A stretch of 64,000 nucleotides of DNA. Origin: Candidatus Chisholmbacteria bacterium (GTDB lineage: Bacteria > Patescibacteriota > Microgenomatia > UBA1400 > Chisholmbacteraceae). The notes under the pieces are model-generated. The model searched no databases. It saw nothing but the letters and a program-made list of their open reading frames with translations, and was not told where the DNA came from. Within the stretch, counting starts at the first letter, position 1, and every line of letters begins with the position of its first letter. A program made the position numbers and the translations under genes. Location of the stretch: NCBI GenBank assembly GCA_963704905.1, contig CAVPHZ010000001.1:579438-643437 (forward strand), given 5' to 3'. This document shows, piece by piece, positions 1 to 64,000 of the stretch.

Positions 1-1
1 T

Positions 2-3000
2 CTCGATAGGGCATCGGCCGGGGTGTTGAATATCGCTGATGCGACTGCGACTTCGGTATCCATTGGTTCAGGTGGAATGGATTCAGTAACAATCACCACC
101 AATAGCACTGGCGATAGTGAAGTTGTACTTCCAAATGATTCTATTGGGACGAGTGAGATTCTTGATAATGCAGTTACCACTACTGATCTTGCGGCAACAT
201 TAACCTTTGCTGATGGGGATTTTGTAGACCTTGGCTCTATTACTAATAGTGCTGCGACCAATGAAGGACTTCGACTTCCTCAAGGGTCAGGGGCATTTGG
301 GAATCCCTCGAGCGGAGAAGGGTACCTTGCCTATCGGGCCGATTCCAATGCGCTTCAGTACTATGACGGTGCGGCTTGGGTATCGCTGGCTTCCGGAGAT
401 GCTTCGAGCAAGTGGACCGATACCGGGCAAATTACCTATCTAACCGAAGCGACAGATGACTTGGTTGTAGGAAGTGATGGAGGAGATTTAATTGCACCGT
501 TTTCGATTGATACATCCGCGAATACGGTTCGAATCGGTGATGGTGGTGGGACAACGGATGGGACGCTGAATATCTATGCTAATGATGGAGATCAGGGAAC
601 CCTCACGATGAACACCAGTGATCAGCTCAATCTCCAGGGAGCTGATTTAGTGGTTGATCAAGCACTCGATGTTGATGGTCAAGTGGATCTAGGAGATGGG
701 GGGGATGCTATCACTCTAAACGGTACAGCGCTAACGTTTACTGCTAATAGTGCTGGAAATGATATTGACTTCACGATTGTCGATAACAATACGAATTCGT
801 TTAACATTCAGCAGGGTGCTAATACATATTTCGACGTTAACACTACGGATGGCTTTGAGGAGATCACATTCGGAAATGGAACAACCAACCCTGACTTCAC
901 CTTTTCCGGGACCGGGATTCTCAATTGTACCGACTGTATAAATTTCGATGACATGGCAAACAACATGACTCTTGATGAATCTACAACGGTTAACTTGGAT
1001 GCGAATAACTACATCATCAACTTAAATGCGACGGGAGAATTTTTAGTTCAAGATGGGGGAAGTACGGTGTTTCAAATCGAAGATGCCGATGGAATCTCGA
1101 CGTTTAATGATGATCTTGATCTGAATTTGGCGTCAACCGAAAACTTAACGATTACTAATTCCTCGATGACTTCGGCTGATCTTGTTTCGATAGCGGCAAC
1201 GATCACCGATAACAACAACGCTGATGCAATGCAGATCACGATTACTGATAACACCTTCAGCTCTGGGACAGCGCGAGGGCTGGTGATTGAGACTGGGAAT
1301 GGGAGTGCGAGCATTGACTCAGCACTGGCGATCAACCACACCGATACCGGTCAGGCGATGACAGCTGGGATTGAGATTACTGGCGATGCTTCTACGGTGA
1401 TTACCACGGCACTTGATGTTGATGATCCTGAGATTGTTACTGCATTGAGTGCGGGTGCTAACGACTTGAGTGGCACGAATTGGAGCATTACCGGAGCAAG
1501 TGGGAATATGACCTTGGCTGGAACATTAGCAGTGAATGGAGACCAAATAACGGCTGATGGAGGGACGCTCACCATAAACGCAGGAGGAACGGTTGACATT
1601 CAAGATGCGGTGATTGCGGATAGTTTATCTACTGATACGGGTGGGGTAAGTATTGCGGCTGGGCAAAGCTACACAGGCGCTGGAGCGGTGACGCTGTCTT
1701 CCGGAGGTGCTGGAGGTCTATCGGTGAATTCAGCAAGTGGATTAGTTACCTTCTCAACGGATGATGATCTTATTCCAACCCTTGGGGCTGGCGATGCTGA
1801 TATCGGTGCATCTGGGACGCGTTGGGATAATATCTTTGCTACTGCAGGTGATTTTTCCGGAACAGTCACTGCAGTTGATTTTGCCTGTACTGACTGCTTG
1901 GATTTTGATGAGTTTGCCAACACCATGACGGTGGATGAAACTACTGAAATTTCATTGGGTGGAAATAACTTTACTTATAATCTCAATGGTCTTGGTGAGT
2001 TTGCCATCCAAGATGGTGGTTCGGATGTCTTCCGCATCGAAGATGTCAACGGCATTACTACGATTAGTGATGATGTTGATTTAACACTGTCTGGAACCGA
2101 GAACTTGGCAATTACCTCAAATTTGGGAGGGTCTGTCGATGTTGCCAGTCTGGTTCTTACCCCTTCGGCTTCACCTGGGACTACCAGGGGTATTTATATC
2201 CAGCAGGCAAACTCATCCAACACTAATGGATTGGATACTGCTTTTCTTATCGACAATGCTGATACCAATTTAGCAGTTGGGACTGCAATTCAAATATCTA
2301 ATACTGGAGGTGGAGGGTATACAACTATTTTGGATACTCCGGCGGTGGATATTAGCGGAAGTGGGGAAATCACCGTGCCCGCCGGGACAGGTCTGGATAC
2401 AAATGGGGCTGGAGGACTTGAGCTGGGGGTTACGAATGCGACAGCCATCACCATGGGATCTAGCGGAATGACCACAGCTGTTGACGGTGGAATGACTGTT
2501 GAGGAAACATTCACGGCAAATGGGCAGGCTGTTATTGGAGATGGTGGCGATTCGATTGTCCTTTCGGGTTCGACGATTACTCTAACTGCAAATGGGGCTG
2601 GGAATGATATCACGACTAATCTAGTTGATAACAATGCTGATGCGCTAGACATCCAACAAGGGACGAATAACTACCTCAATATAACTACTCAAGATACTAT
2701 TGAAGCGATCAATTTTGGTAATGCCTCAACAAACCCAGACTATAGTTTCTTAGGATCTGGCCAGACAACCTTTAACGGAAACGTTGATACTACCAGTGGT
2801 CTTGATGTCACGGGAGCGGATCTTACTGTTGGTGGAGCAAACTTCTCAGTCGCTCAGGCAAGCGGCAACATTACAACAGCAGGAACCTTAGCGGTGAATG
2901 GTGACCAGATCACGGCAGATGGGGCTACTTTGGTTATCAATGCGGCTGGAGCGGTTGATGTTCAAGACAACCTTACAGCGGATAGCATGACCACCGATAC

Positions 3001-6000
3001 AGGAGGAGTGACGATTGCGGCAGCGCAGAGCTACACTGGAGTCGGAGCGGTGACCTTGTCTTCAGGCGGGGCGGCAGGTTTGACACTGGATAGCGCGAGC
3101 GGCTCAGTTACTTTATCTACAGATGATGATCTTCTGCCAACGCTCGGAGCCGGAAATGCGGACATCGGATCTTCTGGAGCTCGATGGGATACAATCTATG
3201 GGACTGCTGGGGATTATTCTGGGACAGTGACAGCTAATGACTTTGCCTGCACAGACTGCTTAGACTTTACGGAATTTTCCAATACTTTGACGCTTGATGA
3301 AGCAACCACGCTTACGTTTGACACAAATAATTTCACATTCAACTTGAATTCGACCGGTGAGTTTGCCATCCAAGACGGCGGATCGGATGTGTTCCGAATT
3401 GAAGATGCGGATGGAATTTCTACGTTTTCCGATGATGTCGACTTCACACTGACCAATACTGAGAATGTGGCGATCTCTTCAACTCTCAACAGCGATGTGG
3501 GCGTTGTTCCACTACAAGTGACGTTAACTGACAATGCCAATACTTCCGGAGGTACACTCTATGCCATGCAAGTGACTAATGCGGATAACGGTGGTGGTTT
3601 GGGAGTTCCTGATGCTTTGGTCCGCTTCAACAATGCGAATGCCAATGAGACTGTACCAGATGGACTGATCATTGAGCAAAGTGCTGGTGGAACGATGACT
3701 AACGCGTTGCGGATTCTTGAATCGGCTGGAACGATCACGAATGGAATCGTATTAGGTTCAAGTTTTGCGGTAGGCATGGATGCAGGGGGTAATACTATCG
3801 AAAATATTGGTGACACCGGAACGGACTTTACCTCAGGAGGAGGATTAAATTTAGCTGGGACCTTTGATGCAAATGGACAGGTGGATCTAGGTGATGGGGG
3901 CGATGCGGTCACCGTCTCTGGAACAGTGCTGACCTTTTCAGCGAATGGTGTGAATAATGATGTTACTTTCAACATTGTTGACAATAACACCGACTCGTTT
4001 GACTTGCAGCAGGGAACTGATAATTACCTCAACATCAACACGACGAATGGATCTGAGCAGGTTACTCTTGGTAATTCACTTACCAATGCTTCGGTTAGGG
4101 TTGATATCGGCTCGAGTGGAAACTTGACTTTGCCAGATTTTACCACCTGTACAGCGCTTGAAACAGATGGGTCAGGGAATGTGGTGTGCGGAGCGGATGA
4201 CGGGGCGGTTGATCTGCAAGGAGCATATGATGGCGGAAATTCGATTGAGACGGCGGTTGCCACCCCAGTCATCATTACCGAAACAACGGCAGCTGCAAAT
4301 AGTCAAGATTTACTTCAACTAACCGTCAATCCAGCTACTACGGGAACATTTACCGGTGATGCGATGCAGATCACCATGGATGCGGCTGATGCTAATGCCA
4401 TGACAGGACATGGATTGCATGTGATCATCGATCAGTCTCAAGTGCTGAATGGTAATCCAATCTATGTTGAGAGCGATGCAGCTTCTGCCTTATTTACGGT
4501 TGATGAGAATGGCGCAGTAACCACCGCCGGTTATTTGGCGGTAAATGGTGATCAGATAACAGCCGATGGCGCAACACTGACCATCAATGCTGCCGGAGCG
4601 GTTGATATTCAAGACAATGTGACTGTTGATCAATTAACCACCGACACCGGAGGAGTATCGATTCCAGACGGGCAGGCGTATGCTGGAGCAGGTGCGATCA
4701 CCTTGTCCTCCGGTGGTGCAGGTGGAATTACTGTCAATTCTGCTGATGGGGCGGTAACTTTTGCTGCAGATGATGATTTGATTCCAACCCTGGGAGCTGG
4801 AGATGCTGATGTAGGAGCGAGCGGTACGCGATGGGATAACATATATGCGGTGGCCGGAAGTTATTCTGGGACTGTAACAGCCACTGATTTTGCTTGTACA
4901 GATTGTCTCAATTTCACGGAGTTTGCTGATAACATGACACTTGATAACGCGACGACGATTGCGCTTTCGAGCAATGATTTTGTGATCAACTTGGATTCGA
5001 CGGGAGAGTTTGCTATCCAGGATGGTGGGACGGATGTATTCAGAGTAGATGATGTTAATGGTGTCAGCACATTTTCCGATGACCTTGATGTCAGTTTGGC
5101 TGGAACTGAAAACCTAACAGTTAGCAATACTGCTATGACAACTGCTGACCTGCTTAGTGTCTCTGGTACTGTGAGTGATGCAAACAGCAGTGATATTGTA
5201 CAAATAACAATTACTGATAACACTTCCACCTCAGGCAATGCACGAGGATTAGTGGTTGAGACAGGGAATGGGGCAGCTAGTGTTGATGCGGCAATAGCAA
5301 TTAATCATACCGACACCGGGCAAGCGATGACTCGGGGATTGCAAATTACCGGTGACGCTTCTACAGCAATTACTACGGCGATCGATGTTTCTGATCCTGA
5401 AATTGTAACGGCATTGAGTGTTGGTGCTAACGACATAAACGGAAGCAACTGGTCTTTGACTGGGGCTGGAACTATGACACTTGAGGGAACGTTGGCAGTC
5501 AATGGAGATCTGATCAGTGCAGATGGAGCTACTTTGACAATTAACGCTGCTGGAACGGTGGATATTCAAGATGATCTAAACTCTGATTCCGTGACGACAG
5601 ATACTGGAGGAGTAACGATTGCAGCAGGTCAAAGTTACACTGGAGCTGGGGCGGTAACTCTGTCTTCTGGAGGGGCTGCTGGTTTGACGATTGATTCAGC
5701 TTCAGGGACGATTGCTCTAGCCAGCAATGATGACCTAACGGCTACTGGAGATGTGACATTGACTCAAGCAGATACGGAAAATCTGGATATTGTTTCAACA
5801 CTGGCTTCGGATGTTTCGGTGACACCGTTGGCCATATCACTTACTGATAATGCTTCCGCTTCGACAGGAGATGTGTATGGATTTTCGATTACCAATGCTG
5901 ATAACGGAGCGAATGTGGGAGTACCAGATGCATTTATCAGGCTCAATAATGCTAATGCCAATGAAACAGTTGCCGACGGCATTGTTATCGAGCAGTCAGG

Positions 6001-9000
6001 AGGTGGCACTCTAACCAATGCTTTGCGAATCTTTGAATCGGCTGGCACCATTACTAATGGAATAGTGCTCGGATCAACTTTCTCTACCGGTATTGATGCT
6101 GGGAACAACACGATTGAAAATATTGGGGTTGCTGGAACTGACTTTACCTCGTCTGGTGGGTTGAATTTAGCGGGTGCTTTGGACGCAAATGCGCAAGTAG
6201 ATCTGGGAGATGGTGGTGATTCAATTACCCTTTCCGGCACAACAGTGACAATGACTGCAAATGGGGCTGGGAATGATATCAGCCTCAATATGGTTGATAA
6301 CAACAGTGATGCGTTTGATCTTCAGCAAGGGACGAATAATTATTTGAATATCGATACCACTGATGGGGCTGAGACGGTCACGATTGGAAACAGCGGAGTA
6401 GTAAACCTCTCAGTGGTAATTGATGCTGGAGGCAGCGGCAATGTGAGAATTCCTGACTTCACTTCTTGTACTGCGATCGAAACAGATGGGTCTGGGAATT
6501 TGCTTTGCGGTACTGATCAGGGAGGAAGTCTGCAGGAAGCGTATAACGGAGGGAATTCGATTGAGACTGCTTTAGGTACTCCAGTACTCATTACTGAAAC
6601 CACAGCGGTAGTCAACACTCAAGATCTTTTGCAACTTACAGTTAACCCGGCGAGTGGAGGACAATTCCAGGGAGATGCGTTGCAGATTACCATGGATGCT
6701 GCCGATGGAAACGGGATGACAGGGGATGGGTTGAAGATCATTGTTGATGCGTCACAATCTACAGGTGATCCGATTGTGGTAGAAGATGATGGCTCCTCAC
6801 CGCTGTTTACGGTTGGCGAAACTGGAGCAGTGACCATGGCAGGAGCTTTGGCTGTCAACGGAGACTCGATTACTGCAGATGGAGCAACATTGACCATTAA
6901 TGCTGGAGGAGCTGTTGACGTGCAGGATAATTTGACTGCTGATTCCCTCATTACTGATACAGGTGGAGTGACGATTGCAGGTGGTCAAAGTTACACCGGT
7001 GCTGGTGCAGTAACTCTTTCATCTGGAGGTGGGGTTGGACTATTTATCGACTCTGCGAACGGAACCATCACTTTCGAAACAGACGATGATCTGATCCCTA
7101 CTTTGGGTGGTGGCACAGCTGATATCGGTTCGGGTGGTGCGCGGTGGGATAATCTCTACGTTTCAACCGGAGATTTCTCAGGTAATGTGACGGCAGCTGA
7201 TTTTATCTGCACCGATTGTTTGGACTTTACCGAGTTTTCTAATTCCATGAGTGTAGACGAGGCAACAACTATTGGACTGGGGAACTTTAACTTAACTTAC
7301 AACCTCGATGGTTCAGGAGAGTTCGCCATCCAGGATGGAGGAACAGATGTCTTCCGGATTGAAGATGCAAATGGTATCACCACTATCAGTGATGATGTTG
7401 ACTTGACTTTGGCTGGAAGTGAGAACTTAAACATTTCCAATATCACCATGACAACTGATGATTTGGTATCCGTTTCTGGAACTATCCAAGATACGAATAC
7501 GTCCGATGTCATGACTATTAATGTTACAGATAACACTTCGACCAGCGGTAGTGCAAGGGGATTGGTAATTGAAACTGGAAATGGTACAGCCAACCTTGAT
7601 TCAGCTTTGGCGATTGTTCATACCGATTCGGGTCAAGCCATGACTACGGGGATATCGATTTCAGGAAATCCTTCGACCGCGATTACCACAGCTATAGATG
7701 TATCAGACCCTGAGATTGTGACAGCGCTATCAGCGGGAGGGAATGATTTGTCTGGAACGAATTGGAGCATTACTGGAGTGAGCGGTGCCATGACGTTAGG
7801 TGGTACTCTGGCTGTAAACGGTGATGCGATTACTGCCGATGGTGCAACCTTGACCATCAATGCTGCTGGAGCGGTTGATATTCAAGATGCGGTTACCGTT
7901 GACTCGCTGACCGCTGACTCTGGTGGTGTAAGTATTGCAGCGGGTCAGAGCTACACTGGTAGCGGGGCAATCACTCTGTCATCTGCAGGAGCTGGAGATA
8001 TTACTATCAGTTCAGCTGGAGGTAATGTCACTTTTGGTACTGACAATGATCTTATTCCAACTCTGGGAGCAGCGAATGCTGATATCGGTTCGGTTGGGAG
8101 TCCTTGGGATAATTTGTACGTCGGAGCCGGTGTGTTTTCGGGAACTGTATCTGCAGGTGATTTTTCCTGTACCGACTGTTTAGACTTTACCGAGTTTTCT
8201 AACTCAATGAGTGTCGACGATCCAACCACGATCAGTTTAGGAAGCAATAACCTCACTTATAATTTGAATTCAACAGGAGAATTTGCCATTCAAGATGGTG
8301 GGCTGGATGTGCTGCGGATTGAGGATGCAAGTGGGATTACAACCATCAGCGATGATGTTGACCTAACCTTTGTCGACAGTGAGAATTTGGCTATTACCTC
8401 GGCGGTCTCGAGTGATGTAAGTACGTCGGTGATTGGCATTACGCTGACAGATAATGCGGCGGCTTCGACTGGCAGTTTATACGGAGTGTCGATTACCAAT
8501 GCAGACAACGGTGGGAATGTGGGTGTTCCGGATGCCCTGTTGCAGCTGGTCAACGCCAATGGCAATGAGACGGTTGCGGATGGAATTCTGATCCAACAGA
8601 CAGGGGGAGGAACGCTTACTAATGCACTACGGATAAGTGAAACTGCTGGGGCGATCACCAATGGAATTGTATTGGGCTCTGCGTTTTCTGTTGGTATTGA
8701 TGCGGGAAGCAATACGATTGAGAACATCGGGGATACCGGGACAGATTTCACTTCTTCCGGAGGTTTGACACTAGCCGGAACGCTGGACGCCAATGGTCAG
8801 GTTGATTTGGGAGATGGAGGAGATGCGATCACCATCTCCGGAACTGCAATCACCACTACGGCAAGTAGCGGGGATGTTATCTTCAATCTTGTCGATGCCA
8901 ACCCAGATGCCTTTGATGTGCAGCAGGGGACTGATAATTATTTCAACATTGATACGAGTAATAATAGTGAAGATATTACCATTGGTAATTCATTGGCGAA

Positions 9001-12000
9001 TCTGACGGTTACAGTTGATATAGGAGCGAGTGGGAATTTTATTCTCCCAGACTTTACCTCTTGTACGGCGATAGAAACTGACGGCTCCGGAAATTTGGTT
9101 TGCGGAACGGATGATGGAGCAACAAGTCTACAGACTGCATATAATGGAGGGAATTCGATCGAGACGGCAATTGGGTCTCCGGTTTTGATCACAGAAACAA
9201 CCTCGGCTGCAAATACTCAAGATCTTTTACAATTGACGGTTAACCCCGGCGCAGGCGGATCTTTCTCCGGTGATGGGCTGCAAATTACCATGGATGCAGC
9301 GGATGCCAGCGGGATGAGCGGTCACGGTTTGCACGTCATCGTCGATACCTCTCAATCTTCAGGATTTCCAATTTTGGTGGAAGACGATGGATCTGCTGAC
9401 CTACTCTCTCTAGATGAAAATGGAAATGCGATTCTTTCAGGAACGCTGGCAGTCAATGGGGATTCAATAACAGCTGATGGAGCAACACTGACAATCAACG
9501 CAGCAGGGGCGGTTGACATCCAAGATGATACGACCGTTGATTCGCTGACTGTTGATACCGGAGGCGTTTCGATTGCTGCCGGGCAGAGCTATACCGGTGC
9601 TGGGGCTGTTACTTTTTCATCAGGAGCTGGAACGGGGCTGACTGTCGATAGCGGAAATGGAGTGATTACCATTCAGACTGATGACGATATTCTGCCAACT
9701 CTTGGGGCAGGAGACGCGAATTTTGGTTCAGCAGGTGCCCGATGGGATAACATCTATGGCACGGTTGGAGACTTTGCCGGGGCAGTCACCGTGGCGGGGT
9801 CTTTGGCTGCGAATGGTGGGATTACTTTTAATCAGGCAACAGATACGGTTGGGGCACATACGGCGGCTGGAACCTACAACATGAACACCAACTTGATTGA
9901 GAACATTGGGGATACAGGTACTGACTTTGTTGCAGGCGGAGGATTGAATTTAGCTGGTGCTTTGGATGTTGATGGGGCAGCGACGATTGGAGACGGTGGA
10001 GATGCGATCACGCTTTCTGGAACTACGGTTACGCTAACTGCAAATGCAGCTGGCAATGATATTACTGCTAATTTGGTTGATAACAATACAGATGCGTTGG
10101 ATATCCAGCAAGGAACTAACAATTACCTGAATATTAACACGCAAGACAGCAGTGAGGCGATGAGTTTTGGCAATGCGAGTACTAATCCAGACTTTAGTTT
10201 TCTGGGGAGTGGAACGACGAACTTTGTGGGGAATGTTGATGCTCAGGCGGGTTTGGATGTTACGGGTGGTAATTTAACTGTCGGTGGTGGGAATTTCTCG
10301 GTGGCGGTTGGATCTGGGAGTATTACCACGGCTGGGACTTTGGCTGTCAATGGTGACTCAATCACTGCGGATGGGGCAACCTTGACGATTAATGCCGCAG
10401 GGGCGGTCGATATCCAAGACAATGTTACCGTTGATCAGCTGACCACCGATACCGGTGGAGTTTCGATTGCAGCAGGGCAAAGTTATACAGGGGCTGGGGC
10501 GGTGACGCTTTCATCTGGTGGTGCTACTACTTTGACTATAGACTCTGCTGATGGATCGGTTACCTTTGCAACCGATGATGATTTGATCCCAACACTGGGG
10601 GCTGGGAATGCTGACCTTGGTGCTAGCGGGACAAGATGGGACAACTTATATGTAGCGGCAGGTGACTTTTCCGGGACTGTGACGGCAGGTGACTTTTCCT
10701 GTACAGATTGTCTGGACTTTACAGAGTTTGCTGATGGTATGACGCTTGATAATACAACAAGCATAGCTTTGGGCGCCAATGACTTTACGATTAATGTGAA
10801 TTCTACCGGAGAGTTTGCCATTCAGGATGGGGGAGTAGATGTTTTCCGAGTTGAGGATGTAAATGGCATCTCGACGTTTTCAGATGATGTCGATTTTGCC
10901 ATGACAGATTCTGAAAATGTTTCAGTTGCATCAACACTAGCCAGTGATGTTTCGGTAACGGCTCTTGATGTGACAATAACAGACAATGCTGGAGCAAGCG
11001 GTGGATCGGTGTATGGTTTGCAGGTAACAAATGCGGATAATGCAGGAGCGGTGGGCGTTCCAGATGCGATTGTGCGTTTCAACAACGCCAATGCTGCAGA
11101 TACTATTACTGATGCTTTGGTGATTGAGCAATCCGGGGGCGGTACACTCACCAATGCTCTGCGGATTGTTGAATCGGCCGGAACCATTACGAATGGAATC
11201 GTTCTTTCCTCAGCTTTTGGAGTCGGTCTTGATGCAGGCAACAATACTATTGAAAACATCGGAGTGGCGGGTACTGATTTTACCTCTGGAGGTGGATTGA
11301 CGCTGGCCGGAACGCTGACTGCCAATTCAACGCTGGATGCCAACGGCCAGGTTGACTTGGGAGATGGAGGAGACTCAGTGAATATCAACGGAACGACGGT
11401 GGGCATTAATGCTACCGGGGCTGGGAATGATATTTCCATGGGATTGGTTGATAACAACACTGATGCGCTTGATATTCAACAAGGGACTGACAACTACATC
11501 AACCTGAATACTACTAATAATTCCGAGAACATCACTCTAGGCAACTCTACTCTGGCAAACATGAGTGTGACTATTGATATCGGTGCTTCTGGGACTGTTA
11601 CTCTGTCTGACTTTACCAGTTGTACGGCTTTGGAGACTAACGTGAGTGGGAACTTAGTTTGTGGAAGTGATGATGGAGGAAGTCTGCAAAGTGCGTATAA
11701 CGGCGGTAACTCGATTGAAACTGCGCTTGGATCTCAGGTGTTGATCACTGAAACGACCGCTGTCGGAAATACTCAAGATCTTCTGCAATTGACAGTAAAC
11801 CCAGCGACAACCGGAACGTTCTCTGGGGATGCTTTGCAAATCACCATGGATGCGGTTGATGCCAGTGCGATGACTGGACACGGAATCCATATGATTCTCG
11901 ATGTATCGCAATCAACTGGGGATATTATTTTAGCTGAGGAGGATGGTGGTCCAGATATTTTCCGCGTTCAGGAGGATGGTAGTATTACGACAACTGGAAC

Positions 12001-14050
12001 TCTGGCAGTCAATGGTGACCAGATTACGGCTGATGGGGCAACTTTGACTATTAATGCCGGAGGTGCGGTTGATATTCAAGATAGTTTGACTGCTGATGAT
12101 CTCACGCTTGATATTGGTGGAGTTTCGATTGCTGGAGGACAGAGTTACACTGGGGCTGGTGCGGTGACCTTGTCATCAGGCGGAGCGGGAGCGCTAAGCA
12201 TTGATTCTGCCAGCAACACTATTAATATAGGGGCTGACAATGATCTCATTCCTGGATCTGGGACAACTGATTTAGGATCGGCTGGATCACGCTGGGATAA
12301 CATTTATGGAGGAGCCGGGAATTTTTCCGGAACGGTGACTGCTAATGATTTCTCCTGTACGAACTGTTTAGACTTTACTGAGATTGCGGACGCCTTAACA
12401 CTTGATGGATCAACAACCGTAACCATGGGCGGTAACGGATTTACCTTTAATCTGAGTGGTACTGGGGAGTTTGCCATTCAAGACGAAGGCTCTGATATTT
12501 TCCGAATTGAAGATACCAATGGGATTACGACAATCGGTGATGATCTCAATCTTTCATTTGGTGAATCGGAGAATCTTGATGTCCAGTCAACAATTACCGG
12601 TGATATCTCAACGGTTCCAGTTTCCATTACACTTACTGATAATGCAGGTGGTTCATCTGGAACGCTGTACGCGCTTGAGGTGATCAATGCCGATAATGCA
12701 GCTAACATTGGCGTACCTGATGCATTGGTTCATCTTGATAATGCTAATGCTGCAGATACGGTAACCACAGGCTTGTCGATAGAGCAGTCAGGCACAGGGA
12801 CGATGACCAATGGTCTTCGAATTTTCGAGTCGGCTGGAACTATTACTAACGGAATTGTGTTGGGATCAGCATTTTCGGTGGGAATGAATGCTGGAAACAA
12901 TACCATAGAAAATATCGGAAATGCTGGCACTGATTTCACATCGACTGGAGGATTGAATTTGGCTGGTACTTTGGATGCAGATGGACAGATTCTGTTAGGG
13001 GATGGTGGAGACTCTGCTACGATCGATGCGACGACAATTACTTTAACTGCAAATGGAGCTGGGAATGATATTTCTTTGAATATGGTGGATGACAATGCCA
13101 GTGCTTTTGATCTTCAACAAGGGACAGATAACTATCTAAATATCAACACAACTAATAATACGGAACTGATGACGATTGGGAATTCGCTTTCAAACATGAG
13201 CATGACATTTGATATTGGTGGAAGTGGAAATATTACATTCTCTGATTTCACCACCTGTACTGCACTTGAGACAAATGGGTCCGGGCAGTTGGTCTGCGGA
13301 AGTGATGATGGGGGAAGTTTGCAGAGTGCTTATGATGGTGGGAATACGATTGAAACAGCAAGTGGAAATCCGGTGGTGATTACCGAAACCACAGCTGCGG
13401 CGAGTGCTAACAATCTTTTGGAACTTACAGTTAATCCAGCTACGACAGGTTCATTCTCAGGAGATGCGCTGCAAATCACTATGGACGGCGTAGACCTCAA
13501 CTCGATGAGCGGCAATGGGCTCAACATCGTGGTAGATAAATCACAAAGCACTGGGTATCCGATTTTAATTGAAGATGATCTCTCAGCAGCACAGTTTAGA
13601 GTGGATGAAGATGGGAACGTTTTAGCAGCAGGAACTTTGGCAGTCAATGGAGATACGATCACTTCGGATGGGGCGACACTAGCCATCAACGCAGCTGGAG
13701 CTGTAGATATCCAAGATAACGTGACGGTTGATTCGCTGACTGCAGATATAGGTGGTGTTTCGATCGCAGGTGGACAAAGTTATACTGGGGCTGGGGCAGT
13801 TACACTTTCGAGTGGAGGGGCTGGTACCTTGAGCCTTGATAGTGCGGATGGGGCAATTTCACTGGCCACTGATGATGATTTCTCAAGCACAGGTGATGTG
13901 ACTTTTACCATGGCAGGTACTGAGAACTTGGATGTGGGATCATCTTTGTCTAGTGATGTTACTGTTTCTGCTGTCAATATAACGCTTACTGATAACGCTG
14001 CAGCTTCAACTGGAACAGTTTATGGACTTGGAGATAACCAATGCGGATAA
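2..14050 (+). CDS. Giant repetitive cell-surface protein, segment 1 of 3. It is 5'-truncated by the window edge and the frame is open from position 2. It consists of Asn/Thr/Gly/Asp-rich beta-helix-like repeats with a recurring conserved block 'DFACTDCLDFTEF...GEFAIQDGGSDVFRIED'.
   Basis: The 4675-aa ORF has no stop back to the window start. The protein shows a ~400-600-aa super-repeat (LAVNGDQITADGATLTINAAGAVDIQD ... RWDNIY ... CTDC ...) recurring at least 9 times. Composition is typical of secreted fibrous/adhesin proteins. The ORF ends at 14050 only because of a +1 frameshift, since the homologous repeat text continues in the next ORF. Confidence 0.75.
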   Translation, partial: LDRASAGVLNIADATATSVSIGSGGMDSVTITTNSTGDSEVVLPNDSIGTSEILDNAVTTTDLAATLTFADGDFVDLGSITNSAATNEGLRLPQGSGAFGNPSSGEGYLAYRADSNALQYYDGAAWVSLASGDASSKWTDTGQITYLTEATDDLVVGSDGGDLIAPFSIDTSANTVRIGDGGGTTDGTLNIYANDGDQGTLTMNTSDQLNLQGADLVVDQALDVDGQVDLGDGGDAITLNGTALTFTANSAGNDIDFTIVDNNTNSFNIQQGANTYFDVNTTDGFEEITFGNGTTNPDFTFSGTGILNCTDCINFDDMANNMTLDESTTVNLDANNYIINLNATGEFLVQDGGSTVFQIEDADGISTFNDDLDLNLASTENLTITNSSMTSADLVSIAATITDNNNADAMQITITDNTFSSGTARGLVIETGNGSASIDSALAINHTDTGQAMTAGIEITGDASTVITTALDVDDPEIVTALSAGANDLSGTNWSITGASGNMTLAGTLAVNGDQITADGGTLTINAGGTVDIQDAVIADSLSTDTGGVSIAAGQSYTGAGAVTLSSGGAGGLSVNSASGLVTFSTDDDLIPTLGAGDADIGASGTRWDNIFATAGDFSGTVTAVDFACTDCLDFDEFANTMTVDETTEISLGGNNFTYNLNGLGEFAIQDGGSDVFRIEDVNGITTISDDVDLTLSGTENLAITSNLGGSVDVASLVLTPSASPGTTRGIYIQQANSSNTNGLDTAFLIDNADTNLAVGTAIQISNTGGGGYTTILDTPAVDISGSGEITVPAGTGLDTNGAGGLELGVTNATAITMGSSGMTTAVDGGMTVEETFTANGQAVIGDGGDSIVLSGSTITLTANGAGNDITTNLVDNNADALDIQQGTNNYLNITTQDTIEAINFGNASTNPDYSFLGSGQTTFNGNVDTTSGLDVTGADLTVGGANFSVAQASGNITTAGTLAVNGDQITADGATLVINAAGAVDVQDNLTADSMTTDTGGVTIAAAQSYTGVGAVTLSSGGAAGLTLDSASGSVTLSTDDDLLPTLGAGNADIGSSGARWDTIYGTAGDYSGTVTANDFACTDCLDFTEFSNTLTLDEATTLTFDTNNFTFNLNSTGEFAIQDGGSDVFRIEDADGISTFSDDVDFTLTNTENVAISSTLNSDVGVVPLQVTLTDNANTSGGTLYAMQVTNADNGGGLGVPDALVRFNNANANETVPDGLIIEQSAGGTMTNALRILESAGTITNGIVLGSSFAVGMDAGGNTIENIGDTGTDFTSGGGLNLAGTFDANGQVDLGDGGDAVTVSGTVLTFSANGVNNDVTFNIVDNNTDSFDLQQGTDNYLNINTTNGSEQVTLGNSLTNASVRVDIGSSGNLTLPDFTTCTALETDGSGNVVCGADDGAVDLQGAYDGGNSIETAVATPVIITETTAAANSQDLLQLTVNPATTGTFTGDAMQITMDAADANAMTGHGLHVIIDQSQVLNGNPIYVESDAASALFTVDENGAVTTAGYLAVNGDQITADGATLTINAAGAVDIQDNVTVDQLTTDTGGVSIPDGQAYAGAGAITLSSGGAGGITVNSADGAVTFAADDDLIPTLGAGDADVGASGTRWDNIYAVAGSYSGTVTATDFACTDCLNFTEFADNMTLDNATTIALSSNDFVINLDSTGEFAIQDGGTDVFRVDDVNGVSTFSDDLDVSLAGTENLTVSNTAMTTADLLSVSGTVSDANSSDIVQITITDNTSTSGNARGLVVETGNGAASVDAAIAINHTDTGQAMTRGLQITGDASTAITTAIDVSDPEIVTALSVGANDINGSNWSLTGAGTMTLEGTLAVNGDLISADGATLTINAAGTVDIQDDLNSDSVTTDTGGVTIAAGQSYTGAGAVTLSSGGAAGLTIDSASGTIALASNDDLTATGDVTLTQADTENLDIVSTLASDVSVTPLAISLTDNASASTGDVYGFSITNADNGANVGVPDAFIRLNNANANETVADGIVIEQSGGGTLTNALRIFESAGTITNGIVLGSTFSTGIDAGNNTIENIGVAGTDFTSSGGLNLAGALDANAQVDLGDGGDSITLSGTTVTMTANGAGNDISLNMVDNNSDAFDLQQGTNNYLNIDTTDGAETVTIGNSGVVNLSVVIDAGGSGNVRIPDFTSCTAIETDGSGNLLCGTDQGGSLQEAYNGGNSIETALGTPVLITETTAVVNTQDLLQLTVNPASGGQFQGDALQITMDAADGNGMTGDGLKIIVDASQSTGDPIVVEDDGSSPLFTVGETGAVTMAGALAVNGDSITADGATLTINAGGAVDVQDNLTADSLITDTGGVTIAGGQSYTGAGAVTLSSGGGVGLFIDSANGTITFETDDDLIPTLGGGTADIGSGGARWDNLYVSTGDFSGNVTAADFICTDCLDFTEFSNSMSVDEATTIGLGNFNLTYNLDGSGEFAIQDGGTDVFRIEDANGITTISDDVDLTLAGSENLNISNITMTTDDLVSVSGTIQDTNTSDVMTINVTDNTSTSGSARGLVIETGNGTANLDSALAIVHTDSGQAMTTGISISGNPSTAITTAIDVSDPEIVTALSAGGNDLSGTNWSITGVSGAMTLGGTLAVNGDAITADGATLTINAAGAVDIQDAVTVDSLTADSGGVSIAAGQSYTGSGAITLSSAGAGDITISSAGGNVTFGTDNDLIPTLGAANADIGSVGSPWDNLYVGAGVFSGTVSAGDFSCTDCLDFTEFSNSMSVDDPTTISLGSNNLTYNLNSTGEFAIQDGGLDVLRIEDASGITTISDDVDLTFVDSENLAITSAVSSDVSTSVIGITLTDNAAASTGSLYGVSITNADNGGNVGVPDALLQLVNANGNETVADGILIQQTGGGTLTNALRISETAGAITNGIVLGSAFSVGIDAGSNTIENIGDTGTDFTSSGGLTLAGTLDANGQVDLGDGGDAITISGTAITTTASSGDVIFNLVDANPDAFDVQQGTDNYFNIDTSNNSEDITIGNSLANLTVTVDIGASGNFILPDFTSCTAIETDGSGNLVCGTDDGATSLQTAYNGGNSIETAIGSPVLITETTSAANTQDLLQLTVNPGAGGSFSGDGLQITMDAADASGMSGHGLHVIVDTSQSSGFPILVEDDGSADLLSLDENGNAILSGTLAVNGDSITADGATLTINAAGAVDIQDDTTVDSLTVDTGGVSIAAGQSYTGAGAVTFSSGAGTGLTVDSGNGVITIQTDDDILPTLGAGDANFGSAGARWDNIYGTVGDFAGAVTVAGSLAANGGITFNQATDTVGAHTAAGTYNMNTNLIENIGDTGTDFVAGGGLNLAGALDVDGAATIGDGGDAITLSGTTVTLTANAAGNDITANLVDNNTDALDIQQGTNNYLNINTQDSSEAMSFGNASTNPDFSFLGSGTTNFVGNVDAQAGLDVTGGNLTVGGGNFSVAVGSGSITTAGTLAVNGDSITADGATLTINAAGAVDIQDNVTVDQLTTDTGGVSIAAGQSYTGAGAVTLSSGGATTLTIDSADGSVTFATDDDLIPTLGAGNADLGASGTRWDNLYVAAGDFSGTVTAGDFSCTDCLDFTEFADGMTLDNTTSIALGANDFTINVNSTGEFAIQDGGVDVFRVEDVNGISTFSDDVDFAMTDSENVSVASTLASDVSVTALDVTITDNAGASGGSVYGLQVTNADNAGAVGVPDAIVRFNNANAADTITDALVIEQSGGGTLTNALRIVESAGTITNGIVLSSAFGVGLDAGNNTIENIGVAGTDFTSGGGLTLAGTLTANSTLDANGQVDLGDGGDSVNINGTTVGINATGAGNDISMGLVDNNTDALDIQQGTDNYINLNTTNNSENITLGNSTLANMSVTIDIGASGTVTLSDFTSCTALETNVSGNLVCGSDDGGSLQSAYNGGNSIETALGSQVLITETTAVGNTQDLLQLTVNPATTGTFSGDALQITMDAVDASAMTGHGIHMILDVSQSTGDIILAEEDGGPDIFRVQEDGSITTTGTLAVNGDQITADGATLTINAGGAVDIQDSLTADDLTLDIGGVSIAGGQSYTGAGAVTLSSGGAGALSIDSASNTINIGADNDLIPGSGTTDLGSAGSRWDNIYGGAGNFSGTVTANDFSCTNCLDFTEIADALTLDGSTTVTMGGNGFTFNLSGTGEFAIQDEGSDIFRIEDTNGITTIGDDLNLSFGESENLDVQSTITGDISTVPVSITLTDNAGGSSGTLYALEVINADNAANIGVPDALVHLDNANAADTVTTGLSIEQSGTGTMTNGLRIFESAGTITNGIVLGSAFSVGMNAGNNTIENIGNAGTDFTSTGGLNLAGTLDADGQILLGDGGDSATIDATTITLTANGAGNDISLNMVDDNASAFDLQQGTDNYLNINTTNNTELMTIGNSLSNMSMTFDIGGSGNITFSDFTTCTALETNGSGQLVCGSDDGGSLQSAYDGGNTIETASGNPVVITETTAAASANNLLELTVNPATTGSFSGDALQITMDGVDLNSMSGNGLNIVVDKSQSTGYPILIEDDLSAAQFRVDEDGNVLAAGTLAVNGDTITSDGATLAINAAGAVDIQDNVTVDSLTADIGGVSIAGGQSYTGAGAVTLSSGGAGTLSLDSADGAISLATDDDFSSTGDVTFTMAGTENLDVGSSLSSDVTVSAVNITLTDNAAASTGTVYGLGDNQCG

Positions 14051-15986
14051 CGGCGCAAATGTCGGCGTACCTGATTCGCTCATCTATCTCGACAATGCTA
14101 ATGCAGCTGAGACGATGGCTGATGGAATGGTGATTGAACAATCTGGGGCTGGAACGATGACCAATGCTTTAAGAATCGTAGAGAGTGCAGGAACTATAGC
14201 AAACGGTATCGTACTATCAGGTACATATACAGTTGGAATGGATGCTGGAAACAATGTCATTACCAATATTGGGAATGCGAATACTGATTTTACGTCTGGA
14301 GGCGGTTTGAATTTGGCTGGGGCTTTGGATGTTGAAGGGCAAGTTGATCTGGGGGATGGAGGGGATTCGATAGTTCTTAATGGTACGACATTGACGATGA
14401 GTGCCACTGGGGCTGGGAATGATGTGACCATTAATTTAGTTGATAGCAACACTGATGCGTTTGATATTCAAGAAGGTACGAATAATTATTTGAATATTGA
14501 TACCACCAATGGTTCTGAGCGGGTTACGATTGGAAATTCAACGGTGGCTGCTTCTTCGATTACCTTGGATATTGGAGGATCTGGAAACTTTGTACTCTCT
14601 GATTTTACTTCCTGTACGGCACTGGAAACCAATGGTTCTGGAGTGTTGGTCTGCGGAGCTGATGATGGAGGAAGTTTGCAGAGTGCGTACGTAGGAGGGA
14701 ATACACTTGATATCACATCTGGGGAAGGGGCTTTAGACATTGATCTGCAGAGCGCGAATATGGATATCGAGGTTGGAGAAGGAACGGACACCGGGAATTT
14801 TAGGATCTGGGATGGGGCGAGTAATTGGCTATTTATTGATGAAGCGAGTGACACTATGGCGGTTGGGGGAGCAGCTGGAGGTGGGCTGACTTTGGATGCA
14901 GGGAATGGAAATATTAACTTGGGAACAAGTGCAAATCCTCGCACCATAAATATTGGAACTGGGACTGGAATCGATACCATTAATATGGGAACTGACGCAA
15001 CAGCAGCGGATATTATTTCGATTGGAAATACGAGTGCTGGAGCTGTAACCCTTTCGGGTGGAACCAACTCGCTGATCGATTTCCCCAACTTTGATGTGAG
15101 TACAGCGGGAACAGTTACCGTTGCTGCGGGACAAAGTTACACCGGATCCGGAGCTCTTACACTTTCTTCTGGAGCAGGAACAGGACTTACCATTAACTCT
15201 GGTACAACTGGAGCAATTGCTCTTGGGGATGATGCCAGCGCTGAGACGATCACTCTTGGAACGGGCGGTGCTGTTAAGACGGTAACGCTTGGTTCAACTA
15301 ACACCACTTCGGCAACGACGGTTCAATCTGGGACTGGAGATCTGACGTTCTCCTCAACCGATGAGATTATCTTCAACATGGTCGACAATAATCCCGATGC
15401 ACTTGATATCCAGCAAGGGACGGATAATTACATCAATATTGATACCACAAACAACTCGGAATCAATCACACTGGGAACATCTGTTGGAAATCTGGGAATA
15501 ACTCTTGATGTCAATGGAACCGGAGTCATCAATCTTCCTGACTATACAACCTGTACTGCACTCGAGACGGATGGATCCGGGAATTTGACTTGTGGTACTG
15601 ATGAAGGCGGGAGTTTACAGGGGGCATATGAGGGTGGAAATACCATAGACATTACGGCAGCCGAAGGAGCATTGGACTTTGATTTGCAGAGCGCTAATTT
15701 CGATATCGAAGTTGGGCAAGGAACGGATACAGGGAACTTCCGGATTTGGGATGGGGGAACAAACTGGTTCTACATCGATGAGGGGTCGGATACCATGGCG
15801 ATTGGGGCGGCAGCCGGTGGAGGGTTAACACTTGATACGGGTGGCGGTGGAATCGACATCGGAAGCAGTAACAACGTGCGGACGATCAACATCGGAACCG
15901 GAACAGCGGTTGACACTATCAATATCGGAACGGGAGCAACCGGAGCAGACATCATTAGGTTGGGAGTGCCAACGCAGGGGCGTTGA
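14022..15986 (+). CDS. Giant repetitive cell-surface protein, segment 2 of 3 (same gene as 2..14050, continued after a +1 frameshift).
   Basis: The translation 'LEITNADNGANVGVPDSLIYLDNANAAETMADG...' matches the internal repeats of segment 1 ('SITNADNGANVGVPDAFIRLNNANANETVADG'). The upstream frame reads '...STGTVYGLGDNQCG*' where paralogous repeats read 'STGDVYGFSITNADNG'. This implies a 1-nt insertion in the GG run near 14040. Confidence 0.7.
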   Translation: MDLEITNADNGANVGVPDSLIYLDNANAAETMADGMVIEQSGAGTMTNALRIVESAGTIANGIVLSGTYTVGMDAGNNVITNIGNANTDFTSGGGLNLAGALDVEGQVDLGDGGDSIVLNGTTLTMSATGAGNDVTINLVDSNTDAFDIQEGTNNYLNIDTTNGSERVTIGNSTVAASSITLDIGGSGNFVLSDFTSCTALETNGSGVLVCGADDGGSLQSAYVGGNTLDITSGEGALDIDLQSANMDIEVGEGTDTGNFRIWDGASNWLFIDEASDTMAVGGAAGGGLTLDAGNGNINLGTSANPRTINIGTGTGIDTINMGTDATAADIISIGNTSAGAVTLSGGTNSLIDFPNFDVSTAGTVTVAAGQSYTGSGALTLSSGAGTGLTINSGTTGAIALGDDASAETITLGTGGAVKTVTLGSTNTTSATTVQSGTGDLTFSSTDEIIFNMVDNNPDALDIQQGTDNYINIDTTNNSESITLGTSVGNLGITLDVNGTGVINLPDYTTCTALETDGSGNLTCGTDEGGSLQGAYEGGNTIDITAAEGALDFDLQSANFDIEVGQGTDTGNFRIWDGGTNWFYIDEGSDTMAIGAAAGGGLTLDTGGGGIDIGSSNNVRTINIGTGTAVDTINIGTGATGADIIRLGVPTQGR

Positions 15987-18900
15987 TCGATCATCGGTGG
16001 AGCGAATTCACTCATTAACTTCCCCAACTTTGACGTTTCAGCTGGGGGAGAAGTTACCGTTGCAGCTGGCGCTGGTATCGATACTAATGCCGCCGGCACT
16101 CTTGACTTGGGAGTGACAAATGCGAATGCGATTTCGGTCGGTCAAGCAGGTATGACAACAACGGTGAATGGGGCTTTGACGGTAGCGCAAACGTTAACTG
16201 GTCAGGGAACTTTAAGCCTAGGAGATGGCGGGGATGCGATTACTATGTCCGGTACGACGGTGGGAATTACCGCAAACGGGGCGGGCAACGACATCTCCCT
16301 TAACTTGGTTGATGATAATGTCGACGCGCTCGATATTCAGCAAGGAGCAATCAATTATCTTAACATCACTACCTCCAATGGCGCTGAAATGATGACGCTC
16401 GGAAATTCAGCGTTAGCTGCGGCTTCGATTACTTTTGATCGAGGGGCGACCGGGAATCTCATCTTTACTGATTACACCAGCTGTACGGCGCTTGAGACAA
16501 ATGGAACGGGCCAGCTGGTTTGTGGAACAGATGATGGTGGAAGTTTGCAAAGTGCCTATGTTGGGGGAAATACTCTTGATATTACCGCTGCCGAGGGCGC
16601 GCTTGATATTGACCTACAGAGCGCCAATATGGACATCGAGGTCGGTCAGGGGACGGATACCGGGAATTTTAGGATTTGGGATACGGCTGCTAATTGGCTT
16701 TACATCGATGAAGGCGCTGATACGATGGCGATTGGGGCGGCGGCCGGCGGAGGATTGACAATCGATACAGGCGGGGGAGGAATTGGTATTGGCACCAGCA
16801 ATAATGCCAGGGCGATCAATATTGGTACCGGCACTGCGGTGGATACAATCAATATCGGAACAGGAGGGACTGGGGCAGATGTAATCACGATTGGAAACGT
16901 TGACGCTGGAGCGTTAACTATTATTGGTGGGACAAATTCTCTTATTAACTTCCCGAATTTTGATGTTTCTACTGCTGGTGAAATTACTGTGGCTGCTGGT
17001 GCTGGTCTTGATACCAACGCAGCTGGCACTTTAGATCTAGGAGTGACAAATGCGAATGCGATCACCATTGGAGACACCGGAGTAACAACCACCAATGCAG
17101 GAGCACTTACCGTGACCGAAACTTTTACTGCAAACGGAACATTTGACGCAAATGGCCTGATTACTGCTGGAGATGGTGGGGATGCAATTACTCTGTCTGG
17201 AACAACTTTGACATTTACTGCCAATTCGGCTGGAAATGATATTACCTTTAACATGGTTGATAACAATCCTGATGCGTTTGATCTTCAACAAGGGACGGAT
17301 AGCTACATCAACATCAATACCTCGGATGGTGCTGAAGTAATGACTATTGGCAATTCGATTACCAACACTTCAATCGTGATTGACCGTGGTTCGAGCGGGA
17401 CGTTGACGCTTTCCGATTACACCGGCGGAGGTGCAGGGTGTACAGCGCTTGAGACCAATGGTTCAGGACAAGTGGTGTGTGGCACAGATGATGGTGGTGT
17501 GCCAAACTTTGACGAAGTTTATGCAGAGTCGATTACCGATGGAAATCTGACGATGGAAATTGATAATGCGACCGGTTTGACCTATGACTTGACGACAACC
17601 GGAGACTTCACGATTGCTGATAACGGTACGCCGTTTGTTACGTTTAATGATAATGGAACGGTGACGTTTGATGGCGTTTCCACATTTAACACAGATGTGA
17701 ACATGACGTTTGCGGATACCGAAAATCTGCTGATTGCTTCAACTATGAGCGATGATGTGGCTGCAATTCCTTTGAATATCACGCTTACCGATAATGCCGG
17801 AAGCTCAGGCTCAACTGCCTATGGTTTACAAGTCACAAATACCGACAACGGAGCGAATGTCGGAGTTCCAGATGCGCTTGCCCGTTTTGCCAATGCCAAT
17901 GCTGCGGAGACTATGGTAGACGGTTTGCTAATAGAGCAGAGCGCTGCCGGTACATTGACCAACGCGCTCAGAATTTTAGAGTCGGCGGGAGCTATCACCA
18001 ACGGGTTGGTATTATCTGGGACGTTTGGTGTAGGCATCGATGTAGGGAGCAATACTATCGAGAACATTGGCAATAGCGGGACTGACTTTACCAATACTGG
18101 AGGCTTGACTTTGGCCGGGACGTTGGATGCCAACGGTCAGGTCGATCTGGGAGATGGCGGGGATACCGTAACCATAAATGGAACAACTGTCAGCATCAGT
18201 CCTACCGGCGCAGGTAATGATTTAACGATGAATTTGGTTGACAACAACACAGATGCACTTCTGATTCAAGAAACTGCCGGCGGAGATGACTATTTGGTAA
18301 TCAATACGACAAATACCACCGAGTCGATTGTTTTTGGAAATACCGGTACAAATCCCGACTATTCATTTGTAGGTACTGGGCAGGTGACTTTTTCAGGTAA
18401 CGTGGATGCAACTAACGGTCTTGATGTGACAACAGCCAATTTGACCGTGGGAGGAAGCAATTTCTCCGTAGCACCAGGAACTGGGAATGTTGATACTCAA
18501 GGGACCATTCAAGCCGGTTCAAGTAACATCACCATTACCACTTCGGCAGGATACGTTGATGCTGACGCCATACAACTTATTACAGGTGATGGAACGGGTT
18601 CGACGAGTTCAGGTTCCGGACTTGAAACGGATACAGACCGCTTGGGATTGCTGCAAGGTTGTGATGATTTGGATGTATTGAAATGGGATAACACGGGAGC
18701 TGTGTGGGAGTGTGCGGACAGCGGTACGGATACGGTTACACCAAATGTATATACAGCCGGAGGTACTTGGAACGAGCCGTCCGGGATGCGCTATGCTCAA
18801 GTGATTGTTACGGCCGGCGGCGGCGGTGGCGGAGAGGCTGAGTGCGGAGATACTGGTTGTAGTGCAGCTGGAGGCGGAGGAGGAGGTGGAGGTACTTCTA

Positions 18901-19826
18901 TTGAGGTTTTGACAGTTGCTGAGACCGGTTCTTCAGAATCGGTGACGGTTGGGGCTGGCGGGGCTGGGGCAACCTCAAGTGATGATGGCAGTCCTCAAGA
19001 CGGCAGTGCCGGTAATTCGTCTGCATTTGGCAGTCATCTTTCGGCAACAGCTGGCGGTGGGGGAACTGGCGCTGCGACCAATGGAAATGAATCTGGAAAT
19101 GGAGGAGCTGGAGGACTGGGGGCTACGGGGGATGTGAATCTGTATGGTGGTGATGGAGCACCAGGATCAACCGGAGCCGAGGGACCGGTGGGAGGATTTG
19201 GTGGCGGTACATACTGGGGAGGTGGCGCTCCAGGACCAGATGTGAGCGGCTCCGGGTCTTCAGTTGGCTTTGATGCAAACAATTATGGAGGCGGAGGAAG
19301 CGGTGGTGTAGTTGAAGATGTTATCGCTAATCTGGATGGAGGTGACGGACAAGATGGCCTGGTGGTGGTTTTCTCCTACATTACTAGCGGTGGAGACGTA
19401 GCTGAGTGGTATGAAACTAAGGGGGATGTCAAACCCGGGGATGTAGTGGCAATTAGTTCTGACTTTATTGAATACGAGTCTCTAGCTGGCGGGCTTCAAA
19501 AAACCTCAATCTTAGAAAAAGCAAAGCCAGGAAGCAGTGTAGTGGGAGTTGTTTCATCGATGCCATTCTTAGTGGCCGGTGGAGATTTACTTGGAGCAAG
19601 CGCACAGGCAAAGCCAATTGCTTTGGCAGGTAGAGTTCCAGTGGTTGTGAGTATGGAGAATGGAGAAATTAAAGCGGGTGATCATTTGACGCTTTCTTCA
19701 ACTGCCGGGGTGGCGATGAGGCAAACCAAAGCTGGCGTTTCGGTGGGTAAGGCGCTTGAGGATAGTGAGTGCAAAGAAGGAGAAGAATGCCGAGTGTATG
19801 ATTTTGGTGAATACCTCTTATACTAA
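15987..19826 (+). CDS. Giant repetitive cell-surface protein, segment 3 of 3. It contains a C-terminal glycine-rich domain ('NVYTAGGTWNEPSGMRYAQVIVTAGGGGGG...') and a non-repetitive C-terminal domain.
   Basis: It is in the same frame as segment 2, separated only by an in-frame TGA at 15984-15986. The sequence 15987-16106 (SIIGGANSLINFPNFDVSAGGEVTVAAGAGIDTNAAGTLDLGVTNANAI) is homologous to later repeats (IIGGTNSLINFPNFDVSTAGEITVAAGAGLDTNAAGTLDLGVTNANAI). The ORF track starts at the TTG at 16107. Glycine-rich block is at ~18760-19330. Confidence 0.7.
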   Translation, partial: SIIGGANSLINFPNFDVSAGGEVTVAAGAGIDTNAAGTLDLGVTNANAISVGQAGMTTTVNGALTVAQTLTGQGTLSLGDGGDAITMSGTTVGITANGAGNDISLNLVDDNVDALDIQQGAINYLNITTSNGAEMMTLGNSALAAASITFDRGATGNLIFTDYTSCTALETNGTGQLVCGTDDGGSLQSAYVGGNTLDITAAEGALDIDLQSANMDIEVGQGTDTGNFRIWDTAANWLYIDEGADTMAIGAAAGGGLTIDTGGGGIGIGTSNNARAINIGTGTAVDTINIGTGGTGADVITIGNVDAGALTIIGGTNSLINFPNFDVSTAGEITVAAGAGLDTNAAGTLDLGVTNANAITIGDTGVTTTNAGALTVTETFTANGTFDANGLITAGDGGDAITLSGTTLTFTANSAGNDITFNMVDNNPDAFDLQQGTDSYININTSDGAEVMTIGNSITNTSIVIDRGSSGTLTLSDYTGGGAGCTALETNGSGQVVCGTDDGGVPNFDEVYAESITDGNLTMEIDNATGLTYDLTTTGDFTIADNGTPFVTFNDNGTVTFDGVSTFNTDVNMTFADTENLLIASTMSDDVAAIPLNITLTDNAGSSGSTAYGLQVTNTDNGANVGVPDALARFANANAAETMVDGLLIEQSAAGTLTNALRILESAGAITNGLVLSGTFGVGIDVGSNTIENIGNSGTDFTNTGGLTLAGTLDANGQVDLGDGGDTVTINGTTVSISPTGAGNDLTMNLVDNNTDALLIQETAGGDDYLVINTTNTTESIVFGNTGTNPDYSFVGTGQVTFSGNVDATNGLDVTTANLTVGGSNFSVAPGTGNVDTQGTIQAGSSNITITTSAGYVDADAIQLITGDGTGSTSSGSGLETDTDRLGLLQGCDDLDVLKWDNTGAVWECADSGTDTVTPNVYTAGGTWNEPSGMRYAQVIVTAGGGGGGEAECGDTGCSAAGGGGGGGGTSIEVLTVAETGSSESVTVGAGGAGATSSDDGSPQDGSAGNSSAFGSHLSATAGGGGTGAATNGNESGNGGAGGLGATGDVNLYGGDGAPGSTGAEGPVGGFGGGTYWGGGAPGPDVSGSGSSVGFDANNYGGGGSGGVVEDVIANLDGGDGQDGLVVVFSYITSGGDVAEWYETKGDVKPGDVVAISSDFIEYESLAGGLQKTSILEKAKPGSSVVGVVSSMPFLVAGGDLLGASAQAKPIALAGRVPVVVSMENGEIKAGDHLTLSSTAGVAMRQTKAGVSVGKALEDSECKEGEECRVYDFGEYLLY

Positions 19827-20217
19827 CGGCGTTTTGGTTCGTGAGACCATGAAGAGTGATGGACTCGAGCTTGATACTATCCCCGGAGATTTGGATTTTG
19901 GAAGGATGATACTTTCTCAGATGATTCGGGAGAAGCAGGATTTTGTTGCTGAATCAACGAATGTTTCTGAAATTTATACAGATAGGATTGGGGCTGGAAT
20001 TGAGATTATTACACCACGAGTGACGACGGAGAATTTGGCAGTTAACCATATAGAGTCTGCTAGCGGAGAAGGAATTGTTGTCAAACTTTCAGAGGGAGAA
20101 GCGCTGGCTGTCATGAACAGCGAAGAAGAAGAAGTGATGAGTTTTGACTCGCTCGGAAATGCGACGTTTGCTGGAACGGTTACTGCAGATAGATTTGAAG
20201 CTCCACGATACGACTGA
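19756..20217 (+). CDS. Hypothetical protein or frameshifted C-terminal extension of giant gene 1; contains 'SFDSLGNATFAGTVTADRFEA' motif.
   Basis: It overlaps the end of the 15987..19826 ORF by 70 nt in another frame. Its motif recurs in the following ORF (FDENGNAQFAGTVDADVIRA). A third overlapping frame (20144..20431) bridges the two, a pattern typical of frameshift lesions. Confidence 0.3.
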   Translation: MRIVSAKKEKNAECMILVNTSYTNGVLVRETMKSDGLELDTIPGDLDFGRMILSQMIREKQDFVAESTNVSEIYTDRIGAGIEIITPRVTTENLAVNHIESASGEGIVVKLSEGEALAVMNSEEEEVMSFDSLGNATFAGTVTADRFEAPRYD

Positions 20218-20394
20218 TATCCTTTCTACTCTGGATTTTGAGAGCACGCCGAGTGCCAGTTTAGCCTTACTTAACCACTTTGCCAGTTTGCAGGAGACGT
20301 TAACGGCGACTCAGGACTTAGCGAAATTTACACCGACCGGCTGGCGGCAGGGCTGGAAATCGTTTCTTATAAAGTCACAGCAGATACGCTTCAG

Positions 20395-21459
20395 GTGCGA
20401 AAGATTGAGAGTATACCCGGTGAAGATTTAGGAGTGAGTTTAGCAGATGGAGGACGGTTCGTGATCAGCAAGAATATGGACGGATTTGAGGACGAAGTGG
20501 TGGTGTTTGATGAAAACGGCAATGCACAATTTGCCGGAACTGTTGACGCGGATGTTATCAGAGCCAGGCGGATTGAATCGGAAGAGTTTGTGCAATTGGG
20601 ACAGCAAGTAAGTGATCTGTCATCGACGGTTGATGGACTGGTCAGCTCCGATTCTCCCGACCTTGACACCAATAGCGTCGATTCGATGCTGGCTCAAGGC
20701 GGATTGGTGGCAGGAAATACGGAGTTTGCCGGCGGGACGTCATTCTTAAGCAAAGCGAAGTTTGCCGCGCAGACGGTATTTGAAAAACTGGTCACCTTCA
20801 TTGGTGAGGTTGTATTCAAAGGCAATGTTCAGTTTATCGGCCGTCCGACGTTTAATAAAGATACGGCCGGATTTGCCAAGATTAAGCAAGGTGCGCGAAC
20901 GGTTCGGGTTGGATTTGATCAGGCGTATCTGCAAGTGCCAACCATCAATGTGACTGTGGCACTGGATGAGTTTGACAGCTTTGAAGCACAGGAAGCGGTA
21001 CGGGAAGCAGTGCTCTCCGGAGATTTGCGATACCTAGTGACCAAGCGATCGGCGAGCGGGTTTACCATTGAGTTAAATAAACCTGCGATTGAAGACATTA
21101 CCTTCTCATGGGTGGCGCTGGCAGTTGGCGATGCGAATGTGTTTGAGTCTGATGCGAGCTCAATAGATAATCAGGTTTTTGATACAGTATTTGGCCCTGA
21201 AAAACAACCTGATCCGGTGACTCCAACTCCGCATGAACCAACTAATGTTGAGAATTATGAATATGTTTCGCCGCCGGAGGAGTACCTAGATCAGTATCAA
21301 GTACCGGCAACTGAGATGGAAATGCCAACTCCACAACCAACGCAAGTGACAACGCCATCTTCTGAACCAACTGTCAGTCCAACTCCTACCGTTGTACCGA
21401 CAAGTACACCTACACCTACGACAACGACCGTACCTACACCAACTCAAACGCCAAGCTAA
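20395..21459 (+). CDS. Hypothetical secreted-type protein with a Pro/Thr-rich low-complexity C-terminus (TPTPHEPT...PTPTVVPTSTPTPTTTTVPTPTQTPS). It may be a further fragment of the giant gene 1 C-terminal region.
   Basis: 354-aa ORF with coding-like composition and a PT-rich linker-like tail. It shares a motif with 19756..20217. Confidence 0.4.
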   Translation: MRKIESIPGEDLGVSLADGGRFVISKNMDGFEDEVVVFDENGNAQFAGTVDADVIRARRIESEEFVQLGQQVSDLSSTVDGLVSSDSPDLDTNSVDSMLAQGGLVAGNTEFAGGTSFLSKAKFAAQTVFEKLVTFIGEVVFKGNVQFIGRPTFNKDTAGFAKIKQGARTVRVGFDQAYLQVPTINVTVALDEFDSFEAQEAVREAVLSGDLRYLVTKRSASGFTIELNKPAIEDITFSWVALAVGDANVFESDASSIDNQVFDTVFGPEKQPDPVTPTPHEPTNVENYEYVSPPEEYLDQYQVPATEMEMPTPQPTQVTTPSSEPTVSPTPTVVPTSTPTPTTTTVPTPTQTPS

Positions 21460-21609
21460 AGGTGCACGTTAGAAACTATTCGATGATGACAATAAGATCA
21501 CAGATTATAAATTATCAAGACTGAAGTATGATGCATAACCTGTCCATCGTGTTTTTAGTCTGTTGCGTGTCTTTTTGGCTCTCACTTGACTATTAACCGT
21601 AAAAATTTA

Positions 21610-21638
21610 TTGACAACATTATAAATTTACTATAGTAT
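21610..21638 (+). promoter_or_regulatory. Sigma70-like promoter: TTGACA (21610-21615), 17-nt spacer, TAGTAT (21633-21638). A GGAGGA Shine-Dalgarno (21641-21646) and the ATG at 21654 follow.
   Basis: Direct reading of 'ttgacaacattataaatttactatagtatgcggaggaaacgtgtatg'. It lies in an AT-rich intergenic region immediately upstream of the LytR_C-like gene. Confidence 0.5.
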
Positions 21639-21653
21639 GCGGAGGAAACGTGT

Positions 21654-22379
21654 ATGATTTCAAGAATTGTTGCTTTTTTCAGAGGATTTTTACTTCGGCC
21701 TGTGGTTCTGCTTGTTCTTTTTCTTGTCGCAGTTGGTGCGGCGGGATACTCCTATAATTTGTACCGAAATGCTCAAACCGAGTTACAGCGCTATCAAGAA
21801 GATCCACGTGCAGTTGCCGAGGAAGAAGTACAGCGAGTCGTAGGCGAAGTTGGTGAGCTCGTAGCGTTGCCTGAGGATGAAGATCCGACAGTGGCGACGG
21901 TTACGGATGCTGAGAATCTCAGACAGCAGCCGTTTTTTGAAAAAGCGGAAAATGGTGATAAAGTGTTGATCTACACCCAGGCTAAACGGGCAATCCTATA
22001 CCGACCAAGTACTAAAAAAGTCATCGAGGTTGCGCCGGTGAATATTGGAGCTGAGGGTAGTGTTCAAAGCATTGAGGGTGGAGAACAGCTGCCAAGAGTA
22101 CAAATTTCGTTTTTCAATGGGACTACGACCAGCGGTTTAACACGGGCGACGGAGGACACGCTTCGGAGTCAGCTTCCAGATCTGGAATTTGACGTTCCGA
22201 CACGGGAGAATGCGTCTTTTCAAGATTATTCCTCAACCATTATTGTTGACCTGTCTGGGAATAATGGATCCCTGGCTTCGCAAATTGCTTCAGCGCTCGG
22301 CGGAGAAGTCGGTTCACTTCCAGATGGAGAGACGGCTCCCAATGGAACTGATATCCTCGTGATTGTGGGTGGGGAGTAG
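21654..22379 (+). CDS. Membrane-anchored LytR_C-domain (LytR/CpsA/Psr C-terminal, cell-envelope-related) protein.
   Basis: Has an N-terminal TM helix (FLLRPVVLLVLFLVAVGAAGY). The C-terminal region, with 'QISFFNGTTTSGLTRATEDTLRSQLPDLEFDV...TIIVDLSGNNG...DILVIVG', resembles the LytR_C domain pattern (V.V.NG....GLA........L...G). Good SD and promoter upstream. Confidence 0.5.
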   Translation: MISRIVAFFRGFLLRPVVLLVLFLVAVGAAGYSYNLYRNAQTELQRYQEDPRAVAEEEVQRVVGEVGELVALPEDEDPTVATVTDAENLRQQPFFEKAENGDKVLIYTQAKRAILYRPSTKKVIEVAPVNIGAEGSVQSIEGGEQLPRVQISFFNGTTTSGLTRATEDTLRSQLPDLEFDVPTRENASFQDYSSTIIVDLSGNNGSLASQIASALGGEVGSLPDGETAPNGTDILVIVGGE

Positions 22380-22411
22380 ACATCTTTTTTTTCCTAAGGT
22401 AGAATTTTCTT

Positions 22412-22618
22412 ATGGAAAAAGATCCTGGTGATACAGGTAAACCTTCTGGTGAGAAATCATTTTTAGCAGACCTACTTGCGAAACAATCATATGTTAAAGG
22501 TGTTCCTGGGGATCACAGTGCGGCTGAGGCTGAGGTGCAGCGACAGATAGATCAAGCCACTCAAGGCGGCGATCCGATTACTGGTGAAGATGTCACCAAG
22601 TCTGGTGGAGATGATTGA
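22412..22618 (+). CDS. Small hydrophilic hypothetical protein (68 aa).
   Basis: Short ORF with coding-like GC content in an otherwise AT-rich region. There is no recognisable domain. Confidence 0.25.
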   Translation: MEKDPGDTGKPSGEKSFLADLLAKQSYVKGVPGDHSAAEAEVQRQIDQATQGGDPITGEDVTKSGGDD

Positions 22619-24497
22619 TTTGGAACTACCTCTGTTGTTTTTTTAGATATACTTCATTTCCATATTTCTACAAGCAGCGGTTATTTAATCTTTATGTGTA
22701 TTTTTAAACTACATGCAGAGTAATACATGATTGCAGTGGGTGAAACCGTGGTCTTTTATTAGAAATTGACAGTAGTTAATGATAATTGTGGTTACAAAAC
22801 ATCTACCATACTACTGATTGTGCTGATGTTGTCGTGTTTTGCAAGATTGACTTTCATCAGCAAACGCCTGGAGAGGATGCTGATCTGACTCGTTAAAGAG
22901 TTCATCGGGCCTGCTTTTATAATAACTTCATATAATTCTCCTCTTGACCGTTTATTTCGTTTTCTATGAGCTGTTGTTATCCTTTCCTATTTATCTTATA
23001 AGTGTGTATTCTGTATGAGTGTGGGTATTTTGACTAGTATGTGTTTATTTGGATTTAAGTATCATTGTTATATCAATGGTGAAAAGCATATTATGGGAAC
23101 TTTGCAGCATAATATGATATTCAATAATGTAGATTGTTTGTATCTCTTTATAACTTTTATATATAGTTTATACGCGTATCTATACCGAAGTTGCAAGAGC
23201 GATATTATGAGACAATCTCGTTAATAAGGGGCTTATAGCGCTGAAGTGCCAATTCGAATAAAATGGTTAAAATTTAATTGAAAATCATTATTAACCATAT
23301 ATTGCGTACTGAGCAACACTTTGTAAGAGTATTATTAGTACTCAGACCGCCTGGATGAGGATGCGTACGACCTGTAATAAATATTCAGAATAGATAAAAG
23401 GTTAAAGAATTGTTTCTCAATAAGACTGTTTTATAAGAGCCTCAAGAAGAATTACATAATTCGCAGTGACAAGCAGATTAACAGAATTCTCGGTATCTCT
23501 ATAAAAACTGCGTCTCTTCGAAAGTAGTCATGCGAGAAGATTCAAGGAGCTGGTAAGGGGAACTGCAATTTATTTGTATCAATACTAACTTGGCAAAATA
23601 ATCAGATAGTTTAATGCTGATGAGAATTAAAGCGGGATATACATATATGATAGAGACCAGGTAGAGTTTAATGAGAAGAAGTCGCATTTGGTTGACTTTC
23701 AGGGGTTCTTAATTCCTTCTAGAACGGCTTCTAACAGCTTACGTAGAGACTTATCTCGCAATCATCGAATATAAAATATTTCAAATGGATATATGGGCAG
23801 AGCTTAACCAGAATACGATCTTCTCAAGAGCAACATTGTTTACACTTCCGAATAAATTCCAATTATTACATTAGTTATATTGAGGTAGTTTGATGGCTAA
23901 GACTAATTGGTTGTTGGATATCAATGCTCTTTTTTTGGTTTATATTGCTATGGGTTTTAAGTTGTCATTGTGGATTTGTGGATAATTGATATATAGAAAC
24001 ATTTTCACGATGATATCTCTTAACTACTGATATATATAAGATCATAATAGTACTATCTATCATTGCAGGCTTCGGGATATATTATTTAATACTATTATCG
24101 GTTGATATTGAAATAATTATGTAACTCTCAATATATGTAGAACAGTGACAGACACGCTAATTGAGAATAATTGCTTTCATCATTAGCACTATTAGGGTAC
24201 ATATAGTATTCTTTAATACATCTGGAACTTATAATAAGAATTGATATATTAAGCCCTTAATATATTTAAGAATAAGATAAATTCCTCGAATATCGTTCCC
24301 CTGGAGTAACTCAAACATATTTAATTACCATTGTTAGAAGAACTAGTCACTATTATTAATACTACGGGTTTATTTAGAGATACATTTGCATCTCCCTCTA
24401 AGACAAATAAGCTTGATGTAGGGCTCTTAAATATCAATAACAGATTAGCAATATGTATAGATAAGACCGATAGTATACTAAATCACCTATCTGTATC

Positions 24498-24527
24498 TTG
24501 ACACTGTATCCACAACCTGTTTACATT
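24498..24527 (+). promoter_or_regulatory. Candidate promoter for giant gene 2: TTGACA (24498-24503), 18-nt spacer, TACATT (24522-24527).
   Basis: Read from 'cttgacactgtatccacaacctgtttacattgtac'. The -35 hexamer is perfect and the -10 is weak. It is followed by an SD-led mini-uORF at 24545-24565. Confidence 0.2.
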
Positions 24528-24585
24528 GTACTACCAGAGGAAAAATGGCTGAAAGGCCACATTAGAAATATAGCTTGCCTGCCCA

Positions 24586-27500
24586 ATGAAGTCGCAAAAA
24601 CGACGAGTAAAGCGTTTAAACAATGCTTTTTACTACTTCATACAGAGAATTGATGCTGTATCATTAAAGCGTCAATTAAAAAGTTTCAAACACATAAGAG
24701 ATAGGTTTAGAGATCGACCTAGTCCTTCGAATGATCGTGAAGTTCAGGTTGGAGACCATTCACAAACGCCACCAGATGTATTAGATCAATCTACTCGAGA
24801 AAAAGAGATTGTAAATATAGCGTGGCGTGACCCAGGCGTAAGCGTCGATGAATTAGCAGACAAAATACGCCTCCGCCAATGGGGTCATGACATTACAAAT
24901 GACCTGGTCTATCAGACCCTTCTTGCATACGGGATTGCTGAAAAAGAGCACCGTCTGCGTTGGGCCCAGGACCATCAATACGACTTCACTGAGGCATGGA
25001 ATGCCCTTATTCCTACTGCAAAGCGAAAAACTACCACTGGGAAGCTTTCAGCTCAAGAGCGATTAGCCATTATTCGCCGTGTAGAGCAGGGAGAACCCGT
25101 TGATCAAGTCTGTGCAAGTGTTGGAGTTTCTCGAACACTCTTTTATAAATGGAAGAAGCGGTATGACACGGTAAAGACTGAGGCATGGAAACGTACCTTT
25201 GGATTTACCCGTGGCACATTGGATGAGCGAGAGCTCTTAGCGGTTCTGGAATCCCAGCCAGCAAGCAAGCCGGTCGTCTATGGCGGGCAGGCAACAGCGG
25301 AGCAGGTACGTGCAGTTCTGGAAACGGTGGTGAAGAACCCTGACTGGGGTGTGGGAAAGATTTACAAGCATTTGCCAAAGGAAGATGGGAAACCCATCAT
25401 CGGACGTCATGGTGTACAGAAGATTTTGGAGCGGGAGAATCTTCGCAGCATAGAAGAGAGACGATATTGGGTGAGTACCCAACCAAAGAAAGGGTCGACC
25501 GAAGATACACAAATTATCAAGCTTGCATGGCAGGATCCGGGTCTTTCGGTTGAGGATTTGGTTGACAAAATACGCCTCCGCCAATGGGGTCATGACATTA
25601 CAAATGACCTGGTCTATCAGACCCTTCTTGCATACGGGATTGCTGAAAAAGAGCACCGTCTGCGTTGGGCCCAGGACCATCAATACGACTTCACTGAGGC
25701 ATGGAATGCCCTTATTCCTACTGCAAAGCGAAAAACTACCACTGGGAAGCTTTCAGCTCAAGAGCGATTAGCCATTATTCGCCGTGTAGAGCAGGGAGAA
25801 CCCGTTGATCAAGTCTGTGCAAGTGTTGGAGTTTCTCGAACACTCTTTTATAAATGGAAGAAGCGGTATGACACGGTAAAGACTGAGGCATGGAAACGTA
25901 CCTTTGGATTTACCCGTGGCACATTGGATGAGCGAGAGCTCTTAGCGGTTCTGGAATCCCAGCCAGCAAGCAAGCCGGTCGTCTATGGCGGGCAGGCAAC
26001 AGCGGAGCAGGTACGTGCAGTTCTGGAAACGGTGGTGAAGAACCCTGACTGGGGTGTGGGAAAGATTTACAAGCATTTGCCAAAGGAAGATGGGAAACCC
26101 ATCATCGGACGTCATGGTGTACAGAAGATTTTGGAGCGGGAGAACTTGAATACATTTACCAAACGACAGAGCTGGATATCTTCGCAGCCGGCATTTGCTC
26201 CAGAACCAACAGGCGTTCGACCAGAACTTTCTTGGCAAGACAGGATTAAACTTGCGACTGACGAGTTCATACCATCGCGGGCTCCGGCTCCTCCACCAGG
26301 CCAATCAGCACTCTTGTATTACTTCAGTTTTTACTCTCCCTATCTCTTCATTGCACTCTTTGTATTCACAGGACTTTTCGGATTCGGCTATCTCTTAGGC
26401 CACGCTCAGGACAGCAGCCAAGCAATTGGTTGGTTCTTTGCATCGGTTGCGCTTACCATGGGTGCGTTTTTCTTCCTCTACTCAATGAAGTACTACCTGA
26501 CGTTGGCCATCGTGCTCTCGTATACTCGTGAGGGGTCGGTTCCATTTGAATCCGAACGAGACACCGCGCGTGAAGGTACACTTATCGAACGGTTGTTCGG
26601 CTTATCTTTGCGAAAAGAATCAGGTGAAGAACATCTTGGTGAACTTCCTCGGAAGGCGGGAGGATTAGAACCTAATGTCGATGAAATTCATTTAGAACGG
26701 TATCCGTTTATTTCCGTACATTTACCAATGTACAACGAGAAGCATGTGGCGGAGAGACTTCTTCGGGCTGCTACGTCATTTGATTATCCTGCGTATGAAG
26801 TCATCGTTGCGGATGATAGTACCGATGAAACCAAAGACATTGTGATGCGGTTTGCCGATCATTGGAATAAAAACAAAAAGCCTGGACAGCCAGTGGTCAA
26901 AATATCACATCGAGAGACTCGAGCCGGATACAAGGGAGCAGCACTTCAACTTGCACTTCAACGGACTGATCAACGAGCAGAGTTTGTTACGATTTTTGAC
27001 GCGGACTTTGTTCCCTATCCTGACTCGTTGACATTGTTTGTGAAGTACTTTAAGCACTCGGCTGGGACGCTTGACTATCAAAGTGAGAAGTTCCAAGTCA
27101 GGCAGGCTCATAAGAGTGGTGCAAAATCTGAATGGAGCGTGGATGTCGATGAGAAGACGCGAGTGGCTGCTGTTCAAGGATATCAATGGCATGTACTTAA
27201 TAAGAGTGAGAACTGGGTTACTCGTGGTGTACGAACGGAGTATTCAGGCTCATATGTTATAGAGCGAAGTGGTGAGGAGTTGTATGGAGGGATGAAGCAG
27301 ATCTCCGGCTCGGTGTATATGATCCGACGAGATTTACTGGAGCGGTTTGGCTGGGGAACGTCGATCACTGAAGACTTTGAGATGACCTTGCGTCTCTATG
27401 AGGCTGGATACAGAGTTGTGTATACACCATACATCCAAGCACCGTCAGAGTGTGTGTCGACCTTGAAGCGATTATTTCGACAGCGTATGCGATGGGCTGA

Positions 27501-30500
27501 GGGCCATAGTTTTAATGTGAAGAAACGCTTCTGGCCGCTCATGACATCTGATAACTTGACAAAAAATGAGAAGTTCGAGTTTCTCTATCTCACTCCCTAC
27601 TATTTACAAGCTGCCTTTTTCCTGATTGGAACGATCAGTTGGCTTCTTTCTGAAACTCTATTTGCCGCTCGACTGCCATTTTGGACGACGGTGTGGGGCT
27701 GGTCACTGGTGTTCACCAACATGCTTTCTTTGCCGCTGATGAATGGCATTGGGCTATTTTTGGAAGAGGCCGAGGAACGTGACTTTTTAGGACTGTTTTC
27801 ATTTGTGCTGCTTTCCTACCTCTTGGTACCTTTTCAGGCCTACGCGTCGGTAAAGGGTTTTGTGCAAGATGAGGAGGGACCTTGGTTCCGGACACCAAAG
27901 AGCGGTAAGGTGACTGATATCCTGCGGCGGGGAAAATTTGCACGATTCTTACGCTACATTCTTCAACAGCAGTTTGCGTCTGCGAAGATGCAAGGGCGCT
28001 TGAGAGAAGGAGCGCTCGCTGCGTACCCTGTTCCAGCTTTTGCTATGGCACGGTCTTCAGCAAAACTGCCGATCGGAGGGTTTAGCATTAAACGAAGGCA
28101 GGCAAGATGGATAGGAAAACTGGTCATCAGTTTCATGCTGATTTTGACAACAACCCTGGTATCGTTTGCGCCTTATGTGCAGTCGCTTTCTAGTGTTGGG
28201 TTGCCGCCAACTGGATCAGGGGTGATTCTTAGTCCTGATATGTCATCTAAAGATAAACCTGTACCTACAAGTGAACGACGATCGAGTATTTCCCTTCCCA
28301 ATTTTGTGAATGAAGCGTTTGCTGCTGAAGAAGAGGGTGATGTTCTCGTGGTTGAGTATACGGGCGGTGTTCGAGTAACCAGTCCAAAGCATGACTTTAG
28401 CCGGGCAGAGACACCGCAGTTTGTGGTGGAAAGAAATGAGCCGTTCCTGCAGAACCTCTGGAAGGGTGTAAGACGCCTGTTTGGGAGAGCTGATGATACC
28501 GGAATGCAAATCAGACTTCGGGATAGTAAAGGTCAAGCTGTTGAAGATTTTGAAACCTCTGGGATGGGAGAGGATGTTTTTGATGTGAGATTGCCAACCG
28601 AGCTGCAGTATAAGCCTGGGAAATATCAGCTAGTGGTTGAGTATGACGGGAAAACCATAGAGCAGGACTTTACTTGGGGCGTGCTGGCGGTCAATACCAA
28701 TAAGTCGATTTATTTACCCGGTGATAGCGCTCAGTTGAGTATGGCAGTTTTGGATGATGAAGGGCGGATGGTCTGCAATGCGGACGTTACCCTGAAGGTT
28801 TCATTCCCATCCGGCGAGGTAGCGTATCGATCAACTGACGATGGGACGATTCAGGTGAACCGAGGTTGCTTGAAGCGGGAGATGATCTTGGAACCTGATT
28901 ATGAGACAGAGATAGAGGTAGGTGGAGTTGGTGTGTACCAGATGGAATTGACCGCAAAAACATTGGATGGTGAGCGTAAGGTTTATGATTCATTTGAAGT
29001 GAAAGAATCAGTCCTGTTTGATGTAGAACGAGATAGTGCGACTAGGATTTATCCTAAGGAAATTTATCCAGTAACTATAAACATTACTGCGAACCAAAAT
29101 TTTACTGGTCAGGTTATCGAGACAGTTCCAGAGGGATTTCGAATCGCAGAGAATGAAGAGTACAGATTACAACAACTTGAGAATGGAAGAACTGAGATCA
29201 TCTGGGATGTTGACTGGCGGACGGGTGATCAGGTGACGATTGCGTATCCTTATAACGCTCCTAATCGTAGTCCGGATTTTTATCTTGTAGGTCCACTACG
29301 AATTGAGAATAACGGTGAAGAAGTGTTTTCTGAAGCTCGTCGATGGCAGATTGCGGCTGACTGGACTACTGAGATTCCTCACACGAGCTTATTTACCGAA
29401 ACCGATGATACCGGAGCCAATACGACGGTCGATGTGTATGAGGACGTTGATAATACTACGATTTCGCATGCAACATTGAATGGTGACGGATTTGGTGATA
29501 CAGAACAAGTGTTACTGATTGCTAACGTCAACTTCGATGGGAACGATGCTAACGCGGTCTATGGATTTCGGATTGCCGATACGGCTGGGAATCCCGTTGC
29601 TAACACAACAGTTCGCAGGGAAGTGCGTACGGCTGACGACAGGCAAGAAATACAACGGATTATGACACGCACAAATAAGGTATCGGGTGAGGGATTTGTA
29701 CTGCAAAAAGCCTTCCATACAGCGGGACAAACGACACCGAACATTTTAAAAGCATCGATTGTCGTTTTGGGACTCGGGAATCTTACCGAAAATGTTGACT
29801 ATGTTTATGATGATGATACCTCTACGACAGCGCTTTCAACGACAGCGGCAACCTTTGCAACCATTACTACGCCAGCGAGTGATAACCGCTGGCAAGGGGA
29901 TGTCTTGGTGATGGACCATTGGAAGGCAGACGGGAATACAACCAGTCAGTCACTTCAGCACGGATTACGACGGGATACTGATTCATTGGTGAATATTACA
30001 AGACAAGAAGGCGAAGATTCGAACGATCTCTATGGAGGCGGTTCGATTTACGTGTACAACAACGCCGATACCAGCGCGCATACCTATGACGTGCGGATGT
30101 ACACCTCGGCTGGCACTAGTTTTTCCCATAACTACAGTTCGATTATCGCCTTCCGGGCGAGCTTGTTTGAGGATTTTGAGTGGAACAATACCGATACGGA
30201 AAGCATTCCTGGAGATACCAATTTCAATGAAATGGCAGGGATTACTCCATTCAGCCCGCAAAATAGCGGGGAATTTGTGGTGATGGGATTTGCGGTTGGG
30301 GAGAGCAACGCTGTTGCTAATAGCGATGATGTTCGAATTCGGCTACAGGTCGACGGGACGAATGTGCCTTCCGGATATGATGATAGCACGAATGGAACAA
30401 TGCTTGAGGACCCAGACGATCTGTATGGAATTAACTTGGCATCTTTGGAGACCTTCGATACATCATCGAAAGATATCGATATGGATGCTGCAACTGATGT

Positions 30501-33500
30501 GACGACGGTAGGATTTTCTTACCGTACATTAGTCGCATTCTCAATGGGGCTTGCGCCTACGATAAGTATCTCCGGTTCTTGTGACCAATATGACCGAAGT
30601 ACGGACTGTGTGGATGATGGAAGCAATGAAATACGGGTGGCAGTTGACGGTGTGCTACAGGGTCAGTCAGATACCGTAGTCGATGGTGCATGGAGTATTA
30701 CTGGTGTGCCAACGCCAGCTGGTGGTGCTGTAATTACGGTGTTTATTAATGGTGAAACGACTGCAAGTGAGCGAGCGACGACGGTTACAGAATACTCAGG
30801 TGTTGGAAATATAACAGCGGTTCCTCTTTATCAGCGGCACTTGGTCATTGGGAGCGATCAGGACCAGACAACAACCAATACCGACCTCCAACAATACGAC
30901 TACTCAGCCAGCGGCAATGATGTTGATGTTATCTATGACGTTAACAATGCTACCAATGATCTTACTGTTGATAACCTTGGAAGCTACAGCGATGAAACAC
31001 TCCTCATTCTTTCAGGAGATACCTACATACCTGACAGTGGTAGTAGTGGAAATGTAGCAACTCATGACTTTGAAACCAGCGGAACCGTGACTGCAGATGG
31101 GAATGCGTTTACCGTCAGTGGTTCATGGGATAACAACAGCGTGTTTACTGCCAATACTTCTACTGTCAGCATGACTGCAACCAGTGGAACAGAAACCATT
31201 GATTCGACAGGAGCAAGTACTGCAGCTTTCAACACCCTCAACCTGGGATCAGGATCAGGAACTGCAACCTGGAACATAGGCAGTGCTTTGGATGTGGATG
31301 GAGCGTTGACCATTGATTGGGGAACCTTGGATATGAATGGTGCCAATAACATCAACCTGGCAAATAACCTTACTATCAATGCCAATGGAAACTATACGAG
31401 CGGAACCGGAACCGTCACCTTTGATGGATCTGGAACCAACACCTGGACTGATAACCGAGCCACTAAAGCCAATATGGGAACGGTAAGCATCAATGGAACC
31501 AGCAAGACGATCAACTTTGGATCATCTGTGACTGCAGCCAGTGTGAATGTGGCTGGATCGCAAACACTGGGACTGGGCTCAAGCGGGTATACGCTTACGC
31601 TAACCGGCACGGGAACTCCATTTACCGTAACCGGAACCCTGGATGAAGGGACTGATTCGACTGTTGTATATACAGGGAATGGTGTGACGACCATAGTTGC
31701 CGAAACATATGACAATTTGTCAGTTCACCCTGGAGGAACGGTTACCCACACATTGGCTGCTGGTACTTTCAATATAAATGGAGACTTTTCGGTCGGGGAT
31801 GGGACGAATACTGGAACGATCCAAGCAAATACCAATGATCCGGCGATTACTATTTCTGGATCAATGACGATCAATGCGAATGCGACGTACGAGGCAGCGA
31901 GCCTTGTTGCGAATGACTTGACAATTGGAAATGACTTTACGAACAATGGAACCTTTACCCACAATAGCGGAAGTATTGTGTTCAATGATGCGAGCAATAC
32001 TTCGACCCTTCTTTACTCTGGAACAACCACCTTTGGAACGTTTGAGGTGACTACTGATTCGAAAGCCATTGAATTTGATAATGTCGATCAAACAACGATT
32101 GTTGATGCGTTTACCATCAATGGCCAAGCGTGTGGGACAAAGATCACCATCAACTCTGATACGGGTGCAGCGCAGTTTGAGATTCAGACGAGTGGGGCTA
32201 CAGTCAGTGTAACGTACGCTGACATTCAATACTCCAATGCGCTGACGGCGATGAGTGCAACGAACTCGGCGAATAGCGGAAATAACACAGGATGGACGAT
32301 CACGGAGGACACATGCGCATCGATGAGCTTGAGTGGTAATGTCTATAATTTTGGGACCTCAACTGCTCTAACAGAGTGTGATGCGAGCGGTGCGACATTT
32401 GAGCTACGACTTCGAATTCAAACCACCACATATTCAGCAAGCTGCAGCAATACTGATGGATCTTATACCTTTACCGGGATTTCTATTCCAACGGTTGGAG
32501 ATGGAATGGTACTTTGGATTGATGATGCAGAGGTACCAGAGACTGATGGGGCCTTAGTCGTTAGATTTGATGGGGTCCAACCTTCACCTAACAACACTTT
32601 CTATGACGATGCTGTTACTGTCACCAGTGATGACACCAATCCAGTGGATATCCTTCATATGAATGTGTATGACAATGGCCAAGATAGCGATATTCCCTAT
32701 ACCGCGACCGATGCTTCTCCTGATACTCTGGTGGTTAACAGCGGATATGAATTTTTAGTACAACTGAAGAGCGGAGTGGCTTCTGGCTCTACAGTCTTCC
32801 AACCCAATGGAACGGTGACTACCAATGCCACTGGAGGGGATTTCCACATTGATGACAATGCAACCGCTTTTCTTGATACCGATACCAATACCATTGGAAG
32901 AGACATTTTGATTGATGGAGGAGCACGGCTCAACATTGATGGCGACACTAATGTAAATGGCGGAGACATTACCATGAGTGGAACGAGTCCACGGATTGAT
33001 ACAACAGCAGGGACACCAACCGTGACGATGACTTCCACAGGATCGATTGGTGGAGGAACCACGCCTACAACAACGTTTCACAACTTGGCTACAACCGGAA
33101 CCGGAACCACCACTGTAACCAATTCCACTACCACCAATGGGGATGTGACCGTGGGAACGGGAACCACCTTTACTGTGAATGCAGACCTTACTGTCAATGG
33201 AGGGGACTTTACCAATACCACCACAGGAGTGATTAACACCACTTCAGGCACACCCACAGTCACGATGAGTGGAACAGGTAATCTAGGAGGAGGATCAGGA
33301 TCAGTTACCCTTTTTGATCTGACTACATCTGGAAGTGGAACCACCACCATTGCTTCTACTGTTACCACCAACAATGATGTCTCAGTAGGAGCTGGAACTA
33401 CACTTAGGATAAACAACAACTTGAACATTGATGGAGGAGACTTAACAACCACAAGCACTGGAATCATTGATTACACCAGTGGAATACCAACTGTTGATCT

Positions 33501-36500
33501 CGATGGTACTGGTACCTTGGGAGGAGGAAGTGGTTCCATTACTCTCTACACTCTTGATCTTGGAGATACCACTACTGACACCACCACGCTTTCTTCCACC
33601 ATTGCTGCTGATAATCAAATCATCATTAACACCAATCAGACATTCACGGTAGGGAGCAACAATGTGACGGTTGGATCATCAAGTGTGACTGACTCTGGAA
33701 ACATTTCAAACTCTGGAACTTACACCCAAACGGGAGGAACAACCACCATTCAATCATCTGATACCAGCACAGCACCAACAATTGGTGGAAGCGGGACGAG
33801 TACGTTTAACAACCTCGATATTGGTCCGACGACTGCTGACAATCTTACGTACACTTTTAATACAGCTGGCGATATTACTGTTTCAAATTTATTAACCATT
33901 CAAGATGCGGGTGGGGCTGACACGCACACATTGGATGGCCAGAATGACACCATATCTTTACCAGCAAGTGGAACGCCGTTTGTGGTTGATAGCAATGCGG
34001 TGTTCTCAGCAAATACATCAACAGTTTCTTACACTGGGACGAGTGCGACGAGCGTTGCAAGCACAACGTATTACACACTTAATATTGGAACGACTGCCAA
34101 CAGTAGCACTCTAACATATACACTGCTAGGAGATACGGGCGTAGATAATGTTTTAACTATTGGTGCGAGCTCCGGTACAGGGGTGCATACGCTTGATGCC
34201 TCCTCATTTAGTCTCACCATGGGTGGTGCAGGAACACCTCTGGTAATTAATAGTCAAGGACTCTTTGATGAGTCTACCTCTACAGTCAACTTTACCGGTG
34301 ATGGTGCAACGACGGTAAACGCACGGGCGTACTACAATTTGGAGATTGGTAATGACGGATCGCTGGGTGCTGGTCGGACGTATACTTCAGCGGCTGGCAC
34401 AATTACCATCGCTTCTAATCTGGCAGTTGGTGCACCAACAGGCTCGTTCACCCATATCTTTGACGTTAATACCAATGACACGACGATAACAGTCAGTGAT
34501 TCAGTCACCATAACTTCGTTAGGTAATTACTCGGCTTCTTCGAATGTTTCCAATCCCTTGACGATTGCAAATGACTTTACAAATAATGGGACGTTTACTC
34601 ATAACAGTGGATTGGTTGTGTTTGATACTGCTGCAAATATTTCAACACTAACATACAGCGGGAACACGACGTTTAACGATCTTTCTATGACAACTGTTGG
34701 TAAGCCGATGTCGTTTGATGCTGCACAGCAAACTATTATCGCTGGGACGTTCACGATTACAGGTGCAAGCTGCGGAAATTTGACGCCACTTTCCTCTGAG
34801 ACATCTGGAAATCAGTGGGACATTGATATTCAAGGGTCAGCTGCAGTGACTTTTGTATATATTACCGATTCAAACGCGATCACTTCTGCCAGCGCAAGCA
34901 ACTCAACCGATGGTGGAAACAACACTGGTTGGAATATTTCAAAAGGCAGTTGTGCCAGTAGCGTGACGGGAGAAGTTGCAATTTATCGTGAAGACACTGG
35001 GCTTGAAGATGTCTCTGATACCACTCAGTTCGATCATCAGTGGGATACCATTGTGACTGAAGGTGCAAGTTTTGATCTTAATGACACTGGGGGTAGTCCC
35101 GATTATGCTTCAGTAGATCTGGCGGATGCTGGGCACTACTTGGTGCTGTATAACGCTGGTTGGCAGAGAGTAGATACCACTGATACTCGTACAGAAACGC
35201 AAGCTTGGATAGATTTGGCTGGAACCGATATCCAATATGGTAGGAGTACTTGTTACATAAGGAGTAGTGGAAATGCGAATGAATGTTGGCAATCTGGAGC
35301 TGCCATAATCAATGCCACAGCAGGTCAAGACATAAAGATAGAAGGGCAACGAACGGATAGTAGTACATTTACTCAAGAGAGGACGGCTCAGGAGGCTGGA
35401 TTACAGCTTATCAAACTCGATGATACATGGGGATATGCACGTATTCATGAGAATACAGGCGGGCAAAGTTTCAATACTAACGGTGGATATGATGCTGTTA
35501 CTTGGGATGACAATACAGATGAACTTGATGCCGGATTTTTTGCTCATAGTTCGAGCACTAATTCAGAAGAAATCACACTGAAGCTCGATGGACACTATTT
35601 AGTATCTGCAAATGTCATGCTTCAGTCAGATAGCACCACATATCGGAGGAATCGTGATATGCGATTGACTCTTGGTGACGGAACTACTCAGACAGAGATA
35701 GAAGGTACAAGAGTTACTTCATACATGAGAGGAAGTAATGGTGCTCAGGATCATGTTGCAAGTTTTGTCGGAATCATCAATGCTAGTGCTGGTGATGTGC
35801 TTGAGTTAGAAATTGGTTGTATTCGCAATGAAGACACCACGAATTCATGTGCTGGAGTGACGAATATTGGTAATCAGTCTGGTATTACTATAGCAAAGCT
35901 TCCAGATAGTGCTGACTATGTGAGGATACACGATGACGCTGTTCAAGACATTGATGATGCGACTCCGGCTCCTATACTTTGGGAAGACTCTGGAGAAGAA
36001 GAAGAGGATGCTGGATCATTCTCCCACTCTGGTGGATCCTCTCAGGTCAATATTGATTACAGCTCCAGTGCTGATTATCTGTTCTTCAGTAATCAATATG
36101 CAGATCGGACCAGTGATACTAATGGTACTCGAGCTTATCCACATTGGAACTGGAGAACTAGTGGATCATCGACTCTGCAGTACGGTAGCTTTGGAAAATA
36201 TAATCGGGGCGATAATGGGAGTACGGGAACATGGACTTCAGGAAACTCAGGTGGAGCGATACTGCTTGGATTAACAAGTTCTGATTATGTTGAAACCCTC
36301 AATACGGAAGAAGCTAATGGTGCGACTGACACAGCTGGTGAGTTTCAGGTCAACCGTTCCGCGATCCAAGGTGTGAATCTTAATACTCTTCTCCAAGCAT
36401 TTATTGATATTACAGGAACTTGTGATCAATACGATCGTAGTACTGATTGTGTGGATGATGGGAGCAATGAGATACGCGTAGCGTTTGATGGGGTATTGCA

Positions 36501-39500
36501 AACATCTCTCGATTCAGCTGTGGATGGGGCCTGGCAAATAAGCGGTTTGACTGCGCCTTCAACTGGAGCGGTCATGACTGTGTTTATCAATGGCGAAACA
36601 ACGGCGAGTGAGCGGGCGACAGCTGTGACGACCTACTCTGGATCTGGATCTGTTGGAAGTGTGACACTCTATCAACGTCACCTGACAATAGGATCAGATC
36701 AAGATCAAGAGGTTACAAATACCAACCTCCAACAATACGACTACTCAGCCAGCGGTAACGATGTGGACGTGATCTATGACGTTGCTGATGCCACCAATGA
36801 CCTGACGGTTGATAATCTTGGAAATTATACGGATGAAGTTTTGTTGGTGTTGGCTGGAGACACCTACCGGCCTGATAGCGCCAGCAGTGGGAATGTAGCT
36901 ACACATGACCTTGAAACTTCTGGAACGGTTACAGCTGATGGAAATACGTTTACCGTGAGTGGTTCATGGGACAACAATGATGTCTTTACCGCAAATACTT
37001 CAACGGTAACGATGACAGCTACAAGTGGGACGGAGTCCATTGATTCCTCTGGAGCAAGTACTGCTACCTTCAATACTCTTAATCTAGGTTCTGGTTCAGG
37101 AACAGCTACTTGGAATATGGGGAGTGCATTGGATGTTGATGGAGCTCTGACCATTGATTGGGGAACCTTAGATATGAATGGTGCCAATAACATTACTTTG
37201 GCTAATAACCTGACTATCAATAGCAACGGTTCATATACAAAAGGTACAAGCACAATCACTTTTGATGGATCAGGGACGAATACATGGACTGACAATAATT
37301 CGACAAAAGTGGATATGGGAGCAGTGAGTATCAATGGTTCAAGTAAGATAATTAATTTAGGTTCATCGGTAAATGCGACAAGCGTGGATGTTGCCGCTTC
37401 ACAAACCCTCGGACTGGCATCGTCGGGATATTCGCTTACTTTACTAGGCTCTGGTACGGCTGGGTCGCGGCCGTTTATTGTGAGCGGTAATTTAGACGAG
37501 GGAACCAACTCCTTAGTAACATATGCTGGAACAGCGGCGACAGACATTCAAGCGGAGACGTATCATGACCTGACGCTTGCACCGAGTGCAGCTGGAGGAC
37601 CAAGCTTCCGACTTGGAACTGCTTCTAGTCAGACGATCGATGTCGATGGAGATTTGGTTGTGGGAGATGGGACCAATGCGGTTACTATTCTTGCAAATAC
37701 CTTTGATCCTACCATCAATTTGGCCGAAGATTTGACACTTAACGCCAACTCCACGTGGACGAAGTCGCCTACGGCAACGCTCACCTTTAACTCGACTACG
37801 ACACCGGTCACATGGACTGACAATAATAGTACTAAGCAAGACATTGGTATCGTTTCGATTGATGGACCAAAAGAGGTTGATCTGGGTACGTCAGTTACTG
37901 CAACTACTATCAATGTAACGGGTGGAGATACTTTAGATCTACAGTCTTTAGGATATGTTTTGCAAATTACCGGTTCGGGAACGGGTGGGTCACGGCCATT
38001 GATTGTCGCCGGAACACTGAGTGAAGGAATCGATTCATTGGTTGAATTTGTTGGTACTTCAGCTACTGATATTGAAGCTGAGATCTATCACGATCTGGAA
38101 GCTGATCAGTCAGGGACTACGTTTACTGCTTTTGGAAATATTGAAGCGAGTGGAGTTTTGACTATTCAGAATGGGACGTATGATGGCTCAAGCTTCACGA
38201 CGACACTGTCTGGTACCGGGACGCCGTTTGTCATCAATGATACTTTTACCCCATCAACATCAACTATTTCTTATACAGGTAATGGGGCAACGACAATCAC
38301 AAGTACCACCTATTACACACTTAGTGTCGGGACGAGCAATTCAGCAAATATTACTTACTCTGCAGGCGGAGCGTTGGTTGTGAATAATCAGTTAAACCTG
38401 CAGTCCGCAGCTGCGACGTTTAACAATACACTCAGTGTGGGAGCCAATGATTTGACCGTCGGGCTAAGCGGAGTGACGAATAGCGGAGGAATTAGTGTTC
38501 CTTTACGAAGTAGTTTGACACAGTCTGCATCAGCTACAACGTCTATCAGGTCTTCCTCTGGTGGATCGGCAAGCATAGGAGGAGATGGGAGCATACAGTT
38601 TTTCAACCTGACATTTGATCCTTCAGTTGCCAGCGCACCGACGTTTACTTTGGGAAATGGTGCAAGTCAGACGATAGATGTTGACAGGAATTTGACGGTA
38701 GGGAATGGGACAAATCCGGTAATTATCCAGTGGGAGACGAATGATCCAACGCTTACTGTGGGTGGAAATTTATTGCTTTCCAATAATTCCACATGGACAA
38801 AGTCTACGACTGCAACGTTAACCTTTGATGGTGCTACCACGCCAGTGACGTGGACAGACAACAATGGAACTAAACAGGACTTAGGTGATGTGTCGATTGA
38901 TGGACCAAAAGAAGTTGATATTGGAGGTTCAGTCACTGCAACAAGTGTTGATGTAACGGGTGGAGATACGCTTGATCTTCAATCTTTGGGATATACATTA
39001 TCACTTACTGGAACTGGAACTCCGTTTACCGTGGGAGGTACATTAAGCGAAGGTACTGACTCGACCGTTCGTTACATTGGTAATGGTTCGACTAATATAA
39101 CAGCTGAGACGTATGACAAGCTTTCGATTCATCCGGGCGGTACGGTCACTCATACAATTCAAACCGGTACGCTCACTGTGAATGGCGATCTTTCGATTGG
39201 AGACGGCAGTAATACCGGGACAATAGAGGCGAACACCAATGATCCGACTATAACGGTTGCCGGATCGATGACGATCAATGCCAATGGAATCTACCAGGCC
39301 TCAAGCAACACCCTCAATCCCCTCACTATTGGTGATGACTTCACCAACAATGGTACTTTCACCCACAACTCCGGACGGATTGTGTTTAATGACTCCGGAA
39401 ACACCTCAACCCTTCTATATGCCGGGAACACCACCTTTGGTGCCTTTGATGTCACCTCTGCCAGCAAGGCTATGGCATTTGACAGTGCTGATCAGACCAT

Positions 39501-42500
39501 CATTACTGGAGCCTTAACGATCAACGGTGCTGCCTGCGGTACTCCCATTACCCTTTCTTCTGCCACCGGCGGTAACCAATGGGATGTTGATGCTCAAGGA
39601 AGTGTGAGTGTTGATTATGTCACTCTTACTGACAGCAATGCGATTACTGCAGTGAGCGCTACCAACAGCACCAGCGGAGGCAACAACAGCAACTGGACCA
39701 TTGATGGAGGAACTTGTGCTGATAACTGGGAAGGGATTGCCTATACCAATGATGATGAAGCCACCCCACTCTCAGCTGTCTCTGTGTGCGCGGTGGTCAA
39801 TAGTGGAACACCGGTGTGTGAAACCACCAATGGGAGTGGCGTATTTACCATTGTTTCCCAAGATGCCAGTGCCACTGACCAACTCACCTTCTTTGTTGAC
39901 GGAGGAGTTGATGTGGGGAATACGGTCACCATTTCAGATGGAGGAGACATCACTACTGGAGATAATCTGCGTCTCTATGAAGATCATGTGACTCTCCGGC
40001 ATGAACAAGGAACCGATATCTCGATTGTTGACCTTGATGCCTATGACAATGATCAGAACAGCACCGACATGCTCTATGATGCTGAAGACCTGGCTACGGA
40101 CACCCTTGTCATAGAATCTGGCTATGAACTGTTTATCTACAACAGTTACACCTTTGACGCTGATGGAACGGTGACTACCCAAGGAGCTGGTGGGAACCTG
40201 CAAGTTGATAACAGTGCCACTGCCATTCTGGATACCACCTCCAATACCATTGCTAGTGACCTGATCATTGACTCGGGAGCCACCTGTACCATCAATGGAG
40301 ATACTTCCATTAATGGAGGAGATATCACTATGAGTGGAACCAGCCCAGTTCTCAATACTACTGCAGGAACACCAACCGTGACCATGAGTTCAACAGGCTC
40401 CATTGATGGAGGAACCACGCCAAGCATTACCTTCTATGACTTAGCAACAACAGGAACAGGAACTACCACCATTGCCAACGCAACAACGGTGAACAACGAT
40501 GTCTCTGTTGGAACAGGAACCACTCTAAGAGTGAATGCCAACCTGAACATTGATGGTGGAGATCTGACTACGACAACCACAGGAAGTATTGATTACACAT
40601 CAGGAACACCAACGGTTGATATTGATGGAACAGGAACTCTGGGAGGCGGGTCAGGATCCATCACTTTCTATACCCTCGACCTGGGAGATGGGACGACTGA
40701 TACTACGACGCTTTCATCTAATATATCTGTTGATAACAGTATTACTGTTAATGCTAGTCAGACTTTGAATATTTCTAGTAATGATGTGACTGTGGGATCT
40801 TCATCTGTTACTGATTCAGGTTCAATTAATGTGAGCGGGATTTATAGCCAGAGTGGGGGAACTACTACCGTTCAGTCTTCCGATACATCAACGGCTCCGG
40901 TGATTGGAGGGAGTGGGACTAGTACTTTTTACAATTTAGATATCGGACCAAGCACAGCCGACAATCTGACCTACACGTTTGATACGGCTTCGGATATCAA
41001 TGTTTCCAGTATTTTGACAATTCAAGATGCAGGTGGTGCTGACACTCATACACTTGATGTTCAGAATGATACGGTAACCTTGTTTGGTTCTGGTACACCC
41101 TTTGTAGTGGATAGCAATGCAATTTTCAACGAGAACACTTCGACTGTCAGTTATACAGGGGCGAGTGCTACAAATGTGACAGCGGAAACGTATTACAACC
41201 TTAATATTGGAACTACTGCAAATAGTAGTAATGTTACGTATACCTTGGCAGGGGATACCACGGTTAGCAATATTTTGACGATAGGAGCAAGCAGTGGAAC
41301 GGGTACGCATACGTTGGACGGTTCCAATAGAACAGTCATGCTTTCCGGCACAGGCACTCCGTTAGTGATCAACAGCCAGGGAGACTACGAAGAATCGACT
41401 TCAACCGTAAACTACACTGGGGATGGGGCGACGAACGTTACAGTAAATGGATACTACCATCTCGAAATAGGAAATAATGGATCACTGGGAGCTGATAGAA
41501 CGTATACATCTGCTGGCGGAACGGTCACCGTAGGAGGAAATCTGACTGTCGGAGCACCGAGCGGAGTCAGGACGCACACACTTGAAGTCAATACGAATGA
41601 CACTACAGTTGCGATAACCGGATCTTTAGCGATAACGACGCTGGGAATCTATTCGGCTTCCTCAAACACTGCCAATCCGCTAACAATCGGAAACGATTTT
41701 ACTAATAACGGTACCTTCACGCATAACAGTGGGAGAATTATCTTTAATGATGTGTCACAAACATCAACACTTCTTTATAGCGGGACGACAATATTTTCAA
41801 CCTTTGAAGTGACGACGGCTGGGAAGTTTATGGAGTTTGATAATGTTGATCAGACTACGATCACGGCAGCCGTCACAATAGATGGACAGGGTTGCGGGTC
41901 TCTGGTTGAGATTAATTCGGATACGGGTGCGGCGCAATTTGAGATTCAAACCAGCGGGGCGACGGTGAGCATTGATCGGGCACGGATCCAATGGTCCAAT
42001 GCTTTGACGGCGATGACGGCTAACGACTCTAAGGATGGAGGGAATAATACCGGGTGGACGATCAACGAAGGGGCGTGTGCTGACATGGAGGTCACAGGTT
42101 TTGTGTATGATTTCGGAACTTCGACGGCGCTCACTGAGTGCGACGGAAGCGGAGCGACGTTTGAACTGCGACTTCGGGTGTTGACCACAACTTATTCAGC
42201 CAGTTGCAGTGCTGCAGACGGATCGTATACGTTTTCTGGGGTGGTTATTCCCTCTACCGGTGATGGGTTGGTCGTCTGGATTGATGATGTGGAGGCACCG
42301 GAAACTGATGGAGCACTGGTCACCAGGTTTGATGGGACGAAGCCATCTAGCGATAACGTGTTTTATGACGATGCGGTAACGGTGACCAGCGATGATACGA
42401 ATCCTGCGGACATCATTGACATGGATGTGTATGACAACGGAGACGATTCGGATATACCCTATTCGGCAACCGACGCGGCGACCGACACCTTAGTTGTCAA

Positions 42501-45500
42501 CAGCGGATATGAGCTGTTGGTGCAACTGAAGAGCGGAGTAGCAAGCGGGTCTACGGTTTTTGACCCCAATGGAACGGTGACGACCAATGCAACGGGTGGA
42601 GATTTCCATATCGACGATAACGCAACGGCGTTTTTGGATACAGCCACGAATACGATTGGGAGGGATATCGAAATTGACGGGGGAGCCAGGCTTAATATAA
42701 ATGGTAGTACGGATGTGAATGGTGGAGACATCACGCTTTCCGGCTCGAGTCCGAGAGTCGACACAACTGCGGGGACACCAACGGTGACCATGAGCAGTAC
42801 CGGGACAATCGGAGGGGGAACGACGCCAACGATTGCGTTCTACAATTTGGCTACTTCCGGGAGTGGAACAACTACTATTAGTAATACGGCAACAGTGAAT
42901 AATGATGTCTCAGTTGGAGCAGGCACTACCTTGCGTGTGAATGCCAACTTGAATGTTGACGGTGGTGATCTAACTACGACAACCACCGGATCGATAGACC
43001 ATACATCAGGGACACCAACCATTGATATTGATGGCACGGGCATACTTGGCGGAGGAAGTGGATCGATTACGTTTTATAATCTTGATTTGGGAGATGGGAC
43101 AAGTGATACAACCACGCTGGCGAGCACCATAACAGTAGATAATCAAATTACTATTAACAGTGATCAGACATTCACGGTTGGGAGTAACTCTGTAAATGTT
43201 GGGAGCGGATCAGTAACAGACAGCGGGACAATCAGCGTTGCGTCAAGTGGAGTGTTTAACCAGAGTGGAGGGACGACGACAGTTACGAGCTCTGATGGTT
43301 CGACTGCTCCAACTTTAGGAGGAGCTGGAACGACAACATTTTATAACTTTACTCTGGGATCTACTTCTGATGCGCGAACTTACACATTTGACGCCACCGG
43401 AGATATTACAGTTTCAAATAACATAACACTTACAGATCCAGGGATTGGAGATAGTCACAATCTTGATGTACAAGGAAACGATGTTGATGTAGGGAGTGGA
43501 TCAGTTACTGATTCCGGATCGATTACTGTTCCCAGTCGATCTCGTTATATTCAAGGTACCTCAGGTACAACCACAATACATTCATCAGATAATTCAACGG
43601 CACCAATTCTCGGAGGTGCAGGTGATACTACTTTCTATAATTTAATAATAGGTAATACATCAGACGCGCTTACAATTACAGTTGATTTCTCAGGAAGTAT
43701 TGAAGTGCTAAACGGTTTAATTGTTACTGATCCCGGAGTTGGTGATATTCATACATTGGACGCCTTGGGAAATGATTTGACTGTGGGATCTAGTGGGGCG
43801 ACTGATTCTGGGGATATTATTGTCGCTTTGAATGCAGTATTCACTCAGAGTTCCAGTGGGACAACCACTGTTTCATCAAGTGATACTTCGACAGCACCTC
43901 TCTTGGGGGGAGGAGGGACGACAACGTTCTATACGTTAAATGTCGGTTCGACAACAGCTGACAATTTAACCTATACATTTTCCACAGCTGGAAATATTAC
44001 CGTTAGCAATGTACTGACCATCCAAGATGCTGGAGGAGCTGATACACATACATTGAGCGCCTCGGATGATACTGTCACTTTGACTGGAACAGGGACGCCG
44101 TTTGTGGTGGATAGCAATGCGAGTTTTACCGAGTCAACTTCGACAGTAAACTACATTGGGGATGGGTCAACGAATGTTGCAGCAGAGGGCTACTATAATC
44201 TGGAGATTGGGAATAGTGCTAGTCTTGGAACGGGGAGAACCTATACTTCGCAGACCGGAACTATCACTGCTAGTAATAATCTGCTAGTTGGAGCCCCTTC
44301 AGGAAGTTTCACCCATCTTTTTGAGGTAAATACCAACGATACTACGATTACTGTGAGCGCTGATGTTGAGATTACAGCACTCGGAAGTTTTTCCGCATCA
44401 AGTAACACTGCCAATCCTTTGACCATTGGCGATGACCTCACCAACAATGGTACTTTCACCCACAACTCCGGGCGGATTGTGTTTAATGACTCCGGGAACA
44501 CGTCTACTCTTCTGTATGCTGGCAACACCACCTTTGGTGCCTTTGATGTCACCTCTGCCAGTAAGGCTATGGCATTTGACAGTGCTGATCAGACCATCAT
44601 TACTGGGACACTGACTATCAATGGTACTGCCTGCGGTACTCCCATTACCCTTTCTTCTGCCACCGGCGGCAACCAATGGGATGTTGATGCTCAAGGAAGT
44701 GTGAGTGTTGATTATGTCACTCTTACTGACAGCAATGCGATCACAGCTGTCTCTGCTACCAACAGCACCAGCGGAGGCAACAACAGCAACTGGACGATTA
44801 GCGGAGGAACTTGTGCTGATAACTGGGAAGGGATTGCTTACACCAATGATGATGAAGCCACCCCACTCTCAGCTGTCTCTGTGTGCGCGGTGGTCAATAG
44901 TGGAACACCGGTGTGTGAGAACACCAATGGGAGTGGCGTGTTTACCATTGTTTCCCAGGATGCCAGTGCCACTGACCAACTCACCTTCTTTGTTGACGGT
45001 GGCGCGACCTTCGGAAACACCACCACCATCAGTGATGGTGGAGACATCACTACTGGTGATAACCTGCGCCTCTACGAAGATCATGTGACCCTGCGGCATG
45101 AACAAGGAACCGATATCTCGATTGTTGACCTTGATGCCTATGACAATGATCAGAACAGCACCGACATGCTCTATGATGCTGAAGACCTGGCTACGGACAC
45201 CCTTGTCATAGAATCTGGCTATGAACTGTTTATCTACAACAGTTACACCTTTGACGCTGATGGAACGGTGACTACCCAAGGAGCTGGTGGGAACCTGCAA
45301 GTTGATAACAGTGCCACTGCCATTCTGGATACCACCTCCAACACCATTGCTAGTGACCTGATCATTGACTCGGGAGCCACCTGTACTCTCAATGGAGATA
45401 CTTCCATTAATGGAGGAGATATCACTATGAGTGGAACCAGCCCAGTTCTCAATACTACTGCAGGAACACCAACCGTGACCATGAGTTCAACAGGCTCCAT

Positions 45501-48500
45501 TGATGGAGGAACCACGCCAAGCATTACCTTCTATGACTTAGCAACAACAGGAACAGGAACTACCACCATTGCCAACGCAACAACGGTGAACAACGATGTC
45601 TCTGTTGGAACAGGAACCACTCTAAGAGTGAATGCCAACCTGAACATTGATGGTGGAGATCTGACTACGACAACCACAGGAAGTATTGATTACACATCAG
45701 GAACACCAACGGTTGATATTGATGGAACAGGAACTCTGGGAGGCGGGTCAGGATCCATCACTTTCTATACCCTCGACCTGGGAGATGGGACGACTGATAC
45801 TACGACGCTTTCATCTGACATGGCAGCAGATAACCAGGTGACCGTGAACACTGGACAGACGTTCTCCAATGCCTCAAGCAACGTAACCGTGGGAAGCTCA
45901 AGTGTTACAGACTCAGGGAGTATCACTGTGAGTGGTGTGTATAGTCAAGCGGGGGGGATAACCCGAGTCCAATCCTCTGATACATCAACAGTGCCAGTGA
46001 TAGGAGGCTCAGGAACTACTACTTTCTATAACCTAGCGGTAGGAACTGCATCAGACGCTTTAACCTACACGTTTGATTTAGCTAGTGATATCACAGCGAC
46101 TAACGATGTACAAATCACAGATGGAGGGGTGAGTGATACTCATACGCTGGATACAACTGGGAGCAATTTTGATATTGATGTAGGAGGGGATTGGATCAAT
46201 GATGAGGGTACAAGCGGTTTTACCGCTAATGCTTCAACGGTAACATTTACTGGTGTTACTTCTACCCAGCAGGTGTCTGGAACCTCGAGTTTTTATAACT
46301 TCACGGCAACCTTCGGGTCGGGTGCTATAGAGTTTGAACAGAGTCAGACACAGACCATTCTTACCGGTGGAGTGTTCACTATCGCCGGAACAAGCTGTAT
46401 TGATTACATTGATCTCTGGTCACAGTCACCGAGCACGGCTTGGAATATCAATCTGGTTGGCGCTGCTACAGCAAGCGTAAGCTATGTTCGGGTTACTGAT
46501 TCAAATGCAAGTGGAAACCCAATGACTGCGAATAACTCTCATAATGGAGGCGGAAATACTAATTGGACGATTGTGGTTGGTGAGTGTACTGGAACGTCAT
46601 CGTCTCCAACCGCAACTGGATTTTCTTTCCAGAGGAAAACATTTTTTGACAATGTGAACGCGCGGTATTGGTTGTTCTCACATAATGGCAGTGAAATTGA
46701 TATTCGTTATTCAACTGATGATGGTGGAACATGGAATACGGTTGCCGCGCTCTCTTATGATACTAATGACTTTTCTGTGTGGTGGGATCAGATTGGATCA
46801 ACGGAATATGTTTGGCTGGCGGTAGCCAATAACAATGACATTGTCGTAAGACAAGGTTCGCTTGGTCTTTCATCAATAACATGGGATGTGGATGAGTCTG
46901 TTGCCCTTGATGGCACAGGGGCGAGTGATACTTACTCGTATGCTTACCTTAGTATGGATAGCGCTGATTATCTTTGGGTAGGAGCGCGGCATTATGACGG
47001 TACGAATTATCATTATCTCACTGCTGCCACTCATGAGGGAGGTGGTTCGCAGACTGCTGACAGCGATCCATCAACTTGGACTTGGACAGGGGTGCCGCAT
47101 CAACTCACCGATGATCAAGCCAACACTAATGTATATGGTAATGTCGTTGCTTTAAACAACCAAGACATGTATGCAACCTTTGTGACCAATACATCGCTTC
47201 AGGGATGCTGGTGGGATGATAGCGATGGGAAGTGGGAAGACAATAGTGGCAGTTTATGCTCAGTTGTTGGTGATCCTACTATTGAACAACAGATCAACAT
47301 TATTGATCAGGAATATTCGACGACAGGAACGGATCAGCCTGGCAATAATAGTTTGGGGTTGGTTGCTTTTGACTCAGCAGATTACACTGGTGATACGGTC
47401 TATTTTGAGGCGATTATCCGTTGTGATAGTTGCACTGGTGGAAATACTGAGGTTGACGTGGCGCTGGTTGATGATACCAGCACAACGACGGTGACGACTG
47501 TAAGTAGTACATCTTCAACATATACAAGAGTTCGGAGTGGTTCGATATCTCCTACGGCTGATGAATATACTGTCGAAGTCACTCGGGACGCAACAGCAGG
47601 AACTGCCTATGTAAAAGCAGCGAGATTGCTCATTGTGCAAACGAGTGCAACCGATATTGACGATACTGTCAGTATGGTGGAGCTTGGCAACAATGATGCG
47701 ATGTTTGGGGCGCGAGTTCAGAGAGGGGCAACTACGATTTCTGCTGGGAGCGCAAGTGCTAATGCTACGCTCGGGCAGAGTGTCGATATAAGCCGTTCAT
47801 TTGCGATCTGCAGTCCTGGAGAATCTGGTGATACGGCACCAAATTCAATTACGTTTAGCTGCACGCTTTCGAGCAGTCAGCTCACATTTACTCGATATGG
47901 AAGTACTGGGACAGCTGCTTTACTCATAGAGTGGCAGGTAGTTGAGTACGACAATATCAGTGTTCAGACTGGGACAGAGACGTTTAATACCGCCTCAACT
48001 CAGGAGAATTTTACGAGTGGAGAAGGGATGACGGCAGTCCGGCTTGATAAGACATTTGTTGTTCTGACTGCGAGAAGTGATGGGACAAGTTTGAATGATA
48101 ATAATGACCGTTATGTTTCGCCAAATCTTACATCGACTACTAATTTACAACTCTCAAGAAATGCAACTAGCACAAATGTAACAGTAGATTTTTTCATTGT
48201 TGAATTCTTGGATGATACCTACGTTGAGCAATGGTCAGGGTTGACGATTCCTGACGCTGGAAGCACTGATGACTCAGCTAATCTCAGTGGAAGATCTGGG
48301 TCAGGCGTCGACACATCAAGATCATTTGCATTAGGTTATCAACGAGGGAGTTCGACTGATGACCAGGGGATGGATGCGAATACCATGACGCTTGAACTGA
48401 TTGATGCTGATACTGTTCGAGCTACGAGAACTGGATCGACATCAGGGTATGGAAATATGGAGGTTGAAGGTTGGGTGGTCGAGCTTCCGCAAGAGGGAAG

Positions 48501-50064
48501 TGGAGATACAGGTTCGAATGTTGAGACGTTATCGACTGGGGACTGGACATCATGTGGTGTGGATTTAACCCTCACTGATCGAGTTGATGTCAACCGGTCG
48601 TTTGTGTGGGGAACGACTCGAGATTCTGGGGGTGGACAAGCGTATGATCGAGCCGAGGCTTCGTTCCAATTGACAAATGAAAACACAGCTAGGGTGGATT
48701 GTGTAGACCCAGCAAATACCGACGCCTTTACTGGATTTGCTGTGATGTTCCCGGATTGGCGAGATGTGAGTGATCAAAAGATCTATCAGTTTGAATCTAC
48801 TGACTTTACATCTGGTTCTCTGACTACCTATTTTGAAGCAACGCTGGCATCAAGTGAATCAACCGCCTCAGCTCAAGCTAGGCTCTACAACATCACAGAT
48901 AATGAAGCAGTATCAGGGAGTACAGTAACCGTTTCCGGAACTACATGGGATAGGCAGCGGAGCAGTGCATTGACGATTGGTGCGTCGGCTGGAAATTTGC
49001 AAAGTGGAGATGAGTACATCGTGCAGCTTTCTTACGAATCGGGAGTTGAAACACAGGCAGCAAACGCGAAGCTAGTTTTAGAGCAAGATGGTGGAGGATC
49101 TGGTTTAACAACAACAGAGATTATTCATCAGTACAACAACACTCTGGCTACAGACAATGACAGTACGTATACGGCACAGAACTTTGATAATGAGTTTAAT
49201 CTTCAAGATTTTGATGGGGGAGATTTCGCTGGCTATTTTGAAACGACGATACAGACGAATAACCCGAGCAATGCTTACTATGCTCGGCTTGATATACCTG
49301 CTGGTGAAAGGACAGCAAGTGATGTTGAGTACACAAGATCTCGAAGTGCTGATGTTTGGTCAAGCTTACCAGGCAGTGCAACTGATATTGATATTGAGCT
49401 GCGGAATGCATCAACCTCTACCACCTCATCTTCAAATTCCTGGATGGTGATTGAAGTTACGAATCTTGGAAATCTGAGTGGAGGAAACCAAGACGTTATC
49501 GATAGTGTTCCAACGGGTCTAGCTAATAATTTCTCAACTGTGGTTGATACAACCAATTACGATGTCCATCTTTTGTATGTTGATGATGAGGCAACTGACC
49601 AGGTTTCCTATCGGCGCTGGAATAATTCAGTTACCCCGAGTTGGGATGCATCTGCAGTTAATCTTGATGCTTCAAATGATGATGCGTACGTAACGCTCTC
49701 ATTGGATTATGATGCTGGAGACCTGTATGCAATATGGATAGATACTGCAACGGGTTATATTTACTATCGTCAATGTGACGTGCCAATTGGACCAGCGGAT
49801 TGTTCAGCTGCAGGGAATTGGCAGAGTGAGGTAGCTTGGCAAACTGATGGGACGAGTACAAATATTTCAAGTAATTATTCAGGAGGCACGCACATATTCG
49901 CAACTTGGACCCGAGGAGCTAGTGATCCCTACACAGTAATGTGGGATATTATCTTAATTCCTGAGCAACTGTGGTTGTTTATAGGAGTAGCACCAATACT
50001 ACCACTGTTACTTAAGCGTCTTAGGGAAAAGAAAGCATATGCAAAAGTTAGAAACCAGACATAA
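24586..50064 (+). CDS. Giant (8492 aa) multi-domain surface protein. Domain order: N-terminal duplicated transposase-like HTH module; TM helices; processive family-2 glycosyltransferase domain; TM helices; ~7000-aa repetitive extracellular region; C-terminal sorting-signal-like TM tail.
   Basis: A single uninterrupted ORF of 25.5 kb. The GT2 region has 'ISVHLPMYNEK' (the first Asp), 'FDADFV' (D-x-D), 'ITEDFEMTLRL' (ED) and 'QRMRWAEGHSF' (Q-x-x-R-W). Hydrophobic helices flank the GT2 domain. The downstream Thr/Gly/Asn/Ser-rich repeats are typical of beta-helical fibres. The ORF ends '...WDIILIPEQLWLFIGVAPILPLLLKRLREKKAYAKVRNQT*'. Confidence 0.8.
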   Translation: MKSQKRRVKRLNNAFYYFIQRIDAVSLKRQLKSFKHIRDRFRDRPSPSNDREVQVGDHSQTPPDVLDQSTREKEIVNIAWRDPGVSVDELADKIRLRQWGHDITNDLVYQTLLAYGIAEKEHRLRWAQDHQYDFTEAWNALIPTAKRKTTTGKLSAQERLAIIRRVEQGEPVDQVCASVGVSRTLFYKWKKRYDTVKTEAWKRTFGFTRGTLDERELLAVLESQPASKPVVYGGQATAEQVRAVLETVVKNPDWGVGKIYKHLPKEDGKPIIGRHGVQKILERENLRSIEERRYWVSTQPKKGSTEDTQIIKLAWQDPGLSVEDLVDKIRLRQWGHDITNDLVYQTLLAYGIAEKEHRLRWAQDHQYDFTEAWNALIPTAKRKTTTGKLSAQERLAIIRRVEQGEPVDQVCASVGVSRTLFYKWKKRYDTVKTEAWKRTFGFTRGTLDERELLAVLESQPASKPVVYGGQATAEQVRAVLETVVKNPDWGVGKIYKHLPKEDGKPIIGRHGVQKILERENLNTFTKRQSWISSQPAFAPEPTGVRPELSWQDRIKLATDEFIPSRAPAPPPGQSALLYYFSFYSPYLFIALFVFTGLFGFGYLLGHAQDSSQAIGWFFASVALTMGAFFFLYSMKYYLTLAIVLSYTREGSVPFESERDTAREGTLIERLFGLSLRKESGEEHLGELPRKAGGLEPNVDEIHLERYPFISVHLPMYNEKHVAERLLRAATSFDYPAYEVIVADDSTDETKDIVMRFADHWNKNKKPGQPVVKISHRETRAGYKGAALQLALQRTDQRAEFVTIFDADFVPYPDSLTLFVKYFKHSAGTLDYQSEKFQVRQAHKSGAKSEWSVDVDEKTRVAAVQGYQWHVLNKSENWVTRGVRTEYSGSYVIERSGEELYGGMKQISGSVYMIRRDLLERFGWGTSITEDFEMTLRLYEAGYRVVYTPYIQAPSECVSTLKRLFRQRMRWAEGHSFNVKKRFWPLMTSDNLTKNEKFEFLYLTPYYLQAAFFLIGTISWLLSETLFAARLPFWTTVWGWSLVFTNMLSLPLMNGIGLFLEEAEERDFLGLFSFVLLSYLLVPFQAYASVKGFVQDEEGPWFRTPKSGKVTDILRRGKFARFLRYILQQQFASAKMQGRLREGALAAYPVPAFAMARSSAKLPIGGFSIKRRQARWIGKLVISFMLILTTTLVSFAPYVQSLSSVGLPPTGSGVILSPDMSSKDKPVPTSERRSSISLPNFVNEAFAAEEEGDVLVVEYTGGVRVTSPKHDFSRAETPQFVVERNEPFLQNLWKGVRRLFGRADDTGMQIRLRDSKGQAVEDFETSGMGEDVFDVRLPTELQYKPGKYQLVVEYDGKTIEQDFTWGVLAVNTNKSIYLPGDSAQLSMAVLDDEGRMVCNADVTLKVSFPSGEVAYRSTDDGTIQVNRGCLKREMILEPDYETEIEVGGVGVYQMELTAKTLDGERKVYDSFEVKESVLFDVERDSATRIYPKEIYPVTINITANQNFTGQVIETVPEGFRIAENEEYRLQQLENGRTEIIWDVDWRTGDQVTIAYPYNAPNRSPDFYLVGPLRIENNGEEVFSEARRWQIAADWTTEIPHTSLFTETDDTGANTTVDVYEDVDNTTISHATLNGDGFGDTEQVLLIANVNFDGNDANAVYGFRIADTAGNPVANTTVRREVRTADDRQEIQRIMTRTNKVSGEGFVLQKAFHTAGQTTPNILKASIVVLGLGNLTENVDYVYDDDTSTTALSTTAATFATITTPASDNRWQGDVLVMDHWKADGNTTSQSLQHGLRRDTDSLVNITRQEGEDSNDLYGGGSIYVYNNADTSAHTYDVRMYTSAGTSFSHNYSSIIAFRASLFEDFEWNNTDTESIPGDTNFNEMAGITPFSPQNSGEFVVMGFAVGESNAVANSDDVRIRLQVDGTNVPSGYDDSTNGTMLEDPDDLYGINLASLETFDTSSKDIDMDAATDVTTVGFSYRTLVAFSMGLAPTISISGSCDQYDRSTDCVDDGSNEIRVAVDGVLQGQSDTVVDGAWSITGVPTPAGGAVITVFINGETTASERATTVTEYSGVGNITAVPLYQRHLVIGSDQDQTTTNTDLQQYDYSASGNDVDVIYDVNNATNDLTVDNLGSYSDETLLILSGDTYIPDSGSSGNVATHDFETSGTVTADGNAFTVSGSWDNNSVFTANTSTVSMTATSGTETIDSTGASTAAFNTLNLGSGSGTATWNIGSALDVDGALTIDWGTLDMNGANNINLANNLTINANGNYTSGTGTVTFDGSGTNTWTDNRATKANMGTVSINGTSKTINFGSSVTAASVNVAGSQTLGLGSSGYTLTLTGTGTPFTVTGTLDEGTDSTVVYTGNGVTTIVAETYDNLSVHPGGTVTHTLAAGTFNINGDFSVGDGTNTGTIQANTNDPAITISGSMTINANATYEAASLVANDLTIGNDFTNNGTFTHNSGSIVFNDASNTSTLLYSGTTTFGTFEVTTDSKAIEFDNVDQTTIVDAFTINGQACGTKITINSDTGAAQFEIQTSGATVSVTYADIQYSNALTAMSATNSANSGNNTGWTITEDTCASMSLSGNVYNFGTSTALTECDASGATFELRLRIQTTTYSASCSNTDGSYTFTGISIPTVGDGMVLWIDDAEVPETDGALVVRFDGVQPSPNNTFYDDAVTVTSDDTNPVDILHMNVYDNGQDSDIPYTATDASPDTLVVNSGYEFLVQLKSGVASGSTVFQPNGTVTTNATGGDFHIDDNATAFLDTDTNTIGRDILIDGGARLNIDGDTNVNGGDITMSGTSPRIDTTAGTPTVTMTSTGSIGGGTTPTTTFHNLATTGTGTTTVTNSTTTNGDVTVGTGTTFTVNADLTVNGGDFTNTTTGVINTTSGTPTVTMSGTGNLGGGSGSVTLFDLTTSGSGTTTIASTVTTNNDVSVGAGTTLRINNNLNIDGGDLTTTSTGIIDYTSGIPTVDLDGTGTLGGGSGSITLYTLDLGDTTTDTTTLSSTIAADNQIIINTNQTFTVGSNNVTVGSSSVTDSGNISNSGTYTQTGGTTTIQSSDTSTAPTIGGSGTSTFNNLDIGPTTADNLTYTFNTAGDITVSNLLTIQDAGGADTHTLDGQNDTISLPASGTPFVVDSNAVFSANTSTVSYTGTSATSVASTTYYTLNIGTTANSSTLTYTLLGDTGVDNVLTIGASSGTGVHTLDASSFSLTMGGAGTPLVINSQGLFDESTSTVNFTGDGATTVNARAYYNLEIGNDGSLGAGRTYTSAAGTITIASNLAVGAPTGSFTHIFDVNTNDTTITVSDSVTITSLGNYSASSNVSNPLTIANDFTNNGTFTHNSGLVVFDTAANISTLTYSGNTTFNDLSMTTVGKPMSFDAAQQTIIAGTFTITGASCGNLTPLSSETSGNQWDIDIQGSAAVTFVYITDSNAITSASASNSTDGGNNTGWNISKGSCASSVTGEVAIYREDTGLEDVSDTTQFDHQWDTIVTEGASFDLNDTGGSPDYASVDLADAGHYLVLYNAGWQRVDTTDTRTETQAWIDLAGTDIQYGRSTCYIRSSGNANECWQSGAAIINATAGQDIKIEGQRTDSSTFTQERTAQEAGLQLIKLDDTWGYARIHENTGGQSFNTNGGYDAVTWDDNTDELDAGFFAHSSSTNSEEITLKLDGHYLVSANVMLQSDSTTYRRNRDMRLTLGDGTTQTEIEGTRVTSYMRGSNGAQDHVASFVGIINASAGDVLELEIGCIRNEDTTNSCAGVTNIGNQSGITIAKLPDSADYVRIHDDAVQDIDDATPAPILWEDSGEEEEDAGSFSHSGGSSQVNIDYSSSADYLFFSNQYADRTSDTNGTRAYPHWNWRTSGSSTLQYGSFGKYNRGDNGSTGTWTSGNSGGAILLGLTSSDYVETLNTEEANGATDTAGEFQVNRSAIQGVNLNTLLQAFIDITGTCDQYDRSTDCVDDGSNEIRVAFDGVLQTSLDSAVDGAWQISGLTAPSTGAVMTVFINGETTASERATAVTTYSGSGSVGSVTLYQRHLTIGSDQDQEVTNTNLQQYDYSASGNDVDVIYDVADATNDLTVDNLGNYTDEVLLVLAGDTYRPDSASSGNVATHDLETSGTVTADGNTFTVSGSWDNNDVFTANTSTVTMTATSGTESIDSSGASTATFNTLNLGSGSGTATWNMGSALDVDGALTIDWGTLDMNGANNITLANNLTINSNGSYTKGTSTITFDGSGTNTWTDNNSTKVDMGAVSINGSSKIINLGSSVNATSVDVAASQTLGLASSGYSLTLLGSGTAGSRPFIVSGNLDEGTNSLVTYAGTAATDIQAETYHDLTLAPSAAGGPSFRLGTASSQTIDVDGDLVVGDGTNAVTILANTFDPTINLAEDLTLNANSTWTKSPTATLTFNSTTTPVTWTDNNSTKQDIGIVSIDGPKEVDLGTSVTATTINVTGGDTLDLQSLGYVLQITGSGTGGSRPLIVAGTLSEGIDSLVEFVGTSATDIEAEIYHDLEADQSGTTFTAFGNIEASGVLTIQNGTYDGSSFTTTLSGTGTPFVINDTFTPSTSTISYTGNGATTITSTTYYTLSVGTSNSANITYSAGGALVVNNQLNLQSAAATFNNTLSVGANDLTVGLSGVTNSGGISVPLRSSLTQSASATTSIRSSSGGSASIGGDGSIQFFNLTFDPSVASAPTFTLGNGASQTIDVDRNLTVGNGTNPVIIQWETNDPTLTVGGNLLLSNNSTWTKSTTATLTFDGATTPVTWTDNNGTKQDLGDVSIDGPKEVDIGGSVTATSVDVTGGDTLDLQSLGYTLSLTGTGTPFTVGGTLSEGTDSTVRYIGNGSTNITAETYDKLSIHPGGTVTHTIQTGTLTVNGDLSIGDGSNTGTIEANTNDPTITVAGSMTINANGIYQASSNTLNPLTIGDDFTNNGTFTHNSGRIVFNDSGNTSTLLYAGNTTFGAFDVTSASKAMAFDSADQTIITGALTINGAACGTPITLSSATGGNQWDVDAQGSVSVDYVTLTDSNAITAVSATNSTSGGNNSNWTIDGGTCADNWEGIAYTNDDEATPLSAVSVCAVVNSGTPVCETTNGSGVFTIVSQDASATDQLTFFVDGGVDVGNTVTISDGGDITTGDNLRLYEDHVTLRHEQGTDISIVDLDAYDNDQNSTDMLYDAEDLATDTLVIESGYELFIYNSYTFDADGTVTTQGAGGNLQVDNSATAILDTTSNTIASDLIIDSGATCTINGDTSINGGDITMSGTSPVLNTTAGTPTVTMSSTGSIDGGTTPSITFYDLATTGTGTTTIANATTVNNDVSVGTGTTLRVNANLNIDGGDLTTTTTGSIDYTSGTPTVDIDGTGTLGGGSGSITFYTLDLGDGTTDTTTLSSNISVDNSITVNASQTLNISSNDVTVGSSSVTDSGSINVSGIYSQSGGTTTVQSSDTSTAPVIGGSGTSTFYNLDIGPSTADNLTYTFDTASDINVSSILTIQDAGGADTHTLDVQNDTVTLFGSGTPFVVDSNAIFNENTSTVSYTGASATNVTAETYYNLNIGTTANSSNVTYTLAGDTTVSNILTIGASSGTGTHTLDGSNRTVMLSGTGTPLVINSQGDYEESTSTVNYTGDGATNVTVNGYYHLEIGNNGSLGADRTYTSAGGTVTVGGNLTVGAPSGVRTHTLEVNTNDTTVAITGSLAITTLGIYSASSNTANPLTIGNDFTNNGTFTHNSGRIIFNDVSQTSTLLYSGTTIFSTFEVTTAGKFMEFDNVDQTTITAAVTIDGQGCGSLVEINSDTGAAQFEIQTSGATVSIDRARIQWSNALTAMTANDSKDGGNNTGWTINEGACADMEVTGFVYDFGTSTALTECDGSGATFELRLRVLTTTYSASCSAADGSYTFSGVVIPSTGDGLVVWIDDVEAPETDGALVTRFDGTKPSSDNVFYDDAVTVTSDDTNPADIIDMDVYDNGDDSDIPYSATDAATDTLVVNSGYELLVQLKSGVASGSTVFDPNGTVTTNATGGDFHIDDNATAFLDTATNTIGRDIEIDGGARLNINGSTDVNGGDITLSGSSPRVDTTAGTPTVTMSSTGTIGGGTTPTIAFYNLATSGSGTTTISNTATVNNDVSVGAGTTLRVNANLNVDGGDLTTTTTGSIDHTSGTPTIDIDGTGILGGGSGSITFYNLDLGDGTSDTTTLASTITVDNQITINSDQTFTVGSNSVNVGSGSVTDSGTISVASSGVFNQSGGTTTVTSSDGSTAPTLGGAGTTTFYNFTLGSTSDARTYTFDATGDITVSNNITLTDPGIGDSHNLDVQGNDVDVGSGSVTDSGSITVPSRSRYIQGTSGTTTIHSSDNSTAPILGGAGDTTFYNLIIGNTSDALTITVDFSGSIEVLNGLIVTDPGVGDIHTLDALGNDLTVGSSGATDSGDIIVALNAVFTQSSSGTTTVSSSDTSTAPLLGGGGTTTFYTLNVGSTTADNLTYTFSTAGNITVSNVLTIQDAGGADTHTLSASDDTVTLTGTGTPFVVDSNASFTESTSTVNYIGDGSTNVAAEGYYNLEIGNSASLGTGRTYTSQTGTITASNNLLVGAPSGSFTHLFEVNTNDTTITVSADVEITALGSFSASSNTANPLTIGDDLTNNGTFTHNSGRIVFNDSGNTSTLLYAGNTTFGAFDVTSASKAMAFDSADQTIITGTLTINGTACGTPITLSSATGGNQWDVDAQGSVSVDYVTLTDSNAITAVSATNSTSGGNNSNWTISGGTCADNWEGIAYTNDDEATPLSAVSVCAVVNSGTPVCENTNGSGVFTIVSQDASATDQLTFFVDGGATFGNTTTISDGGDITTGDNLRLYEDHVTLRHEQGTDISIVDLDAYDNDQNSTDMLYDAEDLATDTLVIESGYELFIYNSYTFDADGTVTTQGAGGNLQVDNSATAILDTTSNTIASDLIIDSGATCTLNGDTSINGGDITMSGTSPVLNTTAGTPTVTMSSTGSIDGGTTPSITFYDLATTGTGTTTIANATTVNNDVSVGTGTTLRVNANLNIDGGDLTTTTTGSIDYTSGTPTVDIDGTGTLGGGSGSITFYTLDLGDGTTDTTTLSSDMAADNQVTVNTGQTFSNASSNVTVGSSSVTDSGSITVSGVYSQAGGITRVQSSDTSTVPVIGGSGTTTFYNLAVGTASDALTYTFDLASDITATNDVQITDGGVSDTHTLDTTGSNFDIDVGGDWINDEGTSGFTANASTVTFTGVTSTQQVSGTSSFYNFTATFGSGAIEFEQSQTQTILTGGVFTIAGTSCIDYIDLWSQSPSTAWNINLVGAATASVSYVRVTDSNASGNPMTANNSHNGGGNTNWTIVVGECTGTSSSPTATGFSFQRKTFFDNVNARYWLFSHNGSEIDIRYSTDDGGTWNTVAALSYDTNDFSVWWDQIGSTEYVWLAVANNNDIVVRQGSLGLSSITWDVDESVALDGTGASDTYSYAYLSMDSADYLWVGARHYDGTNYHYLTAATHEGGGSQTADSDPSTWTWTGVPHQLTDDQANTNVYGNVVALNNQDMYATFVTNTSLQGCWWDDSDGKWEDNSGSLCSVVGDPTIEQQINIIDQEYSTTGTDQPGNNSLGLVAFDSADYTGDTVYFEAIIRCDSCTGGNTEVDVALVDDTSTTTVTTVSSTSSTYTRVRSGSISPTADEYTVEVTRDATAGTAYVKAARLLIVQTSATDIDDTVSMVELGNNDAMFGARVQRGATTISAGSASANATLGQSVDISRSFAICSPGESGDTAPNSITFSCTLSSSQLTFTRYGSTGTAALLIEWQVVEYDNISVQTGTETFNTASTQENFTSGEGMTAVRLDKTFVVLTARSDGTSLNDNNDRYVSPNLTSTTNLQLSRNATSTNVTVDFFIVEFLDDTYVEQWSGLTIPDAGSTDDSANLSGRSGSGVDTSRSFALGYQRGSSTDDQGMDANTMTLELIDADTVRATRTGSTSGYGNMEVEGWVVELPQEGSGDTGSNVETLSTGDWTSCGVDLTLTDRVDVNRSFVWGTTRDSGGGQAYDRAEASFQLTNENTARVDCVDPANTDAFTGFAVMFPDWRDVSDQKIYQFESTDFTSGSLTTYFEATLASSESTASAQARLYNITDNEAVSGSTVTVSGTTWDRQRSSALTIGASAGNLQSGDEYIVQLSYESGVETQAANAKLVLEQDGGGSGLTTTEIIHQYNNTLATDNDSTYTAQNFDNEFNLQDFDGGDFAGYFETTIQTNNPSNAYYARLDIPAGERTASDVEYTRSRSADVWSSLPGSATDIDIELRNASTSTTSSSNSWMVIEVTNLGNLSGGNQDVIDSVPTGLANNFSTVVDTTNYDVHLLYVDDEATDQVSYRRWNNSVTPSWDASAVNLDASNDDAYVTLSLDYDAGDLYAIWIDTATGYIYYRQCDVPIGPADCSAAGNWQSEVAWQTDGTSTNISSNYSGGTHIFATWTRGASDPYTVMWDIILIPEQLWLFIGVAPILPLLLKRLREKKAYAKVRNQT
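24859..25439 (+). repeat. Copy A of a 581-bp 100 % identical core inside a 705-bp in-frame tandem duplication (the unit encodes 235 aa of an HTH-HTH DNA-binding module).
   Basis: Line-by-line comparison of 24859-25439 with 25564-26144 shows identity at every checked position. The offset of 705 equals 3 x 235. Antisense ORFs 25237..25683 and 25942..26304 share an identical 64-aa tail, confirming the identity. Confidence 0.85.
25564..26144 (+). repeat. Copy B of the 581-bp identical core of the 705-bp tandem duplication.
   Basis: See copy A. The flanks of the two units are diverged: WRDPGVSVDELADKIRL vs WQDPGLSVEDLVDKIRL at the 5' side, and ERENLRSIEERRYWVSTQ vs ERENLNTFTKRQSWISSQ at the 3' side. 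Confidence 0.85.
26683..27513 (+). other. Family-2 glycosyltransferase (GT2) catalytic domain of the giant protein, processive synthase type (cellulose/chitin/hyaluronan-synthase-like motif set).
   Basis: The motifs 'VHLPMYNEKHVAERLL...YEVIVADDSTDETKDIV', 'TIFDADFVPYPDS', 'GTSITEDFEMTLRLYEAGYRVVY' and 'QRMRWAEGHSF' are read directly from the translation. Confidence 0.7.
39290..40720 (+). repeat. Copy 1 of a ~1.43-kb near-identical intragenic direct repeat. Copy 2 lies 5097 bp downstream.
   Basis: The translations are nearly identical ('NPLTIGDDFTNNGTFTHNSGRIVFNDSGNTSTLLYAGNTTFGAFDVTSASKAMAFD ... TLDLGDGTTDTTTLSS'). Three pairs of antisense ORFs (39741..39953 / 44838..45050, 39934..40203 / 44869..45300, 40146..40427 / 45243..45524) are identical. 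The first ~700 bp show a few percent divergence and the last ~735 bp only 2-3 differences. Confidence 0.8.
44387..45817 (+). repeat. Copy 2 of the ~1.43-kb near-identical intragenic direct repeat.
   Basis: See copy 1. The offset of 5097 equals 3 x 1699, so the repeat is in frame. Confidence 0.8.
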
Positions 50065-50112
50065 TCAGTAAGAATGCATAGATTTATTGACCATATATAA
50101 AATGAGGAGATC

Positions 50113-50688
50113 ATGAGTCAGAAGACAGTTTTTAAACGAATTTTGGCAATTACTTCCATCGTACTCGCATTGCTGCCAATGCTTGTGACTTTTGCGTCTC
50201 TGTTGACGAACTTATTTGACAGAATGGGGTGGTATGTTTGGCTTCAGCAAGTCATTGTACCGTTTGAGTCGAGGCTTGTGGCAATTCTTGTAAGACTGGT
50301 TGGAATTTCCGGCATGGTAACTCCAAATACTGAGCATTTTTCTATGGTTCTGCAAAAACCTGATAATGTGTTGTTACCAGTTCAACTTTCGTGGAATTGT
50401 CTGGGTTGGCAGAGTTTGTTGTTACTCGGTCTAACGCTCGTTACAGGATTACAGGGACCATATTCACGGTTTTCTAAACTCCAAGTGATAGTATTTGGAG
50501 TGCTGGGAACATTTCTCAGTAACCTGGTTAGAATGGCGCTTATTACGTCGCTTGCGTACTATTGGAATACGTTTGCAGCAATGATTATTCATGATTATTT
50601 TGCGATGTTTGTTGCACTCGGGTGGATGATATTTTTCTGGTGGTTTTCGTATGCCTATGTGCTTGAAGATAGTCCCGTTGATCAGTAG
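50113..50688 (+). CDS. Small polytopic membrane protein resembling the exosortase/archaeosortase family (putative sorting transpeptidase).
   Basis: The 191-aa product has ~5-6 hydrophobic helices. A Cys sits in 'LSWNCLGWQSLLLL' (codon 50398-50400) and an Asn-x-x-Arg in 'LSNLVRMALI' (50521-50532), matching the recalled Cys / N-x-x-R active-site pattern of the exosortase family. A strong SD (GGAGAT) lies 4 nt before the ATG. The gene sits directly after a giant protein that ends in a tripartite sorting-signal-like tail. Confidence 0.45.
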   Translation: MSQKTVFKRILAITSIVLALLPMLVTFASLLTNLFDRMGWYVWLQQVIVPFESRLVAILVRLVGISGMVTPNTEHFSMVLQKPDNVLLPVQLSWNCLGWQSLLLLGLTLVTGLQGPYSRFSKLQVIVFGVLGTFLSNLVRMALITSLAYYWNTFAAMIIHDYFAMFVALGWMIFFWWFSYAYVLEDSPVDQ

Positions 50689-50873
50689 TCAATGAGGAGC
50701 TTTTCTCAAGCTCCGCTTGAGTTATCTGGTCACCGTAAGCTCAAGTTGTTATTGTTGTGTTGGGTCGTTTACGGGGTAAAGGTTTTCGTATGCTTTTGTA
50801 TTGGAGCAAAAAGTGTCAGTAGTTTAACTTATGAACTATTTATATTCCTACTTGACAGTCCTGTAGTTATTTT

Positions 50874-51236
50874 GTGTATACTTATATAACTATGAGAAGC
50901 CTGCCCAAGACCTTCTTTGTTTTTCTTGCTGTTATAAGTCTCTTATCTTTGTTGGCGTATTCACCTCAACACACTCTTGCTCAAGAGGAAGACTTCACTG
51001 AGGAGGAAGAGATTGTTGAGGAGGAGGAAGTGCTTGAGGAAGAAGAGGTAGTTGAGGAAGAAGTAGTTGAGGAAGTTGTTGAAGAAGAGAATACAGAAGG
51101 GGAAGTACTTGGAGGTGCAACGGAACTTGGGGATACTGGCGCAGAGGACTATATATACGTAGTGGCAGGTTTGGTCGGCGTTTTGGTTGTGGCTGCGGGT
51201 TTTAAAATTGCACGCAGTAATGTCGAAGAGTACTGA
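50874..51236 (+). CDS. Small secreted acidic protein. It has a signal peptide, a Glu/Val-rich (EEVVEEE) repeat region and a C-terminal hydrophobic anchor preceded by 'LGDTG'. It is a possible non-canonical sortase substrate.
   Basis: The N-terminus 'MRSLPKTFFVFLAVISLLSLLAYSPQHTLAQ' looks like a signal peptide. The C-terminus 'ELGDTGAEDYIYVVAGLVGVLVVAAGFKIARSNVEEY' has the motif / hydrophobic / charged-tail layout of a sorting signal. The gene overlaps the start of the sortase gene. Confidence 0.4.
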   Translation: MYTYITMRSLPKTFFVFLAVISLLSLLAYSPQHTLAQEEDFTEEEEIVEEEEVLEEEEVVEEEVVEEVVEEENTEGEVLGGATELGDTGAEDYIYVVAGLVGVLVVAAGFKIARSNVEEY

Positions 51237-51801
51237 ATTCATTCTCCAGTTAAGTTTCATTCTTTTTGTTGCGCTCATTCCGTCATTGGTTATCATCCGT
51301 GTCTTTGAACCTGCCAAAGCTTTGGCTGAAAATTTTAAAGAAAACGATCCGCAAGTGTTTTTGAATCCACTTGTAGCTTTTGTTAATGAGGGAGTTATTG
51401 AGAGAAAGCATGTGAAGGAATCCCCAGTGCTCTTATCAATTCCTGCACATGACTTACAATTGCCTGTTGCTGAAGGAAAGATTAGTGATAAGGTATGGGA
51501 GCTTTATGATGATAAAGTCGCTTGGCTTTCGACGAGTGATGAACCTGGAGAAGGGAATGTTATCCTTTATGCCCATAATCAGAAGCATTTATTTGCACCA
51601 CTTCATGATGTGGAGGTTGGTGAAGAGATTGTAGTTGAGCATGGAGGATGGGAATATCTTTACGAGATTGTTGAGAAGCGTAAGGTTGAACCTTCTGATG
51701 TAGATTCTGTCCTGACTGATCAAGAGCAACTCACTCTATACACTTGCGATGGAACATTTGATCAGCGGCGATTAGTTGTGATTGCACGACCCAAGGCATG
51801 A
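51220..51801 (+). CDS. Sortase-family transpeptidase.
   Basis: Has an N-terminal TM anchor (FILQLSFILFVALIPSLVIIRV). The catalytic His is in 'NVILYAHN' (~51574), the Cys in the TLxTC motif 'LTLYTCDG' (51745-51747) and the Arg in 'RRLVVIARP'. The ORF track allows an earlier start at 51187; 51220 (MSKSTEF) minimises overlap with the upstream gene. Confidence 0.7.
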   Translation: MSKSTEFILQLSFILFVALIPSLVIIRVFEPAKALAENFKENDPQVFLNPLVAFVNEGVIERKHVKESPVLLSIPAHDLQLPVAEGKISDKVWELYDDKVAWLSTSDEPGEGNVILYAHNQKHLFAPLHDVEVGEEIVVEHGGWEYLYEIVEKRKVEPSDVDSVLTDQEQLTLYTCDGTFDQRRLVVIARPKA

Positions 51802-51848
51802 GTTTTTACTTTAGGTGAATTCAAACCGAACTTCGATATAATGGCCTC

Positions 51849-53927
51849 GTGAAACACAGCAGACTTTTTCCTCTTTTTCTGTCAATCTTTTCTATTTGGC
51901 TATTATGGCCAGTAATTCATGCTCAAGGACCTGCGTGGATGGGGTCTGCTGATGGATTCATGCTTGCGAAAGCGAGATTTCTTCAAAACGGTTTTGGATT
52001 AGGAAGTTGGAATCGGTTTTGGTTTCTCGGAATTCCGGGACAGCATATTGGATCTCCATTGTTACCATACTTGCTGGCTATCGGTTTTCGTATCATTGTA
52101 AATCAGCCCATTCGCATGTTTCAGTTGTGGAGACTGATTGTTGTCGTAGGTGTTATTGGATCAGTGAGTGGTATTTATAAACTAACAAGAACGTTCGTTA
52201 GAGAGCCAATGAAGGCTAAAGGTATTGCACAAGCATTGTTTGTTTCGCTTCTTACACTCTCTTTACCTTCCAGCCTTCTTTTTTTTCCACAAGTATTTGG
52301 AATTACCCGTGAATTTGGTTTTGCGAGTTGGTCATTGTTCAGCCCTCTCTATTTGGGAGATGGTCATCGATCGGTCGGATTTGCTGTGATTCTCACTATT
52401 CTGTTTGTTGCAGCACAACTCCTTGAGCGTTGGAATTTACGGACTGCAGTACTTATGAGCGGATTGGTTGGACTTTTGTTACTGATTGATTCTTTAAGCC
52501 TATTGCCTCTTCTGTTGTGGCTGATTGTTGTAATGATGTTTGCCATTTTGCGACACCAGAGGGAAACGAGTGAAATTGCAGAGTATTGCATAAGATTTAT
52601 ATTTATAATCTTCTTCGGCTGTCTCCTGGTTTCATTCTGGTTTACTCCTGGTTATGTACTTAACTTGGTAGGATCACCGTCGTTAGGGGGAAAGTCTTTC
52701 TTATCTGTATCAATAGGTATTGTGCAGAGATACGTTGTCATTCTTCCTATTATTTTTGGCATTCTCATCGGTAAGAAGATGCTCAAGAAATTATCAAATC
52801 TAACACTTCTGGGCTTATTCGGATTCATTATATTTGGGGTAGTAACTCTTGTTTCATACTTTGCTGATCCGGATTTTTGGCAAGATTACACTCGGTTTGG
52901 CCGATCATTGGATTTGAGCATAGCCTTTCTAATAGGAGGCGTTGTTTTCCAGCAAAAAAATATTCGTCGATCGTTTCGACTACTATTCTACTGGCTTCTA
53001 TTGATTGTGCTTATTTATCAGACTATTTCTTTACGTGGGAGCGGGCTGATGAGTGAGGTAGGATCAATTTTTGAGAGTAGTGAGTATCAGGTGGGATCTG
53101 AACTGCAGCAGCTACTTTTGTCGGAATGCAAAACCAGTGAAACCTGTGAAGAGCGAGCATACCTCTCTGGCAGTTCGGCTTTTTGGTTTAATGCTTGGTT
53201 TCCATATGCACAAGTGCGTGGTGGGAGTGAAATGGGTTCATTGAATGATTGGTGGCCACATGGTTCATTTCAAATCCGTGAAGGTCGTACAAGCGACTTG
53301 ACGCGTTTATGGCTTGAGGCGATGGGGGTTGAATTCGTCGTTGTTCACGGTCAGGATTCAGATGAAATATATCATGATTTTCGCCATCCTTCGAAATTCG
53401 ATGAGATGGATGGTTGGGAGGCAACAAGTAAAGGTGAAGGAAATGTCATCTATCAGAATAATAATTCATCCTTTGCTCGAGTTGCTTCTCAGAATCTACT
53501 CTCGATTTCTTCTCCACAACAGGGTGATGATGTTGAGCAACTCCGTCAATATGTTGAGCAGCTTAATCGTCAAGCTAACTTTGAATGGATCACCCAGCGA
53601 GAGTTTGAGATTTTCGCGACGACAACTACAGGAGAAGGTATAAGTGTACCTGTATCCTATTCAGCTTTCTGGAGAATTATCGAAAGTACCGTTCCAGCGA
53701 AGTTAGTCCGAGATCCGTTGGGGTTGATGTTTATACAGCTCGACGGTTCTGGTCCAATTTCAGTTCGATTACGCTATTCACCATTTCCAGATATTTTAAG
53801 CGGTATGGCTTTTACCATTGTTGCTTTTTTCATTCTGCTTCGTAAGCCGAATTTCATTGAAGATACTGGAGACAAGTTCAGGAGCTTTGTAGGTACAGAT
53901 TCGGATATTGATCGCACTGCGCTATAA
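51849..53927 (+). CDS. Large polytopic membrane protein (692 aa) with ~12 TM helices followed by a C-terminal soluble domain. It is a putative GT-C-type glycosyltransferase or polysaccharide-handling protein, family unassigned.
   Basis: Hydropathy was read from the translation. The C-terminal 'VVVHGQDSDEIYHDF...GEGNVIYQNN' is shared with the 734-aa paralogue ('MANGQDSDISRYWL...NGDIIYRVP'). It uses a GTG start with no clear SD, so the start is uncertain. Confidence 0.45.
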   Translation: MKHSRLFPLFLSIFSIWLLWPVIHAQGPAWMGSADGFMLAKARFLQNGFGLGSWNRFWFLGIPGQHIGSPLLPYLLAIGFRIIVNQPIRMFQLWRLIVVVGVIGSVSGIYKLTRTFVREPMKAKGIAQALFVSLLTLSLPSSLLFFPQVFGITREFGFASWSLFSPLYLGDGHRSVGFAVILTILFVAAQLLERWNLRTAVLMSGLVGLLLLIDSLSLLPLLLWLIVVMMFAILRHQRETSEIAEYCIRFIFIIFFGCLLVSFWFTPGYVLNLVGSPSLGGKSFLSVSIGIVQRYVVILPIIFGILIGKKMLKKLSNLTLLGLFGFIIFGVVTLVSYFADPDFWQDYTRFGRSLDLSIAFLIGGVVFQQKNIRRSFRLLFYWLLLIVLIYQTISLRGSGLMSEVGSIFESSEYQVGSELQQLLLSECKTSETCEERAYLSGSSAFWFNAWFPYAQVRGGSEMGSLNDWWPHGSFQIREGRTSDLTRLWLEAMGVEFVVVHGQDSDEIYHDFRHPSKFDEMDGWEATSKGEGNVIYQNNNSSFARVASQNLLSISSPQQGDDVEQLRQYVEQLNRQANFEWITQREFEIFATTTTGEGISVPVSYSAFWRIIESTVPAKLVRDPLGLMFIQLDGSGPISVRLRYSPFPDILSGMAFTIVAFFILLRKPNFIEDTGDKFRSFVGTDSDIDRTAL

Positions 53928-54234
53928 GTAGATTGAAAATTTTGCTTAGAACGATAGTTGTTATTGATTACTATTATAGGTTTCTCTTCATTTTGCGGCT
54001 GTGCGACGATTATAGTTGTTGTAAATGTTATCACTCTTATTCTATTACTGCTATTCGAACGATTTGTGATTTATTGTTAGTGCATCGCTTATTCTGCCAC
54101 TAATTGTAAGTAATGGATGTCTTTGGAATGGCGGAGAAGCATTATTCGTCTAATATTCGGTATTTAGTCTGATTTTAATATGGGATATAGAAATAAACTT
54201 AACTAAGCGGTGATACTATGAAGATTAAGAGAGA

Positions 54235-54747
54235 TTAACTTAGACTACTCGAGGTGTGTGAAGTGATTTGTGATTGTGGTATTGGTGAGAGAGGCTGGCT
54301 TGGTAGATCTTTTGTTCTGGCTCTTTGAAGGAGGATAAAGCTAGCTATAAGAAGTATTGCTATGATTGCAGCCAGGCCTGCAGTGGCTATGTCGCTTTTA
54401 AAACGGCTTTTAGCTGGCTTAGTGGGAGTGATTGTCAAGGTCTGTTTCCTAATAGGTTGTGTTATATGAGATTGATAGATTGGCTTTGCGGTAGAAATAG
54501 TTTTTGGTTTTTGTTCTAACTTTGGTTTTGGTTCAAAAACTTGTGCCATTGGTTGTTTGAGTATATTTTCTAGCTGTTTTCGACCATATCTGCGGTGTCC
54601 ACCCACTGTTCTTCGAGCTGTTAGCTTTCCCCTTTTTTCCCATCGTCTAAGAGTGTCTTTTGAGACACCCAAATATTCTGCTGCTTCTGCGATTGAAAGC
54701 CACTGTCTGGTGCCAAAAGGGATTATTTTCACAGGTTGTTTCTTCAT
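54235..54747 (-). CDS. Membrane-tethered DNA-binding protein with an N-terminal excisionase/MerR-type helix-turn-helix, a low-complexity linker and a single C-terminal TM helix.
   Basis: 'WLSIAEAAEYLGVSKDTLRRWEKRGKL' is the classic excisionase-family HTH signature. The TM helix is 'IATAGLAAIIAILLIASFILL'. The linker is Pro/Lys/Thr-rich. Confidence 0.55.
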   Translation of the reverse strand: MKKQPVKIIPFGTRQWLSIAEAAEYLGVSKDTLRRWEKRGKLTARRTVGGHRRYGRKQLENILKQPMAQVFEPKPKLEQKPKTISTAKPIYQSHITQPIRKQTLTITPTKPAKSRFKSDIATAGLAAIIAILLIASFILLQRARTKDLPSQPLSPIPQSQITSHTSSSLS

Positions 54748-55648
54748 ACTATTGTAGACTTATGCATATCATTATATAAGTACGTTGTAGGTATCATACA
54801 AAGAAATTACATCACTGTCAATCATTTTTTCCAGGTGAGTATTTCATCCCATTGCAGGTATCACGTCTTCTTAGACAATACTTTTATTTTAGATAAATAT
54901 CTTTAGAATTGCTAGATTATCAGGTGAAATATAACTGAGACATTTTTCACAGAAGTGATGTATATCATCCACCTGAAAAGCTATCGTGAAATTAGCGACA
55001 ATATCTAAGAGTATGTTCGCTTGTGACGCTAACTACATCTGGTTCGCACTCTCTATAATTATCTGATTGAAGTTTGAACTTCATATATCGTCCCTATCCA
55101 TCAATTAAACTTGACTAGTTAATAGACAAGACAATATTACCTCTGGGATTGAAAATAATACAATGAAGATAATGTTGGAAATAGGAAAAAAAGGATAGCA
55201 ACATCGCTTACAGAAGTATTAGTGAAAATGCGGTCATTGTTTAATTTAAAATCGTGAGTCGGAATATATTTAGTTGGCTGTGATCATCATTTATTGACTC
55301 AGTCTTGACCTACAGATATCCTGACTAAAGGAAGTTTTATAATATATCAATATATAACATAAAGAATCAATTCACTTAACCGACTAATAATTTGGTTTTG
55401 TTGTGGCAAAAGTGATGTAAATTATGAATTACTCAAGTTGCATACTAATGCACAGGAATGAAGTAGATGTGACACATTGTTTGATTATTTTAGATGATCG
55501 TGAAAACCATCTAATACTAAGCAATATAACAAATAATACAGGTTCTATCTAATATTTACTTAAAGCAGGATTACATCATTAAAGCTAAAAATTTGATAGA
55601 TTTATACTAATGAAACGTACAATACAAAAAATTGAAAAATGAAACAAG

Positions 55649-56884
55649 ATGGTTTCTAAAGAAAATACTATACGATTGAAATTGAAAGAGAATCTATTTG
55701 TGGGATCTCTGGTTGCCATGAACGTGGTACTCGTATGGCAATATTTTAATCAACCGTTTCCGTACGTGTTTTCTGCGCCGCTCATTCCAGTATCCGTCGA
55801 TTTCGTGAGACGTTTTGGAGCTGATATAGATTCGGCTGCTCGGATGATGCTTTTTGGTTTTTATATCTTTGGTCCAACTACACTTTATTACCTTGTTCGA
55901 AATGTCACGGGTCGACGAATGAGTGCGGCGTTTGCAGCAGTCCTATACTCACTGCCAATTTTTCGCGCACGATTGGAAGCTATGACACTTCTTGGAGATG
56001 GAGCACATATTGCATCACTTACGGTTATTCCGCTTGCGGTAATGTGGTATTTAAAATATATACGGACGGGAAAATACATTGTTTCTATTATTGCTGGTGC
56101 TTTTCTTTTGCTGGTGTCGCTCATCAGTCCATTTGGATTTTTTGTACTTCTGGGGATACTTGCGGTAATTACATTCTCTGAAATGCTTCTCGGTTCAGGA
56201 AGAACCAAGGCGATACGACTTATATGGGTGATACTTGTTGCCTTGGGTTTTTCTGCCTTTTGGTATAACCCATCTTTTATTCAAGCTAATTTTACTTCTA
56301 CATCTGGAAGAGCGGTTGTTGCTGCGGTAAATAATCTTATTCCGATCTCATTTGTTGTGTTACCAGTCTTGGCTACGTTTGGATATCTGATTTTTGATAA
56401 GCGCGCACATCTTCAACCCCTATTTATTGCATTGGGAATGACAATCCTTTTTGGACTTATATCGTTTGCTGGGGGATTAGCGCCGTTTGCTGTATCTGCT
56501 CAACGCCGGTATCTATCTGAGCTCCTTCTTTCTCTGGCGTTTCTCTGGGGAGTTGTTGGTACATTTGTATATGACATGATTGGTGTTATTCCAGCTTCAG
56601 AGTATTTTCCAGTATCCATGGAGAAACGTAAGACGATTCAACGCTCTCTAGTTATTTTGATGATTGTTATTTCAATTGCTGTTATTTTACTTGTGCCGTT
56701 TGAGATCTCCTCGAGAAGGGGAGATGACTTTCTCGACGAGGGTGTGATTGAGGCATCAGTTTATGAGGTTGTGCGAGTGAGGTCTTCGTCTAGCACGTTT
56801 TCGACTGTTGTTGGATATGGTATTAGCGGATTAACAGTTCTTGGTTTGGTCGGTTTGTATCGGTGGGTGCTGAGGCGTTCTTGA
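55649..56884 (+). CDS. Polytopic membrane protein (411 aa, ~10 TM). It is paralogous to the N-terminal membrane domains of the neighbouring 692- and 734-aa proteins but lacks their C-terminal soluble domain.
   Basis: Hydrophobic helices run throughout. The arrangement resembles the N-terminal region of 56959..59163. Confidence 0.45.
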   Translation: MVSKENTIRLKLKENLFVGSLVAMNVVLVWQYFNQPFPYVFSAPLIPVSVDFVRRFGADIDSAARMMLFGFYIFGPTTLYYLVRNVTGRRMSAAFAAVLYSLPIFRARLEAMTLLGDGAHIASLTVIPLAVMWYLKYIRTGKYIVSIIAGAFLLLVSLISPFGFFVLLGILAVITFSEMLLGSGRTKAIRLIWVILVALGFSAFWYNPSFIQANFTSTSGRAVVAAVNNLIPISFVVLPVLATFGYLIFDKRAHLQPLFIALGMTILFGLISFAGGLAPFAVSAQRRYLSELLLSLAFLWGVVGTFVYDMIGVIPASEYFPVSMEKRKTIQRSLVILMIVISIAVILLVPFEISSRRGDDFLDEGVIEASVYEVVRVRSSSSTFSTVVGYGISGLTVLGLVGLYRWVLRRS

Positions 56885-56958
56885 TTGGAGAACGTGTATA
56901 CATAGGTTGAGTCTTACAGAGGATTGAGTCTCTCAAGTTTTGATGGTTCAATAGTCAC

Positions 56959-59163
56959 ATGCCTCGAAATTCATTATTGAGCAAACCCACTGTAAAGAGA
57001 TTTTCTGTGTTGTTCAATAGATTAGGTCGATTGCTCGTTGGGTTTATAGCAGCAGCTGTCATTGGCTATCTCAACTGGATGGTTATCCATGGCTGGTTTG
57101 GCGGTGAAGGTCCAGCAAATATTGGTTCGATTGAGGTGTCGTATGTTTCCATGGCGAGATTTTTGGTGGACTTTGGCTACAAAACATGGGCACCGTTCTG
57201 GTACTTTGGTTTTCCATTTCATCTTTTTTATACACCTTTGTTACCATTTCTTGAAGCAATACTTCACAACGCTCTTGGTTGGCATCTTTGGGAAGCGTAT
57301 CGGTTTATCACTGGATTTGCTTATATTTTGGCTCCGATTTCTGTGTTTATTTTAGGGTGGGTGCTCTCTGAAAGGTTTATTGGCGGCTTTGTCAGCGGAA
57401 TTCTATACTCAGTGGTCCCAACGCTTTATTACTTCATCTTGCCTGGAACGAGGGATTCTGTTTATGGAGAAGTAGCTGCAGATCGGTTTTCAGCTACATT
57501 TTGGGATCCACGCCGATTTACAATTTTGATCCGATGGGGTGAAGGTCCACACACATTATCTCTGGTGTTTTTACCTCTGGTGGGTGCTCTCTTCATGCTT
57601 TCTCTAAAGAGGCGGAAGTTTTGGTTACTTGTTCTGGCATCTCTGTTTTTTGTACTCACAGCTCTTTCCAATGCTTTAGGAATGCTGGGGGCAGTGATTT
57701 TGGCTTTATCAATAGCATTTGTCCATTTTGCTCGAGAGTCTAAAGATCACATTCGCACAGCTACTTGGACGGTTTTGCTGTTGGTGATGGGACTAGGCTT
57801 GGCATCATTTTGGTATAACTTGTCATTTATAATGAATTTCTTTGCTGAGGGAGGTGGAGCAGCCTCGATTTACCTATCTCTATTTCCTTGGGGTTGGTTG
57901 GCTTTTGCACTTGCAGTCGTGATTCTTTATTTTGTAACCGGTAAACTTCTCAAAGATTGGGGTTTTGCTTCATCTTTGATCTGGTTCTTAGCTCTCTTTT
58001 TTGTGGTTTATGTTTTCTATTCCTCTGCACCACCAGAGCTTTCGAATCAGCGGATTGAGCTACTTCCACAAGCCTTGCGTTATATCACTCAGGTTGATCT
58101 GGCTTTCTCAGTGCTGGTTGGAGTAACAATTGCATGGGCACTCAAGTTCATTGGTCGGCGGTTTTTACTTGTGGAACGTATTCTTTCTCTAATTCTTGCC
58201 GGAGTAAGTTTATATGCATTTATCTATATCCAACCGTTTCTTACCACATCGTACAATGTCTCAAATACTGTCGTTGACTTAAGTCAAACGAGAGAGGAAA
58301 CAATTGCTACTCTTCTTGAGAAGAACGTGGATCCAATCAAAGGTGAGCGAGTATTTCTGCCTGGAAATTATGGTTTTTACTTGAATTGGTTTACAAATGT
58401 CTGGCAACACAGAGGCGGTTTGTTTCAGGCTGCAACCCATCCTTGGCCAGACCATGTGCATTATCAGATGGCAAATGGGCAAGATAGTGACATTTCCAGA
58501 TATTGGCTCAAGGCAATTAATGCCAAATATATTGTCATTCCTACTCCGGAATCTCAAGAGCTTTATAAAGAGATAAAAAATCAAGAGCGGTTTGAGGATT
58601 TTGAAAAAGTCTATGAGAAGAATGGAGATATCATCTATCGAGTGCCGCTTCTGCGCCCATCCATTGCAAAACCGGTTGATGAGAATGCGATGATTTCTCT
58701 GGTAACACCAGAGAAAGGAGATGATGAGGAAGCGTTACAAGAATACGTTCGGTGGGTTGAGCGATCTTCAGAAACAGAGGCACGCTTTGAAATGGTTGAT
58801 CATGACCATTATGTTCTTTCAGGTTCGCTTGAGGAGGGGGAAGTATTACTGGTTCAAATGACAGCTGACTCAGGATGGAGTGCCATGCGTCGTAATGCTC
58901 CTCAGGGTACACGAGTTAAAGTGAAGACAGGGAAAGATCCTTTAGGATTTTTGGTTCTTTATCCTGATCCAGGGGATTTTGAGATTGAACTTACTCATTC
59001 TACAACTTGGCAACTCTGGCTTGGGTATCTTACAACCTTTATGACGATAGGATTCATCTTTTGGTACGGTTGGGCTTCTCGAAGATTTGCCAAAGGTGTT
59101 GAGAAACTAAAAGCTAGTAAAGCCAAGAGGGATGCAGACAAACGAGAAACAGGTAAAAAATGA
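56959..59163 (+). CDS. Large polytopic membrane protein (734 aa) with a C-terminal soluble domain. It is a putative GT-C-type glycosyltransferase-like protein and a paralogue of 51849..53927.
   Basis: Has ~12 predicted TM helices, then a soluble domain containing the 'GQDSD' block shared with the 692-aa protein. The C-terminus has an extra amphipathic/TM segment (LWLGYLTTFMTIGFIFWYGW) and a basic tail. Confidence 0.45.
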   Translation: MPRNSLLSKPTVKRFSVLFNRLGRLLVGFIAAAVIGYLNWMVIHGWFGGEGPANIGSIEVSYVSMARFLVDFGYKTWAPFWYFGFPFHLFYTPLLPFLEAILHNALGWHLWEAYRFITGFAYILAPISVFILGWVLSERFIGGFVSGILYSVVPTLYYFILPGTRDSVYGEVAADRFSATFWDPRRFTILIRWGEGPHTLSLVFLPLVGALFMLSLKRRKFWLLVLASLFFVLTALSNALGMLGAVILALSIAFVHFARESKDHIRTATWTVLLLVMGLGLASFWYNLSFIMNFFAEGGGAASIYLSLFPWGWLAFALAVVILYFVTGKLLKDWGFASSLIWFLALFFVVYVFYSSAPPELSNQRIELLPQALRYITQVDLAFSVLVGVTIAWALKFIGRRFLLVERILSLILAGVSLYAFIYIQPFLTTSYNVSNTVVDLSQTREETIATLLEKNVDPIKGERVFLPGNYGFYLNWFTNVWQHRGGLFQAATHPWPDHVHYQMANGQDSDISRYWLKAINAKYIVIPTPESQELYKEIKNQERFEDFEKVYEKNGDIIYRVPLLRPSIAKPVDENAMISLVTPEKGDDEEALQEYVRWVERSSETEARFEMVDHDHYVLSGSLEEGEVLLVQMTADSGWSAMRRNAPQGTRVKVKTGKDPLGFLVLYPDPGDFEIELTHSTTWQLWLGYLTTFMTIGFIFWYGWASRRFAKGVEKLKASKAKRDADKRETGKK

Positions 59164-60183
59164 ACCGCTCTTTACCTCAGGTATCTGCGATTATTGTCAC
59201 CTACAATAATAAGAGGTGGCTTATGAAATGTATTCCCTCTCTTCTTAAACAGACGTATGGAAATCTTGAGGTCATTGTTGTTGACAATGCTTCCGTTGAT
59301 GGTGCGAGTGCTTTGGTTAAAGAGCACTTTCCTGAGGTGAAAGTAGTCATTGTTGATGAGAATCGCGGTTTTGGTTCCGGTTGTAATGCAGGTGCTCAAG
59401 ATGCTCGAGGGAGGTATCTTCTCTTTTGTAATGAAGATATGGTTTTTGATAAGAACTACGTCAAGACTCTGGTAAGGGAGCTTGAGATTGATCCTCTCAT
59501 TGGAGTTGCGACAAGGAACAACGCATGCTTACACCGAATCCAAAACAGGGATAGAGAATCAGAGGACTATTCAGTCACGGGGACTACTGTTTAATTACAC
59601 AGGAGTTTTGGTTGGAAGTGGACAGAAAGTGGAAAATCAGGAAAATGATGGCGATATTTTTGCTGCAACTGTACCATTTATTATAAGAAAGATTACTTAT
59701 GATCGGGTTAAGGGATTTGATGAAGACTTCTTTCTATATTTTGAAGAAGTTGATCTTTGTTGGAGGGTTTGGTTAGCTGGAAAGCGTGTGACTTTTGTTC
59801 CCCAGGCAAAAGCTATGCATGTCGGTGGAGTATCTACCGGTAAGCTTTCTTCCTCGAGTGTAGTTGAATTTACACTGCGTAATAGACTTCAATCGTATCT
59901 TATTAATCTTGGAGCACTTCGTCTACCTATCGCTTTACTTATGCAACTGCTAATGGGAGCGCTGGCTGTGGTTATCCTTCTACTTCGAACTAAAATCACT
60001 CTTTCATTTGCAGTGGCGCGAGCGTTTGCATGGAACTTATGGCACTTACCTCGTAGTCTTAGCAAGCGAACTCAGGTACAAAAGAGCCGATTGGTTGAAG
60101 ACCGTGATTTTCTATTGCGAGTGACGGGTCCGATTCCGCTAAACAAGCTTCTTTTTCTTGTCGGGTTTCGTACGAGTCTGTGA
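59160..60183 (+). pseudogene. Family-2 glycosyltransferase (GT-A fold, rhamnosyltransferase-like) split into two overlapping ORFs (59160..59594 and 59482..60183) by a frameshift. It is either a pseudogene or a sequencing error.
   Basis: The N-terminal ORF has 'VSAIIVTYNNKRWLMKCIPSLLKQTY...EVIVVDNASVDGASALV...NRGFGSGCNAGAQDARGRYLLFCNEDMVF'. The C-terminal ORF continues with 'IQSRGLLFNYTG...GFDEDFFLYFEEVDLCWRVWLAGKRVTFVPQAKAMHVGG' in frame +1. The junction is between ~59505 and 59575. Its start overlaps the stop of the upstream gene (ATGA). Confidence 0.55.
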
Positions 60184-60266
60184 GTTTGGAGATAATTGGA
60201 AAATGTTTTTTGTTTCGTTTCCAGGCTAGGATGAGTATTAATGGACCGATATCAATCCCCAATGAT

Positions 60267-61196
60267 CTACTTTGATCTATTCATTTCTCTCTTGAGGAAA
60301 TATGTTAATCCTTGTTCAATGGTGACCCGCGAATTCCAATGAAGCATGGTTCTTGCTTTTAGAGTGTCAGCGGATTTGAAGCGTTCTTCCCATTGCGCGC
60401 GCGGATTGGGGATGACGTGTTTTGTTTTGCCGCCGATGATATCTGCAAGCTGATTGATGCTGGTTGGATGTCCACTGCCGATGTTGATGATTTCACCTTT
60501 GAAGTTTTTCTTCCTTTTTACCGCGAGTATTGAGGCTGTGATTACATCTGTAACGTGGGTAAAGTCGCGGGTTTGTTTTCCATCACCGTAGATGGTGAGC
60601 GGATGTCCTTGCTTTTTTTGTTCAAGAAAAATAGGAATGACGAGTTTATATGCTCCAGTAGTGGGCATCCTCGGTCCATAGACGTTAAAGTAACGGAGGA
60701 TGACTGTATCAATCAGATACATTTTCCCAAGTACTTGGACGTAGATCTCTGACATGCGCTTTTGTGCTGCATAGGGTGATTCTGGTTTGCACGGATGGCT
60801 TTCTTTAACAGGGAGATCTTGATTATTAATTTTTCCATACACTGAGGAGGAAGAACTGTATACAAATCTTTTTATCCCTGCATCTGACGTTGCTTTGAGG
60901 ACATTGACTGTTGCTGTCACGTTGGCGTCGTGAGTTTTCTTGGGATGATCGAAGGAGCGCTCGATTCTTGGTAATGCGGCCAGATGAAAGACGCTATCTG
61001 CTTTGGGAAACTTGACTGGGTCGATTAAATCAGTCTTGACGAATTTTGCCTTGGGATTTAGATTTTCTTTTTTTCCGGTGGAGAGATTGTCGTAAATAAT
61101 CACACTATGGCCGAGGTTGATTAGCGTATCAACTAGGTGACTGCCAATGAAGCCTGCACCTCCGGTAACGATGATTGTTTGCTTAGGTTTGCTCAT
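60267..61196 (-). CDS. NAD-dependent epimerase/dehydratase (extended SDR; UDP-sugar 4-epimerase / UDP-glucuronate decarboxylase-like).
   Basis: It has the N-terminal Rossmann motif 'TGGAGFIGSHLV', the catalytic 'YAAQK' (YxxxK) and the 'SSSSVYG' block. Confidence 0.75.
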   Translation of the reverse strand: MSKPKQTIIVTGGAGFIGSHLVDTLINLGHSVIIYDNLSTGKKENLNPKAKFVKTDLIDPVKFPKADSVFHLAALPRIERSFDHPKKTHDANVTATVNVLKATSDAGIKRFVYSSSSSVYGKINNQDLPVKESHPCKPESPYAAQKRMSEIYVQVLGKMYLIDTVILRYFNVYGPRMPTTGAYKLVIPIFLEQKKQGHPLTIYGDGKQTRDFTHVTDVITASILAVKRKKNFKGEIINIGSGHPTSINQLADIIGGKTKHVIPNPRAQWEERFKSADTLKARTMLHWNSRVTIEQGLTYFLKREMNRSK

Positions 61197-61632
61197 ATTT
61201 TATTTGTTCCTTCTTTGTTTAGGAAAACAAGGAACCAAGAAAGCCTAACCCAATGACCGGTCTTTCAAGAGAGCATTTCGCTCAAGTTATACGATCTAAT
61301 TCCTCGGTATAAACCCTCGTCGAACAGGCGATCGTTTCATATCGATTTCGTTACATGTTCTCTTTATTAGTTGCGGTCAGAGGGTGTAATTCAGTACTTA
61401 ATTTCAATAACCAATTCTGATTTTGAAGTATAGCTTATCAAGGGAGGAGAGGCAATTTTTTTGATTTTTTTTCTGCTTGGTTCTTGAATAGCTGTGCTGG
61501 AATATTTAAGTCTGCTTATTTGTCACAGACGTATTACTTGGTGTAGTTGGTGTGTTAATATGATGATCATGACTAGCACTTCAGGTGGGTATCTATGATT
61601 AATAGTCACGTTTTTATTGAGTACTAACTTTT

Positions 61633-62862
61633 ATGAATGGAACTGAGCATAAAACCCTCAGCGTAAGGGCAGGTAGTCGAAAAAAAGTAGGTATTGTGCG
61701 TGGTCCTGGGTTGTCGAAGTGGGAAATGCGGATTTATGAACCTTTGGAGGAGTGGTTTGATCTGACTGGGATAGGGAGTACGAGACCCGGGAATGATGTT
61801 TCTGGGATAACGTTTCCAGTGAAGAAGCTTATTTGTCCAGCTCAATATTTCTATTGGCTACCAAAACTGATTCCGATTCTGTACAGCACTGCTGGAGACA
61901 CGCAGTGGCTTCTCAATTTCTCTCAAGCAGTTCAGGGTATGAGACTTCTGCATGCTGTTGAATTACGAAATGGCTATAGCTTGCAAGCGGTGAGGGCGAA
62001 GCAGGCGGGACTCGTTGAGGCTGTAACGCTTACAGTGTATGAGAATATTCCTTTTACTGGGGATGGCTACCCACGGCGAAAACGAATCAAGGAAGAGGTT
62101 CTAGCAGGTGTTGATCACTTTCTAGCAGCCAATGAAATGGCTCGGCAGGCGTTGTTGTTAGAGGGAGCCTCTGATGAGCGAATCTCAGTTGTATCACAGA
62201 GTGTAGATACACATCGTTTTACTCCAATTCATACCTCAAAAACTCAACATCAGAAGTTTAGAAAACAATTGGGAATTGGAAATAATGATTATGTTGTACT
62301 TTCGATTGGGAGGATGGTTTGGGAGAAAGGGTGGGAGGATCTCCTGGCTGCTGCCAGGAGAATTTTCAATGTCCAAGGTTCAATGATCAAGAAGAGGAAT
62401 GTACGGTTTTTGTGTGTTGGGGAAGGTCCGACGCTTGGGAGGTACAGAGAATTGGTTGTGCAATTAGGTCTTGAAAAGTCGGTACTCTTTCCTGGTGGGA
62501 TTGCGTATCGTGATATGCCTGATATTTTTCGGTTGGCTGATGTGTTTGTCTATGCTAGCTTACCTACGTCAGTTTGGAATGCGCAATTTGGAGGTGTACT
62601 CATTGAGGCAATGGCGACTGGACTTCCGATTGTAGGTACTCTCTCTGGTGGAACACGGGATGATACGGTTGGTCGAGATGGAGGGATTTTTGTTCAACCG
62701 CAGCATTTTTCAAGACTGGCGGATGCGATTTTAAAGTTATACAGAGAACCGGGACTGGGAAAAAACATTGGGAGGAGAAATCGGTCTGTTGCCACTCGAC
62801 AATATGATACTCTAGTGGTGGCTGGGCAGATTAAACATATTTGGGAAAAAGTCATGAGTTAA
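61633..62862 (+). CDS. Family-4 glycosyltransferase (GT-B fold, Glycos_transf_1 type).
   Basis: The C-terminal domain has 'FLCVGEGP', 'ADVFVYASLPTSVWNAQFGGVLIEAMATGLPIV' (the E-x7-E region) and 'GGIFVQP'. Confidence 0.7.
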   Translation: MNGTEHKTLSVRAGSRKKVGIVRGPGLSKWEMRIYEPLEEWFDLTGIGSTRPGNDVSGITFPVKKLICPAQYFYWLPKLIPILYSTAGDTQWLLNFSQAVQGMRLLHAVELRNGYSLQAVRAKQAGLVEAVTLTVYENIPFTGDGYPRRKRIKEEVLAGVDHFLAANEMARQALLLEGASDERISVVSQSVDTHRFTPIHTSKTQHQKFRKQLGIGNNDYVVLSIGRMVWEKGWEDLLAAARRIFNVQGSMIKKRNVRFLCVGEGPTLGRYRELVVQLGLEKSVLFPGGIAYRDMPDIFRLADVFVYASLPTSVWNAQFGGVLIEAMATGLPIVGTLSGGTRDDTVGRDGGIFVQPQHFSRLADAILKLYREPGLGKNIGRRNRSVATRQYDTLVVAGQIKHIWEKVMS

Positions 62863-62870
62863 AAAATATT

Positions 62871-64000
62871 ATGGCAAATCATAATCTTAGAAGTACTAGC
62901 GTCTATCCGGTTATACCTCATGCTTTTGAAGTGCTTGTGAAGAAGCGAGCGGTTAGCGGAGTGTTTGTATTGGGTTTGAGGAGGATAGTCTTTCAGCTTA
63001 TTCTTACAGGGGGAAACATTGTTTTAGCGAGATTGTTTTTTCCTGAGATTATCGGACAGTTTACCATTATCAGTTTTATTGTGACTTTTTTTAGTGTCTC
63101 AACAGATTTGGGTTTGGGTCAGGCTTTAGTGCAAAAGTCGAGTAGACCAACGCTTACAGAGTTGCGGACAGTATTTACGGTTCATCTTTTATTAGGGATT
63201 TTTTCGTTTTCTGCTGCTTATCTTTCAGCTCCCTTCATTGCTGCTTTTTATCACGAACAACTGGGTGACCAGGGAGCTTTTCTTATCCGCTTCATGGCTG
63301 TGAGCTTGCTGTTTTATGGTTTACGGAGAGTGTCTTCGTTTATTCTTGAGAGAGAGTTGCGGTTTATGCGCTTCAGTATTGGAGAAATTCTTGAGATAGT
63401 AACTATTCAAGGAATGACAATTTTCTTTGCTCTCTCAGGTTATGGCTTAGAAAGTTTTGTTTTTGGGGCTGTTATTGGACGCATCGTTGGGTTTATTGCT
63501 TTTTTTCTTCTTTCTCCTTGGTCAATCGGATTTTCTTTTTCTGTGAAGCGATTACGAAGGTTGCTCGAGTTTGGTGTGCCAATGCAGATCAATATTCTGA
63601 TAGGTTTAGTTAATGGCGCATTAGCACCTCTGTTTATTGGAAAATTTCCTGGCCCAGGTGGATATTCTGGTACTGAAGCTGTTGGTTTGATTTCGTGGGC
63701 TGGTGGACTGGCTCTTGCAAGTCAAGCAGTTTCTGAATTAGTACAGCGGATTATTTTTCCTGCCGTATCGCGACTTCAGGAAGAGCCTCGTTTGCTCGCT
63801 CCGATCATCGAGCGCGGGTTGCTCCTGGCAAGCTTTCTTTCTTTTCCAATGATGGCCTTGATTGCAGGTTTGGCTAGACCGATCACTTATCTGATTTACT
63901 CAGATAAGTGGTTGCCGGGACTGCTTGTGTTGTATCTTCTTCTTGTTCATTCTGCGGTGATGGTTCTTTGGACTGTGCTTATGCCAGTGTTTTTAGGACT
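62871..64000 (+). CDS. Wzx-like polysaccharide/oligosaccharide flippase (MOP superfamily), 3'-truncated by the window edge.
   Basis: It translates from the ATG at 62871 (MANHNLRSTSVYP...) and stays open to the end of the window. It is multi-TM with charged residues in helices, and 'polysaccharide biosynthesis protein'-like blocks ('VPMQINILIGLVNGALAPLFIGKF', 'RLLAPIIERGLLLASFLSFPMMALIAGLARPI'). It is absent from the ORF track because no stop falls within the window. Confidence 0.6.
   Translation, partial: MANHNLRSTSVYPVIPHAFEVLVKKRAVSGVFVLGLRRIVFQLILTGGNIVLARLFFPEIIGQFTIISFIVTFFSVSTDLGLGQALVQKSSRPTLTELRTVFTVHLLLGIFSFSAAYLSAPFIAAFYHEQLGDQGAFLIRFMAVSLLFYGLRRVSSFILERELRFMRFSIGEILEIVTIQGMTIFFALSGYGLESFVFGAVIGRIVGFIAFFLLSPWSIGFSFSVKRLRRLLEFGVPMQINILIGLVNGALAPLFIGKFPGPGGYSGTEAVGLISWAGGLALASQAVSELVQRIIFPAVSRLQEEPRLLAPIIERGLLLASFLSFPMMALIAGLARPITYLIYSDKWLPGLLVLYLLLVHSAVMVLWTVLMPVFLG

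Follow-up and report, generated by a model that had tools for sequence, protein, structure and literature searches.

The 64,000-nt stretch of DNA analysed here (hereafter the window), in which the N count is 0, carries at 24586..50064 on the + strand an open reading frame (ORF) of 8,492 amino acids that begins with ATG and runs in a single frame with zero internal stops. From the N-terminus to the C-terminus, as judged by Pfam matches and hydropathy, the encoded giant protein comprises two HTH modules, two TM helices, a family-2 glycosyltransferase (GT2) domain, a TM cluster, a last synthase TM helix, a 7,263-aa ectodomain and a PE-type C-terminal signal. Hydrophobic helices are located by hydropathy at aa 587–605, 613–631, 1009–1027, 1041–1059, 1067–1085, 1176–1194 and 8455–8473, and no TM helix was found between aa 1195 and 8454. 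The initial annotation had described one gene with this order of domains, and the uninterrupted frame and the Pfam and hydropathy layout bear this out; the topology that it proposed, a cytoplasmic synthase continuing into an extracellular fibre, is likewise upheld by the layout of helices and domains and is retained here as a prediction. No similarity was found between this protein and the other giant ORF of the window, at 2–14050.

The two tandem HTH modules (aa ~69–303 and ~304–552; 24790..26241, + strand) are predicted to be cytoplasmic and are of the transposase N-terminal HTH_23/HTH_28/HTH_32 type. HTH_23, HTH_28 and HTH_Tnp_1 each match twice, at aa ~154–195 and ~389–430. HTH Pfam domains are listed for most homologues of the GT2 module, and a sequence search of the PDB with the HTH module gave no match. 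The modules are followed by a TM hairpin (aa 576–634; 26311..26487, + strand), evident from hydropathy and from helices H14–46 and H51–90 of the AF2 model, which is predicted to bring the chain back to the cytoplasm ahead of the GT2 domain. The GT2 (GT-A) catalytic domain itself occupies aa ~705–1000 (26698..27585, + strand), with Pfam matches to Glyco_tranf_2_3 at aa 709–972 and Glyco_trans_2_3 at aa 858–1041; the scores for PF13641 (65.4 bits), PF13632 (68.8 bits) and PF00535 (60.1 bits) are each above the cut-off. Its motifs DD (743–744), DAD (805–807), TED (928–930) and QRMRW (966–970) are invariant in 54 of 54 aligned family members. Beyond the QRMRW interface helix lie three hydrophobic helices (aa 1009–1085; 27610..27840, + strand), found by hydropathy, in the AF2 model and in the fold search and presumed to be channel-forming or interfacial; these three separate the GT domain from the last helix, a stretch in which the proposed topology requires an even number of membrane crossings. 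The sequence WFRTPK (aa 1100–1105; 27883..27900, + strand) then lies in a predicted cytoplasmic loop ahead of the last TM helix and is kept in the family members L080, L074 and L035. We take it to resemble the gating-loop motif FxVTxK of cellulose synthase: its columns are invariant and its position is that expected for a gating loop, and the pLDDT of the AF2 model is low there. The last synthase TM helix (aa 1176–1194; 28111..28167, + strand; hydropathy and AF2) comes after the K/R-rich segment IKRRQARWIGK and is presumably a signal-anchor taking the chain outside.

The ectodomain begins with a fibre base (aa 1262–1592; 28369..29361, + strand), recognised by homologue matches, which is common to many CPR surface proteins of the Peptidase_M23/MG2 type and recurs in the ectodomains of family members L074, L035, L080, L081, P0251 and P0261. 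It is followed by a repetitive core rich in Thr, Gly, Ser, Asn and Asp (aa ~2000–7300; 30583..46485, + strand), with large segmental duplications and units of ~78–98 aa. Thr makes up 15–22% of the residues across aa 2000–8000, and Gly, Ser (~10–13%), Asp and Asn are likewise abundant. An all-beta, solenoid-like fold is predicted for the core: an AF2 model of the fibre contains short beta-strands throughout (pLDDT 70.9, with ~80–93 for residues 1–220), and the best PDB matches in a fold search with this model were beta-helix proteins, none of them significant (E ≥0.16). The distal ectodomain (aa ~7301–8457; 46486..49956, + strand), delimited by composition and homologue matches, is less repetitive and Trp-rich. 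Over its last ~180 aa it shows homology to the C-terminal domain of L080, P0241 matches part of the distal region, and a homologue search with aa 7700–8492 gave only four matches. A Pfam search of aa 1200–8492 yielded nothing above threshold, the match to MG2 being sub-threshold.

Both ends of the giant match a single HTH–GT2 family of Patescibacteria (Microgenomates), in which the ectodomain always follows the last synthase TM helix. The family has 1,622 representatives at E ≤1e-30, and its public annotation is 'glycosyltransferase' or 'hypothetical' only. In the best local alignments, over 100 stand-alone HTH–GT2 proteins share 45–58% identity with the N-terminal 1,194 aa of the giant; homology to these short family members stops at the last synthase TM helix, and the ectodomain of the 76 closest homologues measures 178–397 aa (median 210). 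The fusion had been put forward in the initial annotation as a chimera without known parallel, and the top 120 matches of a word-indexed search, all ≤1,209 aa, at first suggested as much; an exhaustive search of representatives overturned this. Among its 113 new representatives, in all of which the GT2 module is N-terminal, 31 are at least 2,000 aa long and six at least 3,000 aa, the largest having 3,654 aa. Every family member has an ectodomain at the same position, and the sizes in public data grade continuously from ~180 aa to 3,654 aa, so that the claim of uniqueness falls. The family is widespread in CPR bacteria; the giant, larger than any other member seen here, illustrates that the ectodomain slot tolerates growth to >7,000 aa.

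At its C-terminus (49957..50064, + strand) the giant carries a tripartite signal composed of IPE (aa 8458–8460), a hydrophobic helix and the basic cluster KRLREKK, followed by a short tail and the stop codon; the end reads IPEQ-LWLFIGVAPILPLLL-KRLREKK, and the corresponding anchor of L080 is IVIPERLWLLFGAAPLIPLMLRRRRRA. A family ending is typically [IV]PE, a hydrophobic helix and KKRK, and [IVLT]PE occurs inside the final 70 aa in 76 of 89 homologue tails. A tail HMM run against the whole giant was swamped by compositional bias and became informative once the search was limited to the C-terminal 330 aa and a 40-aa anchor model, built from 72 homologues, was used. When the window was searched with this anchor HMM as 617 six-frame ORF segments, the C-terminus of the giant was the sole match (E 2e-4); the same HMM matches the C-terminus in 60 of the 113 representatives from the exhaustive search. 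Beginning 48 nt downstream of the giant ORF, a gene at 50113..50688 (+ strand) encodes a 191-aa mini protein of the exosortase/archaeosortase family with Cys96, Arg140 and His160. It scores 33.9 bits against TIGR04178 (cut-off 23), and the orthologues adjoining P0037 and P0079 score 30.5 and 42.2 bits; the named exosortase subfamilies (XrtG, ArtC, XrtM and others) are all far under their cut-offs, leaving the generic signature only. In 41 exosortase-bait loci with a readable upstream ORF, the ORF directly preceding the exosortase is a GT2 member of the family and in most cases carries the PE anchor, and several genomes possess multiple GT2–exosortase cassettes. Since the conserved tripartite motif stands next door to an exosortase-family gene, the C-terminal 'anchor' most likely serves a dedicated exosortase system as a PEP-CTERM-like sorting signal. 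The anchor helix postulated in the initial annotation is present; with the [IV]PE-TM-KKRK signal and the adjacent exosortase gene, both missed there, the reading shifts from static anchoring at two points to the giant as a probable substrate for sorting and processing.

An alternative, which we consider fairly unlikely, is that the C-terminal helix is never cleaved and is a permanent TM helix of the synthase like the last pair of BcsA. On this view the ectodomain would simply interrupt the last extracellular loop, and the small protein encoded downstream would either be a partner without proteolytic function or have other substrates. BcsA has two TM helices after the gating loop; a single helix follows the WFRTPK loop here, for which the C-terminal helix could supply the missing partner. 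The conserved prolines of this helix (APxIP) would fit a packed helix, and the C-terminal 60 aa gave no match at E ≤1 to the NCBIfam sorting-signal models (PEP-CTERM, PGF-CTERM, PEF-CTERM and others). The same motif, helix and basic tail, however, end the complete protein P0242, which has no GT2 domain, as well as short GT2-less ORFs upstream of exosortase genes, which indicates a portable signal and not a synthase helix. Furthermore, Cys96, Arg140 and His160 are each conserved in 85 of 86 exosortase sequences, a pattern that argues for catalysis. Adjacent enzyme–target pairs are the signature of 'dedicated' sorting systems, and the tripartite layout and gene adjacency found here agree with what has been published for dedicated sorting (10.1101/2023.06.07.544157). 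Sorting by the neighbouring exosortase is the reading that we prefer for the C-terminus.

A gene for a 204-aa protein of the sortase family (51187..51801, + strand; Pfam Sortase, TIGR01076 above cut-off) shares the locus with the giant, which has no C-terminal LPXTG. Its sole related motif, LPPTG at aa 1206–1210 beside the last synthase helix, was considered as a sortase site and rejected, as it is not conserved in L080, L074 and L035; by a rough estimate ~0.3 occurrences of LPPTG are expected by chance in the giant. Farther downstream, three multi-TM proteins (51849–53927, 55649–56884 and 56959–59163, + strand) have no Pfam match even at E ≤1 and are 27–38% identical to genes located after the exosortase of L001 and L002; from this conservation they are likely to be further components of the cassette. 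A MerR-type gene (54235–54747, − strand) lies among them. The segment 59482..62862 holds glycan-biosynthesis neighbours of the giant, namely a GT2-like ORF (59482–60183, + strand), an NAD-dependent epimerase/dehydratase gene (60267–61196, − strand) and a GT4 glycosyltransferase gene (61633–62862, + strand).

The AF2 model of the synthase (pLDDT 73.9, pTM 0.71; pLDDT >90 in the GT core) finds in Foldseek, as top matches, BcsA (E 2.6e-15), the hyaluronan synthases of a Chlorella virus (CvHAS) and of Xenopus (XlHAS1), the chitin synthases Chs1/Chs2 and CesA. The likeness to processive synthases already noted in the initial annotation is strengthened by these matches to BcsA, hyaluronan synthases and chitin synthases, and the GT2 module, as modelled, resembles a membrane synthase of the BcsA/hyaluronan-synthase type that would act processively. 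With the processive GT2 synthases (BcsA, class I HAS, PgaC/IcaA, NodC and chitin synthases) it shares a GT-A domain between TM segments, the motifs D, DxD, TED and QxxRW, the location of QRMRW on an interface helix and a conserved loop on the cytoplasmic side that precedes another TM helix. Unlike them, the giant adds the N-terminal transposase-type HTH module, and no PilZ domain and no BcsB/PgaD-type partner was recognised; in the family, a single TM helix follows the gating-type loop and leads into an ectodomain, between 180 and >7,000 aa in length, with a sorting-type signal at the C-terminus. It is possible, although we judge it unlikely, that the enzyme is non-processive and makes a polyprenyl-phosphate sugar or short glycan with which the multi-TM neighbours O-glycosylate the Thr/Ser-rich fibre, in which case the fusion would couple the supply of glycosylation donor to its own substrate. 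The composition of the ectodomain (15–22% Thr and ~10–13% Ser) is suited to this proposal, as is the presence downstream of three conserved multi-TM proteins without known family together with GT4, GT2-like and epimerase genes. The highest target-normalised TM-score for the synthase model, 0.73, belongs to the compact archaeal mannosyltransferase PcManGT (0.55–0.61 for CvHAS), and the NCBIfam scores of the module are far below the cut-offs of the named equivalogs (PgaC_IcaA, 85 bits versus 422; CelA, 61 versus 699; NodC, 31 versus 550). Against it stand the best fold-search E-values, which belong to BcsA and HAS, and the presence of QRMRW, TED, the conserved post-GT helices and the WFRTPK loop, which we take to be hallmarks of processive channel-forming GT2 enzymes. 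A processive, channel-forming synthase is the reading carried forward here.

The giant gene contains near-identical internal repeats. The central 581 nt of the two HTH modules are 100% identical (24859–25439 and 25564–26144). In the fibre, the copies of a 1.4-kb repeat lie 5,097 nt apart and are 90–100% identical, the longest stretch of perfect identity being 428 nt; the repeat copy number and the exact length of the giant could therefore be mis-assembled. The offset of the fibre repeat corresponds to 1,699 codons, so that the frame is preserved whichever copy number is correct. L074 (1,533 aa) gives one alignment over aa 378–1592 of the giant that spans the GT2–fibre junction at 39% identity, P0251 (3,023 aa) and P0261 (3,509 aa) each give a single alignment across it, and in L035 the fibre base, downstream of the GT2 module, is matched separately. 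L080, a diverged relative from an independent metagenome contig whose ORF extends over at least 4,121 aa, matches in the GT2 core (HMM, 5e-162), at the junction (48% identity), in the fibre repeats (34%) and in the C-terminal domain (42%). A stop or frameshift hidden at the junction, a concern raised in the initial annotation, is contradicted by the unbroken alignments of L074, L080, P0251 and P0261, and the preservation in L080 of the same junction, repeats and C-terminal end makes it very unlikely. On a 4.9-kb exosortase-bearing Logan contig, the upstream ORF spans at least 1,425 aa, which is consistent with the giant gene. Judged from its sequence, the giant gene is a genuine single gene of a Patescibacteria (CPR, Microgenomates-type) genome, because its N-terminal 1,194 aa and its extreme C-terminus both match the same HTH–GT2 proteins. 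That separate synthase and fibre genes were artificially joined because a stop was lost or a frameshift introduced, or that repeat mis-assembly inflated the fibre, is highly improbable: the perfect HTH duplication, the 1.4-kb fibre repeat and the short length of the closest 120 homologues would suit such an artefact, but the junction recurs in independent genomes or contigs (L074, L035, L080, P0251 and P0261), both termini come from one family, many complete relatives reach 2,000–3,654 aa and the repeat offset is divisible by three, so that an artefact could affect the exact repeat number but hardly the fusion.

Among known sorting systems, PEP-CTERM/exosortase and PGF-CTERM/archaeosortase share with the present cassette the enzyme signature with its Cys, Arg and His residues, a target ending in a Pro-Glu motif, a TM helix and a basic cluster, the side-by-side arrangement of enzyme and target genes and the glycan-biosynthesis genes in the locus (PMC1569441; PMC6098224). 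The enzyme here differs in being minimal (158–191 aa) and outside the named subfamilies, the signal is missed by the curated models, the substrate is a polytopic glycan synthase as opposed to a secreted protein with a signal peptide, and the host is a CPR bacterium. To our knowledge, CPR bacteria have no outer membrane, a feature in common with the XrtG system (TIGR03110 with the GT2 TIGR03111), which also pairs an exosortase-family protein with a family-2 glycosyltransferase; the matches here are weak by comparison (16.6 versus a cut-off of 102.75 and 21.1 versus 363.95), and we know of no description of the XrtG-system glycosyltransferase with a sorting signal or a large ectodomain. The giant proteins of Omnitrophota likewise derive from very long, mostly extracellular ORFs of an ultra-small, probably host-associated bacterium and are likely to serve attachment (10.1101/2023.11.21.568195). 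The giant described here, however, has neither a SecA-DEAD domain nor numerous internal TM helices and is defined by its synthase foot and sorting signal; the Omnitrophota preprint mentions no glycosyltransferase and no exosortase (10.1101/2023.11.21.568195). In the literature we found no description of a synthase with its own surface domain and an exosortase sorting tag, and no precedent for an exosortase that cleaves the C-terminus of a polytopic enzyme.

We consider it rather probable that the locus encodes a two-gene cassette in which an HTH–GT2 synthase bearing an ectodomain and a PEP-CTERM-like signal, together with its exosortase, extrudes a glycan and sorts the C-terminus of the fibre. 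The GT2 domain would polymerize a glycan from a cytoplasmic nucleotide sugar and extrude it through its own TM channel. The ectodomain would be exported as a giant loop from the last synthase helix to the C-terminal helix and, being held between these two helices, would lie directly above the channel exit. The dedicated exosortase would then cut at IPE and pass the freed C-terminus to an acceptor, which may be a lipid or a glycan, while the fibre would stay tethered to the synthase through its N-terminal end. Archaeosortase A cuts such signals and its substrates are then lipid-anchored, and exosortases had still not been analysed experimentally at the time of a 2018 review (PMC6098224). A bolder version of this proposal, which we regard as distinctly doubtful, is that the cassette is a self-contained glycan–protein conjugation machine in which the exosortase joins the C-terminus of the fibre to the nascent polysaccharide, or to a lipid primer, at the channel of the same polypeptide. 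If true, this would provide the first concrete exosortase acceptor and a physical reason for the link between exosortases and exopolysaccharide loci, to which exosortase genes are classically tied, a connection noted since 2006 (PMC1569441). The variable ectodomains, which range from 180 to >7,000 aa and occur in several paralogous cassettes within one genome, would in that case serve CPR cells as exchangeable modules for the surface or for contact with the host.

With synthase and exosortase substrate in one polypeptide and the enzyme gene adjacent, the cassette offers a minimal two-gene system for testing cleavage, acceptor and glycan product, and a short family member of ~1,100 aa makes heterologous testing direct. 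Little is understood of CPR bacteria, which are regarded as mostly episymbiotic. A large, multi-copy family with a hypervariable surface domain is plausibly a major determinant of their cell surface or of their contact with the host.

The ORF at 24586..50064 on the forward strand forms a single frame of 8,492 amino acids in the ORF listing of the window; its separate translation contains no internal stop, and the window has no N bases. The initial annotation described the product as a processive GT2 polysaccharide synthase fused to an extracellular fibre, and its coordinates and motif calls (DAD, ED and QRMRW) proved to be right. According to Pfam, the transposase-type set HTH_23, HTH_28 and HTH_Tnp_1 is present in two copies, GT2 is represented by Glyco_tranf_2_3 (amino acids 709-972) and Glyco_trans_2_3 (amino acids 858-1041), and the other ~7,200 amino acids of this giant protein match no family. 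Hydropathy analysis predicts two helices at amino acids 587-605 and 613-631, three between amino acids 1009 and 1085, a last synthase helix at amino acids 1176-1194 with IKRRQARWIGK just before it, and a C-terminal helix at amino acids 8455-8473 with KRLREKK just after it. Threonine accounts for 15-22% of residues 2000-8000, where Gly, Ser, Asp and Asn are also abundant. Within the two HTH modules, 581 nt of DNA match perfectly (24859-25439 = 25564-26144) between diverged flanks, and the copies are 86% identical overall over 249 amino acids, suggesting recent duplication, gene conversion or an artefact of assembly.

A word-indexed search with the GT2 membrane module (amino acids 560-1250) retrieved 1,917 relatives, the best 120 of which show 45-58% identity, do not exceed 1,209 amino acids, belong to Patescibacteria or Microgenomates where named and nearly all pair HTH with GT2 Pfam domains. 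Given these lengths, a conserved fusion was doubted at first, a view overturned by comparison of the tails and the anchor. N-terminal homology to the short relatives ends in BLAST at about amino acid 1194, the end of the last synthase helix, but these proteins run on for 180-400 amino acids past this helix and close with a conserved motif, such as ...TIPENVLLILTVAPFIPMVVMWMKKRGK, where the giant protein has ...LIPEQLWLFIGVAPILPLLLKRLREKK. An anchor HMM of 40 columns, built from 72 homologs and searched against the window's 617 ORF segments from six-frame translation, matches only the extreme C-terminus of the giant protein (E 2e-4). Since both ends match, the 8,492-aa ORF begins and finishes like the members of a single protein family, with the middle expanded. 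The junction itself recurs in relatives: a Woesebacteria protein (L074; 1,533 aa) aligns in a single HSP with amino acids 378-1592, and the GT2 domain of L035 (1,442 aa) is followed by the same fibre-base module. Scanning metagenome contigs with the junction peptide identified contig Ga0209542_10011465 (L080), whose ORF of at least 4,121 amino acids continues past the contig end and contains a GT2 core (HMM 5e-162), the junction (48% identity over amino acids 880-1592), fibre repeats (34% identity), a C-terminal domain (42% identity) and the anchor IVIPERLWLLFGAAPLIPLMLRRRRRA. An exhaustive search of amino acids 700-1600 against representatives gave 8,846 matches at E <=1e-3, and 113 new representatives were counted within the best 150 of these. 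All 113 have GT2 at about amino acids 400-900; 68 are at least 1,500, 31 at least 2,000 and six at least 3,000 amino acids long (longest 3,654), and 60 carry the C-terminal anchor. The conserved junction and the long relatives indicate that fusion of synthase and ectodomain is the rule in this family; the giant protein is the largest member seen. An assembly artefact, in which a stop or frameshift is hidden between the GT2 and repeat regions, is thus largely excluded for the fusion, the junction being kept in L074 and L080. The repeat number stays exposed to this explanation: a 1.4-kb direct repeat in the fibre (39300-40720 and 44397-45817; 90-100% identity, longest perfect run 428 nt) could have been collapsed or expanded by the assembler, so that the exact length of the protein is uncertain. 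Its offset of 5,097 nt equals 1,699 whole codons, and the frame is therefore preserved even if the repeat number is mis-assembled.

In alignment A2, which comprises 54 family members, the DD, DAD, TED and QRMRW motifs are invariant, as is WFRTPK, located in the cytoplasmic loop that leads into the last helix. AlphaFold2 on this alignment gave a model with pLDDT 73.9 overall (>90 in the GT core) and pTM 0.71. The top Foldseek match in the PDB is BcsA (E 2.6e-15), with Chlorella-virus hyaluronan synthase (target-normalised TM-score 0.55-0.61), Xenopus HAS1, fungal and oomycete chitin synthases and plant CesA also among the top, while the equivalog models PgaC, CelA and NodC match only far below their cut-offs. 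Taken together, these comparisons assign the modelled synthase module to a separate branch within the processive-synthase fold. The HTH and GT domains need to lie in the cytoplasm, and the loop preceding the last synthase helix is K/R-rich, with a gating-type motif; combined with the basic tail after the C-terminal helix, this leads us to predict that the Thr-rich region is extracellular. The three helices at amino acids 1009-1085 give an odd number of crossings where an even one would be needed.

The fibre base (amino acids 1262-1592) is a module common to hundreds of CPR surface proteins, mostly of Peptidase_M23/MG2 type and 500-1,385 amino acids long. The core (amino acids ~2000-7300) consists of large segmental duplications, with up to 95% amino-acid identity over 400 residues, and shows a weak period of 78-98 amino acids. 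An AlphaFold2 model of amino acids 6001-6450, for which six paralogous segments served as the alignment, contains short beta-strands only, with pLDDT ~80-93 in the first ~220 residues; its best matches in the PDB are exclusively beta-helix proteins (fucoidan lyase, Ag43, EspP, tailspikes and VacA p55), none of them significant. A beta-solenoid-like fibre is thus plausible from the model. The last ~180 amino acids are homologous to the L080 C-terminal domain, and part of amino acids 7700-8492 also matches the protein P0241. Elsewhere in the window, a 1,239-aa protein (16107-19826, forward strand) contains Gly_rich_2 (PF21722) and, near amino acid 1145, a single predicted hydrophobic segment; PF21722 is also found in a few proteins (P0143, P0204 and P0243) that have modules in common with the ectodomain.

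The C-terminus had been annotated as an anchor, and the exosortase encoded next door was overlooked; the motif (IPE, hydrophobic helix and basic residues) behaves as a portable signal. The forward-strand ORF at 50113..50688, 48 nt 3' of the giant gene, encodes a 191-aa mini exosortase that scores above the curated threshold for TIGR04178, the signature of the exosortase/archaeosortase family, matches ArtC and XrtG weakly and fits no named subfamily. Genes directly 3' of those for two stand-alone homologs, P0037 (L001) and P0079 (L002), encode proteins 40-43% identical to it that also pass TIGR04178. With these three sequences as bait, 77 exosortase loci, often several per genome, were found in GTDB species genomes, mostly of Woese-, Gottesman-, Davies-, Curtiss-, Levy- and Chisholmbacteria. 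Many contigs with this clearly Patescibacteria-type cassette (L006-L008, L011, L019, L024, L044 and others; proteins P0028 and P0103) have public records titled 'uncultured Gammaproteobacteria', 'Candidatus Bathyarchaeia archaeon', 'Nevskiaceae' or 'Dormiibacterota', apparently because MAGs were mis-binned or mislabelled. In 41 loci the exosortase is directly preceded by a family GT2 ORF, which in most cases terminates with the PE anchor; complete upstream ORFs range from 768 to 2,242 amino acids. Cys96, Arg140 and His160 are kept in 85 of 86 exosortase copies. The PE anchor also ends P0242 (complete, 1,229 aa) and some short ORFs upstream of exosortase genes, all lacking GT2, and is therefore regarded as portable; no curated signal model recognises the C-terminal motif of the giant protein.

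Among the genes that follow the exosortase gene are one of the sortase family (51187-51801), a MerR-type regulator on the minus strand, a GT2-like ORF, an epimerase/dehydratase and a GT4, and the locus is a cell-envelope glycan locus. An LPPTG at amino acids 1206-1210 (28201-28215), 12 residues past the last synthase helix, was rejected as a sortase site: it is not conserved in L080, L074 or L035, roughly chance-expected by a rough estimate and probably fortuitous. Three proteins with multiple predicted TM helices (51849-53927, 55649-56884 and 56959-59163) match nothing in Pfam or NCBIfam, even when thresholds are relaxed, but are 27-38% identical to products of genes 3' of the exosortase in L001 and L002, and are on this basis probably uncharacterised parts of the same envelope cassette. 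Upstream, a second giant ORF (2-14050, forward strand; at least 4,682 aa, its 5' end beyond the window) is rich in Thr, Gly, Asp, Asn and Ala, with 0.1% Lys; it has no TM helix, no Pfam match and no BLAST similarity to the 8,492-aa protein. The 654-aa ORF that follows (14022-15986, forward strand) looks similar in C-terminal composition. The 2.2 kb immediately upstream of the giant gene (22380-24585) is AT-rich (GC ~0.38 versus ~0.47 in the flanks), contains no ORF of more than 70 amino acids and no tRNA, and possibly represents a large promoter or regulatory region.

One polypeptide thus combines a BcsA/HAS-like synthase, a surface domain and a sorting-type signal, its gene adjoins an exosortase-family gene predicted to be catalytically intact, and this arrangement is conserved family-wide. 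In the mechanism that we consider most likely, the synthase would extrude a glycan, the ectodomain would be exported as a loop above the channel, and the exosortase would cut at IPE and transfer the C-terminus to an acceptor. We also considered that the C-terminal helix is permanent, the ectodomain being a loop insertion, and that the GT2 module provides a lipid-linked sugar to O-glycosylate the Thr-rich fibre.

Dedicated sorting systems comprise an enzyme and a single target in consecutive genes (10.1101/2023.06.07.544157), a description that the giant gene and the mini exosortase match, and the C-terminus fits the tripartite-signal logic of PEP-CTERM/exosortase (PMC1569441) and PGF-CTERM/archaeosortase (PMC6098224). 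Full-text literature searches found no paper combining exosortase with CPR, Patescibacteria or Microgenomates, and a preprint on giant genes of Omnitrophota mentions neither glycosyltransferases nor exosortases (10.1101/2023.11.21.568195). Public annotations of the relatives read 'glycosyltransferase', 'hypothetical' or 'cellulose synthase/PNAG synthase-like glycosyltransferase/transposase'. The components of the system are all of known kinds; their combination, in which a synthase of processive type serves as the putative dedicated target of an exosortase and bears a hypervariable ectodomain, of up to more than 7,000 amino acids, appears undescribed in the literature searched. Single genomes, for example CAYHKY01 (L006, L035, L047 and L073) and MGGC01 (L012, L032 and L053), have three or four separate mini-exosortase loci, with upstream targets that differ in length. 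This indicates a multi-copy family with variable ectodomains, which by analogy is reminiscent of surface-variation gene families.

Follow-up and report, generated by a model that had tools for sequence, protein, structure and literature searches.

A small exosortase-family protein paired with the C-terminal tail of a giant glycan-synthase fusion protein in a Candidatus Chisholmbacteria genome

The window analysed here, 64,000 nucleotides of a Candidatus Chisholmbacteria contig, contains a giant gene that is followed closely by a gene for a small membrane protein, and raises the question of whether the two constitute a sorting enzyme and its substrate. The sequence features given in the preliminary description all checked out, and its reading is supported.

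The mini-exosortase

The preliminary description assigned the 191-aa product of the downstream gene (with SWNCLGW and NLVR sequences) to the exosortase/archaeosortase family. The NCBIfam signature for this family, TIGR04178, bears out the assignment: it scores 33.9 bits on the protein, above its cutoff of 23, and also matches all 23 aligned relatives. The features of the gene are as follows (Cys-x-Gly and Asn-x-x-Arg motifs as defined by Haft 2006, PMC1569441):

50113..50688, forward strand: mini-exosortase gene, 191 aa, exosortase/archaeosortase-family membrane protein (TIGR04178 match)
50392..50415, forward strand: W-N-C-L-G-W-Q-S, the Cys-x-Gly motif, with C96 as candidate nucleophile (motif invariant, 120/120 relatives)
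50521..50532, forward strand: N-L-V-R, the Asn-x-x-Arg motif (N137 and R140 invariant, 120/120 relatives)
50590..50604, forward strand: H-D-Y-F-A, the third motif, with His160 kept (H160, D161, Y162 and A164 invariant, 120/120 relatives)

The third motif of EpsH is His-x-x-x-Gly, whereas the mini-exosortase clade carries Ala in place of Gly; a Chloroflexota-type member has HDYGG, and fusion proteins have HNYGG and HDYAG. For the enzyme, searches gave 413 homologs and, at 50% identity, 381 clusters; its AF2 model (pLDDT 80.3) consists of five helices and a small beta region.

None of the named exosortase subfamily models matches the enzyme at its cutoff (ArtC, 24.6 versus 100; XrtG, 16.6 versus 102.75; CrtC, 16.5 versus 225), and the NCBIfam sorting-domain models gave zero matches to the tails. 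The earlier suggestion of a new exosortase subtype holds to the extent that no named subfamily or sorting-domain model fits. Relatives of the enzyme are already annotated publicly under the generic name 'exosortase/archaeosortase family protein', and a literature search found no description of the enzyme-tail system. The pairing is a previously undescribed form of a protein-sorting system that is itself known, with an enzyme that is very small for the exosortase family.

The sorting-signal tail and its association with the enzyme

The upstream 8492-aa protein ends in ...MWDIILIPEQLWLFIGVAPILPLLLKRLREKKAYAKVRNQT followed by the stop, and the tripartite layout proposed previously (IPEQ, hydrophobic helix, basic cluster) is present at 49957..50052:

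49957..49968, forward strand: I-P-E-Q signature motif of the sorting signal, by direct reading (family consensus [V/I]-P-E-[N/K/Y/R], 32 tails)
49969..50013, forward strand: transmembrane helix of the tail, LWLFIGVAPILPLLL; its prolines at +11 and +14 are those conserved in the family (32-tail consensus, hydrophobic segments)
50014..50061, forward strand: basic cytoplasmic cluster KRLREKKAYAKVR (the cluster itself 50014..50052), then NQT, the last three residues (direct reading, tail consensus)
50065..50112, forward strand: 48-bp intergenic spacer with GAGGAG shortly before the ATG (direct reading)

No terminator was predicted in the 48-bp spacer, so the cargo and mini-exosortase genes are likely co-transcribed. 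An independent read-level assembly (Logan, ERR12037370) contains the same junction, with a partial gene, the 48 bp and the 191-aa gene.

Near-identical tails occur in many other proteins, typically encoded beside an enzyme homolog. The window and 41 related loci together contain 1149 ORFs of 80 aa or longer; 28 of these carry the tail under a strict definition (PE, an uncharged hydrophobic run and at least three K/R), every one on the exosortase strand; a relaxed definition retrieves 39/474 same-strand versus 4/531 opposite-strand ORFs (Fisher p = 1.4e-9). This tail-exosortase pattern exceeds chance. Conservation extends to positions outside the selection criteria (V/I at -1 in 28/32 tails, W at +4 in 14/32, P at +11 in 21/32 and P at +14 in 19/32), and the window's tail agrees at every one. 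The tail of the giant protein fits a conserved signal composed of [V/I]-P-E-x, a proline-punctuated helix and a K/R cluster. We infer that the tail would be cleaved and would have an acceptor.

Of 35 informative related loci, 24 have the conserved signal at the end of the gene next to the exosortase on its upstream side, and another 8 have it at a different place on the same strand. The idea of a sorting enzyme dedicated to a single giant substrate stands as regards the recurrent adjacent pairing, but not as a strict one-to-one relationship of enzyme and cargo, with two cargos or two enzyme paralogs at some loci.

The cargo and its counterparts

The conserved cargo is neither a generic giant surface protein nor an ordinary secreted one, a point that the preliminary description overlooked, but a polytopic HTH-GT2 glycan-synthase fusion:

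24586..50064, forward strand: cargo gene, 8492 aa, comprising two HTH blocks, a GT2 synthase with TM helices on either side, a giant extracellular arm of repetitive sequence and a VPEx-type C-terminal tail (uninterrupted ORF, domain matches, hydrophobic segments)
24586..26250, forward strand: cytoplasmic N-terminal part carrying two helix-turn-helix blocks of transposase type (HTH_23 and HTH_28, two stretches each)
26311..28167, forward strand: membrane-embedded family-2 glycosyltransferase module, with TM helices at aa 576-631, GT2 domain at aa 709-1041 and more TM helices to aa 1194 (PF13632, PF13641, PF00535)
28168..49956, forward strand: extracellular arm, ~7,260 residues, T/G/S/D/N-rich (composition)

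The two HTH blocks arose from a 705-bp tandem duplication (DNA repeat 24798-25097 / 25503-25802; 86% protein identity between aa 69-317 and 304-552). DAD, TED and QRMRW motifs can be read in the GT2 module, for which the nearest NCBIfam models (PgaC/IcaA, CelA, NodC, and XrtP- and XrtG-associated GTs) each score below cutoff. The first ~1,200 residues comprise cytoplasmic HTH domains and a membrane-embedded, processive-type GT2 glycan synthase. A Pfam search of the extracellular arm gave zero matches; long diverged super-repeats (40-83% identity) make up residues ~2000-7240. A C-terminal pre-tail domain (aa ~8295-8490) is conserved in some of the other cargos, namely those at the related loci L005, L015, L007, L003, L031, L022, L011 and L012.

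The enzyme-tail pairing is seen again in dozens of uncultured bacteria, always with a membrane sugar-polymer synthase as the cargo. The GT2 module recurs at 39-58% identity in 25 of the 41 related loci. Cargos of related loci share the architecture of the 8492-aa protein, with the HTH conserved, and two fusion proteins carry GT2, tail and exosortase in one chain. The GT2-plus-tail architecture is the conserved partner of the enzyme in both Patescibacteria and Chloroflexota-type contigs.

Downstream membrane proteins

Three conserved accessory proteins are encoded beyond the mini-exosortase:

51849..53927, forward strand: large membrane protein of 692 aa, polytopic and paralogous to the 734-aa one (homologs in 19/41 loci, also L042-L046)
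55649..56884, forward strand: polytopic membrane protein, 411 aa, kin to the N-terminal part of the 692-/734-aa family (homologs in 16/41 loci, also L042, L043, L045 and L046)
56959..59163, forward strand: large membrane protein of 734 aa, polytopic (~12 TM helices), plus an extracytoplasmic domain and one TM helix at the C-terminus (homologs in 18/41 loci)

Family searches with the 692-aa protein gave zero matches, and PF10131 (PTPS_related) matches just 2 of 12 members of the 734-aa family. An alignment of 681 aa between the 734-aa protein and a protein of the Chloroflexota-type locus L042 shows 32% identity.

The giant size of the cargo is a peculiarity of this genome; related GT2-plus-tail cargos are usually ~1,000-1,100 aa long.

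A minimal exosortase-family enzyme

The preliminary description had reported that a giant ORF ends in a tripartite tail and is followed, after a 48-bp gap, by a gene for a 191-aa membrane protein containing SWNCLGW and NLVR, and all of these sequence statements proved correct. The genes and signals concerned are the following.

Genes and signals at and downstream of the giant ORF
24586..50064, + strand, giant ORF encoding the cargo (8,492 aa)
49957..49968, + strand, IPEQ motif opening the cargo tail
50113..50688, + strand, putative mini-exosortase (191 aa)
50874..51801, pair formed by an acidic E/V-repeat protein (signal peptide; tail with LGDTG, TM helix and KIARS) and a sortase
51187..51801, the sortase of this pair (PF04203, E = 3.7e-21), 0.5 kb downstream of the mini-exosortase
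51849..53927, + strand, polytopic membrane protein (692 aa), accessory
55649..56884, + strand, polytopic membrane protein (411 aa), accessory
56959..59163, + strand, polytopic membrane protein (734 aa), accessory

Judged by its sequence, the 191-aa protein is a member of the exosortase family, in a clade that carries no name. The exosortase/archaeosortase identity proposed earlier was borne out by a search with TIGR04178, the NCBIfam signature for this family, which scored 33.9 bits for the protein (cutoff 23; E = 2.8e-8) and also matched all 23 aligned relatives. None of these 23 relatives approaches the cutoff of a named NCBIfam subfamily. The top-scoring named subfamily is ArtC (TIGR03762; 24.6 bits for the 191-aa enzyme, cutoff 100), matched by 20/23 relatives, followed by XrtG (TIGR03110; 16.6 bits, cutoff 102.75), with weak matches in 15/23 relatives, and CrtC (16.5 bits, cutoff 225). 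The XrtG profile has 187 positions, and the enzyme aligns with it over nearly its full length (46-181 vs 44-179). The exosortase X and Y models (NF046081, NF046083) do not match the window protein, and their top scores come from the enzyme homolog of the related locus L042 (38 bits, cutoff 170) and from 3/23 CPR members (E = 1.1e-6). A Pfam scan of the 191-aa protein gave no match, including to PF09721 (Exosortase_EpsH), which matches just 3/23 relatives at E <= 0.01. The family comprises 413 members in a database clustered at 90% identity, and 381 clusters at 50% identity (E <= 0.001). Most members originate from Microgenomates-group Patescibacteria (Woesebacteria, Chisholmbacteria, Curtissbacteria), and many already carry the public label 'exosortase/archaeosortase family protein'.

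The EpsH family is defined by Cys-x-Gly, Asn-x-x-Arg, and His-x-x-x-Gly motifs, which are borne by three consecutive helices with one motif close to the outer end of each (Haft et al. 2006, PMC1569441), and the activity of the archaeosortase ArtA requires Cys173, Arg214, and Arg253 (PMC9263693). The Cys and Asn-x-x-Arg signature noticed in the preliminary description is invariant in 120/120 relatives of the 191-aa enzyme, the former as W94-N-C96-L-G98-W-Q-S101 (which holds the Cys-x-Gly) and the latter as N137-L-V-R140, with both N137 and R140 unchanged. The third motif reads H-D-Y-F-A; H160, the Asp, and Y162 are invariant among the 120 relatives and Ala164 is invariant in the CPR clade, while the Gly is retained in Chloroflexota-type and fusion members. 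The N-terminus and the loop at 114-124 are rich in lysine and arginine (mean K+R over 120 members of 3.3 and 2.7, respectively), so that by the positive-inside rule both would lie inside and C96, R140, and H160 at the outer face. The prediction thereby places each of the three residues at the outer end of a separate helix, the helices being consecutive as in EpsH, and the topology of the fusion proteins P0317 and P0363 (see below) fits an enzyme with its N-terminus inside.

The AF2 model of the enzyme (pLDDT 80.3) contains five helices and a small beta region, and the number of hydrophobic helices (~4-5) is well below that of EpsH (at least 8). A profile search against solved structures gave no match at E <= 10, and a Foldseek comparison of the pLDDT-80 model with the PDB returned chance matches only (e.g., DgkA and MgtE; best E = 0.77). 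Some homologs carry additional domains. In P0249, a SAM methyltransferase is fused to the C-terminus of the mini-exosortase, and methyltransferase genes recur around the loci L042, L043, L045, and L046. In six others (P0282, P0313, P0314, P0320, P0349, and P0351) the enzyme is fused to a domain of ~250 aa, which has no Pfam match in the two members scanned (P0282, P0313).

A conserved C-terminal tail that accompanies the enzyme

The giant ORF ends in ...MWDIILIPEQLWLFIGVAPILPLLLKRLREKKAYAKVRNQT, with Pro8459 and Glu8460 forming the P-E of the tail, and its tail peptides include ...LWLFIGVAPILPLLLK and peptides containing KAYAK. Similar tails elsewhere, which the preliminary description had proposed as a check, were searched for in 41 fetched loci encoding relatives of the enzyme, 35 of which are informative (i.e., include upstream sequence). 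A tail-bearing ORF lies directly upstream of the enzyme gene in 24/35 informative loci; a further 8 encode one at another place on the enzyme's strand, and the remaining 3 (L019, L035, L039) have none. Under a strict definition of the tail, 28 of 1149 ORFs qualify, every one of them on the strand of the enzyme; under a relaxed definition, 39/474 same-strand ORFs qualify versus 4/531 on the opposite strand (p = 1.4e-9).

Conservation extends to positions that lay outside the search definition. Among 32 aligned tails, V or I occupies position -1 in 28, W position +4 in 14, and P positions +11 and +14 in 21 and 19, respectively. Also conserved across these tails are N/K/Y/R at +2, L at +3, and 5-7 K/R residues from +18. 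P-E is followed by N, K, Y, R, S, or Q (Q in the window), and never by P (0/32) or F (0/32). The resulting consensus is [V/I]-P-E-[N/K/Y/R]-L-W-L-[F/L]-L-G-L-x-P-[F/L]-L-P-x-[L/F]-I followed by 5-7 K/R, and the window tail, IPEQ-LWLFIGVAPILPLLL-KRLREKK, agrees with each conserved position. The tail forms a conserved signal that goes together with the enzyme. When ten tails were compared with the NCBIfam sorting-domain models, none matched these models at E <= 10; one of the ten gave matches at chance level (E = 0.07-0.38), which fell at the ends of three families of PEP-CTERM proteins. With no named-subfamily cutoff reached by the enzyme and no sorting-domain model matching the tails, the earlier suggestion of a possible new exosortase subtype stands.

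Two departures from the consensus were observed. On the L039 contig, whose label is Dormiibacterota, a divergent homolog of the enzyme is preceded by an ORF (L039:2-685) ending in ...LAESPLPAAGLALLAPLAAAALLGRRRRRQM, which has the tripartite layout and lacks P-E, possibly representing a further variant of the signal. A subclass of cargos (P0142, P0143, P0146, P0180, P0182, P0186, P0203, and L044:10001-13294) has ~40 extra residues after the VPE-helix-basic segment, ending in LD(E/D)LPV; in L044, the single locus of this subclass that was examined, no exosortase gene occurs before the contig end.

The cargo resembles a glycan synthase

What the preliminary description missed is that the protein carrying the tail is itself a GT2 glycan synthase, as judged from the following layout.

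Regions of the giant protein
First ~560 residues, two transposase-type HTH blocks arising from a 705-bp tandem duplication
24798..25097 and 25503..25802, the 705-bp tandem duplication (91% identical DNA; aa 69-317 vs 304-552, 86% identical)
aa 576-631, TM helices
aa 709-1041, GT2 domain (matches to PF13632, PF13641, and PF00535)
To aa 1194, further TM helices
After aa 1194, extracellular arm of ~7,260 residues, T/G/S/D/N-rich, no Pfam match
~aa 2000-7240, long super-repeats of the arm, 40-83% identical

The cargo thus begins with ~570 aa of cytoplasmic HTH region followed by a polytopic GT2 module, and has no signal peptide. The giant gene runs for 8,492 codons without a stop, and no DNA-level tandem repeats of period <= 500 were found in it, the repeats being long and diverged. 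The giant protein has a TM-flanked GT2 domain together with the D, DxD, TED, and QxxRW motifs that characterize processive GT2 enzymes; its sequence shows FDADF, SITEDF, and FRQRMRW, which we take to be the DxD, TED, and QxxRW motifs of BcsA-type processive synthases. The closest NCBIfam models to the GT2 module are PgaC/IcaA (E = 6.6e-25), CelA, NodC, and the XrtP- and XrtG-associated glycosyltransferases, with scores far under all equivalog cutoffs (e.g., 23.8 bits vs 363.95 for TIGR03111). The cargo most resembles a membrane-embedded, processive-type GT2 glycan synthase.

The HTH-TM-GT2-TM module is present in tail-bearing proteins of related loci (39-58% identical; 25/41 loci), and all unambiguously complete cargo ORFs contain the GT2 module; apparently GT2-less cargos either begin within masked N-runs or are closely preceded by a GT2 fragment in a different frame. 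A search with the GT2 module retrieved more than 1,270 proteins, typically of 1,000-1,100 aa and named 'glycosyltransferase' or 'cellulose synthase/PNAG synthase-like glycosyltransferase/transposase'. Among the best 120 of these homologs, 51 satisfied the strict tail definition, and many of the remainder are partial sequences or have a tail recognizable by eye. What is conserved as the partner of the enzyme is therefore a GT2 synthase whose extracellular domain is short and which ends in a VPEx tail, and the 8,492-aa window protein is an extreme elaboration of this type. P0173, of 1,017 aa, is one such short cargo. A protein-database search with the last 299 aa of the giant protein gave one match only and did not return the giant protein itself; matches are few because the C-terminal domain is too divergent for a word-based search, and this domain was compared instead by local BLAST with the cargo ORFs of the fetched loci.

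The N-terminal domains of the GT2-plus-tail family vary among lineages. The HTH is a DNA-binding-type domain sitting on a membrane glycan synthase, and the 705-bp duplication doubles the HTH block. An HTH occupies the N-terminus in Patescibacteria, versus a response-regulator receiver and/or an RNA polymerase alpha-CTD in Chloroflexota-type members; the domain-swapped proteins are P0220, P0224-P0229, P0231-P0241, and L042:4820-8065.

Pairing of enzyme and cargo across loci and phyla

The enzyme gene is separated from the cargo gene by 48 bases, with GAGGAG just before the start of the 191-aa ORF, and an independent read-level assembly reproduces the junction as a partial gene, 48 bp, and then the 191-aa gene. 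No terminator-like site was found in the gap. The short gap, the Shine-Dalgarno-like sequence, and the absence of a terminator are operon signals that support an enzyme-cargo pair; counts of terminators and promoters around the junction are not above those of shuffled controls, and Rfam has no match anywhere in the window. Immediately 5' of the giant gene lies an AT-rich stretch of 1.9 kb (22700..24585; 29-36% GC vs a window mean of 45%) with no ORF of at least 70 aa and no Rfam match.

The preliminary description had proposed a sorting enzyme sitting next to its single giant substrate. The adjacency recurs, and the cargo is not always single: two cargos are present in L003, L009, and L027, and tandem enzyme paralogs lie side by side in L002, L018, and L019, with a cargo upstream of the first copy in L002 and L018. 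Some genomes contain two or three such loci. Reverse sampling, which started from six cargos on four long contigs, found the enzyme directly downstream of three cargos and a fourth in a locus shared with an enzyme; of the remaining two, one is cut by the contig end and one has no enzyme within 10 kb. Cargos without an enzyme within reach occur in L044 and L046.

Pairing is also observed outside the Patescibacteria. Tails of the form VPE[G/A]-helix-basic occur on GT2 relatives with a response-regulator or RNA-polymerase alpha-CTD domain, the named sources being Anaerolineae and Dictyobacter, and one homolog with a GT2 module and a VPEA tail (P0218, KSZ_32230) comes from a cultured organism, Dictyobacter formicarum. 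In L042, a 209-aa enzyme homolog is encoded directly upstream of a Response_reg-GT2 gene whose product ends in a VPEG tail. This 209-aa protein aligns with the mini-exosortase at an hhalign probability of 100% and 41% identity, contains SWNCVGWQS, NLLR, and HDYGG, and scores 32.9 bits with TIGR04178. A 691-aa neighbor in the same locus is homologous to the 734-aa accessory membrane protein of the window (E = 6e-98), and a histidine kinase and a ParA/BcsQ-like ATPase are encoded nearby. Finally, in P0317 (946 aa; JGI label exosortase family protein) and P0363 (1,227 aa), a GT2, an extracellular domain, a PIEVPEN-helix-basic linker, and an exosortase domain form one chain, and these fusions link the components functionally. 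Many record titles of the contigs of L001, L005, L006, L009, L010, L013, L026, L039, and L041 read 'uncultured Gammaproteobacteria', 'Bathyarchaeia archaeon', 'Dormiibacterota', or 'Omnitrophota'; for contigs carrying this Patescibacteria-type locus such titles look unreliable and give no basis for host range.

Proposed mechanism and alternative explanations

The best explanation, which we consider probable, is that the product of the 191-aa gene is a minimal cysteine transpeptidase of the exosortase family and that its substrate is the tail of the protein encoded immediately upstream. This reading builds on observed features (i.e., the family membership and motif invariance of the enzyme, the conservation of the tail, the adjacency across phyla, and the gene fusions); the topology is predicted, and cleavage, transfer, and acceptor are proposed by analogy with ArtA and the sortases. 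In such a scheme, the cargo's N-terminal end would be anchored by its own GT2 synthase, with the HTH domains in the cytoplasm and the repetitive arm outside the cell. The tail helix would hold the arm to the membrane at its distal end, placing PE on the outer surface and the basic cluster in the cytoplasm. Cys96, likewise on the outer surface, would then attack PE or a position close to it, with Arg140 and His160 assisting. This step would strip off the helix and basic cluster and leave an acyl-enzyme, from which the new C-terminus would pass to a nucleophile of the envelope (a lipid or glycan) or to water. The co-encoded large polytopic membrane proteins would be parts of the same system. Counting against this explanation are the Ala in the third motif, the small size of the enzyme, and the lack of a PF09721 match, as well as the exceptions to the pairing noted above, namely the three exosortase loci that have no tail ORF and the two cargos with no enzyme in reach. 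In addition, since the cargo has no signal peptide and would be anchored by its GT2 helices regardless of the tail, the classical rationale for sorting does not obviously apply.

The main rival, which we regard as unlikely, is a permanent complex in which the 191-aa protein, non-catalytic or having lost its proteolytic activity, would serve as a subunit of the GT2 synthase complex, with the tail docked to it permanently and uncleaved, and the two would have a structural or regulatory role in a machine for glycan export. A cargo that is already polytopic has no need of sorting, the enzyme is much reduced compared with EpsH and has lost the Gly of its third motif, and the link between exosortases and EPS loci is historical, with no proven role in EPS synthesis (PMC1569441). 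The natural fusions keep tail and enzyme in a single chain and fit a stable complex and an enzyme-substrate pair equally well; internal sorting tags are, however, processed in other systems, namely in ArtA and myxosortase substrates (PMC11980579). The invariance of the Cys, Asn-x-x-Arg, and His in the 120 relatives is hard to explain without catalysis, and the tail retains all three parts of cleaved signals, its PE, which lies where the membrane begins, being invariant.

It is very improbable that the 25.5-kb ORF is an assembly or annotation artefact joining a GT2 gene to an unrelated gene for a repetitive surface protein. The repetitive arm and the N-terminal tandem duplication are risk factors for misassembly, and the failure of the database search to return the giant protein could be read in the same way, but the reading frame is free of stops throughout, the HTH-GT2-arm-tail order is found in many shorter proteins from independent assemblies, and the read-level assembly reproduces the 3' junction. 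Strongly disfavoured, and ranked lower still, is the possibility that the tail is a mere stop-transfer C-terminal anchor, as considered in the preliminary description, and that the small membrane protein beside it is functionally unrelated: a helix with a basic cluster is a generic anchor layout and a few cargos have no adjoining enzyme, but the PE, the V/I at -1, the W at +4, and the two prolines are kept between tails whose preceding domains are unrelated, the adjacency recurs among the loci and across phyla, gene fusions are found, and the enzyme passes the exosortase signature. Least probable of all is processing of the giant protein by the downstream classical sortase, which shares the gene row and was rejected as the processing enzyme, since it is not conserved with the system (clear recurrence beside the exosortase in L001 only and a weak match in L008, of 41 loci), the tail of the giant protein has no LPXTG-like motif, and the sortase has its own candidate substrate directly upstream (LGDTG, TM helix, basic end).

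Within the enzyme-substrate reading, a more ambitious version that we hold to be doubtful is a self-contained protein-glycan conjugation machine, in which the enzyme would cleave VPEx and transfer the new C-terminus of the arm to a glycan or lipid-linked intermediate made by the GT2 of the same polypeptide. If true, such a machine would build covalently tethered surface fibres or matrix of ultra-small, host-attached bacteria, would entail in the fusion proteins an autoprocessing step freeing the enzyme from its substrate, and would provide the first identification of the long-sought acceptor as well as a physical link between exosortases and the synthesis of exopolysaccharides.

Comparison with known sorting systems

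The enzyme shares homology with the PEP-CTERM exosortases (EpsH, XrtA), including the Cys-x-Gly, Asn-x-x-Arg, and His, which are predicted to lie at the outer ends of three consecutive helices here as well, and the two systems also resemble each other in a tripartite signal that opens with V/I-P-E and continues with a TM helix and basic cluster, in a link to polysaccharide-synthesis genes, and in a large intergenic region 5' of the cargo gene (noted for PEP-CTERM genes in 2006). In contrast to PEP-CTERM signals, the tails here do not contain the Pro-Glu-Pro of TIGR02595 (Pro at the third position in 0/32) and match no PEP-CTERM domain model, and the enzyme has 191 aa and ~5 helices whereas EpsH has at least 8 TM helices. 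The hosts here are Patescibacteria and Chloroflexota-type organisms, which are generally considered to have no outer membrane, whereas PEP-CTERM was defined as diderm-restricted (PMC1569441). Furthermore, the cargo here has no signal peptide and is itself a putative glycan synthase, and the enzyme adjoins its cargo at a ratio of about 1:1 or 1:2, while in PEP-CTERM systems one enzyme serves many dispersed cargos.

The closest analogue is the XrtG system of Firmicutes, in which a Firmicu-CTERM protein, XrtG, and two XrtG-associated glycosyltransferases are encoded in one cluster (PMC12854382). Both systems have a small exosortase of the same size class (187-position profile), hosts generally regarded as monoderm, and a compact cluster of cargo, enzyme, and GT2-type glycosyltransferase, though here the GT2 and cargo are fused, and the GT2 module weakly matches TIGR03111. 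The differences are that the XrtG and TIGR03111 cutoffs are far from reached, that the sorting-domain models, which should include Firmicu-CTERM, have no match to the tails at E <= 10, and that the glycosyltransferase and tagged protein are a single polypeptide.

Among the archaeosortases, ArtC and its PEF-CTERM signal have in common with the present system the P-E core of PEF and VPEx, and removal of the tail by this enzyme family has been demonstrated experimentally for ArtA, with essential Cys and Arg residues (PMC9263693). However, the ArtC score is low (24.6 vs 100), F never follows P-E in the 32 tails, the hosts here are bacterial, Arg253 of ArtA has no obvious counterpart in the mini-exosortase, and the substrates of ArtA are secreted S-layer and other surface proteins rather than synthases. 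The sortase/LPXTG system is alike in outline, with a tripartite C-terminal signal, a Cys nucleophile with Arg and His, and cleavage followed by transfer to the envelope (as proposed here), but the sortases are not homologous to the mini-exosortase.

Significance

The prediction of exosortases dates from 2006 and was based on their occurring together with PEP-CTERM tails and exopolysaccharide genes. To our knowledge, the acceptor molecule of bacterial exosortases and the reason for their link to polysaccharides are still not known. In the system described here, the presumed substrate is the glycan synthase itself and the enzyme, of only 191 residues, is adjacent or fused to it, which amounts to a minimal two-gene system whose chemistry is directly testable. 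A literature search, with many subscription papers outside its reach, found no paper pairing an exosortase with Patescibacteria, CPR, Microgenomates, or Woesebacteria, and no description of a GT2 protein with a sorting tail. The present loci would extend exosortase-type sorting to Patescibacteria (CPR) and Chloroflexota-type organisms and, with respect to CPR surface biology, suggest a way in which some of the giant surface proteins that CPR genomes typically encode are attached to the cell. The tail consensus and enzyme clade could become annotation models for proteins that are now labelled only 'glycosyltransferase', 'hypothetical', or generically 'exosortase/archaeosortase family protein'.

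Other features of the gene neighborhood

Homologs of the 692-, 734-, and 411-aa polytopic proteins are present in 16-19 of the 41 loci and in L042-L046 (the 411-aa type being undetected in L044). The three window proteins have no match in Pfam or NCBIfam, PDB sequences gave no match to a 12-sequence accessory profile, 2/12 accessory relatives touch PF10131 (PTPS_related), and the AF2 model of the 734-aa protein, built from a 3-sequence alignment, has a pLDDT of 39. That these accessory proteins are GT-C-like glycosyltransferases is only a guess. The sortase and the acidic LGDTG protein, which the LPXTG model matches below cutoff (E = 0.23), recur as a pair only in the closest locus, L001, and are therefore considered a separate system. 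A MerR/excisionase-type HTH protein with a C-terminal TM helix (54235..54747, - strand) recurs near the system in six related loci, and MerR-type genes lie directly upstream of the cargo in L043 and L044; this protein is a candidate regulator.

At the 5' side of the window (23..21459), a second huge G/T/A/D-rich gene (at least 4,675 aa) extends beyond the start of the window. Behind it come four ORFs whose frames shift (14022..15986, 16107..19826, 19756..20217, and 20395..21459), one of which has a Gly_rich_2 domain. These ORFs may be either one broken gene or a row of genes; they are not similar to the giant cargo and do not carry a VPEx tail. At the other side, the ORFs 59160..59594 and 59482..60183 overlap, one matching the N-terminal half and the other the C-terminal half of GT2 models; in this region (59160..60183) a frameshift or sequencing error seems to have split a single glycosyltransferase gene.

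Follow-up and report, generated by a model that had tools for sequence, protein, structure and literature searches.

Sortases are reportedly near-ubiquitous in Microgenomates (Meheust 2019, PMC6744442), and our literature search on sortase motifs of CPR/Patescibacteria returned no description of what the Microgenomates enzymes sort. The 64-kb stretch of DNA analysed here (hereafter the window) contains a locus that bears on this question: a small predicted surface protein ending in an LGDTG-type tail is encoded next to a sortase, and an exosortase-like gene lies nearby. Is LGDTG the signal that this sortase reads, and do the two putative sorting enzymes belong to one system? We give a probability of roughly 0.7 to a self-contained, translationally coupled substrate/sortase operon, which would belong to a CPR (Microgenomates-type) sortase lineage and anchor an acidic peptide.

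The gene pair and its putative sorting signal

ORF reading places both genes, mini-substrate and sortase, on the + strand at positions 50874–51801. The pair and its parts are as follows:

50852–50882, + strand: promoter-like element (TTGACA, 19 nt, TG-TATACT), ending 10 nt 5′ of ATG 50892
50892–51236, + strand: mini-substrate gene, 114 aa plus stop, start ATG 50892
50892–50981, + strand: predicted Sec-type signal peptide, residues 1–30, with basic n-region MRSLPK, hydrophobic core and TLA/Q site (by inspection)
50982–51137, + strand: predicted mature peptide, residues 31–82, ending ...VLGGATELGDT
50985–51090, + strand: imperfect 18-bp (and 36-bp) tandem repeat encoding EEEE[IV][VL] units (Tandem Repeats Finder)
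51105–51122, + strand: conserved pre-motif VLGGAT, residues 72–77
51126–51140, + strand: putative sorting pentapeptide LGDTG, residues 79–83
51150–51203, + strand: hydrophobic membrane-spanning segment YIYVVAGLVGVLVVAAGF, residues 87–104 (hydropathy scan)
51204–51233, + strand: charged tail KIARSNVEEY, overlapping the sortase start
51220–51801, + strand: sortase gene, 193 aa, most likely start ATG 51220

The two genes share a 17-nt overlap (ATGTCGAAGAGTACTGA). The original prediction described a secreted protein of 120 aa overlapping the sortase gene; the overlap and the tripartite sorting signal stand, and the length is corrected to a most likely 114 aa, a version also present in the gene calls of public assemblies. 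The full sequence reads MRSLPKTFFVFLAVISLLSLLAYSPQHTLA / QEEDF...ELGDT / GAEDYIYVVAGLVGVLVVAAGFKIARSNVEEY. Its layout is that of an LPXTG-type signal: a signal peptide and, at the extreme C-terminus, LGDTG / YIYVVAGLVGVLVVAAGF / KIARSNVEEY. Both the signal-peptide layout with its A/Q or A/E site and the tail pattern K/R..R[ST][NH].EE recur in relatives. The predicted mature peptide comprises 52 aa, 27 of them D or E and none K or R. By canonical sortase chemistry, cleavage of LGDTG is predicted between T82 and G83.

The mini-substrate is the sole credible ORF of the 64-kb window to combine an LxxTG-like motif, a hydrophobic segment and a charged tail, and it lies directly upstream of the window's only sortase. 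We considered whether the small ORF might be spurious and ruled this out, as 46 unique versions are conserved and independent gene callers agree on it. Chance pairing was likewise ruled out, since the window's single ORF of this kind adjoins its only sortase and the same architecture stands upstream of 51 of the 52 related sortases described below.

The promoter-like element preceding the mini-substrate gene is a reading of the sequence. It is nearly identical in the closest relative (locus L060), and TTGCA or TTGACA with −10-like hexamers is found near the ATG in most mini-substrate loci. No Shine-Dalgarno sequence precedes ATG 50892, hinting that the mRNA is probably near-leaderless. A consensus promoter/terminator scan returned fewer promoter sites than in shuffled sequence, and it missed this element because of the 19-nt spacer.

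The LPXTG-anchor model TIGR01167 scores 12.6 bits on the small protein, below the cutoff of 15.9, and a search with the 46-aa sorting signal against 1.84 billion cluster representatives yielded four matches only, the query itself and its three closest relatives, this query being too short to be useful. Two NCBIfam families of small surface proteins, NF053819 (EF2685/EF0750 family) and NF058583 (LAXTG motif-containing small protein), share its plan of a signal peptide, a short spacer and a sorting signal within about 50–110 aa. However, scores are below threshold (19 vs 47 bits for the window protein, 14 vs 65 for a relative), and it is not a member of them.

Sortase identity and motif conservation

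The original prediction of a bona fide sortase is well founded. Pfam PF04203 scores 75.8 bits (cutoff 26.6) and TIGR01076 47.1 bits (cutoff 39.35), and the 193-aa protein is identical to the public protein P0001. The catalytic residues, H119 (in LYAHN), C176 (in TLYTCDG) and R184, are invariant in 35/35 sortase homologs:

51574–51576, + strand: His119 of the sortase
51745–51747, + strand: Cys176 of the sortase
51769–51771, + strand: Arg184 of the sortase

The AlphaFold2 (AF2) model (pLDDT 87.4) places an N-terminal TM helix (about residues 3–40) before a beta-barrel, and all listed Foldseek matches of this model in PDB are sortases at E about 1e-9. By profiles and invariant residues the enzyme is a member of the sortase superfamily, a predicted transpeptidase, and the modelled fold is that of a sortase with an N-terminal membrane anchor.

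Its class is another matter. The class E model NF033747 gives 30.4 bits (cutoff 160; best E 5e-12 among 35 family members), and the remaining class models score 34.9 (D), 34.3 (C), 33.8 (SrtD), 24.3 (F) and 21.0 bits (GN) against cutoffs of 140–166; no class A or B model appears among the NCBIfam matches reported for the window sortase. PDB profile matches are scattered across classes A, C and E at 25–52 bits. No single class is favoured by HMM, PDB sequence or fold, and the family, judged on its sequences, fits no NCBIfam sortase class.

A class C-like activity would imply that the sortase polymerises the mini-peptide into a pilus-like structure, while a hydrolytic one would release it as a soluble acidic peptide. 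Either is hardly credible. Across family members, no class-level model matches better than that of NCBIfam class C (best E 3e-15), and in 18/46 relatives a Lys stands no more than 12 residues ahead of the motif; yet the class C scores lie far under the 160-bit cutoff, the mature peptide of the window is devoid of Lys, and its N-terminal Gln would probably cyclise. The mini-substrate contains no pilin-like domain, and no class C lid or DP[FWY] segment is conserved in the sortase, residues 41–70 being unconserved and of low confidence in the model.

The main argument for the LGDTG signal comes from related loci. Among distinct related CPR sortases with upstream DNA, 51/52 have directly upstream a gene, usually overlapping the sortase gene, whose product terminates in L-[G/A]-x-T-[G/S/N/D] followed by a TM segment and a charged tail; locus L041 holds the one sortase that lacks such a neighbour. 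Position 2 of the motif is G in 24 and A in 27 of the 51 family members and is never Pro, even though the search admitted any residue there. The 46 unique substrates give the consensus L-[G24/A22]-x-T(46/46)-[G33/S10/N2/D1], in which Leu and Thr are invariant (46/46), and 43 of them carry a VLG tripeptide 6–8 residues before the motif Leu. Gly dominates position 2 within the mini-substrate clade, and about half of the sortase family uses LAxTG. Across some 622 kb of related loci, such signals occur almost exclusively immediately upstream of a sortase. The secondary sortases of L017 and L019 are each preceded by an LAFTG protein of their own. A Chloroflexi outgroup sortase has an upstream protein with LPQTG, so the motif shift is lineage-specific.

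Given the 51/52 pairing, the absence of Pro at position 2 and the VLG tripeptide in 43/46, LGDTG is very probably the true sorting motif of a pair in which substrate and sortase are dedicated to each other and coupled in translation. Its non-canonical character, as proposed originally, is thus borne out; within this enzyme lineage LGDTG would be the norm, and hence a lineage-specific variant of a known system.

Could the small protein instead be a sortase accessory or a plain tail-anchored protein, with LGDTG incidental? A precedent exists in Actinobacteria, where SafA, a small TM protein genetically coupled to a sortase, modulates the enzyme; it has 52 aa, is encoded downstream of srtA, adopts an N-in/C-out topology, lacks a signal peptide and works by way of an exoplasmic FPW motif (PMC9282373). 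The sub-cutoff score of the LPXTG-anchor model would also fit this view. However, all these SafA traits are missing here: the protein is encoded upstream, has 114 aa, a predicted cleavable signal peptide and a C-terminal TM segment, and contains no FPW motif. SafA, in turn, has no LxxTG and the opposite topology, and the mechanisms are not comparable. An incidental motif is difficult to reconcile with Leu and Thr kept in 46/46 substrates at a fixed distance from the TM segment while the remainder is freely replaced, and we regard this explanation as very unlikely.

Several characterized systems resemble the proposed dedicated pair in part. The B. anthracis class D enzyme SrtC and its substrate BasI (LPNTA) also share an operon and use a motif deviating from LPXTG (PMC3208642); here, in contrast, the substrate gene is upstream and overlapping, the motif is L[G/A]xTG with VLG, there is no folded cargo domain, and class D models score 34–35 bits on the window sortase against cutoffs of 140–165. 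In the same species BasJ (LGATG) is anchored by the class A enzyme SrtA with experimental support (PMC3208642), demonstrating that an LGxTG signal with Gly at position 2 can work, although BasJ stands alone as an exception among the substrates of a housekeeping LPXTG sortase and does not reflect a lineage-wide rule. Class E sortases (Streptomyces SrtE1, Thermobifida SrtE, and those of Corynebacterium and Actinomyces) recognize LAXTG, in which a small residue likewise replaces Pro at position 2; a class E Tyr in the beta3/beta4 loop reportedly accommodates this Ala, according to the SrtE1 structure paper. Unlike the present one-gene, one-substrate arrangement, class E enzymes are housekeeping sortases with many dispersed substrates, and T. 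fusca SrtE is no closer to the window sortase in fold than are other classes.

The exosortase-like gene and the giant protein

Upstream of the pair lie two further elements:

49957–50034, + strand: sorting-signal-like C-terminal tail of a giant protein, IPE-QLWLFIGVAPILPLLL-KRLREKK
50113–50688, + strand: exosortase/archaeosortase-family protein, 191 aa (TIGR04178, 33.9 bits, cutoff 23)

The exosortase-like protein has 413 homologs, and C96, R140 and H160 are invariant in 28 of its homologs. No named subtype reaches its cutoff (ArtC 24.6 vs 100, XrtG 16.6 vs 102.75 bits), and a literature search on exosortases in Patescibacteria found nothing specific.

The original prediction placed this gene and the sortase side by side as two sorting systems at the 3′ end of a giant fibre gene. 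A rival reading would couple them into one system with the giant fibre as its target, the acidic peptide being, for instance, ligated to the giant protein or co-assembled with it. The arrangement speaks for it in that the two units are adjacent in the window and in L060 and share an island in L001 and L063. Against it, five of the seven exosortase-like copies examined (L066, twice; L067; L068; L060) lie close downstream of a giant HTH-GT2 protein; in another copy, in L067, a GT-C gene lies in between, and the comparison of upstream DNA covered all copies but that of L001. All seven giant proteins examined end in [VI]PE, a Pro-containing TM segment and a basic cluster, and the IPE tail probably serves the exosortase-like enzyme as substrate signal. 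We also tried the giant protein as a target of the sortase and rejected it, as its C-terminus lacks an L[GA]xTG signal and carries an IPE-type one of its own. No sortase occurs within 10 kb of the exosortase-like copies in L066–L068, and most sortase pairs have no exosortase-like gene within 6 kb; in about 45 of them the locus contains none. In L060 an opposite-strand beta-lactamase gene separates the two units, and in the window the mini-substrate gene has its own promoter-like element.

As conserved partner of the giant HTH-GT2 protein, the exosortase-like gene is part of a separate, CPR-widespread cassette (MerR / HTH-GT2-giant protein / exosortase-like) that recurs with no sortase nearby. 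Sortase pair and cassette are neighbours and not one machine, and their co-residence in the window, L060, L001 and L063 is local synteny; a coupled system is extremely unlikely. This correction matters: the cassette that the exosortase-like gene serves is another one, centred on a giant protein and much more widespread.

Cargo, glycosyltransferase-like neighbours and proposed mechanism

Acidity is confined to the window protein and its three closest relatives, with D+E contents of 52, 45, 36 and 23%; the remaining mini-substrates contain 0–13% D+E and are rich in Pro, Ser, Thr and Ala, which make up 56–86% of most mini-substrates. Charge is therefore not what the compared sequences of the family conserve. 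The part of wall spacer or counter-ion layer raised in the original prediction is speculative. Across the family, cargo ranges from none at all to proteins of up to 400 aa with Fn3-like or ice-binding-like domains. With Leu and Thr kept in 46/46 and VLG in 43/46, while spacers vary from 52% acidic to over 80% Pro/Ser/Thr/Ala, selection acts on the sorting signal and not on the cargo. TIGR04383 (processed acidic surface protein with LPXTA) is absent among the NCBIfam matches at E<=1, and a literature search for "processed acidic surface protein" found no paper under that name.

Downstream of the pair the window contains several multi-TM proteins:

51849–53927, + strand: multi-TM protein, 692 aa, predicted GT-C glycosyltransferase fold (AF2 and Foldseek)
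55649–56884, + strand: multi-TM protein p411, 411 aa, distant relative of the TM part of the GT-C family (phmmer)
56959–59163, + strand: second GT-C paralog, 734 aa, its stop overlapping the start of a GT2 gene at 59160

The three proteins have no Pfam, NCBIfam or PDB sequence match, and the GT-C identity of the 692-aa neighbour was recognised by fold search only. The best 24 PDB matches of its model (pLDDT 71.6, pTM 0.74) are all GT-C proteins (PglB, DPY19, AglB, STT3, AftD, ArnT, ALG9), at TM-scores of only 0.35–0.48. Protein p411 matches GT-C-like ORFs by phmmer and scores 32 bits with the GT-C HMM; p411-like ORFs lie beside the pair in L001, L027 and L030.

These neighbours raise the possibility that the mini-substrate is a glycan carrier: the co-located GT-C protein would glycosylate it outside the membrane from polyprenol-phosphate sugars and the sortase would fix it, yielding a protein-primed wall glycopolymer. 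A GT-C homolog adjoins the sortase pair in 8 lineages, upstream or downstream and sometimes overlapping, and in the window three GT-C paralogs together with GT2, epimerase and GT4 genes lie just downstream; the Pro/Ser/Thr/Ala-rich composition of most mini-substrates is typical of O-glycosylated linkers. In A. oris, a glycan-carrying sortase substrate, GspA, is modified by an adjacently encoded enzyme within the GspA/LcpA/SrtA system (PMC6381275), although that modifier belongs to the LCP phosphotransferases and about 225 aa of GspA are folded, whereas here the candidate is a GT-C-fold protein and glycosylation is hypothetical. On the other side, the window's mature peptide offers only four Thr and no Ser. 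In about ten further mini-substrate lineages no GT-C of this kind lies within 6 kb, and members of this GT-C family are also found beside exosortase cassettes that lack a sortase. A wall polysaccharide could be the GT-C acceptor just as well, and the TM-scores are low. Taken together, a glycan carrier appears improbable.

In the preferred reading of a dedicated substrate/sortase operon, the 114-aa precursor would be exported by Sec, after which its C-terminal helix and charged tail would keep it in the membrane. There the anchored sortase (His119/Cys176/Arg184) would read an extended signal VLG-x3-4-L-[G/A]-x-T-G, which in the window takes the form VLGGATE-LGDTG. We infer that it cuts after Thr82 and hands the 52-aa peptide to an amine of the cell envelope, most likely that of a peptidoglycan precursor. 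The cell surface would thereby gain a domain-less, low-complexity peptide, here strongly polyanionic. We tentatively speculate, with considerable doubt, that Microgenomates graft such peptide brushes on their wall (polyanionic here, Pro/Ser/Thr-rich elsewhere and perhaps GT-C-glycosylated) as a protein-made functional analogue of teichoic acids or wall glycopolymers, the low-complexity peptide itself being the cargo, using the signal VLG...L[G/A]xTG and a sortase class outside A–F.

No function is obvious for a cargo that lacks domains, and its composition varies between relatives. Mini-substrates of this kind make it simple to test what CPR cells place on their walls. With the window locus and its 51 relatives, in which each sortase brings its own upstream substrate, there is a concrete candidate answer to what is sorted. 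Because L[G/A]xTG preceded by VLG takes the place of LPXTG, LPXTG-based predictors would overlook the corresponding surface proteins of these bacteria, which are uncultivated and probably attached to hosts. The pair may also supply a new sortase and motif for protein ligation.

Sortase and overlapping acidic mini-substrate candidate

The region 50874-51801 contains two overlapping ORFs on the + strand:

Start ATG 50892 (most plausible), + strand: mini-substrate gene, 114 aa
Start ATG 51220, + strand: sortase gene, 193 aa

The downstream product, identical to one public protein, is the bona fide sortase originally predicted. It scores above the cutoffs of Pfam Sortase (75.8 bits; cutoff 26.6) and TIGR01076 (47.1 bits; cutoff 39.35), and His119, Cys176 and Arg184 are invariant across an alignment of 35 homologs. 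PF04203 was detected in all 93 homologs found; those named in their source are Daviesbacteria, Levybacteria or Patescibacteria sortases, which points to a Microgenomates-like member of the candidate phyla radiation. In the AlphaFold2 model (pLDDT 87.4) a disordered linker joins an N-terminal helix to a beta-barrel, and every PDB match listed by Foldseek is a sortase. Classes A, C and E were equally similar (E-value ~1e-9, 20-25% identity), PDB profile hits of 25-52 bits were scattered over classes, and no NCBIfam class model came near its cutoff for this enzyme or any of 35 relatives. Because none of these comparisons favours one class, the enzyme is a member of the sortase superfamily outside all curated classes.

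The mini-substrate, with an identical 114-aa protein among public gene calls, has the proposed architecture. A predicted signal peptide (residues 1-30; basic n-region, hydrophobic core, cleavage between TLA and Q) precedes the spacer QEEDFTEEEEIVEEEEVLEEEEVVEEEVVEEVVEEENTEGEVLGGATELGDT (52 aa, 27 Asp/Glu, zero Lys/Arg), in which an imperfect 18-bp tandem repeat codes for the Glu/Val tract, and the remainder of the sorting signal, GAED-YIYVVAGLVGVLVVAAGF-KIARSNVEEY, supplies the final Gly of LGDTG, a hydrophobic segment and a charged tail. It is the only credible sorting-signal candidate in the 64-kb window, and its gene overlaps that of the sortase, ATG 51220 falling 17 nt before its stop. Polymerisation of the peptide by the sortase, as in pili, is unlikely, since the mature peptide is Lys-free and a conserved lid is missing from the enzyme. 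An accessory role resembling that of SafA is likewise unlikely, since SafA, a 52-aa protein encoded downstream, lacks a signal peptide and works via an FPW motif (PMC9282373).

Upstream of ATG 50892, a 203-nt gap contains TTGACA, a 19-nt spacer and TG-TATACT; the element stops 10 nt short of the ATG, and this start lacks a Shine-Dalgarno sequence. The closest related locus, L060, has a near-identical element, base for base, and an opposite-strand beta-lactamase gene between its exosortase-like and mini-substrate genes; most of the remaining mini-substrate genes start shortly after a TTGCA/TTGACA -35 and a -10-like hexamer. We infer that the pair is expressed independently as a near-leaderless, translationally coupled bicistronic mRNA. 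The gene inserted in L060 (4969-5817, - strand) is class A beta-lactamase-like (PF13354), and a further such gene adjoins an exosortase-like gene in locus L067.

The Asp+Glu content of the mature peptide declines with distance from the window: 52% here, 45% in L060 (sortase 61% identical), 36% in L061, 23% in L063 and 0-13% in all remaining mini-substrates. The non-acidic ones consist of 56-86% Pro/Ser/Thr/Ala. As acidity fades outside the nearest relatives, the polyanionic character is a recent, repeat-driven specialisation and not a conserved function; the suggested counter-ion role is possible in this organism.

Conservation of the candidate sorting signal

We collected 59 loci with sortase relatives, drawn from metagenomes and from sets with one genome per species, added the contigs on which the three closest homologs lie, and counted motifs for 52 distinct candidate-phyla-radiation (CPR) family sortases with upstream DNA, leaving motif position 2 unconstrained. 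For 51 of the 52 (the exception being L041), the same-strand gene directly upstream, in most pairs overlapping the sortase gene, ends in L-x-x-T-[GSND] and ~30 residues with a hydrophobic helix and charged tail. Position 2 is Gly in 24 pairs, Ala in 27 and never Pro, so LGDTG, flagged earlier as non-canonical, nevertheless looks genuine. Among 46 unique substrates the Leu and Thr are invariant, the final position is G33/S10/N2/D1, and a VLG tripeptide lies 6-8 residues before the motif in 43. Across ~622 kb of related loci, nearly every such signal stands directly upstream of a sortase; a Chloroflexi outgroup sortase is preceded by an LPQTG protein.

The cargo is wholly unconserved: LGxT[GS] predominates in the mini-proteins (100-160 aa), and LAATG in substrates of 200-400 aa with Fn3-like or ice-binding-like domains. 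An invariant signal with free cargo is the pattern that a sortase substrate should produce, and it argues against LGDTG being incidental. Gly at position 2 has an experimental precedent in Bacillus anthracis BasJ, whose LGATG tail confers SrtA-dependent anchoring (PMC3208642).

Some Gottesmanbacteria-type genomes contain two tandem substrate/sortase modules (L017 2378-3623; L019 3470-4754), the secondary, more divergent sortase (HMM score ~105) having its own upstream LAFTG protein in each.

Microgenomates sortases are reported to be near-ubiquitous (PMC6744442), and dedicated substrate/sortase operons and the motifs LAXTG, LPNTA and a single LGATG are already known. Our literature searches turned up no account of an L[G/A]xTG rule that spans a lineage and comes with a VLG pre-motif, of CPR sortases each paired with one substrate, or of sortase mini-substrates that lack domains.

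Neighbouring glycosyltransferase-like genes

51849-53927: 692-aa multi-TM protein, GT-C glycosyltransferase fold by AlphaFold2 model and PDB matches
55649-56884: shorter GT-C relative
56959-59163: second GT-C paralog, overlapping a GT2 gene

These three paralogs have no match in Pfam or NCBIfam, and the 692-aa protein has no sequence match in PDB either. The top 24 PDB matches of its model (pLDDT 71.6, pTM 0.74) are all GT-C enzymes (best PglB, DPY19, AglB and STT3; also AftD, ArnT and ALG9), with E-values from 1e-5 and TM-scores of 0.35-0.48. GT-C homologs adjoin the mini-substrate/sortase pair, on either side, in eight lineages (named: window, L001, L006, L026, L027, L030, L034, L061, L063); they are missing within 6 kb in ~10 other mini-substrate lineages and also occur near exosortase cassettes. 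The window carries epimerase and GT4 genes too. This recurrence beside the pair, together with the glycosyltransferase genes, suggests that Pro/Ser/Thr-rich mini-substrates may be glycan carriers, analogous to Actinomyces oris GspA, a SrtA-anchored protein that the adjacent LcpA glycosylates (PMC6381275).

The GT2 gene at 59160-60183 appears to be divided between two ORFs that overlap in separate frames (59160-59594, 59482-60183), probably by a frameshift that reflects either a pseudogene or an assembly error.

Exosortase-like gene and giant-protein cassette

50113-50688: exosortase-like gene, exosortase/archaeosortase signature 33.9 bits (cutoff 23)

Its product has 413 homologs (55-80% identity among the 119 non-self matches listed), with Cys96, Arg140 and His160 invariant. 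In the window, L060, L066, L067 and L068, a copy of the gene closely follows that of a giant protein, and in one L067 copy a GT-C gene separates the two. The giant partner combines transposase-type HTH domains at its N-terminus with a GT2 domain. Each of the seven examined has a C-terminus of [VI]PE followed by a hydrophobic segment containing Pro and then a cluster of basic residues (IPE-QLWLFIGVAPILPLLL-KRLREKK in the window), which is a PEP/PEF-CTERM-like signal. A genome can have several cassettes, often with a divergent MerR gene in front.

The two sorting systems were noted to stand side by side, and this adjacency holds; a linkage between them is not supported. No sortase lies within 10 kb of any L066-L068 cassette, the loci of ~45 sortase pairs lack an exosortase-like gene, and the synteny is confined to the window and its near relatives L060, L001 and L063. 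Functional coupling of the sortase with the exosortase or giant fibre is contradicted by this distribution; the systems are separate, adjacent modules.

The cassette (window 24586-50688; also L060 and L066-L068) is a widespread CPR arrangement in public data: a giant protein with two such HTH domains, the GT2 domain and thousands of repeat residues, then an exosortase-like protein of ~190 aa, with up to three cassettes seen within 20 kb. Our literature search found no paper combining exosortase with Patescibacteria. The first ~600 residues (24586-26400) of the 8,492-aa giant ORF contain a near-exact ~240-aa duplication including an IS3-type HTH; the ORF may encode a single protein or be translated from internal starts. 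A MerR-family HTH protein (54235-54747, - strand) has a C-terminal hydrophobic segment, AGLAAIIAILLIASFILL, and similar genes repeatedly lie upstream of the L066-L068 cassettes, suggesting a membrane-tethered regulator of envelope loci. At L063 (6957-8387), L064 and L065, an in-frame stop splits the exosortase-like gene after a WNCLGWQS motif and the frame beyond runs into a YfhO-like (PF09586) ORF; the copy may be decaying or fused.

Large ORFs with alike Thr/Gly/Ser/Asp-rich repeat composition occupy 23-21459:

23-14050 (extends past window start)
14022-15986
16107-19826
19756-20217
20395-21459

They could represent a second giant fibre locus, possibly a single gene disrupted by frameshifts.
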